From positions 95,375 through 153,298 of the forward strand of contig PS015213.1 in NCBI GenBank assembly GCA_048213135.1: a DNA stretch of 57,924 bases, in the 5' to 3' direction. Numbering within the stretch: the first letter of the stretch is position 1; every line of letters begins with the position of its first letter. Positions 1 to 57,924 of the stretch are shown piece after piece. This DNA is from Reclinomonas americana ATCC 50394. Taxonomy: Eukaryota. Below the pieces are notes generated by a model. The model did not search any database and was not told where the DNA came from. It saw nothing but the letters and a program-made list of their open reading frames with translations. The position numbers and the translations under genes were made by a program.

Positions 1-1371
1 AGCTACTACACACTGGCGCTGACCAAGGACGGAAAGGTGTATGAGATGGGTCGCCGGCATCGCGTGTACGGAAAGCACTCGGATCGTCCGCACATGTTGC
101 AGTGGTTCCAGCATCACGGAATCACTGTTCGGCGAATCGCCGCAGGAGCCACACACTTTGCTGCGATTGCAGGTCTCGCCGTCCCTGATTCATTCTTTGC
201 TTCTCCGACACTGAGCGCGTGTGCAGACAATGGGAATCTGTACATGTGGGGTGAGGCGACGGGAGGTCGCCTCGGGCGTGCCGGACTCGGCAACTACCAC
301 GACACACCCGTGCATGTGGAGACTCTGACCGGCGTCACTGACGTGGCTTGCGGGCAGATGCACACGGCTGCTGTTGCAGGTTTCGTTTGCGGGCGGCAGT
401 ACTCTCTGTGATTTTGCTCACACATCAAACAACAGAGTCCGGCAAGGTGTTTGTGTGGGGCGATGTTGCGTTGCTCGCTTCCGGTCGCCATTGTTTCCCT
501 ATTCGCACCCCCCCTTTTTTTTGCTCATGCTGCGAGCAGAACCACGCACTCCAACTCGGCCCGTTCAGCTGTCACAACTGGGAGACACCGGCGGATTTGA
601 GCTCGGTGGAGGAACGTGGCAGTGGCGACTTGCACGGACGACGGGCGGAGCGCGTCGTGGCGAGTGGCCACATGACAGCAGTGCTCACTGGTGAGAACAC
701 AAAAAACAGTCGCGGTGAGGTTGCGTCGTCTCACTGCTACNNNNNNNNNNNNNNNNNNNNACGCTCGCAGACACGCAAGGAGTCATCTCGTGGGGCCAAG
801 GTGACCACGGAAAACTGGGACTCGGCAGCGGTATCACCGTGCAGAGGGTCAGCAGCGCGTTGATCGCCACACATCACCCCAAATAGATCGCCGACTGTCT
901 CTCCTTTGTGTTGTGACAGATACCGCTGTCAATTGACGAACTGCGTGGCGCGGAGAGACGAGTGGCCAGCTTGTCGCTGGGTTTGGCTCACGCCGGCGCC
1001 ACGACCAGTTACGCGACGCTTGTTTCTCTCTCTTGTCTCACTCGTTACTGCCGCTGATGCCGCGCCACTGGAATGCAGCCTCGGGCGAGCTGTGGATGTG
1101 GGGCCACGGCGGTCATTTCCAGCTCGGTCTCGGCAATCTCTTTGACAAGTACAGTCCCACCCTCGGTACGTTATGTGCCATGCAGTTTTGGTTGCATCCC
1201 TGTGCCTCACTGTGCATTGTAGTGAGTGGACTGGGCGAAATGTTTGTCGAATCGGTATCGTGCGGTCTCCATGTTGCGTCCATCGCACCGCTGTCGTCTT
1301 TGACGTGAATCTGTCTGACTGTTGTTTCAATTGCAAAGCACACATTGGTCGTGTGTCGAGCGCCCGCCTAG
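1..1371 (+). CDS. RCC1-repeat (beta-propeller) protein, 3' part, spliced; 5' end lies outside the window
   Basis: Spliced translation gives successive RCC1 repeats (IAAGATHFAAIADNGNLYMWG, VACGQMHTAAVAESGKVFVWGDNHALQLG, LSLGLAHAGATTTSGELWMWG, VSCGLHHTLVVC). Introns include 173-226, 465-539, 1008-1078 and 1273-1338; TAG at 1369-1371. Confidence 0.9.
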
Positions 1372-1600
1372 TACATACACAGTGCACAAGCGGTAATTTC
1401 ATTCCTTCACGCTGCACACGCACACACACACACACACACACCTGCATAAAGAAAAATACGATTCACGTATATAAAGAAAAGACGAAAGTATTGCGAAACA
1501 GGATACAAATGGAGAGAGAGAGAAGAGAGGGATTAGGGACGTTAAACAGAATACATGCAGAACAAAAAATCAAGCAATAATAATGATACACCACCACGCC

Positions 1601-4600
1601 CTATCGTGATGAGCGATCGCCGCCGCCGGTACCGCTCGGGGCTGGCGCAGCGCGTGCCGCTGTCGCTGCCGACGGCATCTCTGGGGATTTGGGCGCGGAG
1701 GGAGGCTTGGGAAGTGGGGGCACCACCAGCTGTCGATGAGGCACAGTGGGATCGGATTCGGCGCGACGCGGACGACCGAATTGCGGCGAGAATCGACGAT
1801 CCGACAGGATCTGCACCTGGTCCGGAGTGTCGTCGTCGCCCGTGGTTTCGTCGTCATCCAAATCGTCGTCGCCCATCAGCACGTCACGCAGAATCGGTTC
1901 CGATCGAGACGGATGTGCTGCAGGATGCTGCTGCTGCTGCTGTTGCGGCTGCTGCAGTTGTTGTTGTTGATGCGCCGACGACGAAGNNNNNNNNNNNNNN
2001 NNNNNNNNNNNNNNNNNNNNNNNNNNNNNNNNNNNNNNNNNNNNNNNNNNNNNNNNNNNNNNNNNNNNNNNNNNNNNNNNNNNNNNNNNNNNNNNNNNNN
2101 NNNNNNNNNNNNNNNNNNNNNNNNNNNNNNNNNNNNNNNNNNNNNNNNNNNNNNNNNNNNNNNNNNNNNNNNNNNNNNNNNNNNNNNNNNNNNNNNNNNN
2201 NNNNNNNNNNNNNNNNNNNNNNNNNNNNNNNNNNNNNNNNNNNNNNNNNNNNNNNNNNNNNNNNNNNNNNNNNNNNNNNNNNNNNNNNNNNNNNNNNNNN
2301 NNNNNNNNNNNNNNNNNNNNNNNNNNNNNNNNNNNNNNNNNNNNNNNNNNNNNNNNNNNNNNNNNNNNNNNNNNNNNNNNNNNNNNNNNNNNNNNNNNNN
2401 NNNNNNNNNNNNNNNNNNNNNNNNNNNNNNNNNNNNNNNNNNNNNNNNNNNNNNNNNNNNNNNNNNNNNNNNNNNNNNNNNNNNNNNNNNNNNNNNNNNN
2501 NNNNNNNNNNNNNNNNNNNNNNNNNNNNNNNNNNNNNNNNNNNNNNNNNNNNNNNNNNNNNNNNNNNNNNNNNNNNNNNNNNNNNNNNNNNNNNNNNNNN
2601 NNNNNNNNNNNNNNNNNNNNNNNNNNNNNNNNNNNNNNNNNNNNNNNNNNNNNNNNNNNNNNNNNNNNNNNNNNNNNNNNNNNNNNNNNNNNNNNNNNNN
2701 NNNNNNNNNNNNNNNNNNNNNNNNNNNNNNNNAGGAAGAGGCAGTGGAGGCCGACGACGAGGCCGACAGGCGCGACGCATGAAGCGGCGACGCCAGTGTG
2801 ACCTTGATCTGCGTTCCGTGCTCCTGCCCGGGTCCCACGACTGACGACGGCGCCGAGTGCGACGACATGCGAACACGGTGAACGCTGGAGGGCGCTGACG
2901 AGTGCAGCGCGCGAGGTGGAGAGCGCGTACGCCGACTGTGCAGCGGTCCGCGTGGCCGCTGTGACGGCGCCGACAGCGGGGAACCCTCGTCGGGCGAACG
3001 CGGTGACAGCACGTCGTCCGGCGGCACCTCACGCTCATGCAAACTGTACGATTGCGGCTCAGGGTGCATGGACGAACCGGGGCTTGGCGTGCCCGACGAG
3101 CCGCCGCGACCGCCACCGCCACCAGCACCACCACCGCCGCTGCTGCTGGTCACCGATAGCGAATCCGGTTCCGATGCATTCTCCTGCGACCGTGTCCGNN
3201 NNNNNNNNNNNNNNNNNNNNNNNNNNNNNNNNNNNNNNNNNNNNNNNNNNNNNNNNNNNNNNNNNNNNNNNNNNNNNNNNNNNNNNNNNNNNNNNNNNNN
3301 NNNNNNNNNNNNNNNNNNNNNNNNNNNNNNNNNNNNNNNNNNNNNNNNNNNNNNNNNNNNNNNNNNNNNNNNNNNNNNNNNNNNNNNNNNNNNNNNNNNN
3401 NNNNNNNNNNNNNNNNNNNNNNNNNNNNNNNNNNNNNNNNNNNNNNNNNNNNNNNNNNNNNNNNNNNNNNNNNNNNNNNNNNNNNNNNNNNNNNNNNNNN
3501 NNNNNNNNNNNNNNNNNNNNNNNNNNNNNNNNNNNNNNNNNNNNNNNNNNNNNNNNNNNNNNNNNNNNNNNNNNNNNNNNNNNNNNNNNNNNNNNNNNNN
3601 NNNNNNNNNNNNNNNNNNNNNNNNNNNNNNNNNNNNNNNNCGCGTGTTTGATGGGAACCATCAGCGACCCTCGTGGAGACGGCCGTCGCGGAGGAGGCGG
3701 CGGTCCGACGAGTGCACGCGGCGAACCAACGAGTCCCATCGATGCTGGGCTGCTGAGATCGTCGCCAAAGCTGCACGTACACGGTGTGAATCCTCACATT
3801 TTCTTGGCCCCGCCTACGCCAGCACGACAAGCAAACCAACTACGCACCTCGACGCCGTGCTGTTGCACGACAAGCTCGAGTCCAGTCCACTACCACCACC
3901 ACCACCACCACCAGCTGCACCAGTGGTGCCTCCCACACTCAGCGAACCCGACAAGCCGGCGCCACCGCCAGAGACACCAGCAGAGGCACTGCCTATTGAC
4001 AAATCGGCACCGGCTGGCGTGCTCGCCGCGAAGCTGCCGGTGAGGGCACTGGAATCGAGCGCATCGCTCGAATGGTCATCGTCGCCGGGGTCGGAGAACG
4101 CCGGCTCTGGCGAATACGCATCGCCACACAGCTCCCGACTCAGCGGCTCAATGTGTGCACCAATGAGGGCCGCCGGTGGCGACACCGTGCCCTGCGGCAG
4201 CGACGACGACCGAGGCCGCGACGACGACGAGGAGGAGGAGAGCGGTGAACTCACATCGCCGTCCTCCATCGGGTACAGGCCGTCGGGATTGGTGTTGTGG
4301 CGCAGCCAAATGTTGCCGCGGTTCACCAACAGTGCCGGATCCACGGTGGCGGCAATGTTGGGCGACGACTGCCCACGCGACACGACGGCACTGAATGGGG
4401 CGGTGCTGCTGCCGGTCGACGCGTGATGCGAGTGAGCCGAGTGCACTTGCTGTTGCTGTTGCTGCTTGCGCCGTGCATGCAGAGGCATGCGCGCACCGGG
4501 CGGCAGATTTTGCTGGTGGAAGTGCTGCTGATTGTGGCCCGTGGACACAAACGAGCCACCGACAAATGGACCAACAGTCGATGCGTGCCGTGAGTTTTGC

Positions 4601-7600
4601 ATCTGTGGCATCACCACATTANNNNNNNNNNNNNNNNNNNNNNNNNNNNNNNNNNNNNNNNNNNNNNNNNNNNNNNNNNNNNNNNNNNNNNNNNNNNNNN
4701 NNNNNNNNNNNNNNNNNNNNNNNNNNNNNNNNNNNNNNNNNNNNNNNNNNNNNNNNNNNNNNNNNNNNNNNNNNNNNNNNNNNNNNNNNNNNNNNNNNNN
4801 NNNNNNNNNNNNNNNNNNNNNNNNNNNNNNNNNNNNNNNNNNNNNNNNNNNNNNNNNNNNNNNNNNNNNNNNNNNNNNNNNNNNNNNNNNNNNNNNNNNN
4901 NNNNNNNNNNNNNNNNNNNNNNNNNNNNNNNNNNNNNNNNNNNNNNNNNNNNNNNNNNNNNNNNNNNNNNNNNNNNNNNNNNNNNNNNNNNNNNNNNNNN
5001 NNNNNNNNNNNNNNNNNNNNNNNNNNNNNNNNNNNNNNNNNNNNNNNNNNNNNNNNNNNNNNNNNNNNNNNNNNNNNNNNNNNNNNNNNNNNNNNNNNNN
5101 NNNNNNNNNNNNNNNNNNNNNNNNNNNNNNNNNNNNNNNNNNNNNNNNNNNNNNNNNNNNNNNNNNNNNNNNNNNNNNNNNNNNNNNNNNNNNNNNNCCG
5201 AGCATCAGTAGCGGAGACCGAGTGCGGGCAGTGTTGCGCGGCCGCGACACGGCAATGTTGCGCTGTGTCGGCAAGGTCAACACAACATCACAAGCAAGCA
5301 GTAGAAAGAAAGTCACTCGCACACACTCACCAGTGACGGGTGACGAGTGTCAGCCAGCAGGGAGCCAGGACCATTGGGACCGCCTCCCTGCTGTGCGCTC
5401 GGGGCACCGGATCCTGTGCCACTGCCTGCACCGAGAGTCGACGGAGACGGTGATCGAGAAGAGGCGCGTGACGTGGGCGCTGACAGCGAGGAGCGCGCGG
5501 CGGCCAGCGACGACTCGGTAGCCGCACGGATGAGTGGCGCAAACATCACCGGCACGCCGGCAGCTGCTGCCGCCGATGCTCTGGAGGCTGCATTGGCGGC
5601 GGTGGCGTTTGCTGCTGCTGCCGCGGACGAGCCATCTGCATTTCAATAACAGAACACAGTGAGAAAGAAGCGACTCTCACAGCGCGACACACTGGCTCGC
5701 GACGCACCAATGACAGGGAGAGAGTTGCGATGCAAGTCAATCGCCGTTGATGTCGCATTCGGATCGAAATCTCCGACCATGAAGGGATGCACCGTGTCGA
5801 ACGCCGAATTGGATCGGGGACGCTCGTGCACGTAGCCCTGGAAGGCGAGGCGAGTGGCTTGCGACGGCGACAAATCCACTGACGGCGACTCGGCGCCACC
5901 ACCTTCACCTCCGGCACTGCTGCCGCGACCACTGCCCGCTGCCGACAGACTACCGTCGTTGGATGGATTGGCGCGCAGAACTGCGTGCGAAACACCAGGC
6001 TATACAAAAAAAACAGTCAGACGCCGCCAAGGAAGAAATGTCACTGCGCAATACAAGCGAGCGCGACNNNNNNNNNNNNNNNNNNNNNNNNNNNNNNNNN
6101 NNNNNNNNNNNNNNNNNNNNNNNNNNNNNNNNNNNNNNNNNNNNNNNNNNNNNNNNNNNNNNNNNNNNNNNNNNNNNNNNNNNNNNNNNNNNNNNNNNNN
6201 NNNNNNNNNNNNNNNNNNNNNNNNNNNNNNNNNNNNNNNNNNNNNNNNNNNNNNNNNNNNNNNNNNNNNNNNNNNNNNNNNNNNNNNNNNNNNNNNNNNN
6301 NNNNNNNNNNNNNNNNNNNNNNNNNNNNNNNNNNNNNNNNNNNNNNNNNNNNNNNNNNNNNNNNNNNNNNNNNNNNNNNNNNNNNNNNNNNNNNNNNNNN
6401 NNNNNNNNNNNNNNNNNNNNNNNNNNNNNNNNNNNNNNNNNNNNNNNNNNNNNNNNNNNNNNNNNNNNNNNNNNNNNNNNNNNNNNNNNNNNNNNNNNNN
6501 NNNNNNNGCAACTTCACGCGAACTGTGCTCACTGCTGTCGGCTGCCTCGCTGTCACTCGTGTAGCACACATCAAGATGCGTGCTCGGTGTCATTGTGACC
6601 TGCAGCCAGTCACAAAATATAGTGAGAAGAAGCAATGAAGAATAGGGGTGGGGGCACGCCGCACCTGGTCCAGTGACAACGATTCAGGCGTGACGCCGCG
6701 GTCACTCAGCGTGCCGCCCATGTGCGGTGACCCACCCGGCGTCATGCCCGACGAGCCGGTGCTGTCGACCATGGTTGCGGCAACACTGCTGTATGCCGGA
6801 GCCTGCTCGGAGGTCAGCTTTGCCAAGTTGGTGGCGTTCGTGATGTTGAAGCCGAGGAACTCGTCGGCATCACTGTCGTCCGAATCGACCTGCTCGATAA
6901 AGGCGAGCCAGTGAGCTTGCGGGAGAAGGGGTGAATACGCAAAAAGAAAGCTCGCGCACTGTTTCTGCATCGGCGGCTGCACTGCGCTCCTCCTTGGTGC
7001 TGGAGTCCGAGCTCGAGGACTCGTCGTCGTCGGAAATGACGTCGGACTTGATGGGATACACAGCGTGTCTCTCTGCACGAGTGGTGATGAGTGAGGGCGA
7101 CACGCACAGCATCATTGCGCGACTGCGGGTTCACACCTTCGAACAGCGACGTGTCCTCGTCGTCACCAGTCTCGGGCACATACTCGGCTCGCTGACGATG
7201 AATGTTCTCCCAGTCAATGGTCGCAAAGAACGGGTGTGCCTTGATTTCAGCAGCACCTGCGACACGCGATGACAATACCGTGAGGATGCGGCGGGAGAGG
7301 GCAAATAGAGAGTCCTCATCACCCACTCACCATGCGCTCCAAGTCGACGATTGGGATCACGACGCAAGAATTGCTTGATCAAGTCGCGTGCATCCTCCGA
7401 CACATCCTCCGGCAGATCGTCCCACGGAATGTCTACGGTAGGGTGAAGTGAGCACAATCGCGCACGTAGAGTGCAATGGAGTGCACGTCGGTGGCTCAAC
7501 TCAGTGAGAGAATGTTGTCAAAGATGGCCTCGGGCGTGGCGTCGTTGAAGGGTGGGCAGCCGGTGAGGAACTCGAAGAGACAGACGCCAACCGACCACCA

Positions 7601-10600
7601 ATCGATCGCGGCACCTGCGTCGTGCATGAGTTCGCCGCCGCCGTGTACAACATACACGATGGAGCCCAGCAAAAGCACGCAACTCTGTTCGAGGCCGAGC
7701 AGCACCTCGGGACTCATATAATCCGGACTGCCGCACGCGCTGCCGAGACGCTCGCGTCGACCCTCTTTCTCACCAGTTGGCGACATGGCCGACGGCGGTG
7801 GGCGCATCGGCGACTTGCCAGTCATGTCCACCGTCTCGTCCATGAACGGGTCTGTGTGGTTGATACACAGATGTGGGTTCAGTAAAAAGATGGTGAGTAC
7901 CGGTGATGATGCAAAGCACGTCACCGTCAACAAGGCCGGCACGAGCGAGGCCAAAGTCAGACAGCTTCACGTGTCCATCGGTTGTGATCAGCATGTTATC
8001 CGGCTTGATGTCACTGCGGTGGCGGAAACAATCAATGAGTGCGAGACAGCTGACATATTTTTTCTTTCGTTTCACACACAAAAACACACCGGTGCAAAAT
8101 GTCGTGCGAATGCAGATACTCGAGAGCCAACACGACTTCGGCAATGTACTGCCGTGCCATGTTCTCGGGGAACTCGCCGAAACGCTGCAGCAGCGCGAAC
8201 AAGTCGCCGCCGTTGAGGAACTCCATCACCAGATACAAATGTTTCTGCGATCCAGACGAGTCGCGAGTCAGCATCATACCAACACGCCACACACACACAC
8301 ACAAGCTATCGTTTTTGTGCTTCACCTTGCCCTGGAACGAGTAGTAGAAGCGCACGAGGAACGGGTTGCTGGTCTGCGCCAGCACATCGCGCTCGGCCAG
8401 CACGCGCTTCACCTGCTTCCGCCGCACCATTTCGTCCTTGCGCAGCACCTTGATGGCGTACAGGTCGCCAGTCGAGAGCTTGCGCGCCAGGAACACGCGA
8501 CCAAATGCACCGCGAGAGATGCACTTGATGACACGGAAGTCGCGAATCGACATGCCACGCGACTTGGGCTGTGTGAGCGCCACGAGGTGAGTCAGCCACC
8601 CACCAGTGGGGAGAGAAAAGACTAGCACCGCCCTTCCAACTCACCCTTGACAACAGGCGCGGGGTATTCGGCTCCGACAGGAAGCTGGCATCCTCGCTCT
8701 CCTCGAATCGTCGCGGAGTACTCATGTTGGACGCTGCGACACTCGATCGGTAAGGGAGGAACTTCTGTTCTGTGACATGCCTTCCTCTACGCAACAAAAC
8801 GTGTCGTCGCCAACAAAGTCGTGCGCAAAGGGCGAGTGCGACTGGCCCGACATGTGGTACGTGTGATCGCCGTGCATGTTGGGTGACTGCGCCTCGGAGC
8901 CAAACAACTGCGGCGAGTCCGACGAGCCCGGCAGGCGTGGCGAGTTGTAATCCGACCCAGAACCGGCACCCGTAACACCAATCCCGAATGGATTCGAGTC
9001 CAGCGAGATGTGCGGGTGTTCTTGACTTCGGCTCGACAGCTGATGCCACCAATCATATCATCATCAGTGGGAAGTGATCAGGGCGACAGACGAAACGACA
9101 ACTGGCACTCACCGGTGAGTCAATCTCTTCGCGTCCTCGTGGCACACGCGGCGACATCGAGTCCATGCTCTTCCTTCCGACGCCCAGCTCGGGATTCGGA
9201 CTGGGAGGCATCAGGCCAAGCTGTAACTAGCACAAAGCATTACCATGTATGAGCAACGCAATTGGCCAATGAAGCAAAAAGCTCTGCGCGTCGCAACTGA
9301 GTCCGGTTGGAACTGGTCCAGTGACGACGACGAGTTGCGACGCGAGTGCGTCCTCGATCCCGCCACCGTCGACATGTAACGACCGGCAGCCGACGCGGCA
9401 CCGTCCTTGAGTGCCGCCAGCTTGTCAGCCACCACACTCTCGATACGCCGCGCAAACACCATGAGGTTCTCGTTGATGTGTGGTGCACTCTCCTGCGTGG
9501 GGGAGGGTGAGTGACAGACAACTCGTGATGGTGAGAATCGAGGAGAGTACGCACTTGGATGAGATGGCTAATGTGCGAGAAGAGCGTCTGGCAAGCCACG
9601 GGCGACTCGTACGGGCCACAGTTCAGCTTCAAGACGCTGTGTGCCGACAAACGAAAGTGGTGAGTGAATTCTAGAAAACAGTGGAAGCAGGGCGACAGCA
9701 CACGCAACTGCATGGCCAGCAGGTACAAGTTTCGCATCACCGGAATGTCCGCATCCTCACAAGCATTCACCGTGGCCTCGTCCTGCACCAGACACAGATG
9801 AGTGAAAAATAGGGTGGTGATGCACATGGGAGAAGAGTACGTACCCAGTTCTCGGCTCCCTGCGGCATCTTCTTGCGCAACGCTCGTGCCAGCTGCGGCG
9901 GAGATGAGCACGTCGCCCGCAACACTCAACACGCCCACACACTTTCTCTTCGCCTCACCTTGCGTAATCTCTCGTCGCAGCTCGATGCCTTGACACCACT
10001 GTTGCTAAACTTGGTGCAATGGCGCGAATGCTCCTCCAGCATGTCCACTGGCACCACCTCCTCGCAGATGCGGCACAAGAGATCGAGTGCCACCGGGCTC
10101 TGCGGCGTCGGAGCCGGCAAGTCCGAGTGGCGTCGAATAAGTGGTGGTGCTGATCGCGCGCTCGTCGGTGGTGAATACGTGTAGCTGCCGACAGCTGTGC
10201 GCGGGCGATTGTGGTAAAGTGGCGGAACTGTGGGACTTGACCCATCTGCGTGCAGATGTCAATAAATGACGCGGGTGGCAAAGTCACCGCAATGGGCGAG
10301 AGAGAATGACACACACCTGCTGAATCGATAGATCCAGTAGACAACGGCTGAGGTGGCACGCCACCAACTTGCAGAGCGATCGGGTGCAGCGGTTCCAGCG
10401 CAGCCTATTCACATTTGTTTTCTTCGAGTCAGCTTGTGTGGAATCACCTGGAGTCACGCACGACACACAGCGATGTACCTGGTGCGCAGCACTGCTGCTG
10501 TCGTCGTCATCATCATCATTCCCCGCGAGGAGACGTCCGCGATATTGCCCGGTGCCACTCAGCTCGCCTGTCGGCGAGAGCGGCACTGAGGCCATGCTAT

Positions 10601-13600
10601 CCGGTGTGAACACGGTACTGCGTCCGAGTCCGTCACTCTCCGGCGACGAGAGCACCTGACCGGGCGAACCAAGCGGTACGACGGCACTCGAGGCAGAGGC
10701 CGGCGTGTGCATCCCCCTGGAGCTGGCTGGGGTGTCGGCGGCTGCGCGGCCAGCCTGCGGTGCGGCGGCAGATGGCGTGGCCGAGCCGCTGCCGCTGGCG
10801 TCATCCGTGTTCTTGGACCGCAGGCCCAATTTGGCGAATACGCGAGTCAACCAGGTACCCTGGCATCATCACGACAATGTGTCAGCAAAAACAATAATCA
10901 ACAGGGTTTCCAACCTCTGTGTGTGCGTGCGTGTGCGTCACCTTTTTCGCCGAGCCGCCCACCGATGATACACTCTCGGGAGGCGAGGCCGGCGACAACA
11001 CGTCGCTGGGTGTGTTGGGCGATGTGGCATCCGACGGCGATACCGTTTCATCGCTTCCAGTGGCCGTTGGCATTCGCTCATGCAACACCACGTCAATCGG
11101 CGATAGTGGCGGGGGCGTCTGTGGTCGGTCAGTCTGACTCGGCGGCGTGAAATCCAATGTGACGGCCGAAGCGTCGAGAGCCGAGCTACCGCCATCGCCC
11201 GGACCCCTGCCTCCTTCGCTACCTCCATCGCCACCACTTGCTCGAGTTAATGAGATCTGCAGGGGACCTGAACCTCTTGGCACGGGAGTGAATGGTGTTG
11301 ACACCGCCAGCGCGGGAGGTGTTGATGGTGTCGCCGAATCTGCTGCTGCTGCTGCTGCCGGCGTTGTTGTTGTCGTTGTCGTCGTGGTGGTGGTAGTAGT
11401 GGTCGCCGGTGCGGTGGTGACGGATAATCTGTGGACCGAGGCGGGTGGCGGCGGAATGACAATCGTGGAGGGAGTCAGTGGTTCAAGCGAGGCCGCTCCG
11501 TGGTCGGCGGCAGGTGGCGGGGATTTCCTGGAGAGCAAGTGTGGCGACTTGGGAGGCGTTTGACTCGGTGTGGTTGCCGGTGTCTGCGTGGGGGGAGAGT
11601 GTGAGCCGAGGGGGAGGTGCAAAAAATGACGACATCGCTGGCGACGGCGCACCCCTTCCGCCGACACCGCCATTCGATCGGTGGCACCCGAGGCTTTCGG
11701 AGGCGACAGATGCTGCGGTTTGAATCCCGATTCCTCGGCGACGCGGTCGGCCACCTGCACATCCAAATGGCCGCTGATTTCCGTGAGAGGATCCGCCAGC
11801 TCGCCCATGGTCGGGTTGCGTCGAATGCCACTTCCGCGCCGCGCTCGCGATGTTGGACTGTTCGGCGGGTGTGGAGGCCCACCAGGCAACCCAACAAACG
11901 TATTCTGCTTGCGCATCTTGCTGCGGGACGACGTAGTTCCGGTTTTTGTGCCGACTGGCGTGCCGCTGGCCGGCACGTTCTCCGTCTGCGTGAGACGGAA
12001 GCGAGTGAGTCACAGCGACACACGCACTGGGCGACAGATAGCCAACAACGCACCAGGTAGGCCGTCAGGCGAGTGATGCGCGACAGGAGGAACATGAGCT
12101 TGCGTGCATATTTGCGCAGAATGTTGCTCACTTCGTCGCCATTGACGTACGACTTGTCCTCCTCCACATTCTCAATCTCCTCAATGAGCTTGCGTAACCG
12201 CTCGCCATTGCGCAACTCTTGCACAGGCGTGTCGAGAATCAACTGCGACTTCTCTTTCAACAACCGGATGCCACGAATCTGGCCCTCACTCGTGCACGCC
12301 TTGGTCTCGAATCCCTCAATGTCGTGCAAGAACACGCGAATGTCCTCGTCCGTCTGCTGCTTCAGTGTGGCCAATCGTCGCTCCAGCGCATCTACTGTCT
12401 CGGTGCCGGCTGTGCCCGCGTTGCGTACTCTGCCACTCGTGGATGAGAAGGACGACGAGGAAAATACACAGATGATTTGCTCATACCTCCGATCAAAGAG
12501 TGTCGACCTCCCCGCCGGTGTGGGCATGGCACGGCGTGTCTTGGGTGCCGGCGTGACAGGAAATGTGTGCCCGACCAGTGCACTGGCCTCGAATACACCA
12601 ATCTGTGGTGCAATAAGAGAAGAATGAGTCACATGCACATCGTGGGGGCGGGGACGTGTGTCGATGCCGCCGGACTGAGAAGACGAACCGTCGCCGCAGC
12701 ACCACCGACTCCCTCCGGTGTGCCCTTTTTGGGAGACGCCGGTGTTCCTGCACCGTGCTTGGGTGACGATCGCACCGGCGAGGCCGACGGCGACGCCGAC
12801 GATGCGCGCCCAATGCGACGTGACGGCGACAAGGACGAGTGCGTCGCATCGGCAGGCTCGGGAGAATCATCGCCGCCACCGCCACCGCCACCACCACCGC
12901 CAACACCGCCGCTGAGCAGTCCCCGACGGCGATCACCACTGCGTCGCGGTGGCGTAAAGTCCTCGGCAGGAATGCTCAACAGAATGCCCAGCGACCGATC
13001 GCTGCGGAACAACAAGAGTGATGAGTACCAGAAGGAATGAATCCAGGGCTCCTCTCCCCTCTGCTTGTCCACACACATACACACACAGACGCACCGCTCG
13101 GCACGCGTGAGAGGCTCCGGCACGGGAGGCGGCGACGTGCCAGCCAGCGCCGTTCCTGTCTGCGATGACGTATCACTCCCGCCGCCGTAGCCACCGGCGC
13201 CCACACTCCCACCACTGCCCAGCGCGCCCATCAACCGCCCATCACCACCTGCACTGCCATCGCCCGCACCACCACCAGCACCACCAGCCACGCGCTGATC
13301 ATCATCGCCAAAGTACGGCAAATCAGAGTGATGCAGCACACCCGCACTCTCACGATTCCTCGCCGCCACACCCGACAGCGTCGTCGGCGAGTTGTGCGTC
13401 GCCGTGTGATACACCGCCGACGCACGTCGCCCACGCAACAGCACTGCGCGCTGGCGTGTGAGAGCAGTGGAGAGAGAGAGGCGACATGGCGCGAAAGGGG
13501 GCAAGGGCAAACACACACACCTTGCTCACACAACTGCGTCGGCAGCGACATGGAGAGACCACGCAGCCACGACTCGTCGACCGAGAGCAGCTCACTCCCG

Positions 13601-13977
13601 GCCGCGCCCAACGAGCCAACCCCACCAAACGCCGCCAGTGCTGCGGCCGCGGCCGCCGCGCGTTGCCTGCGTGTGAGTGCGTCGTCGCCTGCATGCGGGT
13701 CATACACCTCCTCATCCTCGTCATCCTCGTCACCAATGCCACTGTCACTGGCGGCGAGTCCACGACGACTGCCGTGACTGAGTTGTGCGGCCAACTCCTC
13801 GAGTATCTCCCGCTGTGTGCGGTCATCGTCACTGTCGTACTCGTCGTCGCCGTCGGCCGCTTGCTGCTGCTGTTGTGCGCCACTACCACCACCGGGTCTT
13901 CTCCTCAGTGGACGCCGTGGAGGTGGTGGTGACGACGATGCGTCGGCTGCTTTTGATTCTGTGGGAGCTCCACTCAT
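1601..13977 (-). CDS. Large AGC Ser/Thr kinase of the IRE/Rim15/Greatwall(MAST-like) group, multi-exon, interrupted by gaps
   Basis: Kinase motifs across exons: [56 protein letters not shown], and an AGC tail (DTSLFE...FLGFN). Upstream are a [14 protein letters not shown] zinc finger (about 10015-10080) and an IRE-type helical region ([12 protein letters not shown], about 12060-12390). Continuity of the low-complexity C-terminus across four N gaps is inferred. Confidence 0.88.
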
Positions 13978-14176
13978 CTTTCTCTGCTGTGCTCTTTCTC
14001 TTTCTTTCTCTCACTCACACACACACACACTCGTGCGCGCAGACCGTGGTAAAGAGCAACCGAGCGAGAGTGTGCGAAAGAAGGATTTTTTTTTGATCTT
14101 GGGTTGCCGTCGCGCGATTTCATTCCACTGCCTGGTCACGGTGACCCCCATTCATACAAACACTTCTCACTGAGCA

Positions 14177-14885
14177 ATGTCAGGCGCTTTCGTTCGTGGT
14201 GCGCGTCGCGCAATGTCATCGAGTTGCGTCTCCTCTGTCTGTGTGCCTGTGTGAATGCACACTCCTTCCTCTGTGTGTGTGTGTGAGTGTCATGTTAACT
14301 GTCGACCGCATCTTGCATCTTTGAGCGTATCTCTCTTTTCTCACACTTTGTGTGTGGTAGGTGCTGGTGGCCACGGCAACTCGACCAACACCTGGCGGCT
14401 GGTCAGCTACGCCGGCATGGTCGCCGTGCCCGTGTTTGTTGCGTCGACACACATACACACAAAGAGAGAGAAATGCAACTTGTGATGAAACTGATTCTGT
14501 GTTGTTGCACAGGGCGCGGTGGTGCTCTTCGGCGGGTTGCGTAACACGCTCCACTTGTGCCACACACACGCACGCACGCACAGAGAGGGAGAGGGAGAGA
14601 GAGAGACGGGGCATCGAGATGGCGCATCACTCTCTCACACTCTCCCTCCCCCGTGTCTCTTTTTGCCTTGTGTGCTCCACAGTGACCACAGCCACCACCA
14701 CGAGCAGAAGCCGTTCGCCTACAAGACGTTCCACAAGCAGGCCACGGTGTCCCACAAGCCCTTCCCCTGGGCCAACAAGGACTGCACTCTCTTCCAGCCT
14801 GACGTTGCGTCCCAGCAAGAGAGAGAGCCTCCAGTGAGTGGGTTGCTTACTTGTTATACAGTGCGGCAAGGAGGAGCACCACTAA
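14177..14885 (+). CDS. COX6A: Cytochrome c oxidase subunit 6A (5 exons)
   Basis: Exons 14177-14222, 14361-14437, 14513-14535, 14683-14803 and 14862-14885 give MSGAFVRGARRAMSS...NTWRLVSYAGMVAVPVFGAVVLFGGDHSHHH...KPFPWANKDCTLF. This shows a presequence, one TM helix and the KPFPW..TLF signature. Confidence 0.88.
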
Positions 14886-15149
14886 AACGCTCGCATTTCT
14901 CGTCGAGTGACGTTCCTCTACGTTCTTTGTTCTTTGTTGTCGTTGTTGTTGATGGCGACAGGCGCATGTACGCGGGAGGGAGAAGCACTTGTTGAGTGAT
15001 GGATGGATGACGGGTGATGGCGGTGAATGATATGCGTGACTTACGTGAGTAAACGCGCGCAAGTCCTGCTGGCACAGTCTTCGTTTTTTTTTGGTTCTTG
15101 CGGCACTCGCAGGCGTCGTCGCACTTTGGGGAGTCGCCTGGAGGGGGGA

Positions 15150-18126
15150 ATGTCTGCACCAGAGCAGGCACCACCGCCATTATCACCAGCATCGCAAGGT
15201 GAGCACTTCGCAATGATGATGATGATGAACAGCCTCTGTCCCTGCCTCGTCGCCATGCATTCTCGCGATGGAAAGCGAGAGAATAATGGAGGCATGCGCG
15301 GTGCTCTTTTTTATCATTGCAGCGCGTTGTGTGCGCGCGCGCCCCTGCCATGGTCATTGCGATCGTCACACACACGCGCACTCTCTCTCTCTCTCTCGCG
15401 CTCACTCACGCACGCACAGCACACGACGAGGAATCGGAGGTGGTTGATGAGGCCGTCACGCCACCGCCTGTCGTGGTGAGCAAGCGCACACATACACACA
15501 AAGAGAGTGAGAGAGACACGCATGCACCCCGCCGAAGTGTGTGCAAGTGGCGGCAGAGGCCTTCTCTCTCTCACACACACTCTCTCCTTCTCTCTCTCCA
15601 CATGTGTGATTCAACAGACAACGGTATCACTGCCGGCCGCTCATCACGTGCGCATCACGATGCCGAATGGGCACGTGGAGACGCCGTCGTCGGCAGCTGT
15701 GCGACGCAGAGTACGACAGTCGCGACAACGCGATGAGGAGGAGGCGGGCGCAGGAGGGCCGAGTCGATCGCGCGGGCGTCGTATCGACGATCCATGTTGC
15801 GCTGCGATGTGATTGCCGCGAGTGCGGGAGTNNNNNNNNNNNNNNNNNNNNNNNNNNNNNNNNNNNCCCCACTTCCGTCAGCTCACACCCCGTCGCCACA
15901 GGACAAGGATATGTATCGAACCTCCCGCGGGTGGTATAATCGAATGTGCTTTGCTGCACAGCCGCTAATGGACATTATCACAGCGGTGCGTGAGGTTGTT
16001 TCTCACTCCTCTCACTGTGCGGTGTCTCACCACTCCACACACATCCGCGCAGGCCCTTATTGTAATTTTCAGCATCATCCTCTTTCTCCAGCTCAACGGC
16101 ACCATCTCCACGAACTGGGGCATTGTCTTTATTCCGCTGTGGGTGGCATTTGCGTTTTTCGGTCAGTCAGCAGCTACCCTTGCTTGTTCCATCTCGTCGC
16201 CTCTCACCACCTCCACAGCGGTGCGAGTGACGCCCGTATTAGCGGCCTACTTTTGCTCCGGCTCCGGCATGTTACCGGTGTATGTGGCGAAGAGATGGAA
16301 TCCGCGATGGAGCACCTTTGTGTCGTGCATTGCCAGAAGGCGGGCACACTACGTATGCGGCGCCGAGCTGCCGCGAGTGCAGTGCCTCTGGCTCATGTTG
16401 GTGGTGTTGTCAATCATTGGCTTCCTCGTACTGCTCGTACTGCGGCTGGAACAGCAGCGGCAGGACGCCAGCAGCACCATTCCCAACGCGCTCGTCTTCC
16501 TGCCGTTCCTCATTGCCGGCATTCTCTTCCTCCTGCGAGTCTTCTTGTGCTGGAAACCCAGGTCCGAGAAGAAATTCAATAGTGCCGACGAGGCGTCCGA
16601 GTATGGCGAAAGGTAACTTGTGGAGGGAAGGGCGAGTGTCTCTGCGCGGCAGCTGCTCATTTTCACTGCAGCTACTTGCCGATTCGTTTGGTCCGCGATT
16701 CGCGGTCCATGGTGCACGTGCGCGGCAGCGTGTACGAGCGTTGCGTTGTGCCTCGTGTGCTCCCCTCTTCACTTCCGAGGCGCCTCTAATTGTTGTTGCC
16801 ATTACAGCGGACCGCGCAAAACTCGAGTTGCCGGCTCACGAGGCCGAGTCGCGGTTCTCCCGTCGCCGCAGCGTGGCTCTGGAGTCACGTCTGGTGTCGG
16901 GCAAAAAGGGTGCGTCACTCGCACCATTGCTGCTTGGGATCTTCACCTGAAGAGACAATCTAATGCACAGCACCCGGCCTGGCCTGGGGCAAGTATCTCC
17001 TCATTGGTCTGCAGGCGGCGCCGCCAGTAATCACCTGTGCGCTGCTGGTGGGCCGGTTCGAGAATTTCGGCGTGCTGGCAGAAACCAATCCGTACCTGCT
17101 CTTCCTGCCGCTGTTTGTTCAAGAATTCGTGGCCACGCTCTGTTGCGGCGCCACACTCCCCCGCTGCACGCGCGAGGGTGTCGACACTCACCCGTCTGTG
17201 TATCGCTCGGCAGTTGTCTCGTGGTACTTTGGCTTCCGTCGGCGCAATGAGCCGTACTCCACCATGGTCTCCAAGTGTGCGTACTTTTGGATTTACATGG
17301 CCGCAGTGGGCATTGGGTTCTTCTGCATCGTGTTCCCGGTGGTGGTGATCCAGATTATCGTGTGCGAGGTGTGACACAAGTTGACCCACTCGCCTCGCCC
17401 TTGTTCGCCATCTCATGTCCTCTTCTCTCCAGCGCATGCTGAGCGATGCCCACACGCCATTATGGGCCGTGTTTCTGCCCGTCTGGTTCTTCCTGGCACT
17501 GGTGGTCGCCGCTTTTGTGTTTCTCTACGTGCGCGAACAACGCTATCGGAGCTCGTGGAAGCTCGGCGAAGGACCGTCGTCATCGCTCTCGTTTTCACCC
17601 GCTGTGTCGCGCAAGGTGGGACGTGCTCCTCCTCTTCATCTTCTTCTCTTCCTTGCATCCGTTCCTCACCCACCCGTTGCGGCAGGCTCACTTGTCGATC
17701 CGCAAGAACCGCGCCGAGGGTCAACTGAAGCAGCTGTTCCGGAAACGCAACACCGATCCGACATTCACGCCGCCACCGTCGCCGGCCATCACCGTGCTCA
17801 ATCGGCGACGCAGCATTATGCTAGGAACTCCGCCCGTCGACGCCAATGGCCATCTCCTCGCTCCCCTACCACTGTCTGCGGGACCTCTGTTGCCACCGCC
17901 ACCCGCGCTGGTGTCCTCGTCGGGACCCGTCGACGCAGCGTCGCACATGCCAGTCGTGCATCCCACCAATGTCGAGATTGAGATGCATGATGATGATGAT
18001 GATGCGCCAGGAGAGGAGATGGAGGTCAGCACCGCCTCGCCTCTCTATCGAAATCTCGGTGGCGCCACTGGCGTTGGCGGCATGGCCCCGCGCGCCCTCT
18101 TTACTGCACCGCCTCCAGCGGAATGA
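15150..18126 (+). CDS. TMEM185/TMEM60-like multipass membrane protein (start codon uncertain)
   Basis: Repeated motifs FLQLNGTISTNWGIVFIPLW, LRLEQ..NALVFLPF, NPYLLFLPLF and PLWAVFLPVW. The two apparent ORF clusters join in frame through introns starting at 16613, 16740 and 16909; TGA at 18124-18126. Confidence 0.7.
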
Positions 18127-18212
18127 ACACATAGGTTTTTTTTGTGCATCGGGAGTGTGTCCGACATTGACCCCCCATCGTTTCCGAACGCTGAGAGACA
18201 TAGAGAGACAGA

Positions 18213-20723
18213 ATGCTCTCTCGGTACGGCTCTCTCATCATCGCCGAGCCGGGTGACGACACAACGGCGATTGACACAGAGCGCGATGTTATTCCACGCG
18301 ATCGCGTTGCGTTGTGACACACACGCGACGAGTGCACCAGTCGTGCATGAATGCTCAATGTGTGCACACACAGTTCTCTGCCGTGTGGTGCCTCTTCTTG
18401 CTGCTCGGTGCCGGCTACTTGCTTCGTTGCGCGCTCACCCGCCTCCTCCCCCCTTCTCCACACTCACAGTCAGTCACTCACACACGAACACACACAGCAT
18501 TCTACAGGTGTGATGATCCCTCACGAATCTTGGTGGCGCACTCTCTCTCTCTCTCACACACACACTCACTTTTCCGTGTGCAGCTTTGTGTCTGCTGTCG
18601 GTAAGCTGGCTCTATGCGCGTGTCACTGTGACTGTCACTGACTCCCTACTGCATGCAGACTATTTCTCCTCACAGTACCCGACGCATGCCCTCGGCATCA
18701 ATGCCACCGTGTCCATGGTCTACAACTTGACATCCTTTGTTGGTGAGTGCGTGTAGGCATGCCTCCCTCCTTGCCCTGTGTGCTGACTTCTATGCAGCGT
18801 TCTTGCCTGTGTTTCTGTGGCTGCGCAAGGTGCCATTCTCGGTGCGTATTCTCGTGTCGCTGGTGATCGACGGGGTGATTGTGGGGCTGGCACCGGCGGT
18901 GGGCCACCTGATCTCGTCGCCGGATGTGGCGTATGGCATGTTTGTGGCGCTGGTCGGCCTCGCAGGTGCGCGGATATTCTTCGACGAGCTGTGTCGATGA
19001 TCGGAGCGTGCTCACATGCATGGTTTCGCACAGGTCTCACCGCGTCGGTGCTGGACAGCAGTGTGATTGCACTGGCCACGCTCTTCCCGGAGGCGTATGT
19101 GCAGTCGACTTTGCTCGGTATCGGCTGCTCGTCGGTGGTGATCTCGGTTCTGCGCCTTCTCATTGTGTGCCTGTTGCCGATGAAAGGTACATGGCGCTGG
19201 TGTCGGTCGGTGGTGGGTTGTGTGCACGCGTTTGTGTCTCACACTTGCGAATCTCGTGCAGATGTGAACACGGGTGCCGTAATCTTTTTCTCCATGTCGG
19301 CCGGCGTGTTGCTGCTGTGTGTCGTCGGCTACGCTTTCATCCGCCGCTCCGACTTTTTCCACTATTTCGTTGCGTTCGCCACTCCTGCTGATTCGCATTG
19401 CGTCCACCGACTCGGTCGCCAACCTCCTCAATCACAGGTTGTGAGGAAGCATCGGCGACAACAGCGCGTGGTCGCCGCCTCTGTGAATCGAGAGGAGGCA
19501 AATGGCGACGCTGAATCGGCGCTGCGGAGTGATGGACTGGCGCAGAACACAGAGTCCAAGAAGCTTCTGGGTGCCGAGGCAGGAGCACCGCCTGTTGCGC
19601 AACGTTTGACTTTCTACACGCAGCCGCGTTGGTTTCTCATTGCTGGTGCAGAAACTGCCTGGTATGCGTCGAGTGTGGCGCGCGGCCAAGTTTTGTCTCC
19701 CCGAAGCGATCTCGGTGTTCGCCGTCTATGCTGTGTCGTTGCTCGTGTTCCCCGGCTTCTTGTCCGAAGTCCCACTACCGAATGGCTGGCATTTCCCTCC
19801 AAGTATCTTTCCGGTGGTCACCATTGTTGCGTGCGCTGCCTTTCAGCGCATTTACTTCGCTCGCTGATTGTATTGACTTACGCTGCGCGTCGTGTAGTGC
19901 GTGTTCAATGCTGCCGATTTTCTCGGGCGCCTCATTAATAAGTGGGTGCTGCTGGTTCCTCGCTCGTGGATCATGTTCTCGTCGGTCGCTCGTGTGGTGC
20001 TCATTGTACCGACGCTGATGATGGTGAAACCGTACTGGATCGAGTCGCTTGCTGGTGCGTTGTGTTTTCCTTTTTTCCTCTCTGTTGTTGTTGTTGTTGT
20101 TGTTGGTGGTGGTGCTCATGGTGGCTTGCATTACCCGTGACAGGCATCTACGTTATTATTGTGGCCCTCGGTTTCACGAATGGCCTCTTTGGCAGTTGCG
20201 CACGACCTGCTGTGCCTTGCAAACTTCTTGATTATCGGAACTCACTCCTCGTACGCGCAGCGCTGTCGATGATTTATGGCAGCAGTTGCGATCTCGCCCT
20301 ACTCTCCTCACAGTACCACTTCCCTTTCTCACTGTTCGGTGCAGGTGCGGTCAACGATGACGTGCTGAAGGAGCGCAGCATTTCGCCAACGCAGCGCAGA
20401 GAACTCCAGGAACTGGCGGGTACTTTTATGGTGCGCTTTCGTTGCCTGTCTCGCGCGCCTGGCCTCGCTGATTCTCCATCCTGTATGCAGTCGTTTGCCC
20501 TAAACGCAGGCCTAATTGTCGGTACGCCTACCTTTTCCTCCACCACTGATCTTGATCACTACCAGATCACTTACAACGATGTGTGATCATACAGGCGCGG
20601 CGGGCGGATTCGTACTGGCCAAGTACGTGTCATTCCTTCACTTTCCCTGCTGGTCGTGACTGACCCGTCTCACCTCTCTTGCTCAGGTACTATCCGGGCG
20701 CCTGGGCACCGACAAGCTCCTAA
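18213..20723 (+). CDS. Equilibrative nucleoside transporter (ENT/SLC29 family), 17 exons
   Basis: Spliced: PRDRFSAVWCLFLLLGAGYLLPFYSFVSAVDYF, FPEAYVQSTLLG, VSLLVFPG, VFNAADFLGR, GFTNGLFGTLSMIYG, ELAGTFMSFALNAGLIVG. TAA at 20721-20723. Confidence 0.92.
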
Positions 20724-20736
20724 TAAATCAGTCGAC

Positions 20737-23700
20737 TCACAATGTTCGCTGTTCTGGTGGTCGGTACTCGAACCCGAGGGCACTGCAATAACAGTCAGCT
20801 GCACGTGCCTGCCAGCAGCATGCGTGATTGCGCGCAACTGGAAGATCTCTTCCTCGGTGCGGCATGGCACCTTGGGACCGTCAAACACCTTGTCGCCATT
20901 CGAGTCCTTGTAGCGCTGCGCAGCAGATGTGTGTTATTTTGATTCGATTTCAGTGGTGGCAGCACAGACAGCTGTATCTTCACGCACTCGAACAAGACCC
21001 CTGAGAGTACAAATGATGAGACAGAATAGGGATGAAGCAGGGCGAATGCACACGCACTTGTCGTTCAAGTGCCAGCCCTGTCTCCCGAATTACATCATCA
21101 AAGGTGAGATTAATCAAAAAAATCGAGTCAAGAGGACAACACGAGAACGCACATTCACGTGACAGTCTGCAGGGAGGACAGTGAGCTGCTGCCAATGGAC
21201 GACATGCATATACAACAAGCATACGCACACAGTCGCATCAGCCGGTTGAACATGCCTGACCCCGTAAAGTACAACAAGGCAAAGGGGAGGCGGTCGGGCG
21301 GATACACTGTTGACGGTGGTGAGACATCCATCCGTGTCTTCAATCTACACATAATAACAGCTCACCTTTGATATCGATCCGACGGTGCCACTCGCCACCC
21401 TCCGGCAGTTTGCACCATCCGAGATAAGTCTCACTTTCACCCTGCCTCGAAAACGTAAGCAAAAGGGGAAAACCGGAGGCGCGTTGTCAGAGCTGCATCA
21501 CAACCTCTTCACGTCCGTGGCTCATGCTCAAGTCATCCGTCAAGAGGCCTCGTGCATGCAGTGCATCGACGAGACGCCGCAGAATGCCGAGTGTTGGCGG
21601 ATAGACTGGTGTGGGGTCGCGTGCCGCCGGATCGAACGATACAATCATGTCAATGTCACTCGACGACGACTGCGCGAGGGAGCGTCAGCGAGCCAGCTTC
21701 GTGCACTCCAGAGAGTGAGTGCGAGCAACGCACCGAGCCACGGCGGTAGGAGCCGCAGGCGCACACGACAAGCTCCGGATACAGCTTCTGCGCCTCCTCG
21801 CGTACAATTTGTTCAATCTGGCGCACCTCATCACGCGGAATCCGCTGCTTGGCGTCCTCACAGTAGCGCAGAGAGACGAGCTGTGCCGGTGTGAGGCTGG
21901 CACGCTCCCGCACGTCGTCCAGTGTCCGGTATCCGGCCTGGTACCAGGCACGAGCCGTCTCGAAGCCGACACCCCAGATGCCGCGAAAGAGATCGACCAC
22001 CTGATTGTGTTCTTGCGACACAAGAGCCTCCTTGCGCGGAATGTGTCCGATCTGTCCACGAAGAGCAGCAGCATCGTCGGTGATTGTACACGATTATACA
22101 CGACAGCCATTTGCTGTGCACACCTTGAGAAACTGGTCAATCCGGTCCAGCGTGCGCGGTCCGAATCCCGGAATGCCCTTTAACTGTGACGCCCGTGTCA
22201 CCTGCGAGGCGCAATCAGCTTGTAGTCTCGCCACTCTCTGAGCTAGTTCGTACATACCTCATGTGGCAGCGATGCAATGGTTGCCGCAGCCCGTCGGTAC
22301 GACAGCACGCGCCACTCGTCACCAGCCTGCAATCGAGGGGCACACATGAATAGGCCAACTCACGCACTCGGAGGTGTACAGCCATCATGAAACCATTGCA
22401 TTGGCGTCGGCGTAGTCGAGCAACTCTTGGATGAGTGCTCGATTGGAAGCACACTGTGCGGTACAAGGTGAGGGAGAGAGTTCGAGATGAACGGATGCAC
22501 TCTCATCCAGCGCTGCGTACCACCGGATCGGTTGCACGCCGCTGATTCTCGAATGACTCGAGCATTCTCTCCGACCGCGGGCCGGCGCGCAACTCGGATG
22601 CGAGTGAGGAGCGTACACCAGAGAACTGCCAAGAACACCTCACATGAGTCAAGAGCACAGCGCGCAATGAAATGGAGAAGAAGAAGAAAGAATCGTGGGA
22701 CGTGCCTCCCGCTCCAACTCGCGCCGATCCTCCTCCGACAGCACATCGGCTTCGCCCAGTCGGCTACGCAAACTCAGCAGCGTTTGGATGGGGTCGCGCA
22801 GCATGCTGCCACTGTCACCCGCAGCTGGAAGCGGCGGATCCGAGGTCGTGCTGGTGGCTGTAGTCGTCGTTGTCGATGTTGAAGTTGCCGGCGAGGTGGA
22901 CGATGCCAACCACTCGTCCAGCGTCGGTAGTACGGCCCTGCTCGTCCTCGACCGGGCTTGCCTGATCGACTCTTCGTCAGGGCTCTCGTACGCAGTCTCC
23001 TCGAAAACTCCTTGCGAGTCACTGCTGAGCCGCCGGCGACGCTGATGGTTCTTCTGCGAGGATTCCACAGTCACCACGCGCACGGAGAAAAAACGATCGA
23101 CAGGTGGTGAGAGCGCACGCACCGCTCGACGTCGCCGCTCCGCCAGAGTCACGGCGCCCGCGTGAGGAGTGTGCGACAGTGTCATGTCACGCCCCACGCT
23201 GGTTCGAGCGTCCGACGAAGCAGCGTACGCAGCCTGTCGGGCGGCGGCCTCCACCACCGCATTCAGCGTGTCGGGTGCAGCGCTACCACGGCGAATGCTG
23301 TCGGCCACCCAGTCGGCAGGCCTAATGTTGATCCCTGGCTGCTCCTCCAACAGTGAACACACACACACACACAGCAAAGTCACGAAACACGTATGCACGC
23401 GCAAAACCAGCCTCACCGGTACGTCGACCCACCCAAACCGCCGGAGCAGCCGGGCAGGATCCTCAACACCGCTAATCACATCGGTGGTCTCACTGTCCAC
23501 ACTGTCGTCTTTGTCGACCACCGATCCGCCGCGTTTGACGATCGCGTCGCGCACCATGCCCGCCTTGATCGCTCGCATCTTCTCACCGAGAATGATGGCC
23601 ACACGAGCGCCCGCAAACATGACATCCGGTCGATCCAGTACCATCGCGGCGACCTCCGGCACCTCCAGTTTCTTCCCACGTCGCTGATAGTCGTCGTCGT

Positions 23701-24198
23701 CGTCGTCGTCGATATGCGTCAGATCGACCACTTGGCGGCTAGAAGGGACGGTGGAGGCTTTGTTGCGTGCCACGACCAGCCGCTCCAAGAACCTGGCAGT
23801 CGACGACACGTCAGTCACTCTGCAGATGCCTCTCGATTGGTGCCGATTGCTCACCTACGGAAGGGCGGTGATGTGCAGAGTTGCACGGCTTCGAGTCGAA
23901 CGGTGACACTGAGCTCGTCGGCATCGTACAAGTCACGCTGTACCGGAAGCAGAGGCTGTCCATGTGTTGCGACACCTTGATTGAGAAGCGTGCATGTCAG
24001 TTCCAGAATCAACGAGACAGACCACCACCAACAAGAGGGAAACGCACCTTCATCGTGTCGCAAGCGACGACGCTTGGACACGGGCGCAAAGGCACTGGGT
24101 GCCACATGGAATGCGCGTCGCCGACCGAGAGAGGAAGAACTCAAAGATTCTCGACATTCCTCACTTGTCTCTGGAAGCGATGACATTCCTCTACTCAT
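20737..24198 (-). CDS. POLL: Family X DNA polymerase, lambda-like (BRCT + 8 kDa lyase + polymerase domains)
   Basis: BRCT-like segment (FAGARVAI..GGSVV..DWVADSI), HhH motifs GIPGFG and GIWGVG, CGSYRRG..DID, HRRIDIK, ALLYFTGS..FNRLMR, and C-terminal TEEEIFHALGFEYRPPEQR. The start codon is tentative. Confidence 0.88.
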
Positions 24199-24323
24199 TG
24201 TTACTCTCTCTCTCTTCTCTCTCTCCTCCCTCTCTTCTGACTCTATCTCCTCTCTCGCTGCGATGGAACGCTGACGAATGTTGTGCACAATAATATTCAC
24301 TCTATGCAAGCTGTCTCGACAAC

Positions 24324-26164
24324 CTACTTTTTGTTGGCAACCTCAGCCGACGACACCCGCGGCCGGATTACGCCATCCGCCGGCTTCACGGCCATGAAGG
24401 GTAGCAGCGAGTCCGGAATCTGTGGTGCACCGGCCAGTGAGCAACAATCCACATTCGGGCCTGCGCGCGCCCACCACACCTTGACACAACCGTCGGGATC
24501 CTGATGTGTCTCCAGCAGTGCCACAATAGTGCGTGGCACAGCCACAGCCGTTCCGTTCAGTGTGTGGGCATACGTATTGTTCTTGCCATCGCGAATACGA
24601 ATGGCCAGACGCCGAGCCTGGAAATCGGTGCAGTTTGAGCTGCTGCTGACCTCGCCAAAGCCGCCGCGCCCCGGCATCCACGCTTCCACGTCGTATTTAC
24701 GGTACGCCGACGCACCGAGTTCTTCCGTTGGCATGTCCAGCGTGCGGAAATGCAGTCCGAGATCGGCAAAAATCGACTCCTGCGTCGACCGGATCTCCTC
24801 GAGGAGCGCGTCGCTCTGAGCGGGCGCACAGACGGCGAACATTTCGACTTTGGTGAACTGGTGCACACGGTAGAGGCCGCGCACTTGTGCGCCACCAGTG
24901 CCAGTCTCTTGTCGGAAGCAGTGCGATACGCCGACAAAGCGCAGCGGCAGCTCCGAGGCGTCCAGCAGACGACCGGCCAGGAGACCGGCCAGTGTGATCT
25001 CCGACGTGCCGACCAGACACAGATCGCTGTCGCGGATCGAGTACACTTGCGAGGCGGCACCACGTGGTTGGAAGCCACACGCGGACACCACCTGGTGGCG
25101 CGCCAAGTCCGGCGTGATGATTGGAGTGAAGCCTCGAGGTATCAGTCTGCCGACACGAGAATAAGCAGCAGCGAGCAGCAAATCATCATGAGCACGCTCA
25201 TTGACGCAACTTGGCGAGCGCGTACTGCACCAATGCGAATTCCAGCATCGCGGCTTCGTTCTTCAAGTAATAGAACCGCGAGCCAGTGCATTGACTGGCC
25301 TGCGTAAAGTCGAACAGGTCACACGCGGTGCCTATCTTAACGTGATCCAGCGGTGGTCCTTGCGCGAACACAGGTGGCACTGCGCACCCACATGTGAGTC
25401 TGCAGCAGCATCGATGCCCCTCTTTCCCTTCGTCGCTCACCTCCATGCAGCTTCACCTGTCGCGCCTGGTCCTCACTGCCGATCGGACTGTCGGGGTGCG
25501 TGTCATTCGGCACTCTCAGCGCAGCCTCCATCATTCGCCCGTACAGCTGCCACAAAACTCAGCGAAACCCTCCCCGGCTACGACAGCGACTGCACACGTA
25601 CCAGCTCCGCAGCAGCCTCAGCCTCACTAGTCGACTGCTTCAGCTGCTTTCCGGCGGCCACCAATGCCTGCCGTTCACTCGCCTCCTTGCATGCATGCAC
25701 AGCATTTGCATTCTGGGCGACACACGCTCAGTTGAACGCCACGGGAAACACAAAGTCATCAGTGGTGCACACCAGCTTGCGTTCATGTCGCCACGCATCC
25801 AGCTTCTTCTGCAGCGTGCGCCACTCATCGTACATGCCTGGGCGCGATCATTCATCAGTCAGTCGCCTGCATGCGCGGAGGATGCACATGCATTGCAGCA
25901 CCCACCAACCACAGCTGCGACATCGACCTGCACTGCTCGATTGCGCGCATTCTGCTGCATCTGCTCGGCGCGTTCACACAGACTCTTGAGATCGAGCTGC
26001 GGCCGAATCTCCCACGATGCATCGCTCTCCACTGACAGCAGCAATCAGTCAGCTGCAGCGTGTCATATCACGCACACATGCAAGTACTGACCAGCAGCAG
26101 AGGAGAAGACGCGACGTGTGAGCGACAGAGGGCGACACAACGCACTCGCCACAAGCCGCTGCAT
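24324..26164 (-). CDS. SARS2: Seryl-tRNA synthetase, mitochondrial type
   Basis: Presequence-like MQRLVASALCRPLSLTRRVFSS; motifs VPNDTHPDSPIG, LVGTSEI, GLYRVHQFTKVEMF, ELGASAYRKYDVEAWMPGR, SNCTDFQARRL and HTLNGTAVAVPR. Confidence 0.93.
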
Positions 26165-26203
26165 TCTCCGTTACGGTCCTCTCAGTCTGTCCTCCCTGCT
26201 TGA
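26165..26203. promoter_or_regulatory. 39-bp spacer between divergent start codons (putative bidirectional promoter)
   Basis: SerRS ATG starts at 26164 on the minus strand and the C3orf33-like ATG at 26204 on the plus strand. Promoter function is inferred from geometry only. Confidence 0.55.
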
Positions 26204-27143
26204 ATGGTCGTGGACGCGTTGACAGTGTGGCTCGGTTGCGTCACGCCAGCAAGCACGTGTGTCGGTGCCTTCTTTGAGTGATTCTTTGTCGCTCTCACAG
26301 ACAACCACCAGCGCGCTGTGCGATGGCTGTCGACGGGCGCACTCACCGTCGGACTGGCGATCTTGTATCGACGACAACTGCGACAGCAGGTCTCTTTCTG
26401 CTCGCCACCACTCGTGTGTATACTCATCGCCCGCGCTCGCAGTTTGTGCAACTCAAGAGCGCCGCGGACTTTGCCGCCGACGACTACGCGCAGCGACTGA
26501 CGATTCCGTGCGAATATGTTGGTGTGTCGCCCACTCGCGAGTTTGTGTGTCGTGTGGTGCACACTCCACCGGCGTGGACTCGCTTTTGGCGGCAATGGCA
26601 GGGTGCTGCGTCGACGGGCGAGGAGGCGATGGTGGTGCGGCTGGCTGGAGTGTCGTCGGTGGAGGAGATGCCGCCGGCAATGAGAGCGATGCGGACAAGT
26701 GAGGTGCAGGTGGCGGTGCATCGACTGAGCGCTCACCGATCCGAGACCTGGTTGCAAGTGATGCGTGGCCCCACGACGGAAACAGTGGACGATGGACCAG
26801 TGATTGGTCGCTTGTTGTATCGCAAGGTCTGCTCTTTCTTTCTCGTGCCTTCTTCGTGGTGTTGCTTAAGCAAGAGAGATATGGGGTGCAGGTTTTCGGG
26901 CGCGGTGATGTGGCGCTCGATCTGCTGCGAATGGGCGTGGCTCGGACGGCGACGGGCGACGAGTGGACGTGCCTGCCGCCGTCGGTGCAGAAAGCATACG
27001 CAGCCGCGGAGAATCGGGCGCGCAAGAAGTTGACGGGCTTCTGGGGCGACATGGAGGCGTACCGTCGCGCGCAGCAGCCCGTGTCTTGGTGGCGCCGCGC
27101 GTGGCGTCGCGTGCGTGGTCACCAACAACAGCAACAACAGTAA
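26204..27143 (+). CDS. C3orf33-like protein (N-terminal TM segment + SNase-like OB fold)
   Basis: Spliced: MVVDALTVWLDNHQRAVRWLSTGALTVGLAILYRRQLRQQFVQLKSAADF..., VVHTP, VVRLAGV, DVALDLLRMGVAR and AAAENRARKKLTGFW, a thermonuclease-like C-terminal pattern. Confidence 0.7.
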
Positions 27144-27166
27144 TTGTAACAACATTACATTTTTCC

Positions 27167-30100
27167 TCACCACGGTGTTGCTGCACGGCGCCCAGATCCG
27201 TCGGTCGTGCTCTGCAGCCGGTTACCGGCCGCCGTAACCACGTCCCGACGAAGTGGAACACTCGGTAGCGCCTGACCACCGCCGGCAGCTGAAGACGGTG
27301 GCGTCCGCCACGCACTGCTCATGGCACCGGCGGCTGGCGTCGATGCACGCGCCACTGGCAGCAGCGGTGACGGCGGCGAGCGCATGGACGATGCACCGTG
27401 GCTCTGTCGACGTGTGCGCTTGGCGGGTGAGAGGAGTGGACTGCCACCAGCGCCACCGCCACCGCCAGTAGCAGCCGTGCTGCCGTCGGATGGCGAGGAG
27501 AATGGCGGTGGCGAGGCAGTACCGACAGAATCGGTGGGAGGTGGCGGCGCAGACATGCTGCGGTGCTCGCGGTGACCGGCCACGCGAGCCAGCGCCGTCA
27601 TCACGGTGGTCGGCAGCCTGTCCGAAGCGTGTAGCGGACCGGCAGTTCGCTGCGGGAGGGACCACGAATGCGGGGCGCTGTGGAATGCCACTGCGGCTTG
27701 CACGCTTTGTACCAGCGGCGACGGGCTGCGCTGCGGTTGCTGAGGTTGCTGCTGCAGGGGTGGAGCACTTCGACTGAAGGGCTGTGTGCGGCACGGGATG
27801 GTGAGACGGGTGCGAATGAACAGACGATACAAACACTCCTGATGCACGAACCCGTCCCGGAGGCGTGACAATCTGTCGTGCGAGAACCGACGGCGGCGAC
27901 GCATCCAACAGGGGCGTAGCCGCAGCCGTGGCAGCGTTCATCGTCAGCAGCAACGAGCGCTCCCGTTCCAGTCGAAGTTCCTCTTTCTTGCCCTCGATGC
28001 GCTTCAGCTGTGTTGGTGGAGAGAAAGGGAGTGAGTCGACGAACGGATTATATCTCACGCGAAGAATACGAAACCGTTTCCTGAGCTCGCTTGCTCAGGC
28101 GTTCAAACAGTGCAAAGCGCGTCGGTCTGTGTGAATCTGGATCAGTCACCAACTAGTGCGCGACAGGTGGGAAGGAAGATCATGGACGCAACGGGCGCTT
28201 CGGCAGTGGTCGCTGTCGCGACTGCTTGTCCTCCCACAGTGGGGCGTTGGCCAACTGCGGTGGCGGCCAATCGATGAGCTTGTATCGAGACAAAAAACCG
28301 AAGATGTCGGCAGCTGTCACACACCTGCTCCACATCTTCCTCGATCAATTCCNNNNNNNNNNNNNNNNNNNNNNNNNNNNNNNNNNNNNNNNNNNNNNNN
28401 NNNNNNNNNNNNNNNNNNNNNNNNNNNNNNNNNNNNNNNNNNNNNNNNNNNNNNNNNNNNNNNNNNNNNNNNNNNNNNNNNNNNNNNNNNNNNNNNNNNN
28501 NNNNNNNNNNNNNNNNNNNNNNNNNNNNNNNNNNNNNNNNNNNNNNNNNNNNNNNNNNNNNNNNNNNNNNNNNNNNNNNNNNNNNNNNNNNNNNNNNNNN
28601 NNNNNNNNNNNNNNNNNNNNNNNNNNNNNNNNNNNNNNNNNNNNNNNNNNNNNNNNNNNNNNNNNNNNNNNNNNNNNNNNNNNNNNNNNNNNNNNNNNNN
28701 NNNNNNNNNNNNNNNNNNNNNNNNNNNNNNNNNNNNNNNNNNNNNNNNNNNNNNNNNNNNNNNNNNNNNNNNNNNNNNNNNNNNNNNNNNNNNNNNNNNN
28801 NNNNNNNNNNNNNNNNNNNNNNNNNNNNNNNNNNNNNNNNNNNNNNNNNNNNNNNNNNNNNNNNNNNNNNNNNNNNNNNNNNNNNNNNNNNNNNNNNNNN
28901 NNNNNNNNNNNNNNNNNNNNNNNNNNNNNNNNNNNNNNNNNNNNNNNNNNNNNNNNNNNNNNNNNNNNNNNNNNNNNNNNNNNNNNNNNNNNNNNNNNNN
29001 NNNNNNNNNNNNNNNNNNNNNNNNNNNNNNNNNNNNNNNNNNNNNNNNNNNNNNNNNNNNNNNNNNNNNNNNNNNNNNNNNNNNNNNNNNNNNNNNNNNN
29101 NNNNNNNNNNNNNNNNNNNNNNNNNNNNNNNNNNNNNNNNNNNNNNNNNNNNNNNNNNNNNNNNNNNNNNNNNNNNNNNNNNNNNNNNNNNNNNNNNNNN
29201 NNNNNNNNNAACGACGACGCCAGTCGGCGCACAATCGACGTGGGGTCGCTGGACACCATGTCATTTGCGTTGTATCCGTGCTGATGTAGGAAGTGTCGAA
29301 TGGTCTCTTGCAAATCGCCGTGCACGTTGAATGGAACGTGATCGCCCCGCAGCATGGTCTGCACGCCAATCGATCGATTGCCGTCGCCGAGCCGAATGTC
29401 GGCATCGTAGTTGTCGAGCTTGGCGGCCGCGGTGGTGTCGCTGTGCGTCCAACCAGAGATGCTGCGACTCTCCGCCCGATGGTTTCTGCCCCCCCGCGGA
29501 AACAACAGATGAGCTAGAGTGACTGACGTGCACAGTACTGCGGGGTCGGCACACCTCGAGCCCGAGTTGAACAGCTCATCGGCTTCTCGCACCGCCCGCT
29601 CACCCTCGTCGTGCAATGTTTGTTGCAGAGCATCACCACTGCTGCCGTCGGCGGTCGATCTGTGAAGCGCAATTGTTGAGCATAACAGACGTCGTCGTGT
29701 GTGCACGCAATCATCCGTCCATACCGGAACATTGTGCCTCGACCGTCACCACCGATCGTAGGAGTGAGTCTGCAGCACCACGCTCGTTTAGCCTGCAGTG
29801 CGAAAACAATGCGAAACATCGCCGCACCACACACCTTCCCACTCCTGTGCCGAAATCCTGACTCGACGCCCCACCAGCAGACTCGGGAACGCCGGCCGCC
29901 ATGAAACTGCGCTCGTACGAGTCGTCCAGCGACCGGTGGCGCGCCATTGGCAGTGCAGCGGGCAGCAAGCGATCGTCGCCGGCACTGCTGCCACCAAACT
30001 GAGCAGGCGATCCACCGTANNNNNNNNNNNNNNNNNNNNNNNNNNNNNNNNNNNNNNNNNNNNNNNNNNNNNNNNNNNNNNNNNNNNNNNNNNNNNNNNN

Positions 30101-33100
30101 NNNNNNNNNNNNNNNNNNNNNNNNNNNNNNNNNNNNNNNNNNNNNNNNNNNNNNNNNNNNNNNNNNNNNNNNNNNNNNNNNNNNNNNNNNNNNNNNNNNN
30201 NNNNNNAAGCTGTGCCTCTTGATCCACGGCCGCTCCCCAGTGCGCCGTGTCGGGTGCACTAGCATGTCGGGAGCCACCGTACGGGGCAGCCGCTGCTGCT
30301 CCTGCAGCAAGCATCGTCCCCTCTCCAACACCGCCGAGACTGCCACCACCACCACCACCGCGGCCGCCACGCTCCATGTCGTATTGCAGTTGCCGCGGGT
30401 CGGGCGCATCGCTCGTGTCTGCCGCCAAGCCACAATGAATATCAATGCAAGTGAGAGAATCGCCGCTCCATTGCGCAACGTACCGTATCGACTGTCCCAC
30501 GTGTGGCGCGGTGGCACCTCCGTGTACGTGTCGTGTGGCTGGGGAGAAGAGTAGGAACCGGTAGTCGCAGCCGACACGGCATGTGGAGATGAACGCTGGG
30601 CGGCCGGTGGTCGGCTGCCGACGCCGTCCTTATCGTGGACGGCGATCGAGTTCTCCGGTACATAATTGTCGGCCAAGACACTCCCACTCTGACCGCGAAG
30701 CGAGGTAGGCAGTGACTTGCGCGTTGGTGCCACTGACCGATTGCGAGGGGCGGCGGTGGTCGTGCCAGACGCAATCGGTGACGATAATGCGAATCTCCGT
30801 TCTTGCTCTGCCTCGGCCGCCTCAGCAGCTGCCGTGGCAGCGGCAGCGGCAGCAGCAGCCGCCTCATTCGTGTCGTCCACCTGCTGCAACACACTGTGCA
30901 GATCGCCGACCTTGCTGGCCTTGCCCGCGTCGTCGCACATCTTGCGATACTGTGCACATTACACTCGTACGGTCGGCATAAAACCTCCTAACACGCACAC
31001 AGAAACTAGAAACAAGCAGCAAGAACCTCCTCCATAACCTCCGCGAGTTTCTCAGTCAGCAAATCGGCCTTGTGGTGCCAGCGATGTGTCTCGGCACGCT
31101 CGTTGCGCAGGTCCATCAGCATGGCGTCGTGCACGGACGCCATGCCCTCGGCCTGCAGATGAGCCGACTTGCGCTGACACAGCGCCTCCTGCAACTTCAC
31201 CTCCAAGTCGGCACACTTGGCGTCTCCATCACGCTCCAGCACGAGGAGGCGATCCTGCAGCGACTTCATGATGCGCTCCGAGGCGCGCTTCAGTCGCATG
31301 CGCTCGCGCTCCATGTCTTCGAGAGTGAATTGCTGCTTCCGGCGATCGTTTTCGTCAATGTGCGACGGCCACGGCGGCGACGAATCGAATGCACGATCCA
31401 ATGCCGTGGCCAGCGCCGACATGGCGACTGCTGTGGCGTCACCGGGTGAACCACTGCCGCCTCCACCACCGCTGCCAGCGTGGCCACCGGCCGTGGGGCT
31501 CTGCTGGTCGACCCCGCTGAGATCGAGCGACAGTGACTTCCAGTAGATAATGTCGCGCAGCATGTCTCGCCGCTGGCGATTCCAGCTCTCCGTGTGTCGC
31601 GACAGCAGTTCACGGTTGCGCACGTGCATCTGCTGGGTCACACTGGTCAGCACACGCCGCATGCGCTGCGTGGCCAGCTGCAGCAGGCCCTCCACCGCCA
31701 GTCGCGTCGACACCGANNNNNNNNNNNNNNNNNNNNNNNNNNNNNNNNNNNNNNNNNNNNNNNNNNNNNNNNNNNNNNNNNNNNNNNNNNNNNNNNNNNN
31801 NNNNNNNNNNNNNNNNNNNNNNNNNNNNNNNNNNNNNNNNNNNNNNNNNNNNNNNNNNNNNNNNNNNNNNNNNNNNNNNNNNNNNNNNNNNNNNNNNNNN
31901 NNNNNNNNNNNNNNNNNNNNNNNNNNNNNNNNNNNNNNNNNNNNNNNNNNNNNNNNNNNNNNNNNNNNNNNNNNNNNNNNNNNNNNNNNNNNNNNNNNNN
32001 NNNNNNNNNNNNNNNNNNNNNNNNNNNNNNNNNNNNNNNNNNNNNNNNNNNNNNNNNNNNNNNNNNNNNNNNNNNNNNNNNNNNNNNNNNNNNNNNNNNN
32101 NNNNNNNNNNNNNNNNNNNNNNNNNNNNNNNNNNNNNNNNNNNNNNNNNNNNNNNNNNNNNNNNNNNNNNNNNNNNNNNNNNNNNNNNNNNNNNNNNNNN
32201 NNNNNNNNNNNNNNNNNNNNNNNNNNNNNNNNNNNNNNNNNNNNNNNNNNNNNNNNNNNNNNNNNNNNNNNNNNNNNNNNNNNNNNNNNNNNNNNNNNCA
32301 TGATCATCCCAGGCGTGGTGGCGGGCGACTGCTCGTGAGGCAGCGCAGGCGTCGACAGTGACGCCGCCGCCGTGAACATATCCTCGCCCGGGGCGTGCAC
32401 ATCAAACAATGCCGTCTCGTGCTCCTGCGAGCCCTGCAACGCCGTGTCCGCCGTGGTGGAGAACGACTCCTCCGCCGCCTCAATCTGCATCACATACTCG
32501 CCAATGTCGTCGTTCAGCTGCACCGGCGGGGGGCGCCACAGTGAGTACCGCCATTCTGCGAAAAGACGCACTCAAAACACACACACACACACCTCTTTTT
32601 TCCACGCGGTTATGAATGTCGCCAATCGCTCCATCTCGCACCCCGTCAACACATCCAACACTCCTCCATCGCTCTCCTCGTGCGTACCCACCGCCNNNNN
32701 NNNNNNNNNNNNNNNNNNNNNNNNNNNNNNNNNNNNNNNNNNNNNNNNNNNNNNNNNNNNNNNNNNNNNNNNNNNNNNNNNNNNNNNNNNNNNNNNNNNN
32801 NNNNNNNNNNNNNNNNNNNNNNNNNNNNNNNNNNNNNNNNNNNNNNNNNNNNNNNNNNNNNNNNNNNNNNNNNNNNNNNNNNNNNNNNNNNNNNNNNNNN
32901 NNNNNNNNNNNNNNNNNNNNNNNNNNNNNNNNNNNNNNNNNNNNNNNNNNNNNNNNNNNNNNNNNNNNNNNNNNNNNNNNNNNNNNNNNNNNNNNNNNNN
33001 NNNNNNNNNNNNNGCATCTGCGCACACACGTCGCGCCGCCGCCTCCGCCTCCTCCTGTAACCTGGTGGCCTCTGCGGCTTCCGCTGCCGCCGCCGCCGCC

Positions 33101-33150
33101 GCTCCATCGTCGTCGTCGTCGTCCCACCAGTCCTCGTCGTAGTACGCCAT
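27167..33150 (-). CDS. Large hypothetical coiled-coil/low-complexity protein, multi-exon, four gaps; start uncertain
   Basis: Exons join in frame through GT-AG introns (e.g. ..EKLAE|YRKMCDD.., ..PKRP|PTRFALFERLSKRAQET|LKRIEGKKEE..). Heptad-rich segment at about 31040-31320. No family recognised; it could be two genes with a boundary hidden in a gap. Confidence 0.55.
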
Positions 33151-33767
33151 GACACTGGCACGGCGAATGCCGGAGGAATGGTGGGTGGCGGTGGCAGGGG
33201 CTGCGGCGCGGATCACCACAATCGACCCCTGGCTGCTGCTGCCGCAGTCATCATCGTCGTCGCCTCCGTCGTCGTCATCTGCGCTCGGAAGAGGTGAGTG
33301 AAAGATGGCGTCGGTGGGCGATGGAGGGCAACGAAGGGGACGAACACATCGGTGGTGTTTACACAAAATGAGCGCGTTTATGTAGTGTGGACAGATGACA
33401 AACACCGCAAACTGTCCACTTCGTTTTCTTGGAAACATCGAGAAAAGGTATGCTGTATTTGACACAGAAGGCACATTTTTTCTCCACCAGAGCCACAGGC
33501 AGTGTGAGACAGGACGAGTGCGCGTGTGGTGGAGAGGCAGAGCACGCATACGTGGAGCGCACACACACGCGCGCGCGCACACACACGCACTCTTGCACGC
33601 ACGAATTGACACTGCGGGCACACAGTATTGCTTGCAACGGCCACACTACTTGTCTTATTTCTGACCTATCTGAGGCCACTGTCGCTTAAAACTCACGCTT
33701 GTTTCGTTTCTTGGCGTGTGTGTGTTTGCTGTGTGCCAGCAGCGACTTGCGTCGAGGTGCGGTGTCG

Positions 33768-34535
33768 ATGGAACACTTGGCCGTAGGGCGAACACTCCCA
33801 ACGAGTGTTTCGGCACCGGCCTCGCCACCCTCCTCGTCGCCCCCACGCGATGCGTCACGCGTCTCGCTTATGCAGCTGCCGGCGCTGCTGGTGACGCCTC
33901 GCGCACCCGCGTCGCGCCTCATGCCGTCGTTTGTGCCACCGTCAGCAACCGCTGCAACGGTGGCGAGAGCAGCTGGCGGCCGAACGCAGCGACCAGCGAC
34001 TCAGGGCAGCAGCAGCCGCGGTGGCCAGCCTGTGCCGTTCTGCTTTGCGCATTCGGTGACCGAGGTGCTGCGACGTGCGGAGGAGCGCGGATTGTTGAGT
34101 CGCAGCAAGTCGCCCATGCGGCCACTGTCGGCATCGCTGCAGCGACCCAGGTCGGCCACTCACCAGCGACCGGAATCGGCCAGCAACAAGCGCTACGCGC
34201 CAGCCTCGGTGGCCTCCACAAGCGACCTGCAGCTCGTCAGCAGCCAAGAATCGTTCAACTGGCCACCATCTGTCGACCTGGTGCCGCGCTCGCACGGAAC
34301 GAGTGGCGTGCGAAGTGCTGCCGCTGCGCCTGCAAAGGTTGCCTCACGGCCAGTGTCGGCCGGCGACAATCGCGAGATGCAGTTTGAGAGCAGCGCCCTG
34401 TCCAAGCTCGTGCCCAAATGCTGGTCGCTGACAACAACAACGACAACTGGCGGCGATCGTGGCGTGAGCGCACAACAACAGCAACCGCCGCTTCCTTTGA
34501 GGCATTCAAGCTCCCGAAGCACGCACATTGTTTCG

Positions 34536-34573
<38 letters not shown>

Positions 34574-37500
34574 GTTGGTAAGAATTTCAACTAACACAAC
34601 TGTCTGTCCTCACTCCCCTCCACAGTCGGGCGACAGTCGAGGTGGCAGCCGTGGGTCGAGTCCGGTCCACTCGCACTTGCCACTGGCGGACGAAGACTTT
34701 ATCTTCGAGACGAGCGACTTGGATCGCCTGCCCGGCGTACTGGTGGACTATGTCGACGATCCCGAGGAGTATTTCAACGACAGCTTTGTGGAGGACTGGC
34801 GGCAGGCACAATCGGCGGCGCGTTCACCAGCTCGCTCGCCGGAGACCGCAAACCGCTCACCCAACAAGGTGTGGGCACCAGACAATGCGCAGCTGCCTGC
34901 CAGCCCAGTTCCTCGTCTTTTGTGGCCGCTGGCCAAGCAGCCACCACCACCTCCATCAACTACAATGTCTCCGGTCCGCGAGGGCCTGCATGCCGCGCGG
35001 CCAGTTGTCAACATGCCGTCGCCGCCAACGACCACCAAGCGACCGCCTCCCGACGTGGCCGTCCCCATGACCATTCGGCGGCGTATGCGTGCCGGCGCCG
35101 CACAAGCTCAGCTTCGCCCCGACACGACGGAACGCCGCAGCCAGTCGGCGCGTTCAGCCGCTGCTGGTGCGTCGTCCACCATCTTGCCGCCGAAAGCCGC
35201 CGAGCAGCGTCGTGGATTCCGCGGAGCAAAGCGACAGCCGTCGCACTCACCAACTCGCAGCAAGCCGTCGTCGGCGCAGTCAGCGCGCACGCAAAAGGAG
35301 GACAAGACGCAGGCGGCGAAGCGCGGTCTCGCATACTTGCGGGCACTGAGCGACAAGGCGAGTGGCAGCAGTCGCAGCGCACCGACCAGTCGGCCCAGCA
35401 GCGTCGAGCGATCGCTGTCTGCTCGCTCATCACCAATTCTCGTACTGTCGGACACGGACGAGACAGCAGCGGCGGCAGCGGGCAAGCGCAGTGTGCGGCC
35501 TACGCCGCGCATTGTGTTGCATTCGTCAGTGGTCGATGTGGATTTCACGGCGCCAGCCTCCGCCGGTGGCGTGGGCATCACCGTGGACTCGGTGGATAAG
35601 TCGGCCGGCACCATGTCGCTGTCGATTGATCTGCAGATGGCGATCCCGGATCGTGCTCGCAACGACGCTGTCGGAGCGTCGTCTGCCGATCAGCGCGACA
35701 CCAAGATGACTTTTTCGGCCTCAGAGCCGAATTCGGTGGGCCCCTCGCCACGATCTCCGGGCAGTGGCCGCTCCAGCACACCTGTGCTGACAAGCAGCGA
35801 CAGCACTCGCAGCTTGCACGCATCTTCCGCTACTGCTGCCACCACCACCGCCGCAGGCGGCAACAACGATTCACAGTTGCTCTCAAGTGCGGCGGCGGCG
35901 GCCGCCGCCGCCACCGCCGCTGTGGATAGCTCGAGTGCTCGACGGAACAGTCTGCATGTTAACGCGCTGTTCCCTGCACGAGACAGACATCGACGGTCGC
36001 TCAGTGATTCAACGGCGGCGGCTGAGGTGTTTGGTCGGCGTCCGAGCCTTGCCGACGACAGCTCACAGAGTGGCCAGTCCACACAGACATCGGTCGAATC
36101 CTCCGGCACCGACGAGTGCGTCGCCACCCACCCATGTCCATCTGTTCTTTTCCGTCACTCACTGCTCCTGTCCTTTTTTGTGTGTGTGCCTTTTACAGTG
36201 AGCCTCTGCTGGTCAGTTCAATGCGACGACCCATGCAGCAGGTACACGATGACGAAGGACTGGTGCGCCGACCGTCGTTCGCACACGGTGCGGCTGCGGT
36301 CGTCGAGGAGGCACGAGCTCGACGACCGTCGTTTGCTCCCGGCACACCCAAGGCCGAAGAAGGCAGGGCACGTCGACCGTCGTTTGCGGTGGGCATGCCT
36401 GCTGGCGAGGAAGGTGGTCGTGCTCGGCGACCGTCATTAGCATTTGCTGAGGAAGGGAGGGGTCGTCGATCGTCGCTGGCGCTCGGTGCGCCGAGCATGA
36501 ATCGCCGCCAGTCTGTGGTGGACAGCCGTCGTCAGTCCGTGGTGGTTGCCGATGCGGGTGGTGACAGCAAGTTGACACGCCGCGCTTCCGCCTACGAGCG
36601 ACGCCGTCCGTCCAATCTCGACATGCGGCGACCGTCGATTTCCACAGCAGCCTCCTCCGACTCGACTCACGAGTCGAAGCGCTTATCGCAGCGACGGAGT
36701 CGCGGTTCATCGCCAGAAGTGCTGTCGACACCGCTGGCGGCCGGCAGCTCTGCTCTTGTCGAGGTTCAGCTCATGGGAGATGGCGATTCGCCAGACGCCA
36801 GGTCTGTCCATGTGAAGCACAGAGAGAGTGTGCGTGGTGAGCTCACTGCGGGTGCGACGCGCCCCCACGCACAGAGCCTTCCTGCCGCGCATTGTACAGG
36901 AAATGGTGCTGCGGGAGGTCACAGAGAACCAGGACAGGGGAATGCGAGTGGACTTTAGCCGAGATGTGGTCGGCTGTGTCATGCTGCTGGACATTAGCGG
37001 TTTGTGTGCCGCTGCTTGTGTATTGTGCATGCAGCTGCCTTGGATCAGCACGCCCCTCACACTCGTGGTTTGTGCAGGGTTCACTGCTCTGGCGGAGATG
37101 CTGTGCGGACTCGGTTCGGAGGGAATGGAGCAGCTCGTCGTCATCATCAACGAGTACTTCTCCAAGCTGCTCCACATTGTGACCAAGGAGTGCGGCGGTG
37201 ACGTCCTGTACTTTGTTGGCGACGCGATGGTGGTGCTCTTTGCAGACGAGGAGAACGATGAGGCTCGCGCAATCGCCATTGAGAGGATCAAGGAGTATGC
37301 GCGACAGGAACTGGCGGCCATGCACCCGAACGACAACGCCCGCAAGGAACTGGTCACCGCATCGTTGCATTCAATCGACGGCTCCAATGTGTCGAGTCTA
37401 CGAGCTGCTCTCTGCACCGCTCGACTCATGCAGTATGCTTCGAGCTATCGCGTGGGCGATTTGCGCCTGTTGATTCACATGGGTGAGTGTGTGCTTGCTT

Positions 37501-40500
37501 CACCAATCTCGAACGACTGTTCTTGCGCGCTGACTCCATCCTCTCTATCTCTCTCTGTCTCTCTCTTCCAGGCATCGGTTACGGCCCACTGAGCATCTGC
37601 ATCGCCGGCGGTGTTGGTGGACGGTGTCGCTACGTGTGTGGTGGCGCCGCCTTCGAGTCGTTGGCGAACGCCATGCAGGAGTGCGGCTCAAGCGACATTG
37701 TGCTGTGTCACACGACCGCCGCAATGCTCCGGTCGGCGACCAACAATTGCAAGTTGCGTACCACATTTTTTACCACCACGTACACACACAGCAAGTGGGG
37801 AGCGCGATTCACAAATACTCACGTGCTCCGTGGTACAGAGAGCTGGCGGCCTGCTTCGGGTTGGGTGACATGACCGAGTGTCCGCTCCCGGAGCCGAAAC
37901 AGTCGGCGTGGCGCCTGCACGTGCAAGCCGTCGCCGATCTCGGAGCCTCATTGGCGCTCAGTGCGCACACCGAGACCATGCTGCCGATTGAGGTCTTCCC
38001 ACCGGAAGCGTGGAGTTGCATGGCATCGCTGGTGCCCAAGTACGTCACCGATATGATGCTGCGAAGTGGCACAATTCTGCCAGAGCTGCGCAACGTGTCG
38101 GTGGTCTTCATCTCGTACACCAACGATCCCACCACCATGGAGATGATGCGAAGTGGATCCTCCAAGATTCACTGGGCCGTCAGCAAGACGCAGCAGGTGG
38201 CGCAATCACTGGACGGTGTCCTCACCAACGTGTTTGCGGACGAGAAGGGCGTCGGCGCACTGCTTGTCTTTGGCCTCAGTCCCAAGTCATGCGACAGTTG
38301 CGTACCGGCATGATCTCGTCGGAAGCGTACAGTCGGTCCTCATGCATGTGCGTACGAAACAAACAACAGGTTTCCAGCAGCGTGCCGTGTACGCCGCGGC
38401 GCAGTTGGCCGACATGTTCTGCAAGCAATCAATGCCATCTTCGCTCGGTGTCTGGTGCGGGCTTGTCGCGTGACACCTCCTTGCCTGCATCCACTGTGCT
38501 AGTCATTCACGTACTTTTTCATTCTTTTTTCCTCCAGTGTGGGTGTTGCGTACACTGGTCGCGTCGGTGTCGAGGTTCTGCGCCAAGACTTCACGTTGTT
38601 GGGCGATGTGGTCAACACTGCCGCGCGTCTCATGGCGAAAATGCGCTACCTGTGGCCCACTGTTGAACATGGTACATCACTGAAGCAAGAGAGAAAGAGA
38701 CCGTCCCTCTCTTGCACGTATTGTGAGACTCACTGTCATACACACACAACAGGAGGGCGACTCTCCGTGCTACCGGTGCTGTGCGACCAAGCCAGCAGTG
38801 CGAGCTGCTTCCTGGAGCCCACCATTGCCAACTCTCAGTACACACTCTCCGACACACCGACGGTGGTGACACTTAAAGGTCTTTTGCGCTGCCCCTCGTC
38901 CCTCGAATCTCGTCGCATGGTGTGCCTCTGACCTTGCCGTGATCGGCAATCTCTGCAGGCAAGGAGACGCCAGTGAGCTGTCATCAAGTCGTCAAGTACC
39001 GTGAGCCGGCCTGGCGTCAACTCAACTGCGACATGGAGGCCGACGACGGTCAATCGTCGGTGTACGGTACGTAACATATTTGAATCGCACGCACACTGTG
39101 TGGGAGCGGTTGGTTATTCACCGCATCGGCACCCATGTTGTGCAGTTGGTCGCGAGGAAATCCGCCAAGCCATCGACGACGCCGTGGCCTCGATCAAGGA
39201 GATTGCCGCCAATCCCTCGCACTTGCAGTCCAATGGTGCTGGCGACTCCAGTCAGCCCTACAGTCCAGCCACCACCAATTCCTCGCGCAGTCCGTCGGCC
39301 ACACGCAGACGCCCATCCGTGTTTGCCGTATCAATGGTTCGTTCACGCCATGGGTGGAATGCAGTGGACAGATTGTGTCGCTGACTTGGTGAATGGTGCG
39401 CGCACAGCCGACGGAGGAACCAGAGGGAGAAAAGAGTGATGCACAGGAACTGACGGCTCCGACGCCGTCTGGGTTGCGGCGTCTGTCGACTGATGTGAGT
39501 GATTTCGGCGCCATGCGGCCCGAGACACCCGTGTCACCTGGCGCGTCACCCGCTGTATCGCCGGTGAGTCCACTCGAGACAACGATAAAGAGGCAGAATG
39601 CGTCAACGTGCAACTCACTGCTTAGGTGCCCACACAGCAACCGATGCCCCAGACACCTGTCAGAAGGCAGTCGATTTTCCAACGCGAATCGCCCATGGAG
39701 ACGGTGAGGAAAAACTGCCTTCTTTCTGGGGAGTGCGATTAAGAAAAGCTCACGCGCACAATTTTGGCAACTCCAGATTCCGGGAAGAATGCTTGTGTTG
39801 GCGGGTCCAATGGGCAGCGGCCTGCAAACGACCATGCGCCGAATTCTGTCCGCAAAAGCGCGTCGTCGCCGGCGTTCTCCAGACGTGGTATGTGTTGTTG
39901 ACATGCAACTGCATTGTGTGCCTCTATTATCACTGCTGACGCCCATCGTCGCCGCCATCACGCACACAGTGCCCACTGGTGGTGTGCAACGGCAGTCTCA
40001 TTGGTGCTGGAGAGGCATTCTCGGCGTGGAAGCGCGGATTCTGGGAACTGCTCAACGCCCGTCCCAAGAGCCAGTTGCGTACACGCCAAAAGTCATGGAC
40101 TCTTCCCAGTCTCCATGTGGTCATTTTCCTTACCTGGGTCAAATATCGACAGATCGCGCGGCCGCTCGTCGGGCTCTGCCCCAGGCGCAGAGGCTGCACT
40201 GGTCCAAAAGGTGCTGCGCAATCTCAACCTGAAGGCCTGGGCCGCCCTCCTCAACCCACTGTTGGAGCTCAACTTTACCGACCCGCTGCCGGACAATCAA
40301 ATGCTGGACGTCAAGCGCTTCGAGCTGTGTGTCATCCTCATGGACGAGTTGGCAAAGCGATTATGGGGTGCGTGACTTGTGCACACGAGGCTCGATGCTT
40401 TTGTGCATACTGACGTGCAGGCAACGCAGGCATTCAACCTGGCTACGTGCTGCTGTCGGTGGAAAACGCGCACAATTTGGACGAGGCCTCTCGCACACTT

Positions 40501-43500
40501 CTGCAGCACTTTGTCTCCTTTAGCTACGCTCGCGCGCGAGTGGCCAAGTTCCCGCCGCGTATGCGACGACTCCCGTTCTTGGTGCTAGGCACCGTGCGCG
40601 TTCCGTACGCCGTTCCCATGCGCGCCGAGGACCTCAATATGGAAGTGCGCCGCATGCTGGACCTCCCACCGCGTGCGGCAGCCGGCATTAAGTTGACGGT
40701 TTGTGTCTGTTGCGGCAAAAGAGTTGCCGTTCATCCTGTTTTCTCATCTCCTCAAATAACAAACTGCAGGCCGTCCACCTGTCGGCAATGAGCGAGGCCA
40801 ACGTGCGGCAGTTCCTCCTCGAGTTCTTCGTCGCCAGCGAGGTGTCATATGAGGTCAGTCACTATTTGCTCACGCACTGTGAGAGTTTAAGTTGGAGGTC
40901 ACTTGTTGACACATGCATGTACATGCGCAGGTGTTTGCTGAGATTTGGCGCCATTCGCTGGGATGGCCGGGACGCATGATGCAGCTGGCCTCTGTTCTAC
41001 GCGACGAGAAAATCGTAGTTGTCGAGAACGATGTTATCAAGGTGGGGAGAGAGAGAGAGAGATTTTGTGGTTCGCTGAGCGACAACACTCACCTCACCAC
41101 TCCACAGTACTCGCGACGCGATTTTCGCACACTGGCCAGCATTTCCGAGCGCATCTCCAGCGCCGTGGAGGACACTCTGCTGGAGTTGCCGGCGATTGAA
41201 CAGGACGTGTTGCGGCTCGGTAAGTTTGCAGCAGCACACAGAGGATAATGCGCACGCATAGTACTCACTCTGTGTGTCTGGGGATAGCCACGGTGTTCGA
41301 CGAGCACATTCCGGCGGCCGTACTGCACGAGATTGTAGTGGCCATGGTACCACGCGCTGACATCTCCGTGCTCGACGTGTACGCCATTCTTGACCGCGCT
41401 CTTGGCCTCAACATCCTCGTGCGCTACTCGTCCACAACAACAGCGGCAACTGTCGAGGAGACCGAAGACTCGTTGTTGCATTTGTCTCTCCCGACTGGCG
41501 TCAGCTTGCCTGTGAGAGCACTGGAGACTCCGAGCATCCACGCAGCCTTCCAGCACCGCCGAGCACAACTGCAGCGAGCCGGACTGCACCGTGCACCCGA
41601 GGTCTGTGTCGAGTCTGTCAGTGATGTGTGGTGTTGCGGTGCCACAACTGACTGTATTGGTGTGCAGGTCGAGTATTCGTTCCGTTTCCGCAACACGACC
41701 ACGGCCTGGGCCTTGTATCACCAGATCTTGCCATCTCACCGAGGCCAATGTCACCGCCTGTTGTACGAGTACTACATCGGCAAACTGCCCGTTTCGTCGC
41801 ACCACTGCCTGCTCGTGTGTTTGTGTGCGTCTCTTAATTAGGTCTTGTGGTGCACAGTTTGTGCCAACATCATGGTTCGACCGCTACGACCCCAAGTACG
41901 ACAATGTCGTGGCGCGTCTGGCACACCACTCGCTGCAGGGCTTGTCGGATGTGGTGACTTCGTACCTGTACACTGCCGGTCGCGCGGCCACGCCACTGGC
42001 CAAGAGTTGCGCCGTACTAATAGCCAAAATTAAGTTGTGGAAAAACGTTCTTCTCACGTGTGTTGTGGAGCAGATGCCGACCGCCTGACGCAGCTTGTCG
42101 AAGGCCTCATGTTTGTCTACCAGTACGCATGCACGCTGGCGGCAACCTCCAAGCACCGCATGGCCGTGTCTGTGTTGCGACGAGGACTCCACCTGATGGA
42201 GAACTTTGGAGGCGAAGGTTTTTGACGACGCATCACGCACGATGCGGTTGTTGTTTTGTGCGCTCACCACCCCTGTCGTCGCAGTCGCATGCCCCGCCAT
42301 GCTCGAGTACCGTTTCCACTTCCTCAAGCTCTGCTCCTTCTCTATGGTGCAACTGGCCGACAGTGAGGTCGAGACGCGCACACAGCTCAACAGTGCCATT
42401 GACATGCTGGAGACCAACCGCGAGGTACAATGTCCTTGACTTGCTTACATCGGCCTTTTTCGGCTTTTTCCTGATGGTGTATCGTTTCTGCAGCTCGGCG
42501 GAGACTTGTACCACGATCTGCTGTTCGACTTGCTGTGCACGCTCATGGAGTTGGAGATGCAGACCGAGTCGGGGGAGCGCAAGATTGCCGAGTGCGATGC
42601 GCTCTGGGAGCGCATTGTCGAACTGCAGCCACAGCTTCGCGACGAGTTCCGCCGCGTCGACTACTGCCGGTGAGATCGACTTTGTGTCCGTCTGTGTCGC
42701 TTGTGTGTGTGTGGACATAATGCTCACCTCATGTGTGCGCACAGCATGAATATTGTGTACATGTCGATGAAGGGCGACCCGCTGCCGGCAGTCAAGGCCT
42801 TTGAGGACTTTGAGCACATGTTCGATCAGCGCAAGCACTGCAACACCATGCGTCACTACCCGCGATGTACCGACCTCGGCGTCACCACCTATGTCGTCAT
42901 GGCGAAGATGTACGCACATCTCGGCAAGTACACCGAGGCCGACCGCTGTTTCCGTGTCAGGTGCGTTGCCGTGGCTGTTGATTTGCTCCTCTATGTACTG
43001 AGCTCCTCATCGCGTGCTATGCATTGCAGCTGGTCCTTAGCCGACGCCTCTGCGCATGCCGAGAGCCGCGTGCTGTTCTTCGGCTACAGTGGCTACGTGC
43101 TTTCGTTCTTGGCCGACTGGTCTCTGCTGCGCCGCCTCAGTGTCGACGGTTTCCGCTACGCCAAGTTCCACGACAAGATCGCCTACCGCAAACTGTGTCT
43201 GTATCACTACCATTTGTGCGAGTACTACCGTCTGCGCAGCTGCGGCGAGGATGATCGCGAGGACGACAGCGGTGTGCCGCGACCGCCTTCTGCGGTCTCG
43301 GCGGTCGGTTCGACGACTGCCGACGAGATGCTCGAACAGTTTGCCGAAGAGGAGCTGGCCCTGTGTCGCGATGTCAACGAGGTGTTCTTGCACTTGCTCA
43401 GCGACATGGAGGCGCTGCGGAGACAGTCCATGGGACCGTGGGTGGCTGTCACTCTGTCGGATGTGCTCGTGCGTGAGGCGCGCCTGGCCACCGCCATCAG

Positions 43501-44102
43501 CGTGCTGTCCTCGCAGCTGGCGCTCTTGCGGCGTGCCAACGACCACCAGATGCCGTGGATCATGCTCATTCGCCGCATGGGTCGAGCCATGTGCCGCCGA
43601 CTGACGCGCTCAGTGGATCCGTCGTATTTGGGCGACGGCGACTGGCGTGAGTTCCCCTTCACCGACCAAGAATGGGAGCGAGCCTACACAGCGCTGGTGG
43701 AGGGCGTCAACCGATGCGGTTCGGAGCGCGAGCTCGGCAGCGAATGGATTCGCGTCTGCGTCTGCCTCTCGCTGTGGTGGTGCGCCTTCCAGTTCCGCTG
43801 TGAGCAGGCCGAGCGCAAGGTACGCACACAAAGAGACAGTGCCACCACAGTTATTCTCGCTCGCTTGCGTGTTGACTAAACAGAAACCACCACTGCAGGG
43901 CAAGAAGGAGGAGATCTTGGCGCTCGTCGAAGTCGACGACAAGCTGATGGAGCGCGTGTGGAAGCGCCAGACGCCAGAGATCTGCGACATGCTGCAGGAG
44001 CTGCGCGAGGACCCATGGAGGCCGGGAATGGACAGCGTCAAGCGCAATGCCAAGTGGATGGCGCTGCTCACGGCCATTGAGAAACGCCTCGGTCCGGTGT
44101 GA
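33768..44102 (+). CDS. Soluble adenylyl cyclase (ADCY10/Dictyostelium sGC)-like protein: long disordered N-terminus, tandem class III cyclase domains, STAND-like NTPase region, helical C-terminus
   Basis: C1: VMLLDISGFTALAE..GMEQLVVIINEYF..GGDVLYFVGDA..IHMGIGYG. C2: PELRNVSVVF..VFADEKG..LLVFGL..GRVG..RQDFTLLGDVVNTAARLM..TLKGK. These are followed by VGREE, LAGPMGSG and LSVENAHNLDEAS. TGA at 44100-44102. Confidence 0.88.
36250..36485 (+). repeat. Degenerate coding tandem repeat, about 5 units of roughly 40-55 nt, encoding EEGRARRPSFAxG
   Basis: The DNA core cgaccgtcgttYgc recurs near 36269, 36324 and 36375, with degenerate copies near 36428 and 36465. The peptide repeat is visible in ORF 36116..36958. 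Confidence 0.8.
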
Positions 44103-44279
44103 TCGAGCGACACACAACAACAACAACAACAACTACCAATCTTTCGCCACGACCATCGTCGTGTGCCACACAACAACCACACACACAATTACCACACCGC
44201 CACTCTCTGGATGGAATAATAAACCAAACAACAATCAAGAAACATGCACAACACGCAGCACAAGCAGTACCTTTCTTGT

Positions 44280-45117
44280 TTACTTGTTGGCACCTTCCGT
44301 GGTGGACGCAGGCGGAGAAGTGGTGTCCGACGGAGGTGATCCCTGACGATTCTTGACGCTGAACAACAACTCGTCGAGCTTCTCACGATTCACACGCGAC
44401 TGCTGCTGCCCGTGCACCGTTTGCGTTCTCCGCAGCTCCTGCAACACGNNNNNNNNNNNNNNNNNNNNNNNNNNNNNNNNNNNNNNNNNNNNNNNNNNNN
44501 NNNNNNNNNNNNNNNNNNNNNNNNNNNNNNNNNNNNNNNNNNNNNNNNNNNNNNNNNNNNNNNNNNNNNNNNNNNNNNNNNNNNNNNNNNNNNNNNNNNN
44601 NNNNNNNNNNNNNNNNNNNNNNNNNNNNNNNNNNNNNNNNNNNNNNNNNNNNNNNNNNNNNNNNNNNNNNNNNNNNNNNNNNNNNNNNNNNNNNNNNNNN
44701 NNNNNNNNNNNNNNNNNNNNNNNNNNNNNNNNNNNNNNNNNNNNNNNNNNNNNNNNNNNNNNNNNNNNNNNNNNNNNNNNNNNNNNNNNNNNNNNNNNNN
44801 NNNNNNNNNNNNNNNNNNNNNNNNNNNNNNNNNNNNNNNNNNNNNNNNNNNNNNNNNNNNNNNNNNNNNNNNNNNNNNNNNNNNNNNNNNNNNNNNNNNN
44901 NNNNNNNNNNNNNNNNNNNNNNNNNNNNNNNNNNNNNNNNNNNNCACGCACACACAATCAATCACAATGCACATGTGCGCGTAGTGAGGCAGCAAAGGGA
45001 CGCACCTCGGGTGTCGGACCCTTCAGTGAGGTCATCAACCCTGTGCATGTATGAGCAGAAGAGAGAGAGAGAAGAAGAAGGGGGAGAGTGTGGTGTCGGG
45101 CACCTCACACCCACCAT
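44280..45117 (-). CDS. Small hypothetical protein, middle hidden in a gap
   Basis: ATG GTG G|intron|GG TTG... gives MVGLMTSLKGPTPE followed by a GTGCGT donor. After the gap the frame reads VLQELRRTQ...EKLDELLFSVKNRQ...ANK-stop. Confidence 0.45.
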
Positions 45118-45338
45118 AGCCAATGGCGATCGGAGTGAAAAAGTAAAAGAGGCCGACGCCGATCTTGCCGCTGCGTGTGCGCACAGTGAAGCGACCCATG
45201 AGCGTTGGCGGCGATAGCTCCGTGCACCACACGATCGATTCCACGCGGAGATTGAGAGTGGGACAACTTTGTGATAACCATTCGCTTTTACTCTCACATC
45301 GCTTATTGGCATTCCCTGTGTATGCCGTGGTGTGCCAT

Positions 45339-46923
45339 TCAATCATCTTCACCGGGTCGGCACACCAGCACCTGCGCGCACGTTCGTGCAAAGTGTGAAT
45401 TTCCCAGCATGTACGTCGACGCATTCCAGAAGATCGCCGACTCACCGAGCATGGTGCATGGCTGCTCACCACATACAGATATGAACCAATACGCGCATCA
45501 GCAACAAGAGAACAACGGACGTCGACGTCGACCACACTTCGAACAACGCAACTGCACAACGTACTCGGAAACGCTGCCGATCAAAGCTCGCTGGGAGACA
45601 ATGAGCAGCAGAAGAGGGATGCACAAAGGAACCCCCGAGTGCCTACCTTTATTGCGCCCATTCCGCGCGATCCAATGACTGCAGAAGAGAATGAGGAAAA
45701 AAAAGATGCTGCGGAAAGATGCGACGGGCGACGACGTAACTGATCATGTCGACGCGCTCGGCAGTCGCCAGCTCCACCAGTCCCTCTCGTGCCTTGACNN
45801 NNNNNNNNNNNNNNNNNNNNNNNNNNNNNNNNNNNNNNNNNNNNNNNNNNNNNNNNNNNNNNNNNNNNNNNNNNNNNNNNNNNNNNNNNNNNNNNNNNNN
45901 NNNNNNNNNNNNNNNNNNNNNNNNNNNNNNNNNNNNNNNNNNNNNNNNNNNNNNNNNNNNNNNNNNNNNNNNNNNNNNNNNNNNNNNNNNNNNNNNNNNN
46001 NNNNNNNNNNNNNNNNNNNNNNNNNNNNNNNNNNNNNNNNNNNNNNNNNNNNNNNNNNNNNNNNNNNNNNNNNNNNNNNNNNNNNNNNNNNNNNNNNNNN
46101 NNNNNNNNNNNNNNNNNNNNNNNNNNNNNNNNNNNNNNNNNNNNNNNNNNNNNNNNNNNNNNNNNNNNNNNNNNNNNNNNNNNNNNNNNNNNNNNNNNNN
46201 NNNNNNNNNNNNNNNNNNNNNNNNNNNNNNNNNNNNNNNNNNNNNNNNNNNNNNNNNNNNNNNNNNNNNNNNNNNNNNNNNNNNNNNNNNNNNNNNNNNN
46301 NNNNNNNNNNNNNNNNNNNNNNNNNNNNNNNNNNNNNNNNNNNNNNNNNNNNNNNNNNNNNNNNNNNNNNNNNNNNNNNNNNNNNNNNNNNNNNNNNNNN
46401 NNNNNNNNNNNNNNNNNNNNNNNNNNNNNNNNNNNNNNNNNNNNNNNNNNNNNNNNNNNNNNNNNNNNNNNNNNNNNNNNNNNNNNNNNNNNNNNNNNNN
46501 NNNNNNNNNNNNNNNNNNNNNNNNNNNNNNNNNNNNNNNNNNNNNNNNNNNNNNNNNNNNNNNNNNAAGCAACAGTCACGCACTCGTCGACAACACACAC
46601 ACACACACCACGCAGACAGAGAGAGAGAGACCTTTGCGGGATGCACTCTTTGCGTGACATCGATGCTGCCGTGATGCACGCCCAGCAGACCCTCGACTTG
46701 TGCCCACGCCACTGAGAGTGCCTCGGTGACCTTGGGGTGTGTTGGTGGCTTCTTGCCCGCACACATGGCCAGAATGATCTCGTCACTGCGTGTGTGTGTG
46801 TGTGAGCGGAACAACAGAAACACTCACTGCGCACACGGACCCTGGTGCGGCCAGTTGCGCGGCCTTGACAGCTGCGCGGAGACAGCCATCGCTGCCGTCG
46901 ACTGCCACCAACATGCGCGTCAT
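45339..46923 (-). CDS. Universal stress protein (USP/UspA domain)
   Basis: MTRMLVAVDGSDGCLRAAVKAAQLAAPGDEIIL... and, after the gap, [38 protein letters not shown], the USP G-x2-G-x9-G(S/T) motif. Introns include 45679-45740, 45462-45552 and 45372-45445. Confidence 0.92.
45462..45552 (-). other. Representative minus-strand intron with shifted donor (A|GTTGCGT...CAG)
   Basis: Removing this interval restores the USP motif [12 protein letters not shown] (CA|C). Confidence 0.88.
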
Positions 46924-47285
46924 GTTTGANNNNNNNNNNNNNNNNNNNNNNNNNNNNNNNNNNNNNNNNNNNNNNNNNNNNNNNNNNNNNNNNNNNNNNN
47001 NNNNNNNNNNNNNNNNNNNNNNNNNNNNNNNNNNNNNNNNNNNNNNNNNNNNNNNNNNNNNNNNNNNNNNNNNNNNNNNNNNNNNNNNNNNNNNNNNNNN
47101 NNNNNNNNNNNNNNNNNNNNNNNNNNNNNNNNNNNNNNNNNNNNNNNNNNNNNNNNNNNNNNNNNNNNNNNNNNNNNNNNNNNNNNNNNNNNNNNNNNNN
47201 NNNNNNNNNNNNNNNNNNNNNNNNNNNNNNNNCAAAAAGAAGAGGAGAATAGCGACAGGACACTCTCACTTTATTGCCACGAGCG

Positions 47286-49773
47286 ATGAGGTTTGTCGAC
47301 TTGCCTCTGCCTGCAGTTGCGTTGCCGCTCTTCCCGCACCTCATCTCTCTCCTGCCTCTCACTGCACTGTTCGCGGTGTTGCAGGAGGTGTGGCACAGTT
47401 TCGTTCTCCGCTCATCGCCCTCTGCTCTCTCTTCCCCCAGTCTCACTGCGAACGTGCACAGATGTGTTCTCGTTTCTGACATCCGCAGATGTGCGATCAG
47501 TGGCCACCGTCGGTGTCGGTGTTGCGCCGCTGTTTGGTACGCGCGAGAGTGAGTTGTCAGTTCATACATGACTGTCTCTCTGTGTAATCCACACTCCACG
47601 TAGTGTGCGGCCTGCACGAGGTGACAATGGCGTTGCGTGCTGGCACGTACCAACAGCTGCATCGGCTTCTTCGCGAGGAGGAGGCCGTGCGCATGTGGCA
47701 TCGCTTCCGGCTGGAGGTGACTGCGCCGGTCAAGGAGAGTCGTCGTGCAGCGTCGTGGTTCGTGCCGGCGTTGCTGTCGCGTGCACCGCAGTTGCAGTCG
47801 CTGGAGATCGATGCGAGTTGCGTTGTTGTTGTCGGGCGACGTGACTTGGTGTCGATGGCCGATCGATACGCAACAGTTGTTCCGCCGGGTGTCGGTTCGC
47901 CGGAGATGCGTGACGCACAGCACTGGTGGCTAGGCTGTGCTGGTGGCCCGGGTGTGGATGGTGGCGATGCAGATGCAGATGACGACGATCTGCTGCTACA
48001 ACTGGGGGACTTTGATGCCGACGACGAGGATTTTCGCCAGCAAGATGACGACTTTGATGACGACGACGACGACGACGACGATGACTACGAGACTGCAGGC
48101 GGTGGTGCTATGCTCGCGGTGCGCATGTGGGAGGCGTCGCAAGCACGACGAGCTGCGCGGCATGGCGGTGGTAGTGGCGGCGGTGGAGTTGAGCGTACGC
48201 TAACCACGGCGCAGCGGTGGTGGGCGAGTGCACTGGAGGCGGTGTCGGGCGCCACTGCCCTCCGATCGCTGTGCATCCGCTTTGAGCGACCTCCAGTGTC
48301 GGTACTGCATGCTGCCACGTGTAGTCCGCTGCCCTCTCGCGCCCTGCTGTGTCAGCTGCGCATGCTGACCATTGGCGGCGTGGTTCTGTCGCTTGGTTGC
48401 GTTGGGAAAAAGTGTGTGTTGGGAGCATTTTATGTGGCTACGCTATTCATCCGCAGTGTTTTGCAGACGATCATGTGGCCCTCATGCAAATCGTGTGCAC
48501 GGATCCCGCATGCACGACGCAGCACCTCACGCTGTCGGGTGCGCTGTGTCTTTGGCGGTTTCTTCGCGTTGTGCCACAAAAATACTGAAAAATGAGAGAC
48601 CTCGCCACAGGCACTCTGCCGCTGGCCCGCGCAACCGACATTCAGCGCACAGTAGAGGCGCTGGCAGAGCAGCTGGGCATGTCGGCGAGTCGCGCTCTGC
48701 CACTACTGACGTTTGAGTTTGCCGACAATCAGCTCGATCCACGGGAGCTGCAACCGTTGCTGGCAGTGGTTCGCGAACACCGCAAGCTGGTGCACTTTGG
48801 TGTCGGCGGCCACCGCCTGTTGGGGTCGACGGAGGGCGTGCAGCTGGTGGCCAACGAACTGATTCGGCGAACGTCCTCGTTGCGCTCGCTGTCGGTGGCC
48901 GGCGCTCCGGGAACGCTGGTTTCGCTGGACCCCATTTTCGATGCCATCAGCTCCGACGGGGTGTGTCGACTCACCTCGTTGGACTTGTCGCGCGTGTGGA
49001 GTTGCGCAACGCGCACGCCAGAGAACGCCACAAACGCACCCACTCTGTCCTGACATCTGAGATACAGCACTCGACAATATGAATGTGGCCGAGCCGGATC
49101 CTGACGCCATGTCGGTGGCTTGGGCGGCGCTGCGCGAATCGCCGCTGGTCACACTCAAGTTGAATGGTGCGTGCATGAGGCGCGTGTTGGCGGCCTTTCC
49201 GCCTTTCTCATTCTCGCGACACAGAGAACTGGCTCCACGAGGACGATCTGGAGATGCTGGGCACGGCGGTGGTGTGGAGCAGCAGTCTGGAGGTGCTGGA
49301 GATCAGCGGCATGATCCTGGATCCGGACTCGATTGCAGGTATCCTCATCCCAGTTATCCGCGTGTTGAAGGGTGTGGCTCAAGCCGGGGGTACGCAGCGT
49401 TCGACAACCTCGTGCGACTGCTGGTGAATGACAGCGCGCTAAAGACACTCATCGCTCGTGGCAACGATCTGAGTGGTGCTGGCCTCGTCTCGGCGCTGCG
49501 TCACAATGAGACACTCCAGCATTTGGATGTGCAAAGTTACCACGCTTCTCTTTTTTATGACTGCGTGCGCTGGACTCACACACGGCCTGTTCTGCAGACA
49601 ATGCCGTAAGTGCAACCACCGTCCAGCGTCTCACCGACTCACTGCTGCTCAATGGCGGTCACGTGCTGCGATTTCTTGATCTGCGCTACAACGACGTGAG
49701 CCGCGATGCGGAGACGTGTGCATATACCGCGAGCACTCTCGTTGCTGCCGGCGTCTTCGACATCCGGCTTTGA
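47286..49773 (+). CDS. F-box / RNI-like leucine-rich repeat protein
   Basis: Exons 47286-47315, 47385-47397 and 47462 onward give LPAEVWHNVFSFLTSADVRSVATV (F-box). LRRs include LQSLEI, LRSLSV, LTSLDLS, LVTLKLN, LKTLIARGNDL, NETLQHLDVQNN and LRFLDLRYNDV. TGA at 49771-49773. Confidence 0.8.
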
Positions 49774-49811
49774 AGTCCGCGGGATACATGGGCTACTGGT
49801 ACATTTATTAC

Positions 49812-52668
49812 TTACAGATGATGGAAATGGATGGACTTGGAGCGACGATTGAAACGCTGCTCCCAGTCGGTCGCGTCAGGAGTTCTTGCGAGCGCCTGCT
49901 CGGCTTCACCTGTCGAGGCGACTGTCAGGTGTGCAAGAAGTGGCGGTCCTATGCTTACGCACACATAGTGTGACTTACCATCGCTGTTGACTAGTGGTAC
50001 AGAGAGCGCACGCAAACGGGCGCTCTCGGTGGTCGGCAGCATGGCGACAGACGCCTCCAACTCGATGGTTTGCGCCGATTGTGCGTTAGGGTCGGTCGCC
50101 GTATCTTGCAAGTGCACTGGCTGAAACGGGAGAGGCGTCAGCTTGAAGGCACGGAAGCCGTCGCAGTTGGTCAGATGCTCGTTCTCCACACGAATGAAAC
50201 TCCACACGACACGGCGAGTGACTTCGGCGGCGGCGAGACCGACTTGCACAAACGGTCTCGCCAGACTGTTGCGTACAATAATGGTAACCTGCACGACGAG
50301 AGTCACGACAAGACAACGGGGGGGAGAGCACGCGCGCACACACGTACCTGCACGATCCATGCCATGCGGAGAACACAGTTGAGGAAAAAGGCCACATAGT
50401 ACACAAACTTGGGGAACGTCAGTTGCTGCAAAAAAAAAAAAACGCAAGCAATGAGCACGCATGCATGAGAGTTGGCAGAGAACGAAGCCCATATGGCGAG
50501 CTCTCAACCTTGCGAAGGAGCCAGTGTTTCTTTTGCTTGAAATCCAACAGTCCCCAGTCCATCTGTTTGCGGCGCGCAAGTGGGTACATGCACGCATGTA
50601 ATGAAGCAAGCTCTAGGCGCCGCACAACGAAACCTTCAAGTCCCAGTACAGACGAAGGACCGCCGATACGACGTAGCTGACGATCAGTGGCACCAAGTAG
50701 CGCCCATCGTACGTCTCGAGCACACCAAACACGACGTTGGGGAACGCCGAAAAATACTTGACGGCGTTGGCCAGATGTGGCCACGCGTGACGCGTGTCTC
50801 GATACCGCCGTAAGCATTGCAGCATGCGCCACAGATACGGCAAGCCCAGTGCCAGTGCAGTGATTGTCCGATTCAGCGTCAGACCAAGCGGAACCTCACT
50901 TGTCGCCACGGCCGCCATACTCGCGAAGAAGTCGTTCAGCGCGGATGTCAGGCTGGTGAAAATGTCGCCGAGGAACACGTCGCCAAACGTCACCATGTGG
51001 AACGGCGCCGTCACGATACGGAAGGTGGTGCGCAGGAAGAGCATGCGACCCGAGTAATTCATGATGCGAAACGGGTTGATCAGCACCAAGACCACTGCAA
51101 CGGAACGTAAGTGAACACAGAGAATTCGAAGACGGCTATCGCGAAGGCTCACACACTCGCACCGACCGCAACCACAGGATACACAAACACTTGTCGTGGA
51201 ACGGCGGTCTTCAGGTCGGACGAGATAATGGTCATCCACACCAAGAAGAAGACGCCACAGACCGCCATGAAAGCCGTGGCCACTGCCAGTGCCCTATGCG
51301 GGGTGAGGGTGGTGCGAGGGTCGAAGCCAAAGATGAACACGTAGTTGATCTTGTACAGTTGCCACACGTATGTGTTGAGGCTCCAGCCGACAAAGGCCAA
51401 GCCAATCACAAACAGGCAGCGGAATAGAGCCAGCTCGGCGGCGTAGTGCGCCGAGTTGATACTCGTCGACACATCGCCGTTGAACATGAAGCCGAGGGCC
51501 ATGAGGCACGATGCTGTCAGCCCGATGAACAAACCTCCGAGGAACGAGTCGGCGTGATGCGGTTGGCGCATTCCGCGAACCGACAGCGACGACGACGAGG
51601 TGGGCATGCGCGGATTGTGCACAAACAGCTTCTCGAAGAGTCTCTCCAGCTGATCGCACACCTGGCTGAGCTCAACCGCGTGCCGACCCAAATCCCACTC
51701 CTCGATCTTCTGCTGCGTGTCGGCCAGCGTCGCCTGGGGGGCGTGTCGACGCGCGCGCATTTTCTTGCGCACTTTCTTGAGCATCTTGAGTGCGGCCGTC
51801 ACGTTGAGAATGCTTTGCGCGAGATGCATGGAAGAGTGTCAGTCAGGCAGCAGGGGGGGCAAGCAACAGCACTCAAAAGATGAAGAGGAGGGCTCACCAA
51901 AAGTTCTCGAGGTGGAACACCATCGAGTACTGCTCCTTGAACGTGCGCTCCGCCGCGCTCAGCAGATCCGCGTACTCGGAGGCCGGCATTCTGAGCGCGT
52001 CCTTGGAGAGGAGCGAGCGAGGCGCCACCGTCTTCAGTTCCTCCCACCGCTGCATTGCCGGTGCCACGCGTTCCGCAAAGAAGCTGCTGGCCTTGGCCAT
52101 TTGCACGCGGTACGCCTCCAGAATGAGCTCCACGGCCAGCGCGCGCGTCACACACGGCACTTGGCTCGCCTCCAAAGCATCCAGCTGCAATGAGTTTGAG
52201 TGGCGTGAGAGGAAGAAGCGTCCAAAGGCGACGCGCACGCACGCATGCGCACGCACCTCGACAATCGCCGACACGCCCAGGTTGAAGTGCCGATTGATGT
52301 GACCGAGGCGCTTGATGACGGTGAACGAGTCACTCGCCGGCAGACTCGGCTCACTGCTGGAATCCACTTCCACAGCTGCCGCTCCTGCCGCACCGCCGCT
52401 AACCAGTGACACAAGCTCGGTGTTCGCGCCCTCCGACGACACGGAATGCGCTCGGTGCTCACGTAGCTTTTGGCGCACACATGCGTGAACAGAGTGCACA
52501 GAGAGAGAGGAGAGGAGAGGAGAGGGAGAGAGAGAGGCCGCTCACCGGAGCAGGGAGTGCGAGGGCGTCGCCGAGGATTGAGACCATTTTCTTCAGCGCC
52601 TTGTAAGCAAAGTACTGCGAGAACCATTCGGGCACCGAGTACTCGTAGAGACGACGCCCGAATTTCAT
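49812..52668 (-). CDS. SPX-EXS domain phosphate exporter (XPR1/SYG1/PHO1 family)
   Basis: SPX: MKFGRRL....[13 protein letters not shown] and [99 protein letters not shown]. Confidence 0.95.
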
Positions 52669-53235
52669 TCTTTTGCTGCAAGCAGCGTCTGCATGCGCGT
52701 GGCCACAAGTGGAAAAGTTTCTGAGAGAAATCGAAGAGCTGAACCAATCAATGTCTGCAAACAGGGGTTTCGGACAGAGGCAGCAGGTGGCTCCACCACT
52801 GCGCTGGCGAGCAAGCGAGAGAAGAAGTGTGCGTGCGAACTGCGCCACGTGCCGACTGCGATGCGGCGCAGCACCTGTCCATTTCCTGAAAGAAGTCGAT
52901 GAAAATGACGATTGCCGCGGTCACACACACTTTCCGCAGTGCCCACTACTGCGCACAGGTCTCTCGCACACTCGCTGGTGTCCGGGTGCAACAAACACCA
53001 CGCCGGGTCTGCATATAGACGCGTAAACGCCCGAGTGCGACAGTTGCTCGCATTGCGCGGGAGTTTTGATAACTGCTCCCTCTCTCTCTCAGGTGCGGTG
53101 AGAGAGTGCACACACGCATATTTACACACACACATTCTGTTGCCGTTCGTCTCACGCGTGCAGCGTTGCAGGGCAACTCGCAAAAAGCTCCCTTTCTCCG
53201 TTTGAACACATTCCAACAAGATCTTCCGATCAGCG

Positions 53236-54578
53236 ATGAGTGACAGCGCAGCGAATGGCCACACGTCGTCGCGACCGACGCAGGAGCTAAAGATCCGCGA
53301 CTTGAACACCAGAGAGGGACCAGGTGCGTTGGCGATCGCATCTCATCGTCGATCCAATGTGTCGACGTCACACACACTCATGATCGCACACACATGCACA
53401 GGAATGACCACTGGTCGCGCCCTCGCCATTGTGTGTCTGGTACTGGTCGGCGGAGCGATCGCTTGCTGCGTCCTCGGCCTCAAGTCGTGGCACTGGATGT
53501 TGCGTGTGTGTGTGTACGGTTTCGCAGCTCTCCGTCTGAAAACTCACGCTGTCACTCTCCTCCCTCTCTCCGCGTGCCTCCGACGACACAGCAAACAAGA
53601 CTGCAGACCGGCGTACTATTTCGAAGTCGGCCTCCGCAATGGGTTTGTTTGCTGCAACAGCCAATCATGAAACTTGTCACTTTCCGCTCTTGTGTGACAC
53701 TGGCGTGTGCACGCAGGTGGCTGTGCACGAACTACGACGACCCTGTGAATGGACCGGCGTGCTACACGGGGAGCACGAGTGACGCGCAGATCAATCGCGT
53801 CGTTGCGTGTGTTTTTCGATATTTTGTAGGTGGTCTGATCACATCGGTGAACGCGTTTCCCTCTCTCGACGCCGCAGACGCTCGGTGTCGGTGCCAGTGG
53901 CACGGGCATGGCCTGCCTCCTCTTCGTCTTCCTCTTGATCTATGTGATTCGACCGCTGACCGCGATCAAGTGGGTGTGCGCGGTGCGTCCAACAGAAAAC
54001 TGTCGATGTTGTCGTCGTGTCGTCTCACATCGTGTTGCATGTGTTTGTCATTGCAGGTCATTTCCTTCATCTCGTGGGGGGTTCGTGCGATGCTGGTTTC
54101 CCTGTGCCTTAGTGTGTGATCGCTGTGCTCATGCATTTTTCTTCTGCTGCAGCTGTGCCTCGCCGCTGTCGCGTACTACACCAACCAGAACACGCTCGGA
54201 CCGTGCGACCCGCTGTACGGAGTGAACGGCAAGGCAGTTGCGTCGAATGCAGGGATGCATGTGTAGTGCACCTGGCGTCGTGCTTCCTCTCACTCGCCCC
54301 TTTCCGATTGCAGAAATGGGACTGGAGCTACATCATCTTCTGGTACGTGAACTGCTGCTGCACTCGCGTGTGGCGTGCTGCCCTCCGTGCTCACACGCTA
54401 CGCATGCAGGGTCGGCACGTGGCTCGTGTTTGTGACGCTCATCCTGTCCTTCTTCTTCCGCGATGACGCCGCCGCTCGCCGGGCGGTGAGTCCCTCCGCC
54501 GCCAACTACACTCCATCGGGACGGGCAAAGGATGTCGAGGCTGGCCATGGCACGACCGACAACAAGTCAGCCTGGTAA
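53236..54578 (+). CDS. Claudin/PMP22-like four-TM membrane protein (alternative start at 53404)
   Basis: The spliced product has four hydrophobic segments, a first loop W..GL..C..C (HWIKQDC..EVGLRNGWLC..PAC) and WDWSYIIFW before TM4. The family assignment rests on pattern only. Confidence 0.6.
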
Positions 54579-54781
54579 TTCGATATCGCAGTGCGTTTTT
54601 TATGTATAGAATACTCGATTAAGAATCAGTCGGCGTGCTCTCTTTTTCTTCGTCTGCGTTTGTCTCGCCTTGAATAAATATTTGCAAAAGCTGCAACGTT
54701 CATTCGGAGCGTTCCGAACACATCGTATTGGGTGTCTCACTTTTGTCGCTCTTCTCGCACGCACAGGCAACCCCGCCCCCC

Positions 54782-56994
54782 ATGGCATCTGGTGAGTGCA
54801 CGTCAGAGGCACTTGCACACACTGTGTTTCACAGTCGACTGGGAGAGGGAGAGAGAGAGAGCACTGCATTGCAACGAGAAGCGACGACTGATGCATCGGA
54901 GCATTGTGTGTGTCACCATTCACTCACTCATTCGCACTCGTGCATGCATGCACGCACGCAGCTGCAGGATCCACCAACCGAATCGCCGCGACGATGCTCG
55001 ACCTCGTCGGTGGTGCGTGCGTGAGAGACAGAGTGTGTGGTCGTCTGATTGCATGTGCTCACGTGAATGCACGACAGGCACACCGATGGTGTACCTCAAC
55101 CGCGTGACCGAGGGCTGCGTCGCTCGCGTCGCCGTCAAGCTCGAGGCGCAAGAGGTGTGTCTGTGTGTGTGTCTGTGTGTGTCTCGACAATGGTGGACCG
55201 ACATGTCGCACTCACGCCCTCTCCTCGCACGCGCGCGCACGCAGCCTTGCGGCTCGGTGAAGGACCGCATTGGCAAGGCGATGCTGGATGACGCCGAGGA
55301 GCGCGGCATCATCACACCCGGCATCACGACCATTATCGAACCCACATCAGGGTGCGCACAGCGGCAGCAAGCTGTATCTCTCACTCGGGTTTGCAGCGTT
55401 ATTCACAGCTGACTTTTCTCGCTTGCTTGTTCTTTTCTTTTCCCTCTCGTGCGCAGCAACACTGGCATTGCGTTGGCCTTTGCCGCCGCCGTCAAGGGCT
55501 ACAAGGCCATCCTCGGTGAGGCCGCCCTCCCTTTCAGTTGTATGCTGTGCTGTGTGTTCGGTCTGCTCACACTTTTTTTTCGTTTTCCCACGCAACACAG
55601 TGATGCCGGATAGCTTCTCGATGGAGCGCCGTGTGTTGTTGCGTGCGTTTGGTGCCGAGTTGGTGCTGACGCCGCGCGAGTTTGGCATTCCCGGAGCTGC
55701 AGTTGAGTTTACCCGACATGTCCCTCCGCCTTTATCTGTCGCCTCACTCTTGCCCCCACTCCCTCGTGCTGCAGCGCAAGGCCAGGCAGATGCTGGAGGA
55801 GATCCCGAACTCGTGGATGCCCAACCAGTTTGGCAACCCAGCCAATCCTGCGATCCACTACAACACGTTGCGTTCCTTGTGCTGCGGGTGTGGAACGAGT
55901 GGAAAAGTGAAGGCTCACTCCACACGCACACGCAGCACTGGCCCGGAAATCTGGCGCGACACCGCAGGCGAAGTCGACATTTTCGTCGGTGGTGTGGGCA
56001 CTGGTGTGTGAATTCGACGAGTTTCGCCCCCTGCTCTGCTGGCTCACTCATGTGCGTCCTTGTGTCAGGCGGCACCATCTCCGGTGCTGTCAAGTTCCTG
56101 AAGGAGCAGAAGCCGAGTGTGAAGGTGCCGCCATAACTGATCGTGCTGTGTGCACATCTCCTCCTCACTGATGCACGCGCGTCGGCATGCAGGCGTTCGC
56201 CGTGGAACCCGTCGAGTCGGCTGTCCTCAGCGGCAACAAGCCCGGTCCGCACATGATCCAGGGCATTGGCGCCGGATTCAAGCCAGATGTTGCGTGCGCG
56301 TGTCGCGCCGACAAGAATCGACAATGTCTGTGCTCACTGGCAGTGCAGATCTATGACAGCGAGGTGGTCGACGGAATCATCCAGGTTTCGTCACAAACCG
56401 GTGAGTCTAGCGCAGCGCACTTTTGCATGATTTGTGTGTGTGCTCACGAAGCTGGCACACAGCTCTGACAATGGCGCGCCGCCTGCCCAAGGAGGAAGGC
56501 ATCTTCTGTGGCATTTCCAGCGGTGCAGCGGTGTGTGCCAGCAGCGTGCAGGGCAGTTGTGCTCTTTCTCCCCCCCCCCCCCTCACCTTGTGCACAGATT
56601 CACTGCGCAGTGGAGCTGGCAAAGCAGCCGGAGAACGAGGGCAAGCTGATTGTCGTTGCGTCTGTCACAGTCATGCAAGCAAAGTCGGTTTCGTTGGCGT
56701 CCCCCTCCTCATCGCTTGCGTATCTCGTCAGGTGGTGGAGCCCAGCTTTGGCGAACGCTGTTGCGTCGCAATCATTGCTGTCTGTGCTGTGTGAGTTTGT
56801 GTATTCACTCGGATGCGCTTTCTGCAGACCTGTCAACTGCTCTGTTCAAGGATCTCTTTGATGAATGCTCCGCCATGCCCACGGTTCCGTGCCCACCACC
56901 ACCGGCCGCGGCGGCTCCTGTCCCAGCTCCTGCTCCTGCTCCGTTGTCGCCAAATTCCGGTGCCGGAGCCTCGACCAACTCATCCGCTCTCTAA
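54782..56994 (+). CDS. cysK: Cysteine synthase A / O-acetylserine (thiol)lyase, 15 exons
   Basis: [24 protein letters not shown] (PLP lysine), [60 protein letters not shown] and PSFGERYLSTALF. Confidence 0.96.
55867..55935 (+). other. Representative intron with shifted donor (C|GTTGCGT...CAG)
   Basis: Removing exactly this interval restores the conserved cysteine synthase motif HYNTTGPEIW (AC|C). Confidence 0.9.
56760..56827 (+). other. Representative intron with shifted donor (T|GTTGCGT...CAG)
   Basis: Removing this interval restores GERYLST (codon T|AC = Tyr). Confidence 0.9.
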
Positions 56995-57268
56995 AGCACA
57001 CCCCGTGCTTCCGCTTTGTTGGCGAGAATGTAGTGGAGACTGTTTCGTTAAGTCACGCGACTGCAATCTTTGCATTTCCGAGAGCCTTGACCCTTCGTCC
57101 TTGTGCACTTCAACCCCTGCATCTGACTCTTGATCCTTGGCACGACAACTAGAAGGTGATCAAGGTTGGCCCTCCGCGCACGTCGCTTCCGTCTCGTCGC
57201 AGTTGTCTCGTGTCCTCTTCGAGCGTCCTACTTCGTTGCTCCCTTTTCCGTCTCGTCGAGAACAAGGA

Positions 57269-57924
57269 ATGCTGTTCAGAACCGCACGGCGGTACATGTC
57301 ATTCACATGGCCGGGGTCAAGAGCCCTCGATCAGATCGTCAAGCTGCCTCTTCTCATGCGGTCCGCGCAATGCATTCCATGCCAGTCCTTCATTCAACGC
57401 TCACTCTGCACGCACACAGTGAACCCAAAGAACGTGTGGCAGCCATCTGGTCGGAGGTGTGTGTGTGTGTGTGTGCACGTGTGTGTGTGCACGTGTGTGT
57501 GGGTGTGCATTGTCGGGGAAGTCCTCTCATTCCCATGTTGCATGCAGCATCATCTGAGCCGGAACGATGCTGTCGCAATGACTCTCAACTCGAACGTCTT
57601 CCAGGACTTGCAGGCGCACTGCAAAGCATGGTCTCCTCTCCTCCCTCCTTCTATCCCCGCGCTAGCCGTCGTCTCCTCACGTCTCTCCCTCTGCAGTCCC
57701 ATGTTTGTCTTGCCACTGATCAAGGGCGAGGGCTACTTGAGTATGGTGGCACAGTTCCAGGGTCAGCATTGTCTCATGACACCACTGGAGGAGTACCGCA
57801 CGAAGAGTTGAGTGGGAGGGAGGGGAGGCGGGGGGAGAGGGACGACAGGCTGAACCGCTGGCGCCTGCAGGTGTGAATGCAATGCCGGCATTCACGATTA
57901 CGTTTTACACTGAGCTGGAGAAGG
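57269..57924 (+). CDS. ATP11: Mitochondrial F1-ATPase assembly factor ATP11/ATPAF1, 5' part (runs off the window)
   Basis: LDQIVKLPLLM.E..ERVAAIWSEHH, CPMFVLPLIKGEGY..VAQF, MTPLEEYR and FTITFYTEL. Confidence 0.87.

Follow-up and report, generated by a model that had tools for sequence, protein, structure and literature searches.

Donor sites and introns of the locus

The window, by which we mean the whole 57,924-nt stretch of Reclinomonas americana DNA that was analysed, is dense in introns and encodes, among others, RCC1-repeat, protein kinase, nucleoside transporter, DNA polymerase X, seryl-tRNA synthetase, cyclase/TPR, leucine-rich-repeat, SPX-EXS and cysteine synthase genes. The initial annotation had reported 46 junctions at which the donor carries an extra T after GT, and GTT is indeed found on the assigned strand at all 46 positions (38 GTTGCG, 4 GTTGAG, 2 GTTACG, 1 GTTACC and 1 GTTGTG; Table 1). 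GTTGCG occurs 82 times on the two strands, as compared to 60.5 +/- 7.4 in dinucleotide-preserving shuffles, only 1 of 100 of which attained this count. The estimate that about a quarter of introns use such donors also holds, since, of the 159 short introns that were predicted, 37 (23%) begin with GTT[AG][ACT]G. GTT donors are present in 11 of 24 gene models and in 9 of the 10 highest-scoring ones. An in-frame GTRNG alternative within 24 nt is absent at 37 of the 46 sites, and at 17 there is no in-frame GT of any kind within that distance.

Table 1. GTT sites and introns in the window. DB, donor-blind run; ST, self-trained run; AD, in-frame alternative-donor check; NG, no in-frame GT within 24 nt; a slash marks the junction.
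Position	Strand	Donor	Gene	Evidence
465..539	+	GTTGCG	RCC1-repeat	phase 0; GKVFVWGD/NHALQLG
1008..1078	+	GTTACG	RCC1-repeat	ST; next exon begins RCC1 profile position 1
1273..1338	+	GTTGCG	RCC1-repeat	phase 0; SCGLH/HTLVV
7433..7500	-	GTTGAG	kinase domain	ST; Pkinase profile has 10-position gap, variable kinase region
7615..7683	-	GTTGCG	protein kinase domain	phase 1; Pkinase 174, split codon 175, 176 (extrapolated from ungapped match ends)
8734..8795	-	GTTGCG	kinase, N-terminal region	ST; NG
9221..9297	-	GTTGCG	kinase	ST; NG
9637..9708	-	GTTGCG	kinase	ST
14223..14360	+	GTTGCG	small gene, 14.0-14.9 kb	ST, weak; in-frame GTRNG alternatives exist
14438..14512	+	GTTGCG		DB; ST
14536..14682	+	GTTGCG		DB; ST
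14804..14861	+	GTTGCG		DB; ST; NG
15796	+	GTT		spans N gap; no support
16740..16807	+	GTTGCG	membrane protein	DB; ST
18306..18373	+	GTTGCG	nucleoside transporter	ST
18426..18497	+	GTTGCG	nucleoside transporter	ST
19369..19437	+	GTTGCG	nucleoside transporter	ST; NG; 5' exon matches PF01733 59-92
19594..19651	+	GTTGCG	nucleoside transporter	ST; AD
19826..19897	+	GTTGCG	nucleoside transporter	DB; ST; 3' exon matches PF01733 190-232
20195..20260	+	GTTGCG	nucleoside transporter	DB; ST
20285..20344	+	GTTGCG	nucleoside transporter	ST; AD
20783..20838	-	GTTGCG	DNA polymerase X, C-terminus	ST; NG; EEIF.H.ALG
21442..21504	-	GTTGTG	DNA polymerase X, palm	donor ambiguous, GTGATG 3 nt downstream equally possible; palm profile roughly continuous; 3' exon matches DNA polymerase lambda
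25147..25210	-	GTTGCG	organellar-type seryl-tRNA synthetase	phase 2; TIGR00414 185, split codon 186, 187; no gaps against P0002, P0004, P0008, P0016
26235..26389	+	GTTGCG		ST only, weak; 155 nt, atypically long
28127..28192	-	GTTGCG		DB; ST; AD
37753..37838	+	GTTGCG	giant cyclase/TPR	ST
38297..38369	+	GTTGCG	giant cyclase/TPR	ST
40074..40152	+	GTTGCG	giant cyclase/TPR	DB; ST
42006..42073	+	GTTGCG	giant cyclase/TPR	DB; ST; AD
45462..45552	-	GTTGCG	universal-stress-protein-like	GSVSEYVV.H.HAPCS
45679..45740	-	GTTACG	universal-stress-protein-like, between N gaps	VDMI.I.IGSRGMGAIK
47316..47384	+	GTTGCG	leucine-rich-repeat	ST
48396..48466	+	GTTGCG	leucine-rich-repeat	ST; DB has same donor, other acceptor
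49001..49067	+	GTTGCG	leucine-rich-repeat	ST; AD
49536..49597	+	GTTACC (no G at +6)	leucine-rich-repeat	ST; AD
50426..50508	-	GTTGAG	SPX-EXS	phase 0; EXS profile 264/265
53499	+	GTT		no support
53802..53877	+	GTTGCG	membrane protein	ST
54237..54313	+	GTTGCG	membrane protein	DB; ST
55702..55774	+	GTTGAG	cysteine synthase	phase 0; TIGR01136 119/120 adjoin; no gaps against P0158, P0214, P0227
55867..55935	+	GTTGCG	cysteine synthase (HYNT/TGPE)	phase 2; TIGR01136 150, split codon 151, 152; no gaps against P0158, P0214
56289..56348	+	GTTGCG	cysteine synthase	phase 0; TIGR01136 224/225, following exons reach 243; no gaps against 4 homologues
56655..56731	+	GTTGCG	cysteine synthase	phase 0; no gaps against 4 homologues
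56760..56827	+	GTTGCG	cysteine synthase (GER/YLST)	phase 1; no gaps against 4 homologues
57807..57870	+	GTTGAG	putative, window end	frame open in phase 1 only; 3' end CTGAAC...CTGCAG

GTT donors are found by gene prediction and fixed by homology

The window was parsed with a dynamic-programming gene finder that was self-trained on it and donor-blind, i.e. had no prior knowledge of GTT donors. With a flat donor model GTTGCG already led the donor hexamers, at 19 of 176 introns, and 21 of the 46 listed sites were recovered. A second run, which used a donor table learned from the finder's own output, again placed GTTGCG first (34 of 192 introns) and recovered 39 of the 46; this table is biased to frequent hexamers, and the rarer GTT variants may therefore be under-called. 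A separate test scored the branch and acceptor 50-110 nt 3' of each hexamer using a matrix trained on ordinary introns only. These signals follow 26 of 77 GTTGCG and 29 of 85 GTGCGT hexamers (34% each), as compared to 1059 of 6914 for all GT hexamers and 7-22% for near-miss controls. GTTGCG is also enriched on the sense strand of the ten best gene models (sense:antisense, 49:20), whereas control hexamers are symmetrical.

Homology fixes eight GTT junctions: 55702, 55867, 56289, 56655, 56760, 25210, 7683 and 50508. Exons were searched against profiles one by one, adjacent profile positions identifying an exact junction, and for 25210 and the five cysteine synthase junctions script-spliced models were aligned to homologues and checked for gaps. 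We take the peptides spanning the 465 and 1273 junctions to be RCC1 motifs, and those spanning the 45552 and 45740 junctions are presumably universal stress protein motifs. Because protein homology and the self-trained gene model place the junctions, the GTT introns are taken to be spliced, and an abundant second class of putative donors in this window is confirmed at the level of sequence.

The 3' signals of the GTT and ordinary introns are identical. Median lengths are 69 and 68 nt, respectively, both classes use a CTCAC, CTGAC or CTCAT branch, a CAG acceptor is present in 35 of 37 versus 66 of 70, and acceptor scores are 6.79 versus 7.72 (p = 0.12). Comparison of the GTT introns for further common sequence revealed none beyond these length, branch and acceptor features.

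The donor consensus is displaced by one base and loses its exonic G

Ordinary donors (n = 70) contain G (81%) or A (19%) at +3, C (53%), A (29%) or T (16%) at +4, G at +5 and T (69%) at +6, while GTT donors (n = 37) contain G (100%) at +4, C (84%), A (11%) or T (5%) at +5, G at +6 and T (62%) at +7. Positions +4 to +7 of the GTT class are thus the ordinary +3 to +6 moved by one base: under the ordinary matrix the log-likelihood of the GTT donors is -129.0 when displaced and -556.1 when not, which, within the window, bears out the displacement of the T+3 consensus that the initial annotation had anticipated. Its description of a conserved G at +6 preceded mostly by C was likewise correct (C at +5 in 31 of 37, as compared to 37 of 70 at the equivalent ordinary position, p = 0.0016). 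The GTT class converges on GCGU, and not on the A-rich sequence favoured by standard U1.

What is new lies on the exon side. A G at position -1 is present in 53 of 70 ordinary donors, but in only 3 of 37 GTT donors (p = 6e-12), where A is the commonest base (17 of 37). The exon-side log-likelihood of the GTT donors is -195.3 in the ordinary register, as a bulge would require, and -150.1 in the shifted register, with a background of -155.3; the shifted model therefore stands only 5 log units above plain background. Among GTTGCG hexamers, A precedes 16 of 39 donors and 6 of 43 non-donors (p = 0.007), whereas a directly preceding G is rare at non-donors as well (7 of 43 versus 3 of 39, not significant). 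The loss of the G(-1) preference is firm; an active signal for the shift is not. Because the preference differs in this way between the classes, G/GTGCGT and N/GTTGCGT can be described as one seven-base footprint with one mismatch.

A proposed shift of the U1 register and its alternatives

On balance, the GTT introns are probably U2-type GT-AG introns in which U1 would occupy its normal footprint with one mismatch and the cut would fall one base upstream. Ordinary sites would be read as G/GUGCGU and the second class as N/GUUGCGU, where N is mostly A. Specifically, in the shifted register the -1 A would pair with U10 of U1, the +1 G with C9 instead of C8, and the +3 U with A7, the +2 U would form a mismatch opposite C8, and +4 to +7 (GCGU) would occupy the ordinary +3 to +6 places; we infer each of these RNA-RNA pairings. 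Cleavage would remain in front of the sole GU, because later steps (U6, U5 and Prp8), and not U1, fix the cleavage site, and at that point U6 would either have to move its own pairing inwards by one base or accommodate a +3 U that loops out. The available part of PMC4856993 similarly describes U1 as merely marking the 5' splice site and U6 as defining it later; it also reports experimental demonstration of shifted and bulged registers at human 5' splice sites.

Pairing energies were calculated with the standard U1 5' end quoted from a review, and the host's U1 may differ. With this end, which we take to be ACUUACCUG, the ordinary donor consensus is predicted to pair at -6.0 kcal/mol, as compared to +0.7 kcal/mol for the GTT class, represented by CCA/GUUGCGUC in the shifted register, and +2.5 kcal/mol for the same site when bulged. 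Whatever the register, standard U1 is predicted to pair only weakly with the GTT class.

This weak pairing lends some weight to a dedicated reader, a possibility that we consider real but distinctly the lesser one. A second U1 snRNA, e.g. with A replacing C8, or alternatively a genomic U1 with a diverged 5' end (ACGCAC for ACUUAC), could pair with A/GUUGCGU in full or nearly full Watson-Crick fashion, retaining the shifted geometry. The abundance of the class, its tighter consensus (+4 G in 37 of 37) and a drift of compromised sites to GCGU (GTGCGT is the donor at 9 of 17 ordinary sites that lack G at -1 versus 14 of 53 that have it, p = 0.07) point in the same direction. Precedents are described in the accessible text of bioRxiv 10.1101/2022.06.08.495308, according to which U1 and the donors have evolved together in Entamoeba (ACAAAC) and Mastigamoeba (ACGUAC), and standard and modified U1 variants are reported in Physarum. 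However, in the same text Thecamonas and Micromonas are reported to favour C at +4 although their U1 is still standard, so that a preference for this base is no sign in itself that U1 has changed. No Rfam family was found within the 57,924-nt window.

The initial annotation had offered a register shift or a bulge, and of these the exon side fits the shift better than the bulge. In a bulged register the exon side and +1 (and +2) would pair as usual, one U of +2/+3 would loop out, and pairing would resume at GCGU. Such a +2/+3 single-base bulge is listed among human noncanonical registers in the available part of PMC4856993, and the intron-side displacement is equally compatible with it and with the shift. 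However, a bulge frees C9 for G(-1), so that this G should be kept or reinforced, where in fact it is largely lost; moreover, the same-register exon model lies 45 log units below the shifted one, and where -1 is A, as in the observed consensus, the bulged pairing is less favourable by 1.8 kcal/mol. We therefore regard it as unlikely. Only with G at -1 is the bulged pairing predicted to be the more stable (-1.2 versus +0.7 kcal/mol), yet this G is not selected; since the class is also weak with standard U1, simple thermodynamics with such a U1 fails to explain its commonness. Because the G(-1) preference is lost and the exon log-likelihood is better when shifted, the evidence favours a shift of the whole U1 helix over a bulged base.

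Recognition with little contribution from U1 pairing, in which a protein or U6/U5 would read the UGCGU that follows GU, would accommodate the near-zero predicted pairing in all registers, but the GTT motif is the ordinary U1 footprint with exactly one change, for which the same reader is the simplest account, and we give this proposal little credence. Finally, that the class is an artefact (chance motifs chosen by eye, misplaced boundaries, or an extra T from sequencing or assembly) is very improbable: this is a draft assembly containing 13 N gaps, and an intronic T leaves the reading frame intact so that frame arguments cannot exclude it, but the motif was found unprompted by the donor-blind finder, eight junctions are residue-exact by homology, the downstream acceptor association equals that of GTGCGT, base-calling errors would not pick sites lacking G at -1, and GTGCGT is itself present 89 times.

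To our knowledge, recognition of a donor motif with a one-base offset has been described only as an uncommon mode of human splicing. The GTT class described here, which looks like such a case, accounts for about a quarter of the short introns in the window.

Genes and introns of the window

The window has a G+C content of ~59% and contains 13 runs of N within its 57,924 bases. It is gene-dense, and its genes are split by many short introns, whose predicted median length is 69 nt, with the 5-75% range lying between 57 and 77 nt. Exon translations combined with family searches identified an RCC1-repeat gene, a large AGC/MAST-like kinase, an equilibrative nucleoside transporter, a family X DNA polymerase, an organellar-type seryl-tRNA synthetase, a giant cyclase/TPR gene, a leucine-rich-repeat gene, an SPX-EXS gene and a cysteine synthase. 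No protein identical to any encoded here was found in the protein collection, in which the nucleoside-transporter exon also had no homologue at E <= 0.001, and no Rfam family matched the window at the gathering threshold. The seryl-tRNA synthetase belongs to the bacterial or organellar type; the named proteins most similar to it are organellar enzymes of red algae (~60-64% identity), which are no closer than bacterial ones, and the search of the protein collection returned no close relative of the host organism. The most frequent hexamers in the window are CACACA/TGTGTG (221 each) and ACACAC/GTGTGT (183 each), and GT and CA runs occur within many introns, where they generate spurious GTGTG donor candidates.

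A class of donors beginning with GTT

The initial annotation proposed that 46 short introns begin with GT followed by an extra T. All 46 carry this trinucleotide on the expected strand, reading GTTGCG at 38 sites, GTTGAG at four, GTTACG at two, and GTTACC and GTTGTG at one each. GTTGCG occurs 82 times in the window as compared to 60.5 +/- 7.4 in shuffled sequence, and as this excess is modest, the decisive question is whether the sites act as donors. Introns were predicted with a dynamic-programming gene finder that combined codon log-odds with a branch/acceptor matrix, permitted any GT as a donor, and was seeded with the cysteine synthase gene and retrained on its own output. Under a flat donor model GTTGCG was the most frequent donor hexamer (19 of 176, followed by GTGCGT with 13), and 21 of the 46 sites were recovered. 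When the finder learned its own donor table, the table converged on GTTGCG (34 of 192), GTGCGT (26), GTGAGT (12) and GTACGT (8), and recovery rose to 39 of 46. Among the 159 introns that do not exceed 130 nt and come from models with 100 codons or more, the self-trained finder assigned 37 (23%) to the motif GTT[AG][ACT]G, 70 to the ordinary GTRNG class and 52 to other donors, in agreement with the earlier estimate that GTT donors make up roughly a quarter of introns.

The GTT sites are also associated with downstream splicing signals. Using a matrix derived from ordinary introns only, and no coding information, a strong branch and acceptor were located 50-110 nt downstream of 26 of 77 GTTGCG and 29 of 85 GTGCGT hexamers, as compared to 15% when any GT hexamer was counted and 7-22% among near-miss controls. 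In the ten best gene models GTTGCG is distributed 49:20 between the sense and antisense strands, and the controls GTCGCG, GTTGCC and GTTGCA are symmetrical. An in-frame GTRNG alternative within 24 nt is absent at 37 of the 46 sites, 17 of which lack any in-frame GT.

Junctions fixed by homology

Removal of the GTT intron restores continuity with homologous proteins at eight junctions. Manual parsing of the cysteine synthase gene gave 11 introns, of which five are GTT, and each exon was searched separately against NCBIfam. The resulting protein is gap-free at all five GTT junctions, with all four homologues gap-free at the last three. In the cysteine synthase alignment, P0241 and P0227 were unreliable in their N-terminal halves; separately, the duplicated, chimeric-looking protein P0001 was left out of the analysis. 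One ordinary intron of the seryl-tRNA synthetase region illustrates the power of the approach: the self-trained finder selected GTCAAG as its donor, the homologue alignment revealed a two-residue deletion there, and the true donor, GTGTGG, had been picked by the donor-blind run. The method can therefore detect a misplaced donor, and part of the group of 52 consists of finder errors rather than genuinely odd sites. Taken together, the GTT class is real as a set of donors, although we infer splicing itself from homology.

Several individual sites are less secure (see the table below). For the ambiguous donor in the polymerase X gene, a search with the upstream exon returned no match among solved structures, so both candidate donors still stand. 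Separately, five predicted short introns begin with GTTTCG, followed in four cases by T; these may belong to the T+3 class as weaker variants in which T replaces G at +4 (GT-T-TCGT).

Coordinates of junctions, introns and genes discussed in the text
Feature	Position	Strand	Observation
GTT junction, cysteine synthase	55702		Flanking exons adjacent on TIGR01136 (87-119 and 120-150); three homologues gap-free
GTT junction, cysteine synthase	55867		TIGR01136 position 150, split codon 151, then 152; two homologues gap-free
GTT junction, cysteine synthase	56289		TIGR01136 224, then 225-243
GTT junction, kinase	7683		Pkinase 174, 175, 176, by extrapolation from ungapped match ends
GTT junction, SPX-EXS gene	50508		EXS profile 264, then 265
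GTT junction, seryl-tRNA synthetase	25210		TIGR00414 185, 186, 187; model gap-free against four homologues
GTT junctions	465, 1273, 45552, 45740		Presumably within RCC1 / universal-stress-protein motifs
GTT junction	15796		Crosses an N gap; unsupported
GTT junction	53499		Unsupported
GTT junction	57807		Supported by open frame only
GTT junction, polymerase X	21504		Alternative donor GTGATG 3 nt downstream
GTT junctions	26235, 14223		Depend on long or contested models
GTTTCG introns	41791, 47398, 53519	+	Predicted
GTTTCG introns	50633, 28074	-	Predicted
Ordinary intron	24420-24485	-	Finder donor GTCAAG at 24485; true donor GTGTGG at 24479
U12-type-donor-like intron	49339-49397	+	Predicted, 59 nt; begins GTATCCTCA
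Seryl-tRNA synthetase	24324-25923	-	Bacterial or organellar type
Cyclase-like gene model	33768-44102	+	~2,600 codons, ~29 introns; presumably resembles a soluble-adenylyl-cyclase-type protein (cyclase-like regions, then a long TPR-like tail); a Pfam search with three exons gave no cyclase domain
Universal-stress-protein-like gene	45462-45740	-	Between two N gaps; exons of merely 10 and 12 codons, divided by GTTACG, GTAGGC and GTTGCG introns
GT/CA run within an intron	57459-57500		Example

The two classes differ by a one-base displacement

The consensus sequences of the two classes are compared in the second table. Ordinary donors favour C over A at position +4, giving the consensus G/GTGCGT, and in the GTT class the same motif lies one base further into the intron, as had been suggested: over positions +4 to +8, GTT donors score -129.0 under the ordinary matrix when it is displaced by one base, versus -556.1 when it is not. 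In other respects the classes are alike. Their lengths (69 nt for GTT versus 68 nt for ordinary) and phase distributions (16:14:7 versus 29:26:15) agree, and both use the branch motif CT[CG]A[CT], at a median of 15 nt (GTT) and 18 nt (ordinary) from the intron end. Branch/acceptor scores are 6.79 and 7.72, respectively (p = 0.12), where the median of all AG sites is -1.03, and the acceptor is CAG in 35 of 37 GTT introns (the other two are TAG) and in 66 of 70 ordinary ones. GTT and ordinary introns stand side by side within genes, as in the cysteine synthase, where five of the 11 are GTT. GTT introns thus appear, from their GT-AG ends, shared branch motif and continuity with homologues, to be U2-type introns.

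Donor consensus of the ordinary and GTT classes (values in %)
Position	Ordinary (n=70)	GTT (n=37)
-1	G 76	A 46, C 24, T 22, G 8
+3	G 81, A 19	T
+4	C 53, A 29, T 16	G 100
+5	G	C 84, A 11, T 5
+6	T 69, C 23	G
+7	no consensus	T 62, C 22

Two other origins were considered and rejected. No GTT site has the [AG]TATCCTT donor of U12-type introns, and the TCCTTAAC branch is absent from the window. Nor do the introns resemble introner-like mobile elements: an 8-mer is shared by 18 of 666 GTT-GTT pairs and by 87 of 2415 ordinary pairs, and blastn yielded one reciprocal match of 31 nt. The GTT introns have no sequence in common beyond the motif.

Recognition of the GTT donors

The initial annotation left open whether the displacement reflects a shift, in which the entire 5' splice site/U1 helix moves by one base, or a bulge, in which a single U is looped out and the exon pairing is unchanged. 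The displacement is upheld, and the exon side, which the initial annotation had not drawn on, separates the two models and favours the shift. The two classes share a seven-base footprint in which a single base differs: it reads G-G-T-G-C-G-T in ordinary donors, where the cut follows the first G, and G-T-T-G-C-G-T in the GTT class, where it precedes that G, such that cleavage would occur one base upstream in the GTT class. In the shifted register an A at position -1 would pair with U10, and A is found there in 16 of 39 donor GTTGCG sequences versus six of 43 non-donor ones (p = 0.007). The exon log-likelihood is -150.1 for the shifted model, in which -1 plays the part of -2; this is only slightly ahead of background (-155.3), and G is uncommon before GTTGCG off donors too (7 of 43), so the firm claim is limited to a lost preference for G at -1 and a gain of A. 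On balance, we consider it somewhat more probable than not that the GTT donors are read in a shifted register by the ordinary U1.

A second reading retains this geometry and assigns the GTT class to a dedicated or diverged U1, which we regard as rather unlikely. In its favour, GTT donors vary less than ordinary ones at shared footprint positions: the third is G in 37 of 37 GTT donors versus 57 of 70 ordinary ones, and the fourth is C in 31 of 37 versus 37 of 70 (p = 0.0016). Among ordinary donors, GTGCGT is present in nine of the 17 that lack G at -1 and in 14 of the 53 others (p = 0.07), so that compromised sites converge on GCGU and not on the A-rich sequence favoured by the standard U1. This hints at a reader that prefers GCGU, for which a diverged U1 or a second one would be a candidate. 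The hint of a changed U1 is weak, as Thecamonas trahens and Micromonas prefer C at +4 yet keep a standard U1, as do the Mamiellales (donors GYGCGY), according to excerpts of bioRxiv 10.1101/2022.06.08.495308. A tentative form of this reading has two U1 snRNPs side by side, a C8-C9 type that reads G/GUGCGU and a paralogue, altered at position 8, that pairs perfectly with A/GUUGCGU and whose 5' end may have diverged to ACGCA-. If it were true, introns would be divided between two dedicated readers, and in a quarter of them the cleavage site would be offset by one base from the U1 register. The register of U1 and the site of cleavage would then be naturally uncoupled across the genome, and U6 or Prp8 would have to be correspondingly tolerant.

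A bulged-nucleotide register is improbable. A bulged U would leave the G(-1)-C9 pairing intact, so that G at -1 would be expected to persist, but the exon sequence of the GTT class does not preserve this canonical pairing: G at this position drops from 53 of 70 ordinary donors to three of 37 (p = 6e-12), and the same-register exon model has a log-likelihood of -195.3. Pairing energies were calculated with ViennaRNA using a standard (ACUUACCUG-type) U1 5' end, from which the host U1 may differ. The GTT consensus pairs weakly in every arrangement (+0.7 kcal/mol shifted, +0.9 in the canonical register and +2.5 bulged), and between shift and bulge, the shift is accordingly the better of two poor options. 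The bulged pairing would reach -1.2 kcal/mol were the -1 base G, and the ordinary consensus reaches -6.0. As modelled, simple standard-U1 thermodynamics does not explain the frequency of GTT donors or the non-selection of G at -1. Recognition that dispenses with U1 pairing is very improbable, and an artefact, sequencing or other, as the source of the class is extremely so; a sequencing artefact was considered and rejected.

Implications

In humans, shifted and bulged U1 registers are known from few splice sites and have been established minigene by minigene. A genome in which roughly one intron in four begins with a single, sharply defined shifted motif, and in which such introns neighbour ordinary ones within genes, would offer a natural system for testing three questions: how a site is handed over from U1 to U6 when both cannot share one register, what truly sets the position of cleavage, and whether splice-site classes co-evolve with snRNA paralogues. 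The finding is thus relevant to splice-site recognition, to snRNA evolution and to the annotation of this genome, in which gene finders trained on GTRNGT will mis-annotate approximately every fourth intron, and genome-wide donor logos would mask the GTT class as noise at +3 to +6.

Comparison with known systems

A search of full-text literature, covering main texts, found neither a GTTGCG-type donor class nor a lineage with one shifted motif in about a quarter of its introns. The closest parallels are the shifted and bulge registers described in humans (Roca and Krainer 2009; Roca et al. 2012, as summarized in excerpts of PMC4856993 and PMC9311317). As in the GTT class, human shifted-register sites have U at +3, and their remaining consensus lies one base inward; the whole 5' splice site/U1 helix is moved by one position and cleavage remains at the GU, and U1 merely marks the 5' site, which U6 defines later (excerpts of PMC4856993). 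The systems differ in scale, as validated noncanonical registers represent 1.5% of 201,541 human sites (5.1% in a first projection; same excerpts), whereas one shifted-type motif here begins ~23% of short introns. They also differ in composition and in evidence, as the displaced motif is a GC-rich GCGU that pairs poorly with standard U1 and is known from sequence, whereas the human registers have been validated. Bulge (+2/+3) and asymmetric-loop registers (Roca et al. 2012; Tan et al. 2016, as excerpted from PMC4856993) likewise place a one-base irregularity between the GU and the downstream consensus, but the GTT class, unlike them, loses the expected G at -1 (3/37 versus 53/70 in ordinary donors).

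Other comparisons come from excerpts of bioRxiv 10.1101/2022.06.08.495308. The ordinary class resembles the donors of Thecamonas and Mamiellales in being GTGCGT-like with C at +4 (53% here), and a GTT class is not mentioned for these lineages in the excerpted text. Physarum is mentioned there as having a standard plus a modified U1, and donors and U1 have co-evolved in Mastigamoeba (GUACGU, with U1 ACGUAC) and Entamoeba (GUUUGU, with U1 ACAAAC). Entamoeba is similar to the present case in that T at +3 is mainstream across the lineage and a joint change of donor and U1 is possible. However, nearly all Entamoeba introns, as described in these excerpts, follow one atypical consensus in the ordinary register, whereas here two classes displaced by a single base coexist in the same genes.

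Follow-up and report, generated by a model that had tools for sequence, protein, structure and literature searches.

GTTGCGT donors after non-G exon bases look like ordinary G/GTGCGT splice sites read one base out of step in an intron-dense Reclinomonas americana scaffold

About a quarter of the predicted introns on an intron-dense scaffold of Reclinomonas americana ATCC 50394 open with a GTTGCGT-type donor, mostly after an exon base other than G. What is this class, and how does it relate to the ordinary donor, G/GTGCGT (the slash marks the exon-intron boundary)? In the 57,924-nucleotide stretch analysed here, which we call the window, GTTGCGT occurs 42 times (32 on the forward strand, 10 on the reverse), compared with 13.75 ± 4.0 in dinucleotide-preserving shuffles, none of 100 of which attained 42. 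Among donors called by both versions of our gene model, those of the form GTTG[CA]G open 39 of 151 predicted introns (26%). The preliminary observation of a shifted class, GTTGCGT after non-G, beside the ordinary G/GTGCGT, is therefore real and confirmed, and the former looks like the latter, apparently with its reading displaced by one base. A literature search found no paper describing a GTTGCGT donor class.

To fix junctions by homology we used spliced alignment, which gave the 22 introns used for statistics and 22-23 homology-based junctions in all. In the cysteine synthase gene (forward strand, ten homologues), five introns have shifted donors: a/GTTGAGT (55702..55774), c/GTTGCGT (55867..55935), t/GTTGCGT (56289..56348) and t/GTTGCGT (56760..56827), each supported by 10 of 10 homologues, and c/GTTGCGT (56655..56731), by 9 of 10. 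The ordinary introns of the same gene are g/GTGCGT (55013..55077, 7 of 10), g/GTGTGT (55155..55244, 90 nt and in frame, 10 of 10), g/GTGCGC (55352..55456, 9 of 10), g/GTGAGG (55516..55600, 10 of 10), g/GTGTGT (56004..56068, 10 of 10), the degenerate g/GTGCCG (56125..56192, 10 of 10), g/GTGAGT (56401..56462, 10 of 10) and, outside the 22, g/GTGTGTGC (56531..56597, 9 of 10). The seryl-tRNA synthetase gene (reverse strand, five homologues) has one shifted donor, a/GTTGCGT (25147..25210, 5 of 5), together with the ordinary g/GTGGGT (25838..25905, 4 of 5), g/GTGTGC (25713..25772, 3 of 5), g/GTACGT (25547..25601, 4 of 5), g/GTGAGC (25380..25440, 5 of 5) and g/GTGTGG (24420..24479, 5 of 5). In the SPX-EXS gene (reverse strand, eight homologues) we found the ordinary g/GTGAGC (51813..51897, 6 of 8) and g/GTACGT (50289..50347, 3 of 8), a g/GTTTCGT donor (50563..50633, 4 of 8), and a donor of the shifted type that follows G as an exception, g/GTTGAGA (50426..50508, 6 of 8).

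All other junctions are predictions of a self-trained gene model, which misses 5 of the 22 homology-verified introns and calls two GTTGT donors in the cysteine synthase gene (56556 and 55537) that homology contradicts. Both versions of the model called the following GTTG introns. On the forward strand these are t/GTTGCGT at 465..539 (an RCC1 gene), 1273..1338, 14438..14512 and 19826..19897; t/GTTGCGC at 19594..19651; c/GTTGCGT at 14804..14861, 16740..16807, 18306..18373 (a nucleoside transporter gene), 19369..19437 and 53802..53877; c/GTTGCGC at 18426..18497; a/GTTGCGT at 37753..37838, 38297..38369, 40074..40152 and 54237..54313; a/GTTGCGC at 20195..20260, 42006..42073 and 49001..49067; a/GTTGCGA at 20285..20344; a/GTTGAGT at 57807..57870; and, as exceptions after G, g/GTTGCGT at 14536..14682, 26235..26300 and 48396..48466. 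On the reverse strand they are a/GTTGCGT at 7615..7683 (a kinase gene), 9637..9708 and 45462..45552; t/GTTGCGT at 8734..8795; c/GTTGCGT at 28127..28192; a/GTTGAGC at 7433..7500; a/GTTGCGA at 9221..9297; and a/GTTGCGC at 22513..22593 and 20783..20838, the last intron of a PolX gene, whose sequence was also read.

Donor type is coupled to the last exon base. Among the 22 homology-fixed introns, G at -1 precedes 1 of 7 GTTG donors versus all 15 of the remaining ones (p = 9.4e-5), and with a gene model blind to base -1 the counts are 7 of 45 and 82 of 114 (p = 8e-11), so that the association proposed in the preliminary description is found in both sets. Donors called by both gene-model versions give 6 of 44 versus 81 of 107 (p = 1.3e-12), and introns with lengths not divisible by three give 2 of 25 versus 65 of 82. 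Could this be an artefact of chance or of the gene model, given that most junctions are predicted and that the model makes false calls? We consider this extremely improbable: the motif excess survives shuffling, the association is present in the homology-fixed introns alone, and it persists both when verified introns are removed from the predictions (5 of 37 versus 71 of 97) and in a decode without any donor model (5 of 33 versus 71 of 142), where the commonest donor 7-mer is still GTTGCGT.

The 39 GTTG[CA]G donors called by both versions follow A (18), C (9), T (8) or G (4), and the 41 of 46 reported at the outset fits these and the preceding counts. The five G-preceded shifted donors listed there are all present (14536 cgg/GTTGCGT, 21504 on the reverse strand gag/GTTGTGA, 26235 tcg/GTTGCGT, 48396 ttg/GTTGCGT and, on the reverse strand, 50508 aag/GTTGAGA), as are the degenerate donors after G at 36802 (cag/GTCTGT), 19187 (aag/GTACAT) and 173 (ag/GTCTCG, in the sequence, not called by the gene model); GTGCCG likewise follows G, with its start at 56125 rather than 56124. 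The statement that nearly all other donors have a preceding G is true of every verified case and of 72-79% of the noisy predictions. As described, strong unshifted donors also occur after non-G bases (9554 a/GTGCGT, 20987 a/GTGCGT, 21152 t/GTGCGT and 20623 a/GTACGT), and GTGCGT makes up 7 of the 26 predicted donors that are neither GTTG nor preceded by G; since non-G exons can also take an unshifted strong donor, the shift is not obligatory. A suggested second pair, G/GTTCGT with H/GTTTCGT, did not hold up, as three of six predicted GTTTCGT donors follow G (380, 28074 and 50633) and three do not (41791, 47398 and 57042).

Is the cut itself displaced? A grid test of junctions fixed the lengths of the five shifted cysteine synthase introns by homology; for the intron at 56760, the GT..AG junction was uniquely best, with each of the 80 alternative offsets scoring 54 or more points lower. 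As judged from these alignments, cleavage in GTTG introns stays at the GT. The two classes are also alike in median length (69 nt for GTTG, 68 nt for ordinary introns), in phase, in their acceptors, with C at -3 (CAG) in 42 of 45 GTTG and 119 of 125 ordinary introns, and in their branch motif, CTCAY about 20 nt upstream, whose score and distance do not differ (p = 0.52 and 0.22). These shared features bear on whether GTTG introns might be introners, recently inserted intron-generating elements with a GTTGCGT end and an insertion-site preference. The 7-mer is very uniform, and small algae have elements of this kind (as described in PMC3879977), but an all-against-all comparison of the N-free introns among 178 predicted yielded only four reciprocal short pairs and no class-specific family, and GTTG[CA]G donors are spread over 14 of the 15 gene models with at least three introns. 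Because both classes agree in acceptor (CAG), branch motif, length and phase, and the introns show no sequence relationship to one another, we conclude that one spliceosome, rather than a transposon family, is at work, and the introner explanation is close to refuted.

The bases flanking GTTG donors correspond to those of ordinary donors shifted by one. Within the intron, the consensus of GTTG donors at +4 to +7 (G, C, G, T) is that of ordinary donors at +3 to +6, but more constrained, with an information content of 1.09, 1.09, 1.49 and 0.65 bits versus 0.32, 0.24, 1.02 and 0.36 bits. On the exon side, the composition at -1 of GTTG donors (A 20, C 10, G 7, T 8; n = 45, from the gene model blind to this base) does not differ significantly from that at -2 of ordinary donors (p = 0.42), but does from that at their -1 (p = 1.4e-9). 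Relative to codon-position expectation, A is enriched and G depleted at -1 of GTTG donors (20 versus 8.0 and 7 versus 15.0) and at -2 of ordinary donors (35 versus 21.3 and 23 versus 34.0). Against the shift, A is not enriched at -2 of GTTG donors (10 versus 8.1 expected, in a small sample of 45), although it is at -3 of ordinary donors (39 versus 22.5). In compensation tests picked after the data had been seen, A at -1 accompanied 10 of 13 imperfect GTTG donors versus 8 of 26 perfect GTTGCGT donors (p = 0.015), and among ordinary donors A at -2 accompanied 26 of 55 weak versus 3 of 25 strong sites (p = 0.0025).

These exon-side preferences weigh against a bulged register combined with ordinary "seesaw" compensation, in which G+1 and U+2 would pair normally with U1 or U6, U+3 would bulge, GCGU would pair, and non-G exons would simply need a strong intron side. 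PMC4856993 lists the +2/+3 bulge among validated human registers, and the anticorrelation of G at -1 with intron strength is described as general in eukaryotes (PMC11732430). A bulge would set base -1 opposite C9 of U1, a position at which G would be preferred or, at the least, not selected against; instead, G is depleted and A is enriched and compensatory, and A pairs with U10, its partner in the shifted scheme, not with C9. The bulge also leaves unexplained a roughly 5:1 excess of the extra-T form (35 non-G GTTG[CA]G donors versus 7 plain H/GTGCGT), and we regard it as unlikely.

Pairing energies do not separate the two registers. Using nearest-neighbour duplex energies and the generic U1 5' end as printed in PMC4856993, which may differ from the organism's own, GTTG donors averaged -0.51 kcal/mol in the canonical, -0.96 in the shifted and -0.89 in the bulged register, so that the bulge does no worse than the shift, while ordinary donors reached -5.45 kcal/mol. 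Because GTTG energies lie near zero in every register, the energetic advantage expected for the shifted register fails for generic U1. The register shift put forward in the preliminary description is thus partly supported: flanking composition, compensation and cleavage that stays at GT speak for it, and generic-U1 energies favour no register. Moreover, the preferred C at template position +4 is a mismatch to generic U1 in both donor classes; the organism's U1 may depart from the generic sequence here, or the base may have another reader. Such poor pairing at +4, with hardly any pairing at all for GTTG donors, would suit two recognisers, with the GTTG class served by a second, variant U1 or by a changed U6 or protein matched to GUUGCGU, and organisms other than this one have variant U1 genes (as reported in PMC3561869). 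However, an snRNA search of the window found none, and all flanking preferences are common to both classes once shifted, which makes one reader simpler; a second recogniser therefore seems improbable to us.

On balance we lean towards a single 5' splice-site template, roughly A-G-[G/T]-T-G-C-G-T, cut at the first GT within it, with the GTTG class read in a shifted register. With G in third place, cleavage would come after the template's G, giving the ordinary AG/GTGCGT, which tolerates much intron-side degeneracy because G-1 and G+1 both add to recognition. With T in that place, the template's G would become the first intron base, giving A/GTTGCGT, with recognition one base off the cleavage site; having lost one G of the pair, this donor can afford little departure from TGCGT. 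The best candidate for reading the template would be the 5' end of U1 snRNA, with G+1 opposite C9, A-1 opposite U10 and U+3 opposite A7, and we infer U1 in this role rather than U6 or a protein. U1 departs before catalysis and so need not set the cut; U6 would later have to cope with the extra U, in a manner that we can only infer.

How does this compare with known systems? The Mamiellophyceae share the AG/GTGCGT consensus of the ordinary class, according to PMC3879977, whose available text mentions no GTTGCGT class; they are intron-poor and have a CTGAC branch motif 43-52 nt upstream, in contrast to CTCAY about 20 nt upstream here. In the known two-class donor system, an exon-anchored degenerate class is likewise anticorrelated with an intron-anchored strong class, but there both are read in one register, with the split ascribed to U5 and U6, whereas here the intron-anchored class has an additional base, with its preferences on the exon side moved by one. 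The human bulge +2/+3 register, with 68 predicted sites in PMC4856993, resembles GTTG donors in having an extra U right after GU, followed by the normal intron-side consensus, but the exon-side preference here (A, not G, at -1) does not fit it. The closest likeness is to the shifted-register recognition of atypical human sites (Roca and Krainer 2009, as described in PMC4856993), where the first intron G replaces exon G-1 opposite U1, pairs are displaced by one and cleavage stays at GU; an example oligonucleotide in PMC4856993 has a layout like that of the GTTG donors. Shifted and bulged registers were proven in human cells by suppressor U1 experiments, according to the same source; here, unlike in the human register, U+3 can also pair with A7. 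In humans the validated non-canonical registers together make up 1.5% of 5' splice sites, by the account in PMC4856993, so that what is rare there would, in R. americana, be a register used by about a quarter of the predicted introns in this window and by nearly every gene.

The window (57.9 kb, 59% G+C, 13 N gaps) is densely genic, and its genes carry many short introns. Genes were placed by Pfam searches of stop-to-stop open reading frames of at least 100 residues (267 ORFs), which identified RCC1 repeats (1-1400, + strand), a protein kinase (7500-8640, -), Tmemb_185A (~16.0-18.1 kb, +), a nucleoside transporter (18.8-19.9 kb, +), a family X DNA polymerase (~21.7-22.1 kb, -), a class II tRNA synthetase (24.3-25.3 kb, -), an SPX-EXS protein (49.8-52.9 kb, -), a PLP-dependent enzyme (54.7-56.9 kb, +) and ATP11 (from 57.1 kb, +). 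A search for homologues of the nucleoside transporter ORF found none, and an Rfam scan of the window returned 0 matches, with no U1, U6 or U5 within the 57.9 kb. Throughout the window, about 95% of predicted introns end in a CAG acceptor, and the branch-site consensus is TGCTCAC (CTCAY), some 18-20 nt upstream of the exon; the usual purine-containing CTRAY is the less common form.

The heptamer GTTGCGT occurs 42 times in the window (32 on +, 10 on -). Dinucleotide-preserving shuffles yielded 13.75 +/- 4.0 copies, with 0/100 shuffles reaching 42, and once simple repeats are excluded it is the most over-represented 7-mer. The preliminary description had proposed that donors of this type, here called the GTTG class (with GTTG[CA]G as its strict subset), are coupled to the last exon base, following mostly bases other than G, while ordinary donors mostly follow G. 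We established junctions from homology and the sequence itself, using our own protein-to-genome spliced aligner (GT..AG introns of 40-400 nt, with split codons scored). GC donors, permitted in the first spliced alignments, were confined to poorly aligned ends and were dropped, so that the SPX-EXS and later runs used GT only. In the cysteine synthase gene (10 homologues, + strand) this revealed 13 introns, each supported by 7 to 10 of the 10 alignments. All eight ordinary donors follow G (55013 GTGCGT, 55155 GTGTGT, 55352 GTGCGC, 55516 GTGAGG, 56004 GTGTGT, 56125 GTGCCG, 56401 GTGAGT and 56531 GTGTGT), whereas all five GTTG donors follow another base (GTTGAGT after A at 55702, and GTTGCGT after C at 55867, T at 56289, C at 56655 and T at 56760). 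The seryl-tRNA synthetase gene (5 homologues; the closest named ones are from red algae and bacteria, at 58-62% identity) has five ordinary donors, all after G (GTGGGT, GTGTGC, GTACGT, GTGAGC and GTGTGG), and one shifted donor, GTTGCGT after A at 25210. For the SPX-EXS gene (8 homologues) the homology is weaker, so four junctions were retained, each found in 3 to 6 of the 8 alignments, and an ambiguous donor at 51156/51162 was omitted. The four donors, written with the last exon base in lower case before a slash, are g/GTGAGC, g/GTTTCGT, g/GTTGAGA and g/GTACGT; the third, at 50508, had been listed as one of the G-preceded exceptions, and spliced alignment recovered it. Across the 22 homology-fixed introns (excluding that at 56531, which was settled later), G precedes 1/7 GTTG donors and 15/15 others (Fisher p 9.4e-5). 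One cysteine synthase intron, 55155-55244 (+), is 90 nt long and lacks an in-frame stop; it is invisible to frame-based gene finding and was missed by both gene models described below, so that homology alone found it, in 10/10 homologues.

The coupling was followed across the window with a self-trained, two-strand generalised hidden Markov gene model. In model A, which was trained without the 22 verified introns, the donor score was taken from intron bases +1 to +9 alone, which keeps base -1 from influencing the calls. This model called 166 introns and recovered 17/22 verified ones; G stood at -1 in 7/45 GTTG donors as against 82/114 others (p 8e-11), counts that exclude seven GTGTGTGT donors lying in (TG)n repeats. 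The association that had been anticipated between G at -1 and T at +3 was likewise found in the model A introns (odds ratio 0.21, p 3.4e-6). Model B, which includes exon columns, called 178 introns and recovered 19/22. Among the 151 introns called by both models, G was present at -1 in 6/44 GTTG donors versus 81/107 others (p 1.3e-12); the figures were 5/37 versus 71/97 once verified introns were removed, and 2/25 versus 65/82 for introns with lengths not divisible by 3. The strict GTTG[CA]G class accounts for 39 of these 151 predicted introns, and its donors are preceded by G in 4 cases, A in 18, C in 9 and T in 8. Finally, in a control without any donor model, in which every GT received an equal bonus, 175 introns were called and 17/22 verified ones recovered; the commonest donor 7-mer was GTTGCGT, and G stood at -1 in 5/33 GTTG donors versus 71/142 others (p 3e-4). 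The coupling of donor type to the last exon base is confirmed.

Simpler approaches to intron calling were discarded: a regular-expression seed list was noisy, decoding one strand at a time with a flat donor gave too many introns (354 and 367) and lost the signal under harsher penalties, and single-strand decoding with position weight matrices called genes on both strands everywhere, for which the joint two-strand decoder was substituted. A GTGAG donor is the reverse complement of a CTCAC branch motif, as CTG is of CAG, so real introns yield spurious mirror images of themselves on the other strand; a stretch in the region of the kinase gene, which lies on the - strand, scores as an intron on either strand (8587-8656, +; 8569-8644, -). 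(TG)n microsatellites (for example at 8298, 13520, 14277, 32586, 53504 and 57493) gave high-scoring GTGTGTGT 'donors', for which self-training created a separate mixture component; at 53499, a t/GTTGCGT beside such a 'donor' is more likely to be the true one. Homology contradicts two GTTGT donors predicted in the cysteine synthase gene, at 56556 and 55537 (the latter from model B only), and at 19217 the model's 45-nt call looks worse than the 75-nt intron that begins at the previously described donor, 19187. At 720 (+), g/GTTGCGT lies 5 nt downstream of g/GTGAGG at 715; either is a candidate, as the intron includes a 20-N gap. At 20783-21228 (-), four introns in a row break up the end of the family X polymerase gene, leaving predicted exons of just 14, 20 and 13 nt at its 3' side. 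The donors of these introns are unshifted and strong and follow a base other than G (t/GTGCGT at 21228 and 21152, a/GTGCGT at 21057 and 20987); an intron with a/GTTGCGC at 20838 comes after them. The joined frame is open to a stop and may encode a polymerase C-terminus.

In other respects the introns of the two classes are alike. Their median lengths are 69 (GTTG) and 68 nt (ordinary), their phases are distributed 16/20/9 and 56/46/23, C occupies acceptor position -3 in 42/45 and 119/125, and the CTCAY branch motif is common to both (score p 0.52, distance p 0.22). GTTG[CA]G donors are also present in 14/15 gene models having at least three introns. Comparison of all N-free predicted introns yielded only four reciprocal short pairs, and the many-intron similarity expected of introner elements was not seen. 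Taken together, the shared length, phase, acceptor and branch site and the lack of intron similarity argue that the same spliceosome processes both classes and that the GTTG introns are not a transposon family. Nor are these introns U12-type, for which a /RTATCCTT donor and a TCCTTAAC branch site near the 3' end are expected: GTTG donors lack such a motif, and their branch motif is CTCAY as in other introns. A single predicted donor, g/GTATCCTCA (49339-49397, +), is U12-like; it has a low score and no U12-type branch motif, and its likeness is probably due to chance.

The two classes align as AG/GTGCGT (ordinary) and A/GTTGCGT (shifted), which would correspond to a single template, AG[G/T]TGCGT. 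Base -1 of the GTTG donors (A20 C10 G7 T8) matches base -2 of ordinary donors (p 0.42), and is unlike their base -1 (p 1.4e-9). Relative to codon-position expectation, A is in excess at GTTG -1 (20 vs 8.0, p 3e-5) and at ordinary -2 (35 vs 21.3, p 0.0017), while G is in deficit at both (7 vs 15.0, p 0.011; 23 vs 34.0, p 0.024). This parallel indicates that the apparent avoidance of G before GTTG donors is the ordinary -2 preference displaced by one base. The same values bear on a rival reading, in which a uridine bulged at +2/+3 brings the intron into register; exon bases -1 to -3 would then keep their normal partners and C9 of U1 would face -1, favouring G there, yet among the 45 GTTG donors it is G that is depleted at this position and A that is enriched. 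The displaced base also appears to compensate in parallel: A stands at -1 in 10/13 imperfect versus 8/26 perfect GTTG donors (p 0.015), and at -2 in 26/55 weak versus 3/25 strong ordinary donors (p 0.0025), both tests having been picked post hoc. Position -2 of GTTG donors carries no clear signal, and its comparison with ordinary -3 is uninformative. On the intron side, the consensus at GTTG +4 to +7 is that of ordinary +3 to +6, whereas in the same register the classes differ at every position from +3 to +6 (p 1e-14 to 1e-29). The flanking consensus is thus displaced by one base. Information at GTTG +4 to +7 is 1.09, 1.09, 1.49 and 0.65 bits, against 0.32, 0.24, 1.02 and 0.36 at ordinary +3 to +6, and this extra constraint may be the price of a T replacing the second G of the template.

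The position of the cut does not follow this displacement. Junctions and intron lengths are fixed by homology in seven GTTG introns, and for the five in the cysteine synthase gene we moved donor and acceptor independently from -4 to +4 (81 combinations), re-scoring the spliced protein against six homologues. Intron length was unchanged in every top solution, and the GT..AG solution was the best or at most 2 points off the best, and no other top solution had canonical ends. At 56760 the GT..AG junction was uniquely best, by a margin of 54 points, which rejects a cut one base later, with the G retained in the exon and a TT..GN intron (5405 vs 5459); at the other cysteine synthase GTTG introns, such a cut gives non-canonical ends. 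The GU at which these introns are cut thus lies one base upstream of where a shifted register would place the junction. With GT..AG ends, one class could not turn into the other merely by sliding a single base.

The preliminary description had interpreted the GTTG class as a register shift in U1 pairing. With the U1 5' end of PMC4856993, a generic sequence that may not be the host's, the mean best energies of GTTG donors (n=45) were -0.51 (canonical), -0.96 (shifted) and -0.89 kcal/mol (bulge), the canonical and shifted values both being negligible; for ordinary donors (n=125), the mean was -5.45 kcal/mol. The interpretation is thus partly supported: base composition and parallel compensation favour a shifted register, but with generic U1 no clear energetic advantage for it emerged. 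A preference for A at -1 would fit pairing with U10 of U1. The C favoured at template +4 mismatches generic U1 in both classes, so that either this organism has a different U1 or some of the site is read by another factor. We tentatively suggest, with slightly less than even confidence, that at least a quarter of this lineage's introns are read one base out of register with the cut, U1 reading the 8-base AG[G/U]UGCGU and the cut being set independently at the first GU; the U1 5' end may have co-evolved, or there may be a second U1 variant. If true, recognition of 5' splice sites would here be uncoupled from cleavage naturally and throughout the genome.

A shifted register of U1 pairing is proven for rare human sites (PMC4856993): the U1 base that usually pairs with exon G-1 is met by the first G of the intron, and cleavage remains at the GU, the same pattern of displacement as in the GTTG class. 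All validated non-canonical registers in humans together make up 1.5% of sites according to the same paper, compared with the 39/151 predicted introns of the GTTG[CA]G class here. It is well known, from the seesaw linkage and the classes AG//GUNNN and NN//GURAG (PMC11732430), that a G at the exon end trades off against the strength of the intron side, and the anticorrelation is seen here too (1.09-1.49 vs 0.24-1.02 bits); however, those classes are described in one register, while here an additional T stands at +3 in the strong class. The ordinary donor consensus of Micromonas is AG/GTGCGT (PMC3879977). Our search of the literature outside supplementary files found no description of a GTTGCGT donor class; the supplements of genome papers could already display it in their donor logos.

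For annotation, a gene finder that relies on one donor matrix will place GTTG junctions wrongly; ours required an extra component and made errors even so. In the human work consulted, shifted and bulged registers have been studied with minigenes on rare individual sites. If about a quarter of its introns carry shifted sites beside ordinary ones in the same genes, this organism would supply thousands of natural test cases, which could show how the spliceosome sets the cut once U1 has gone, how U6 takes up the extra base, and how exon and intron signals trade off.
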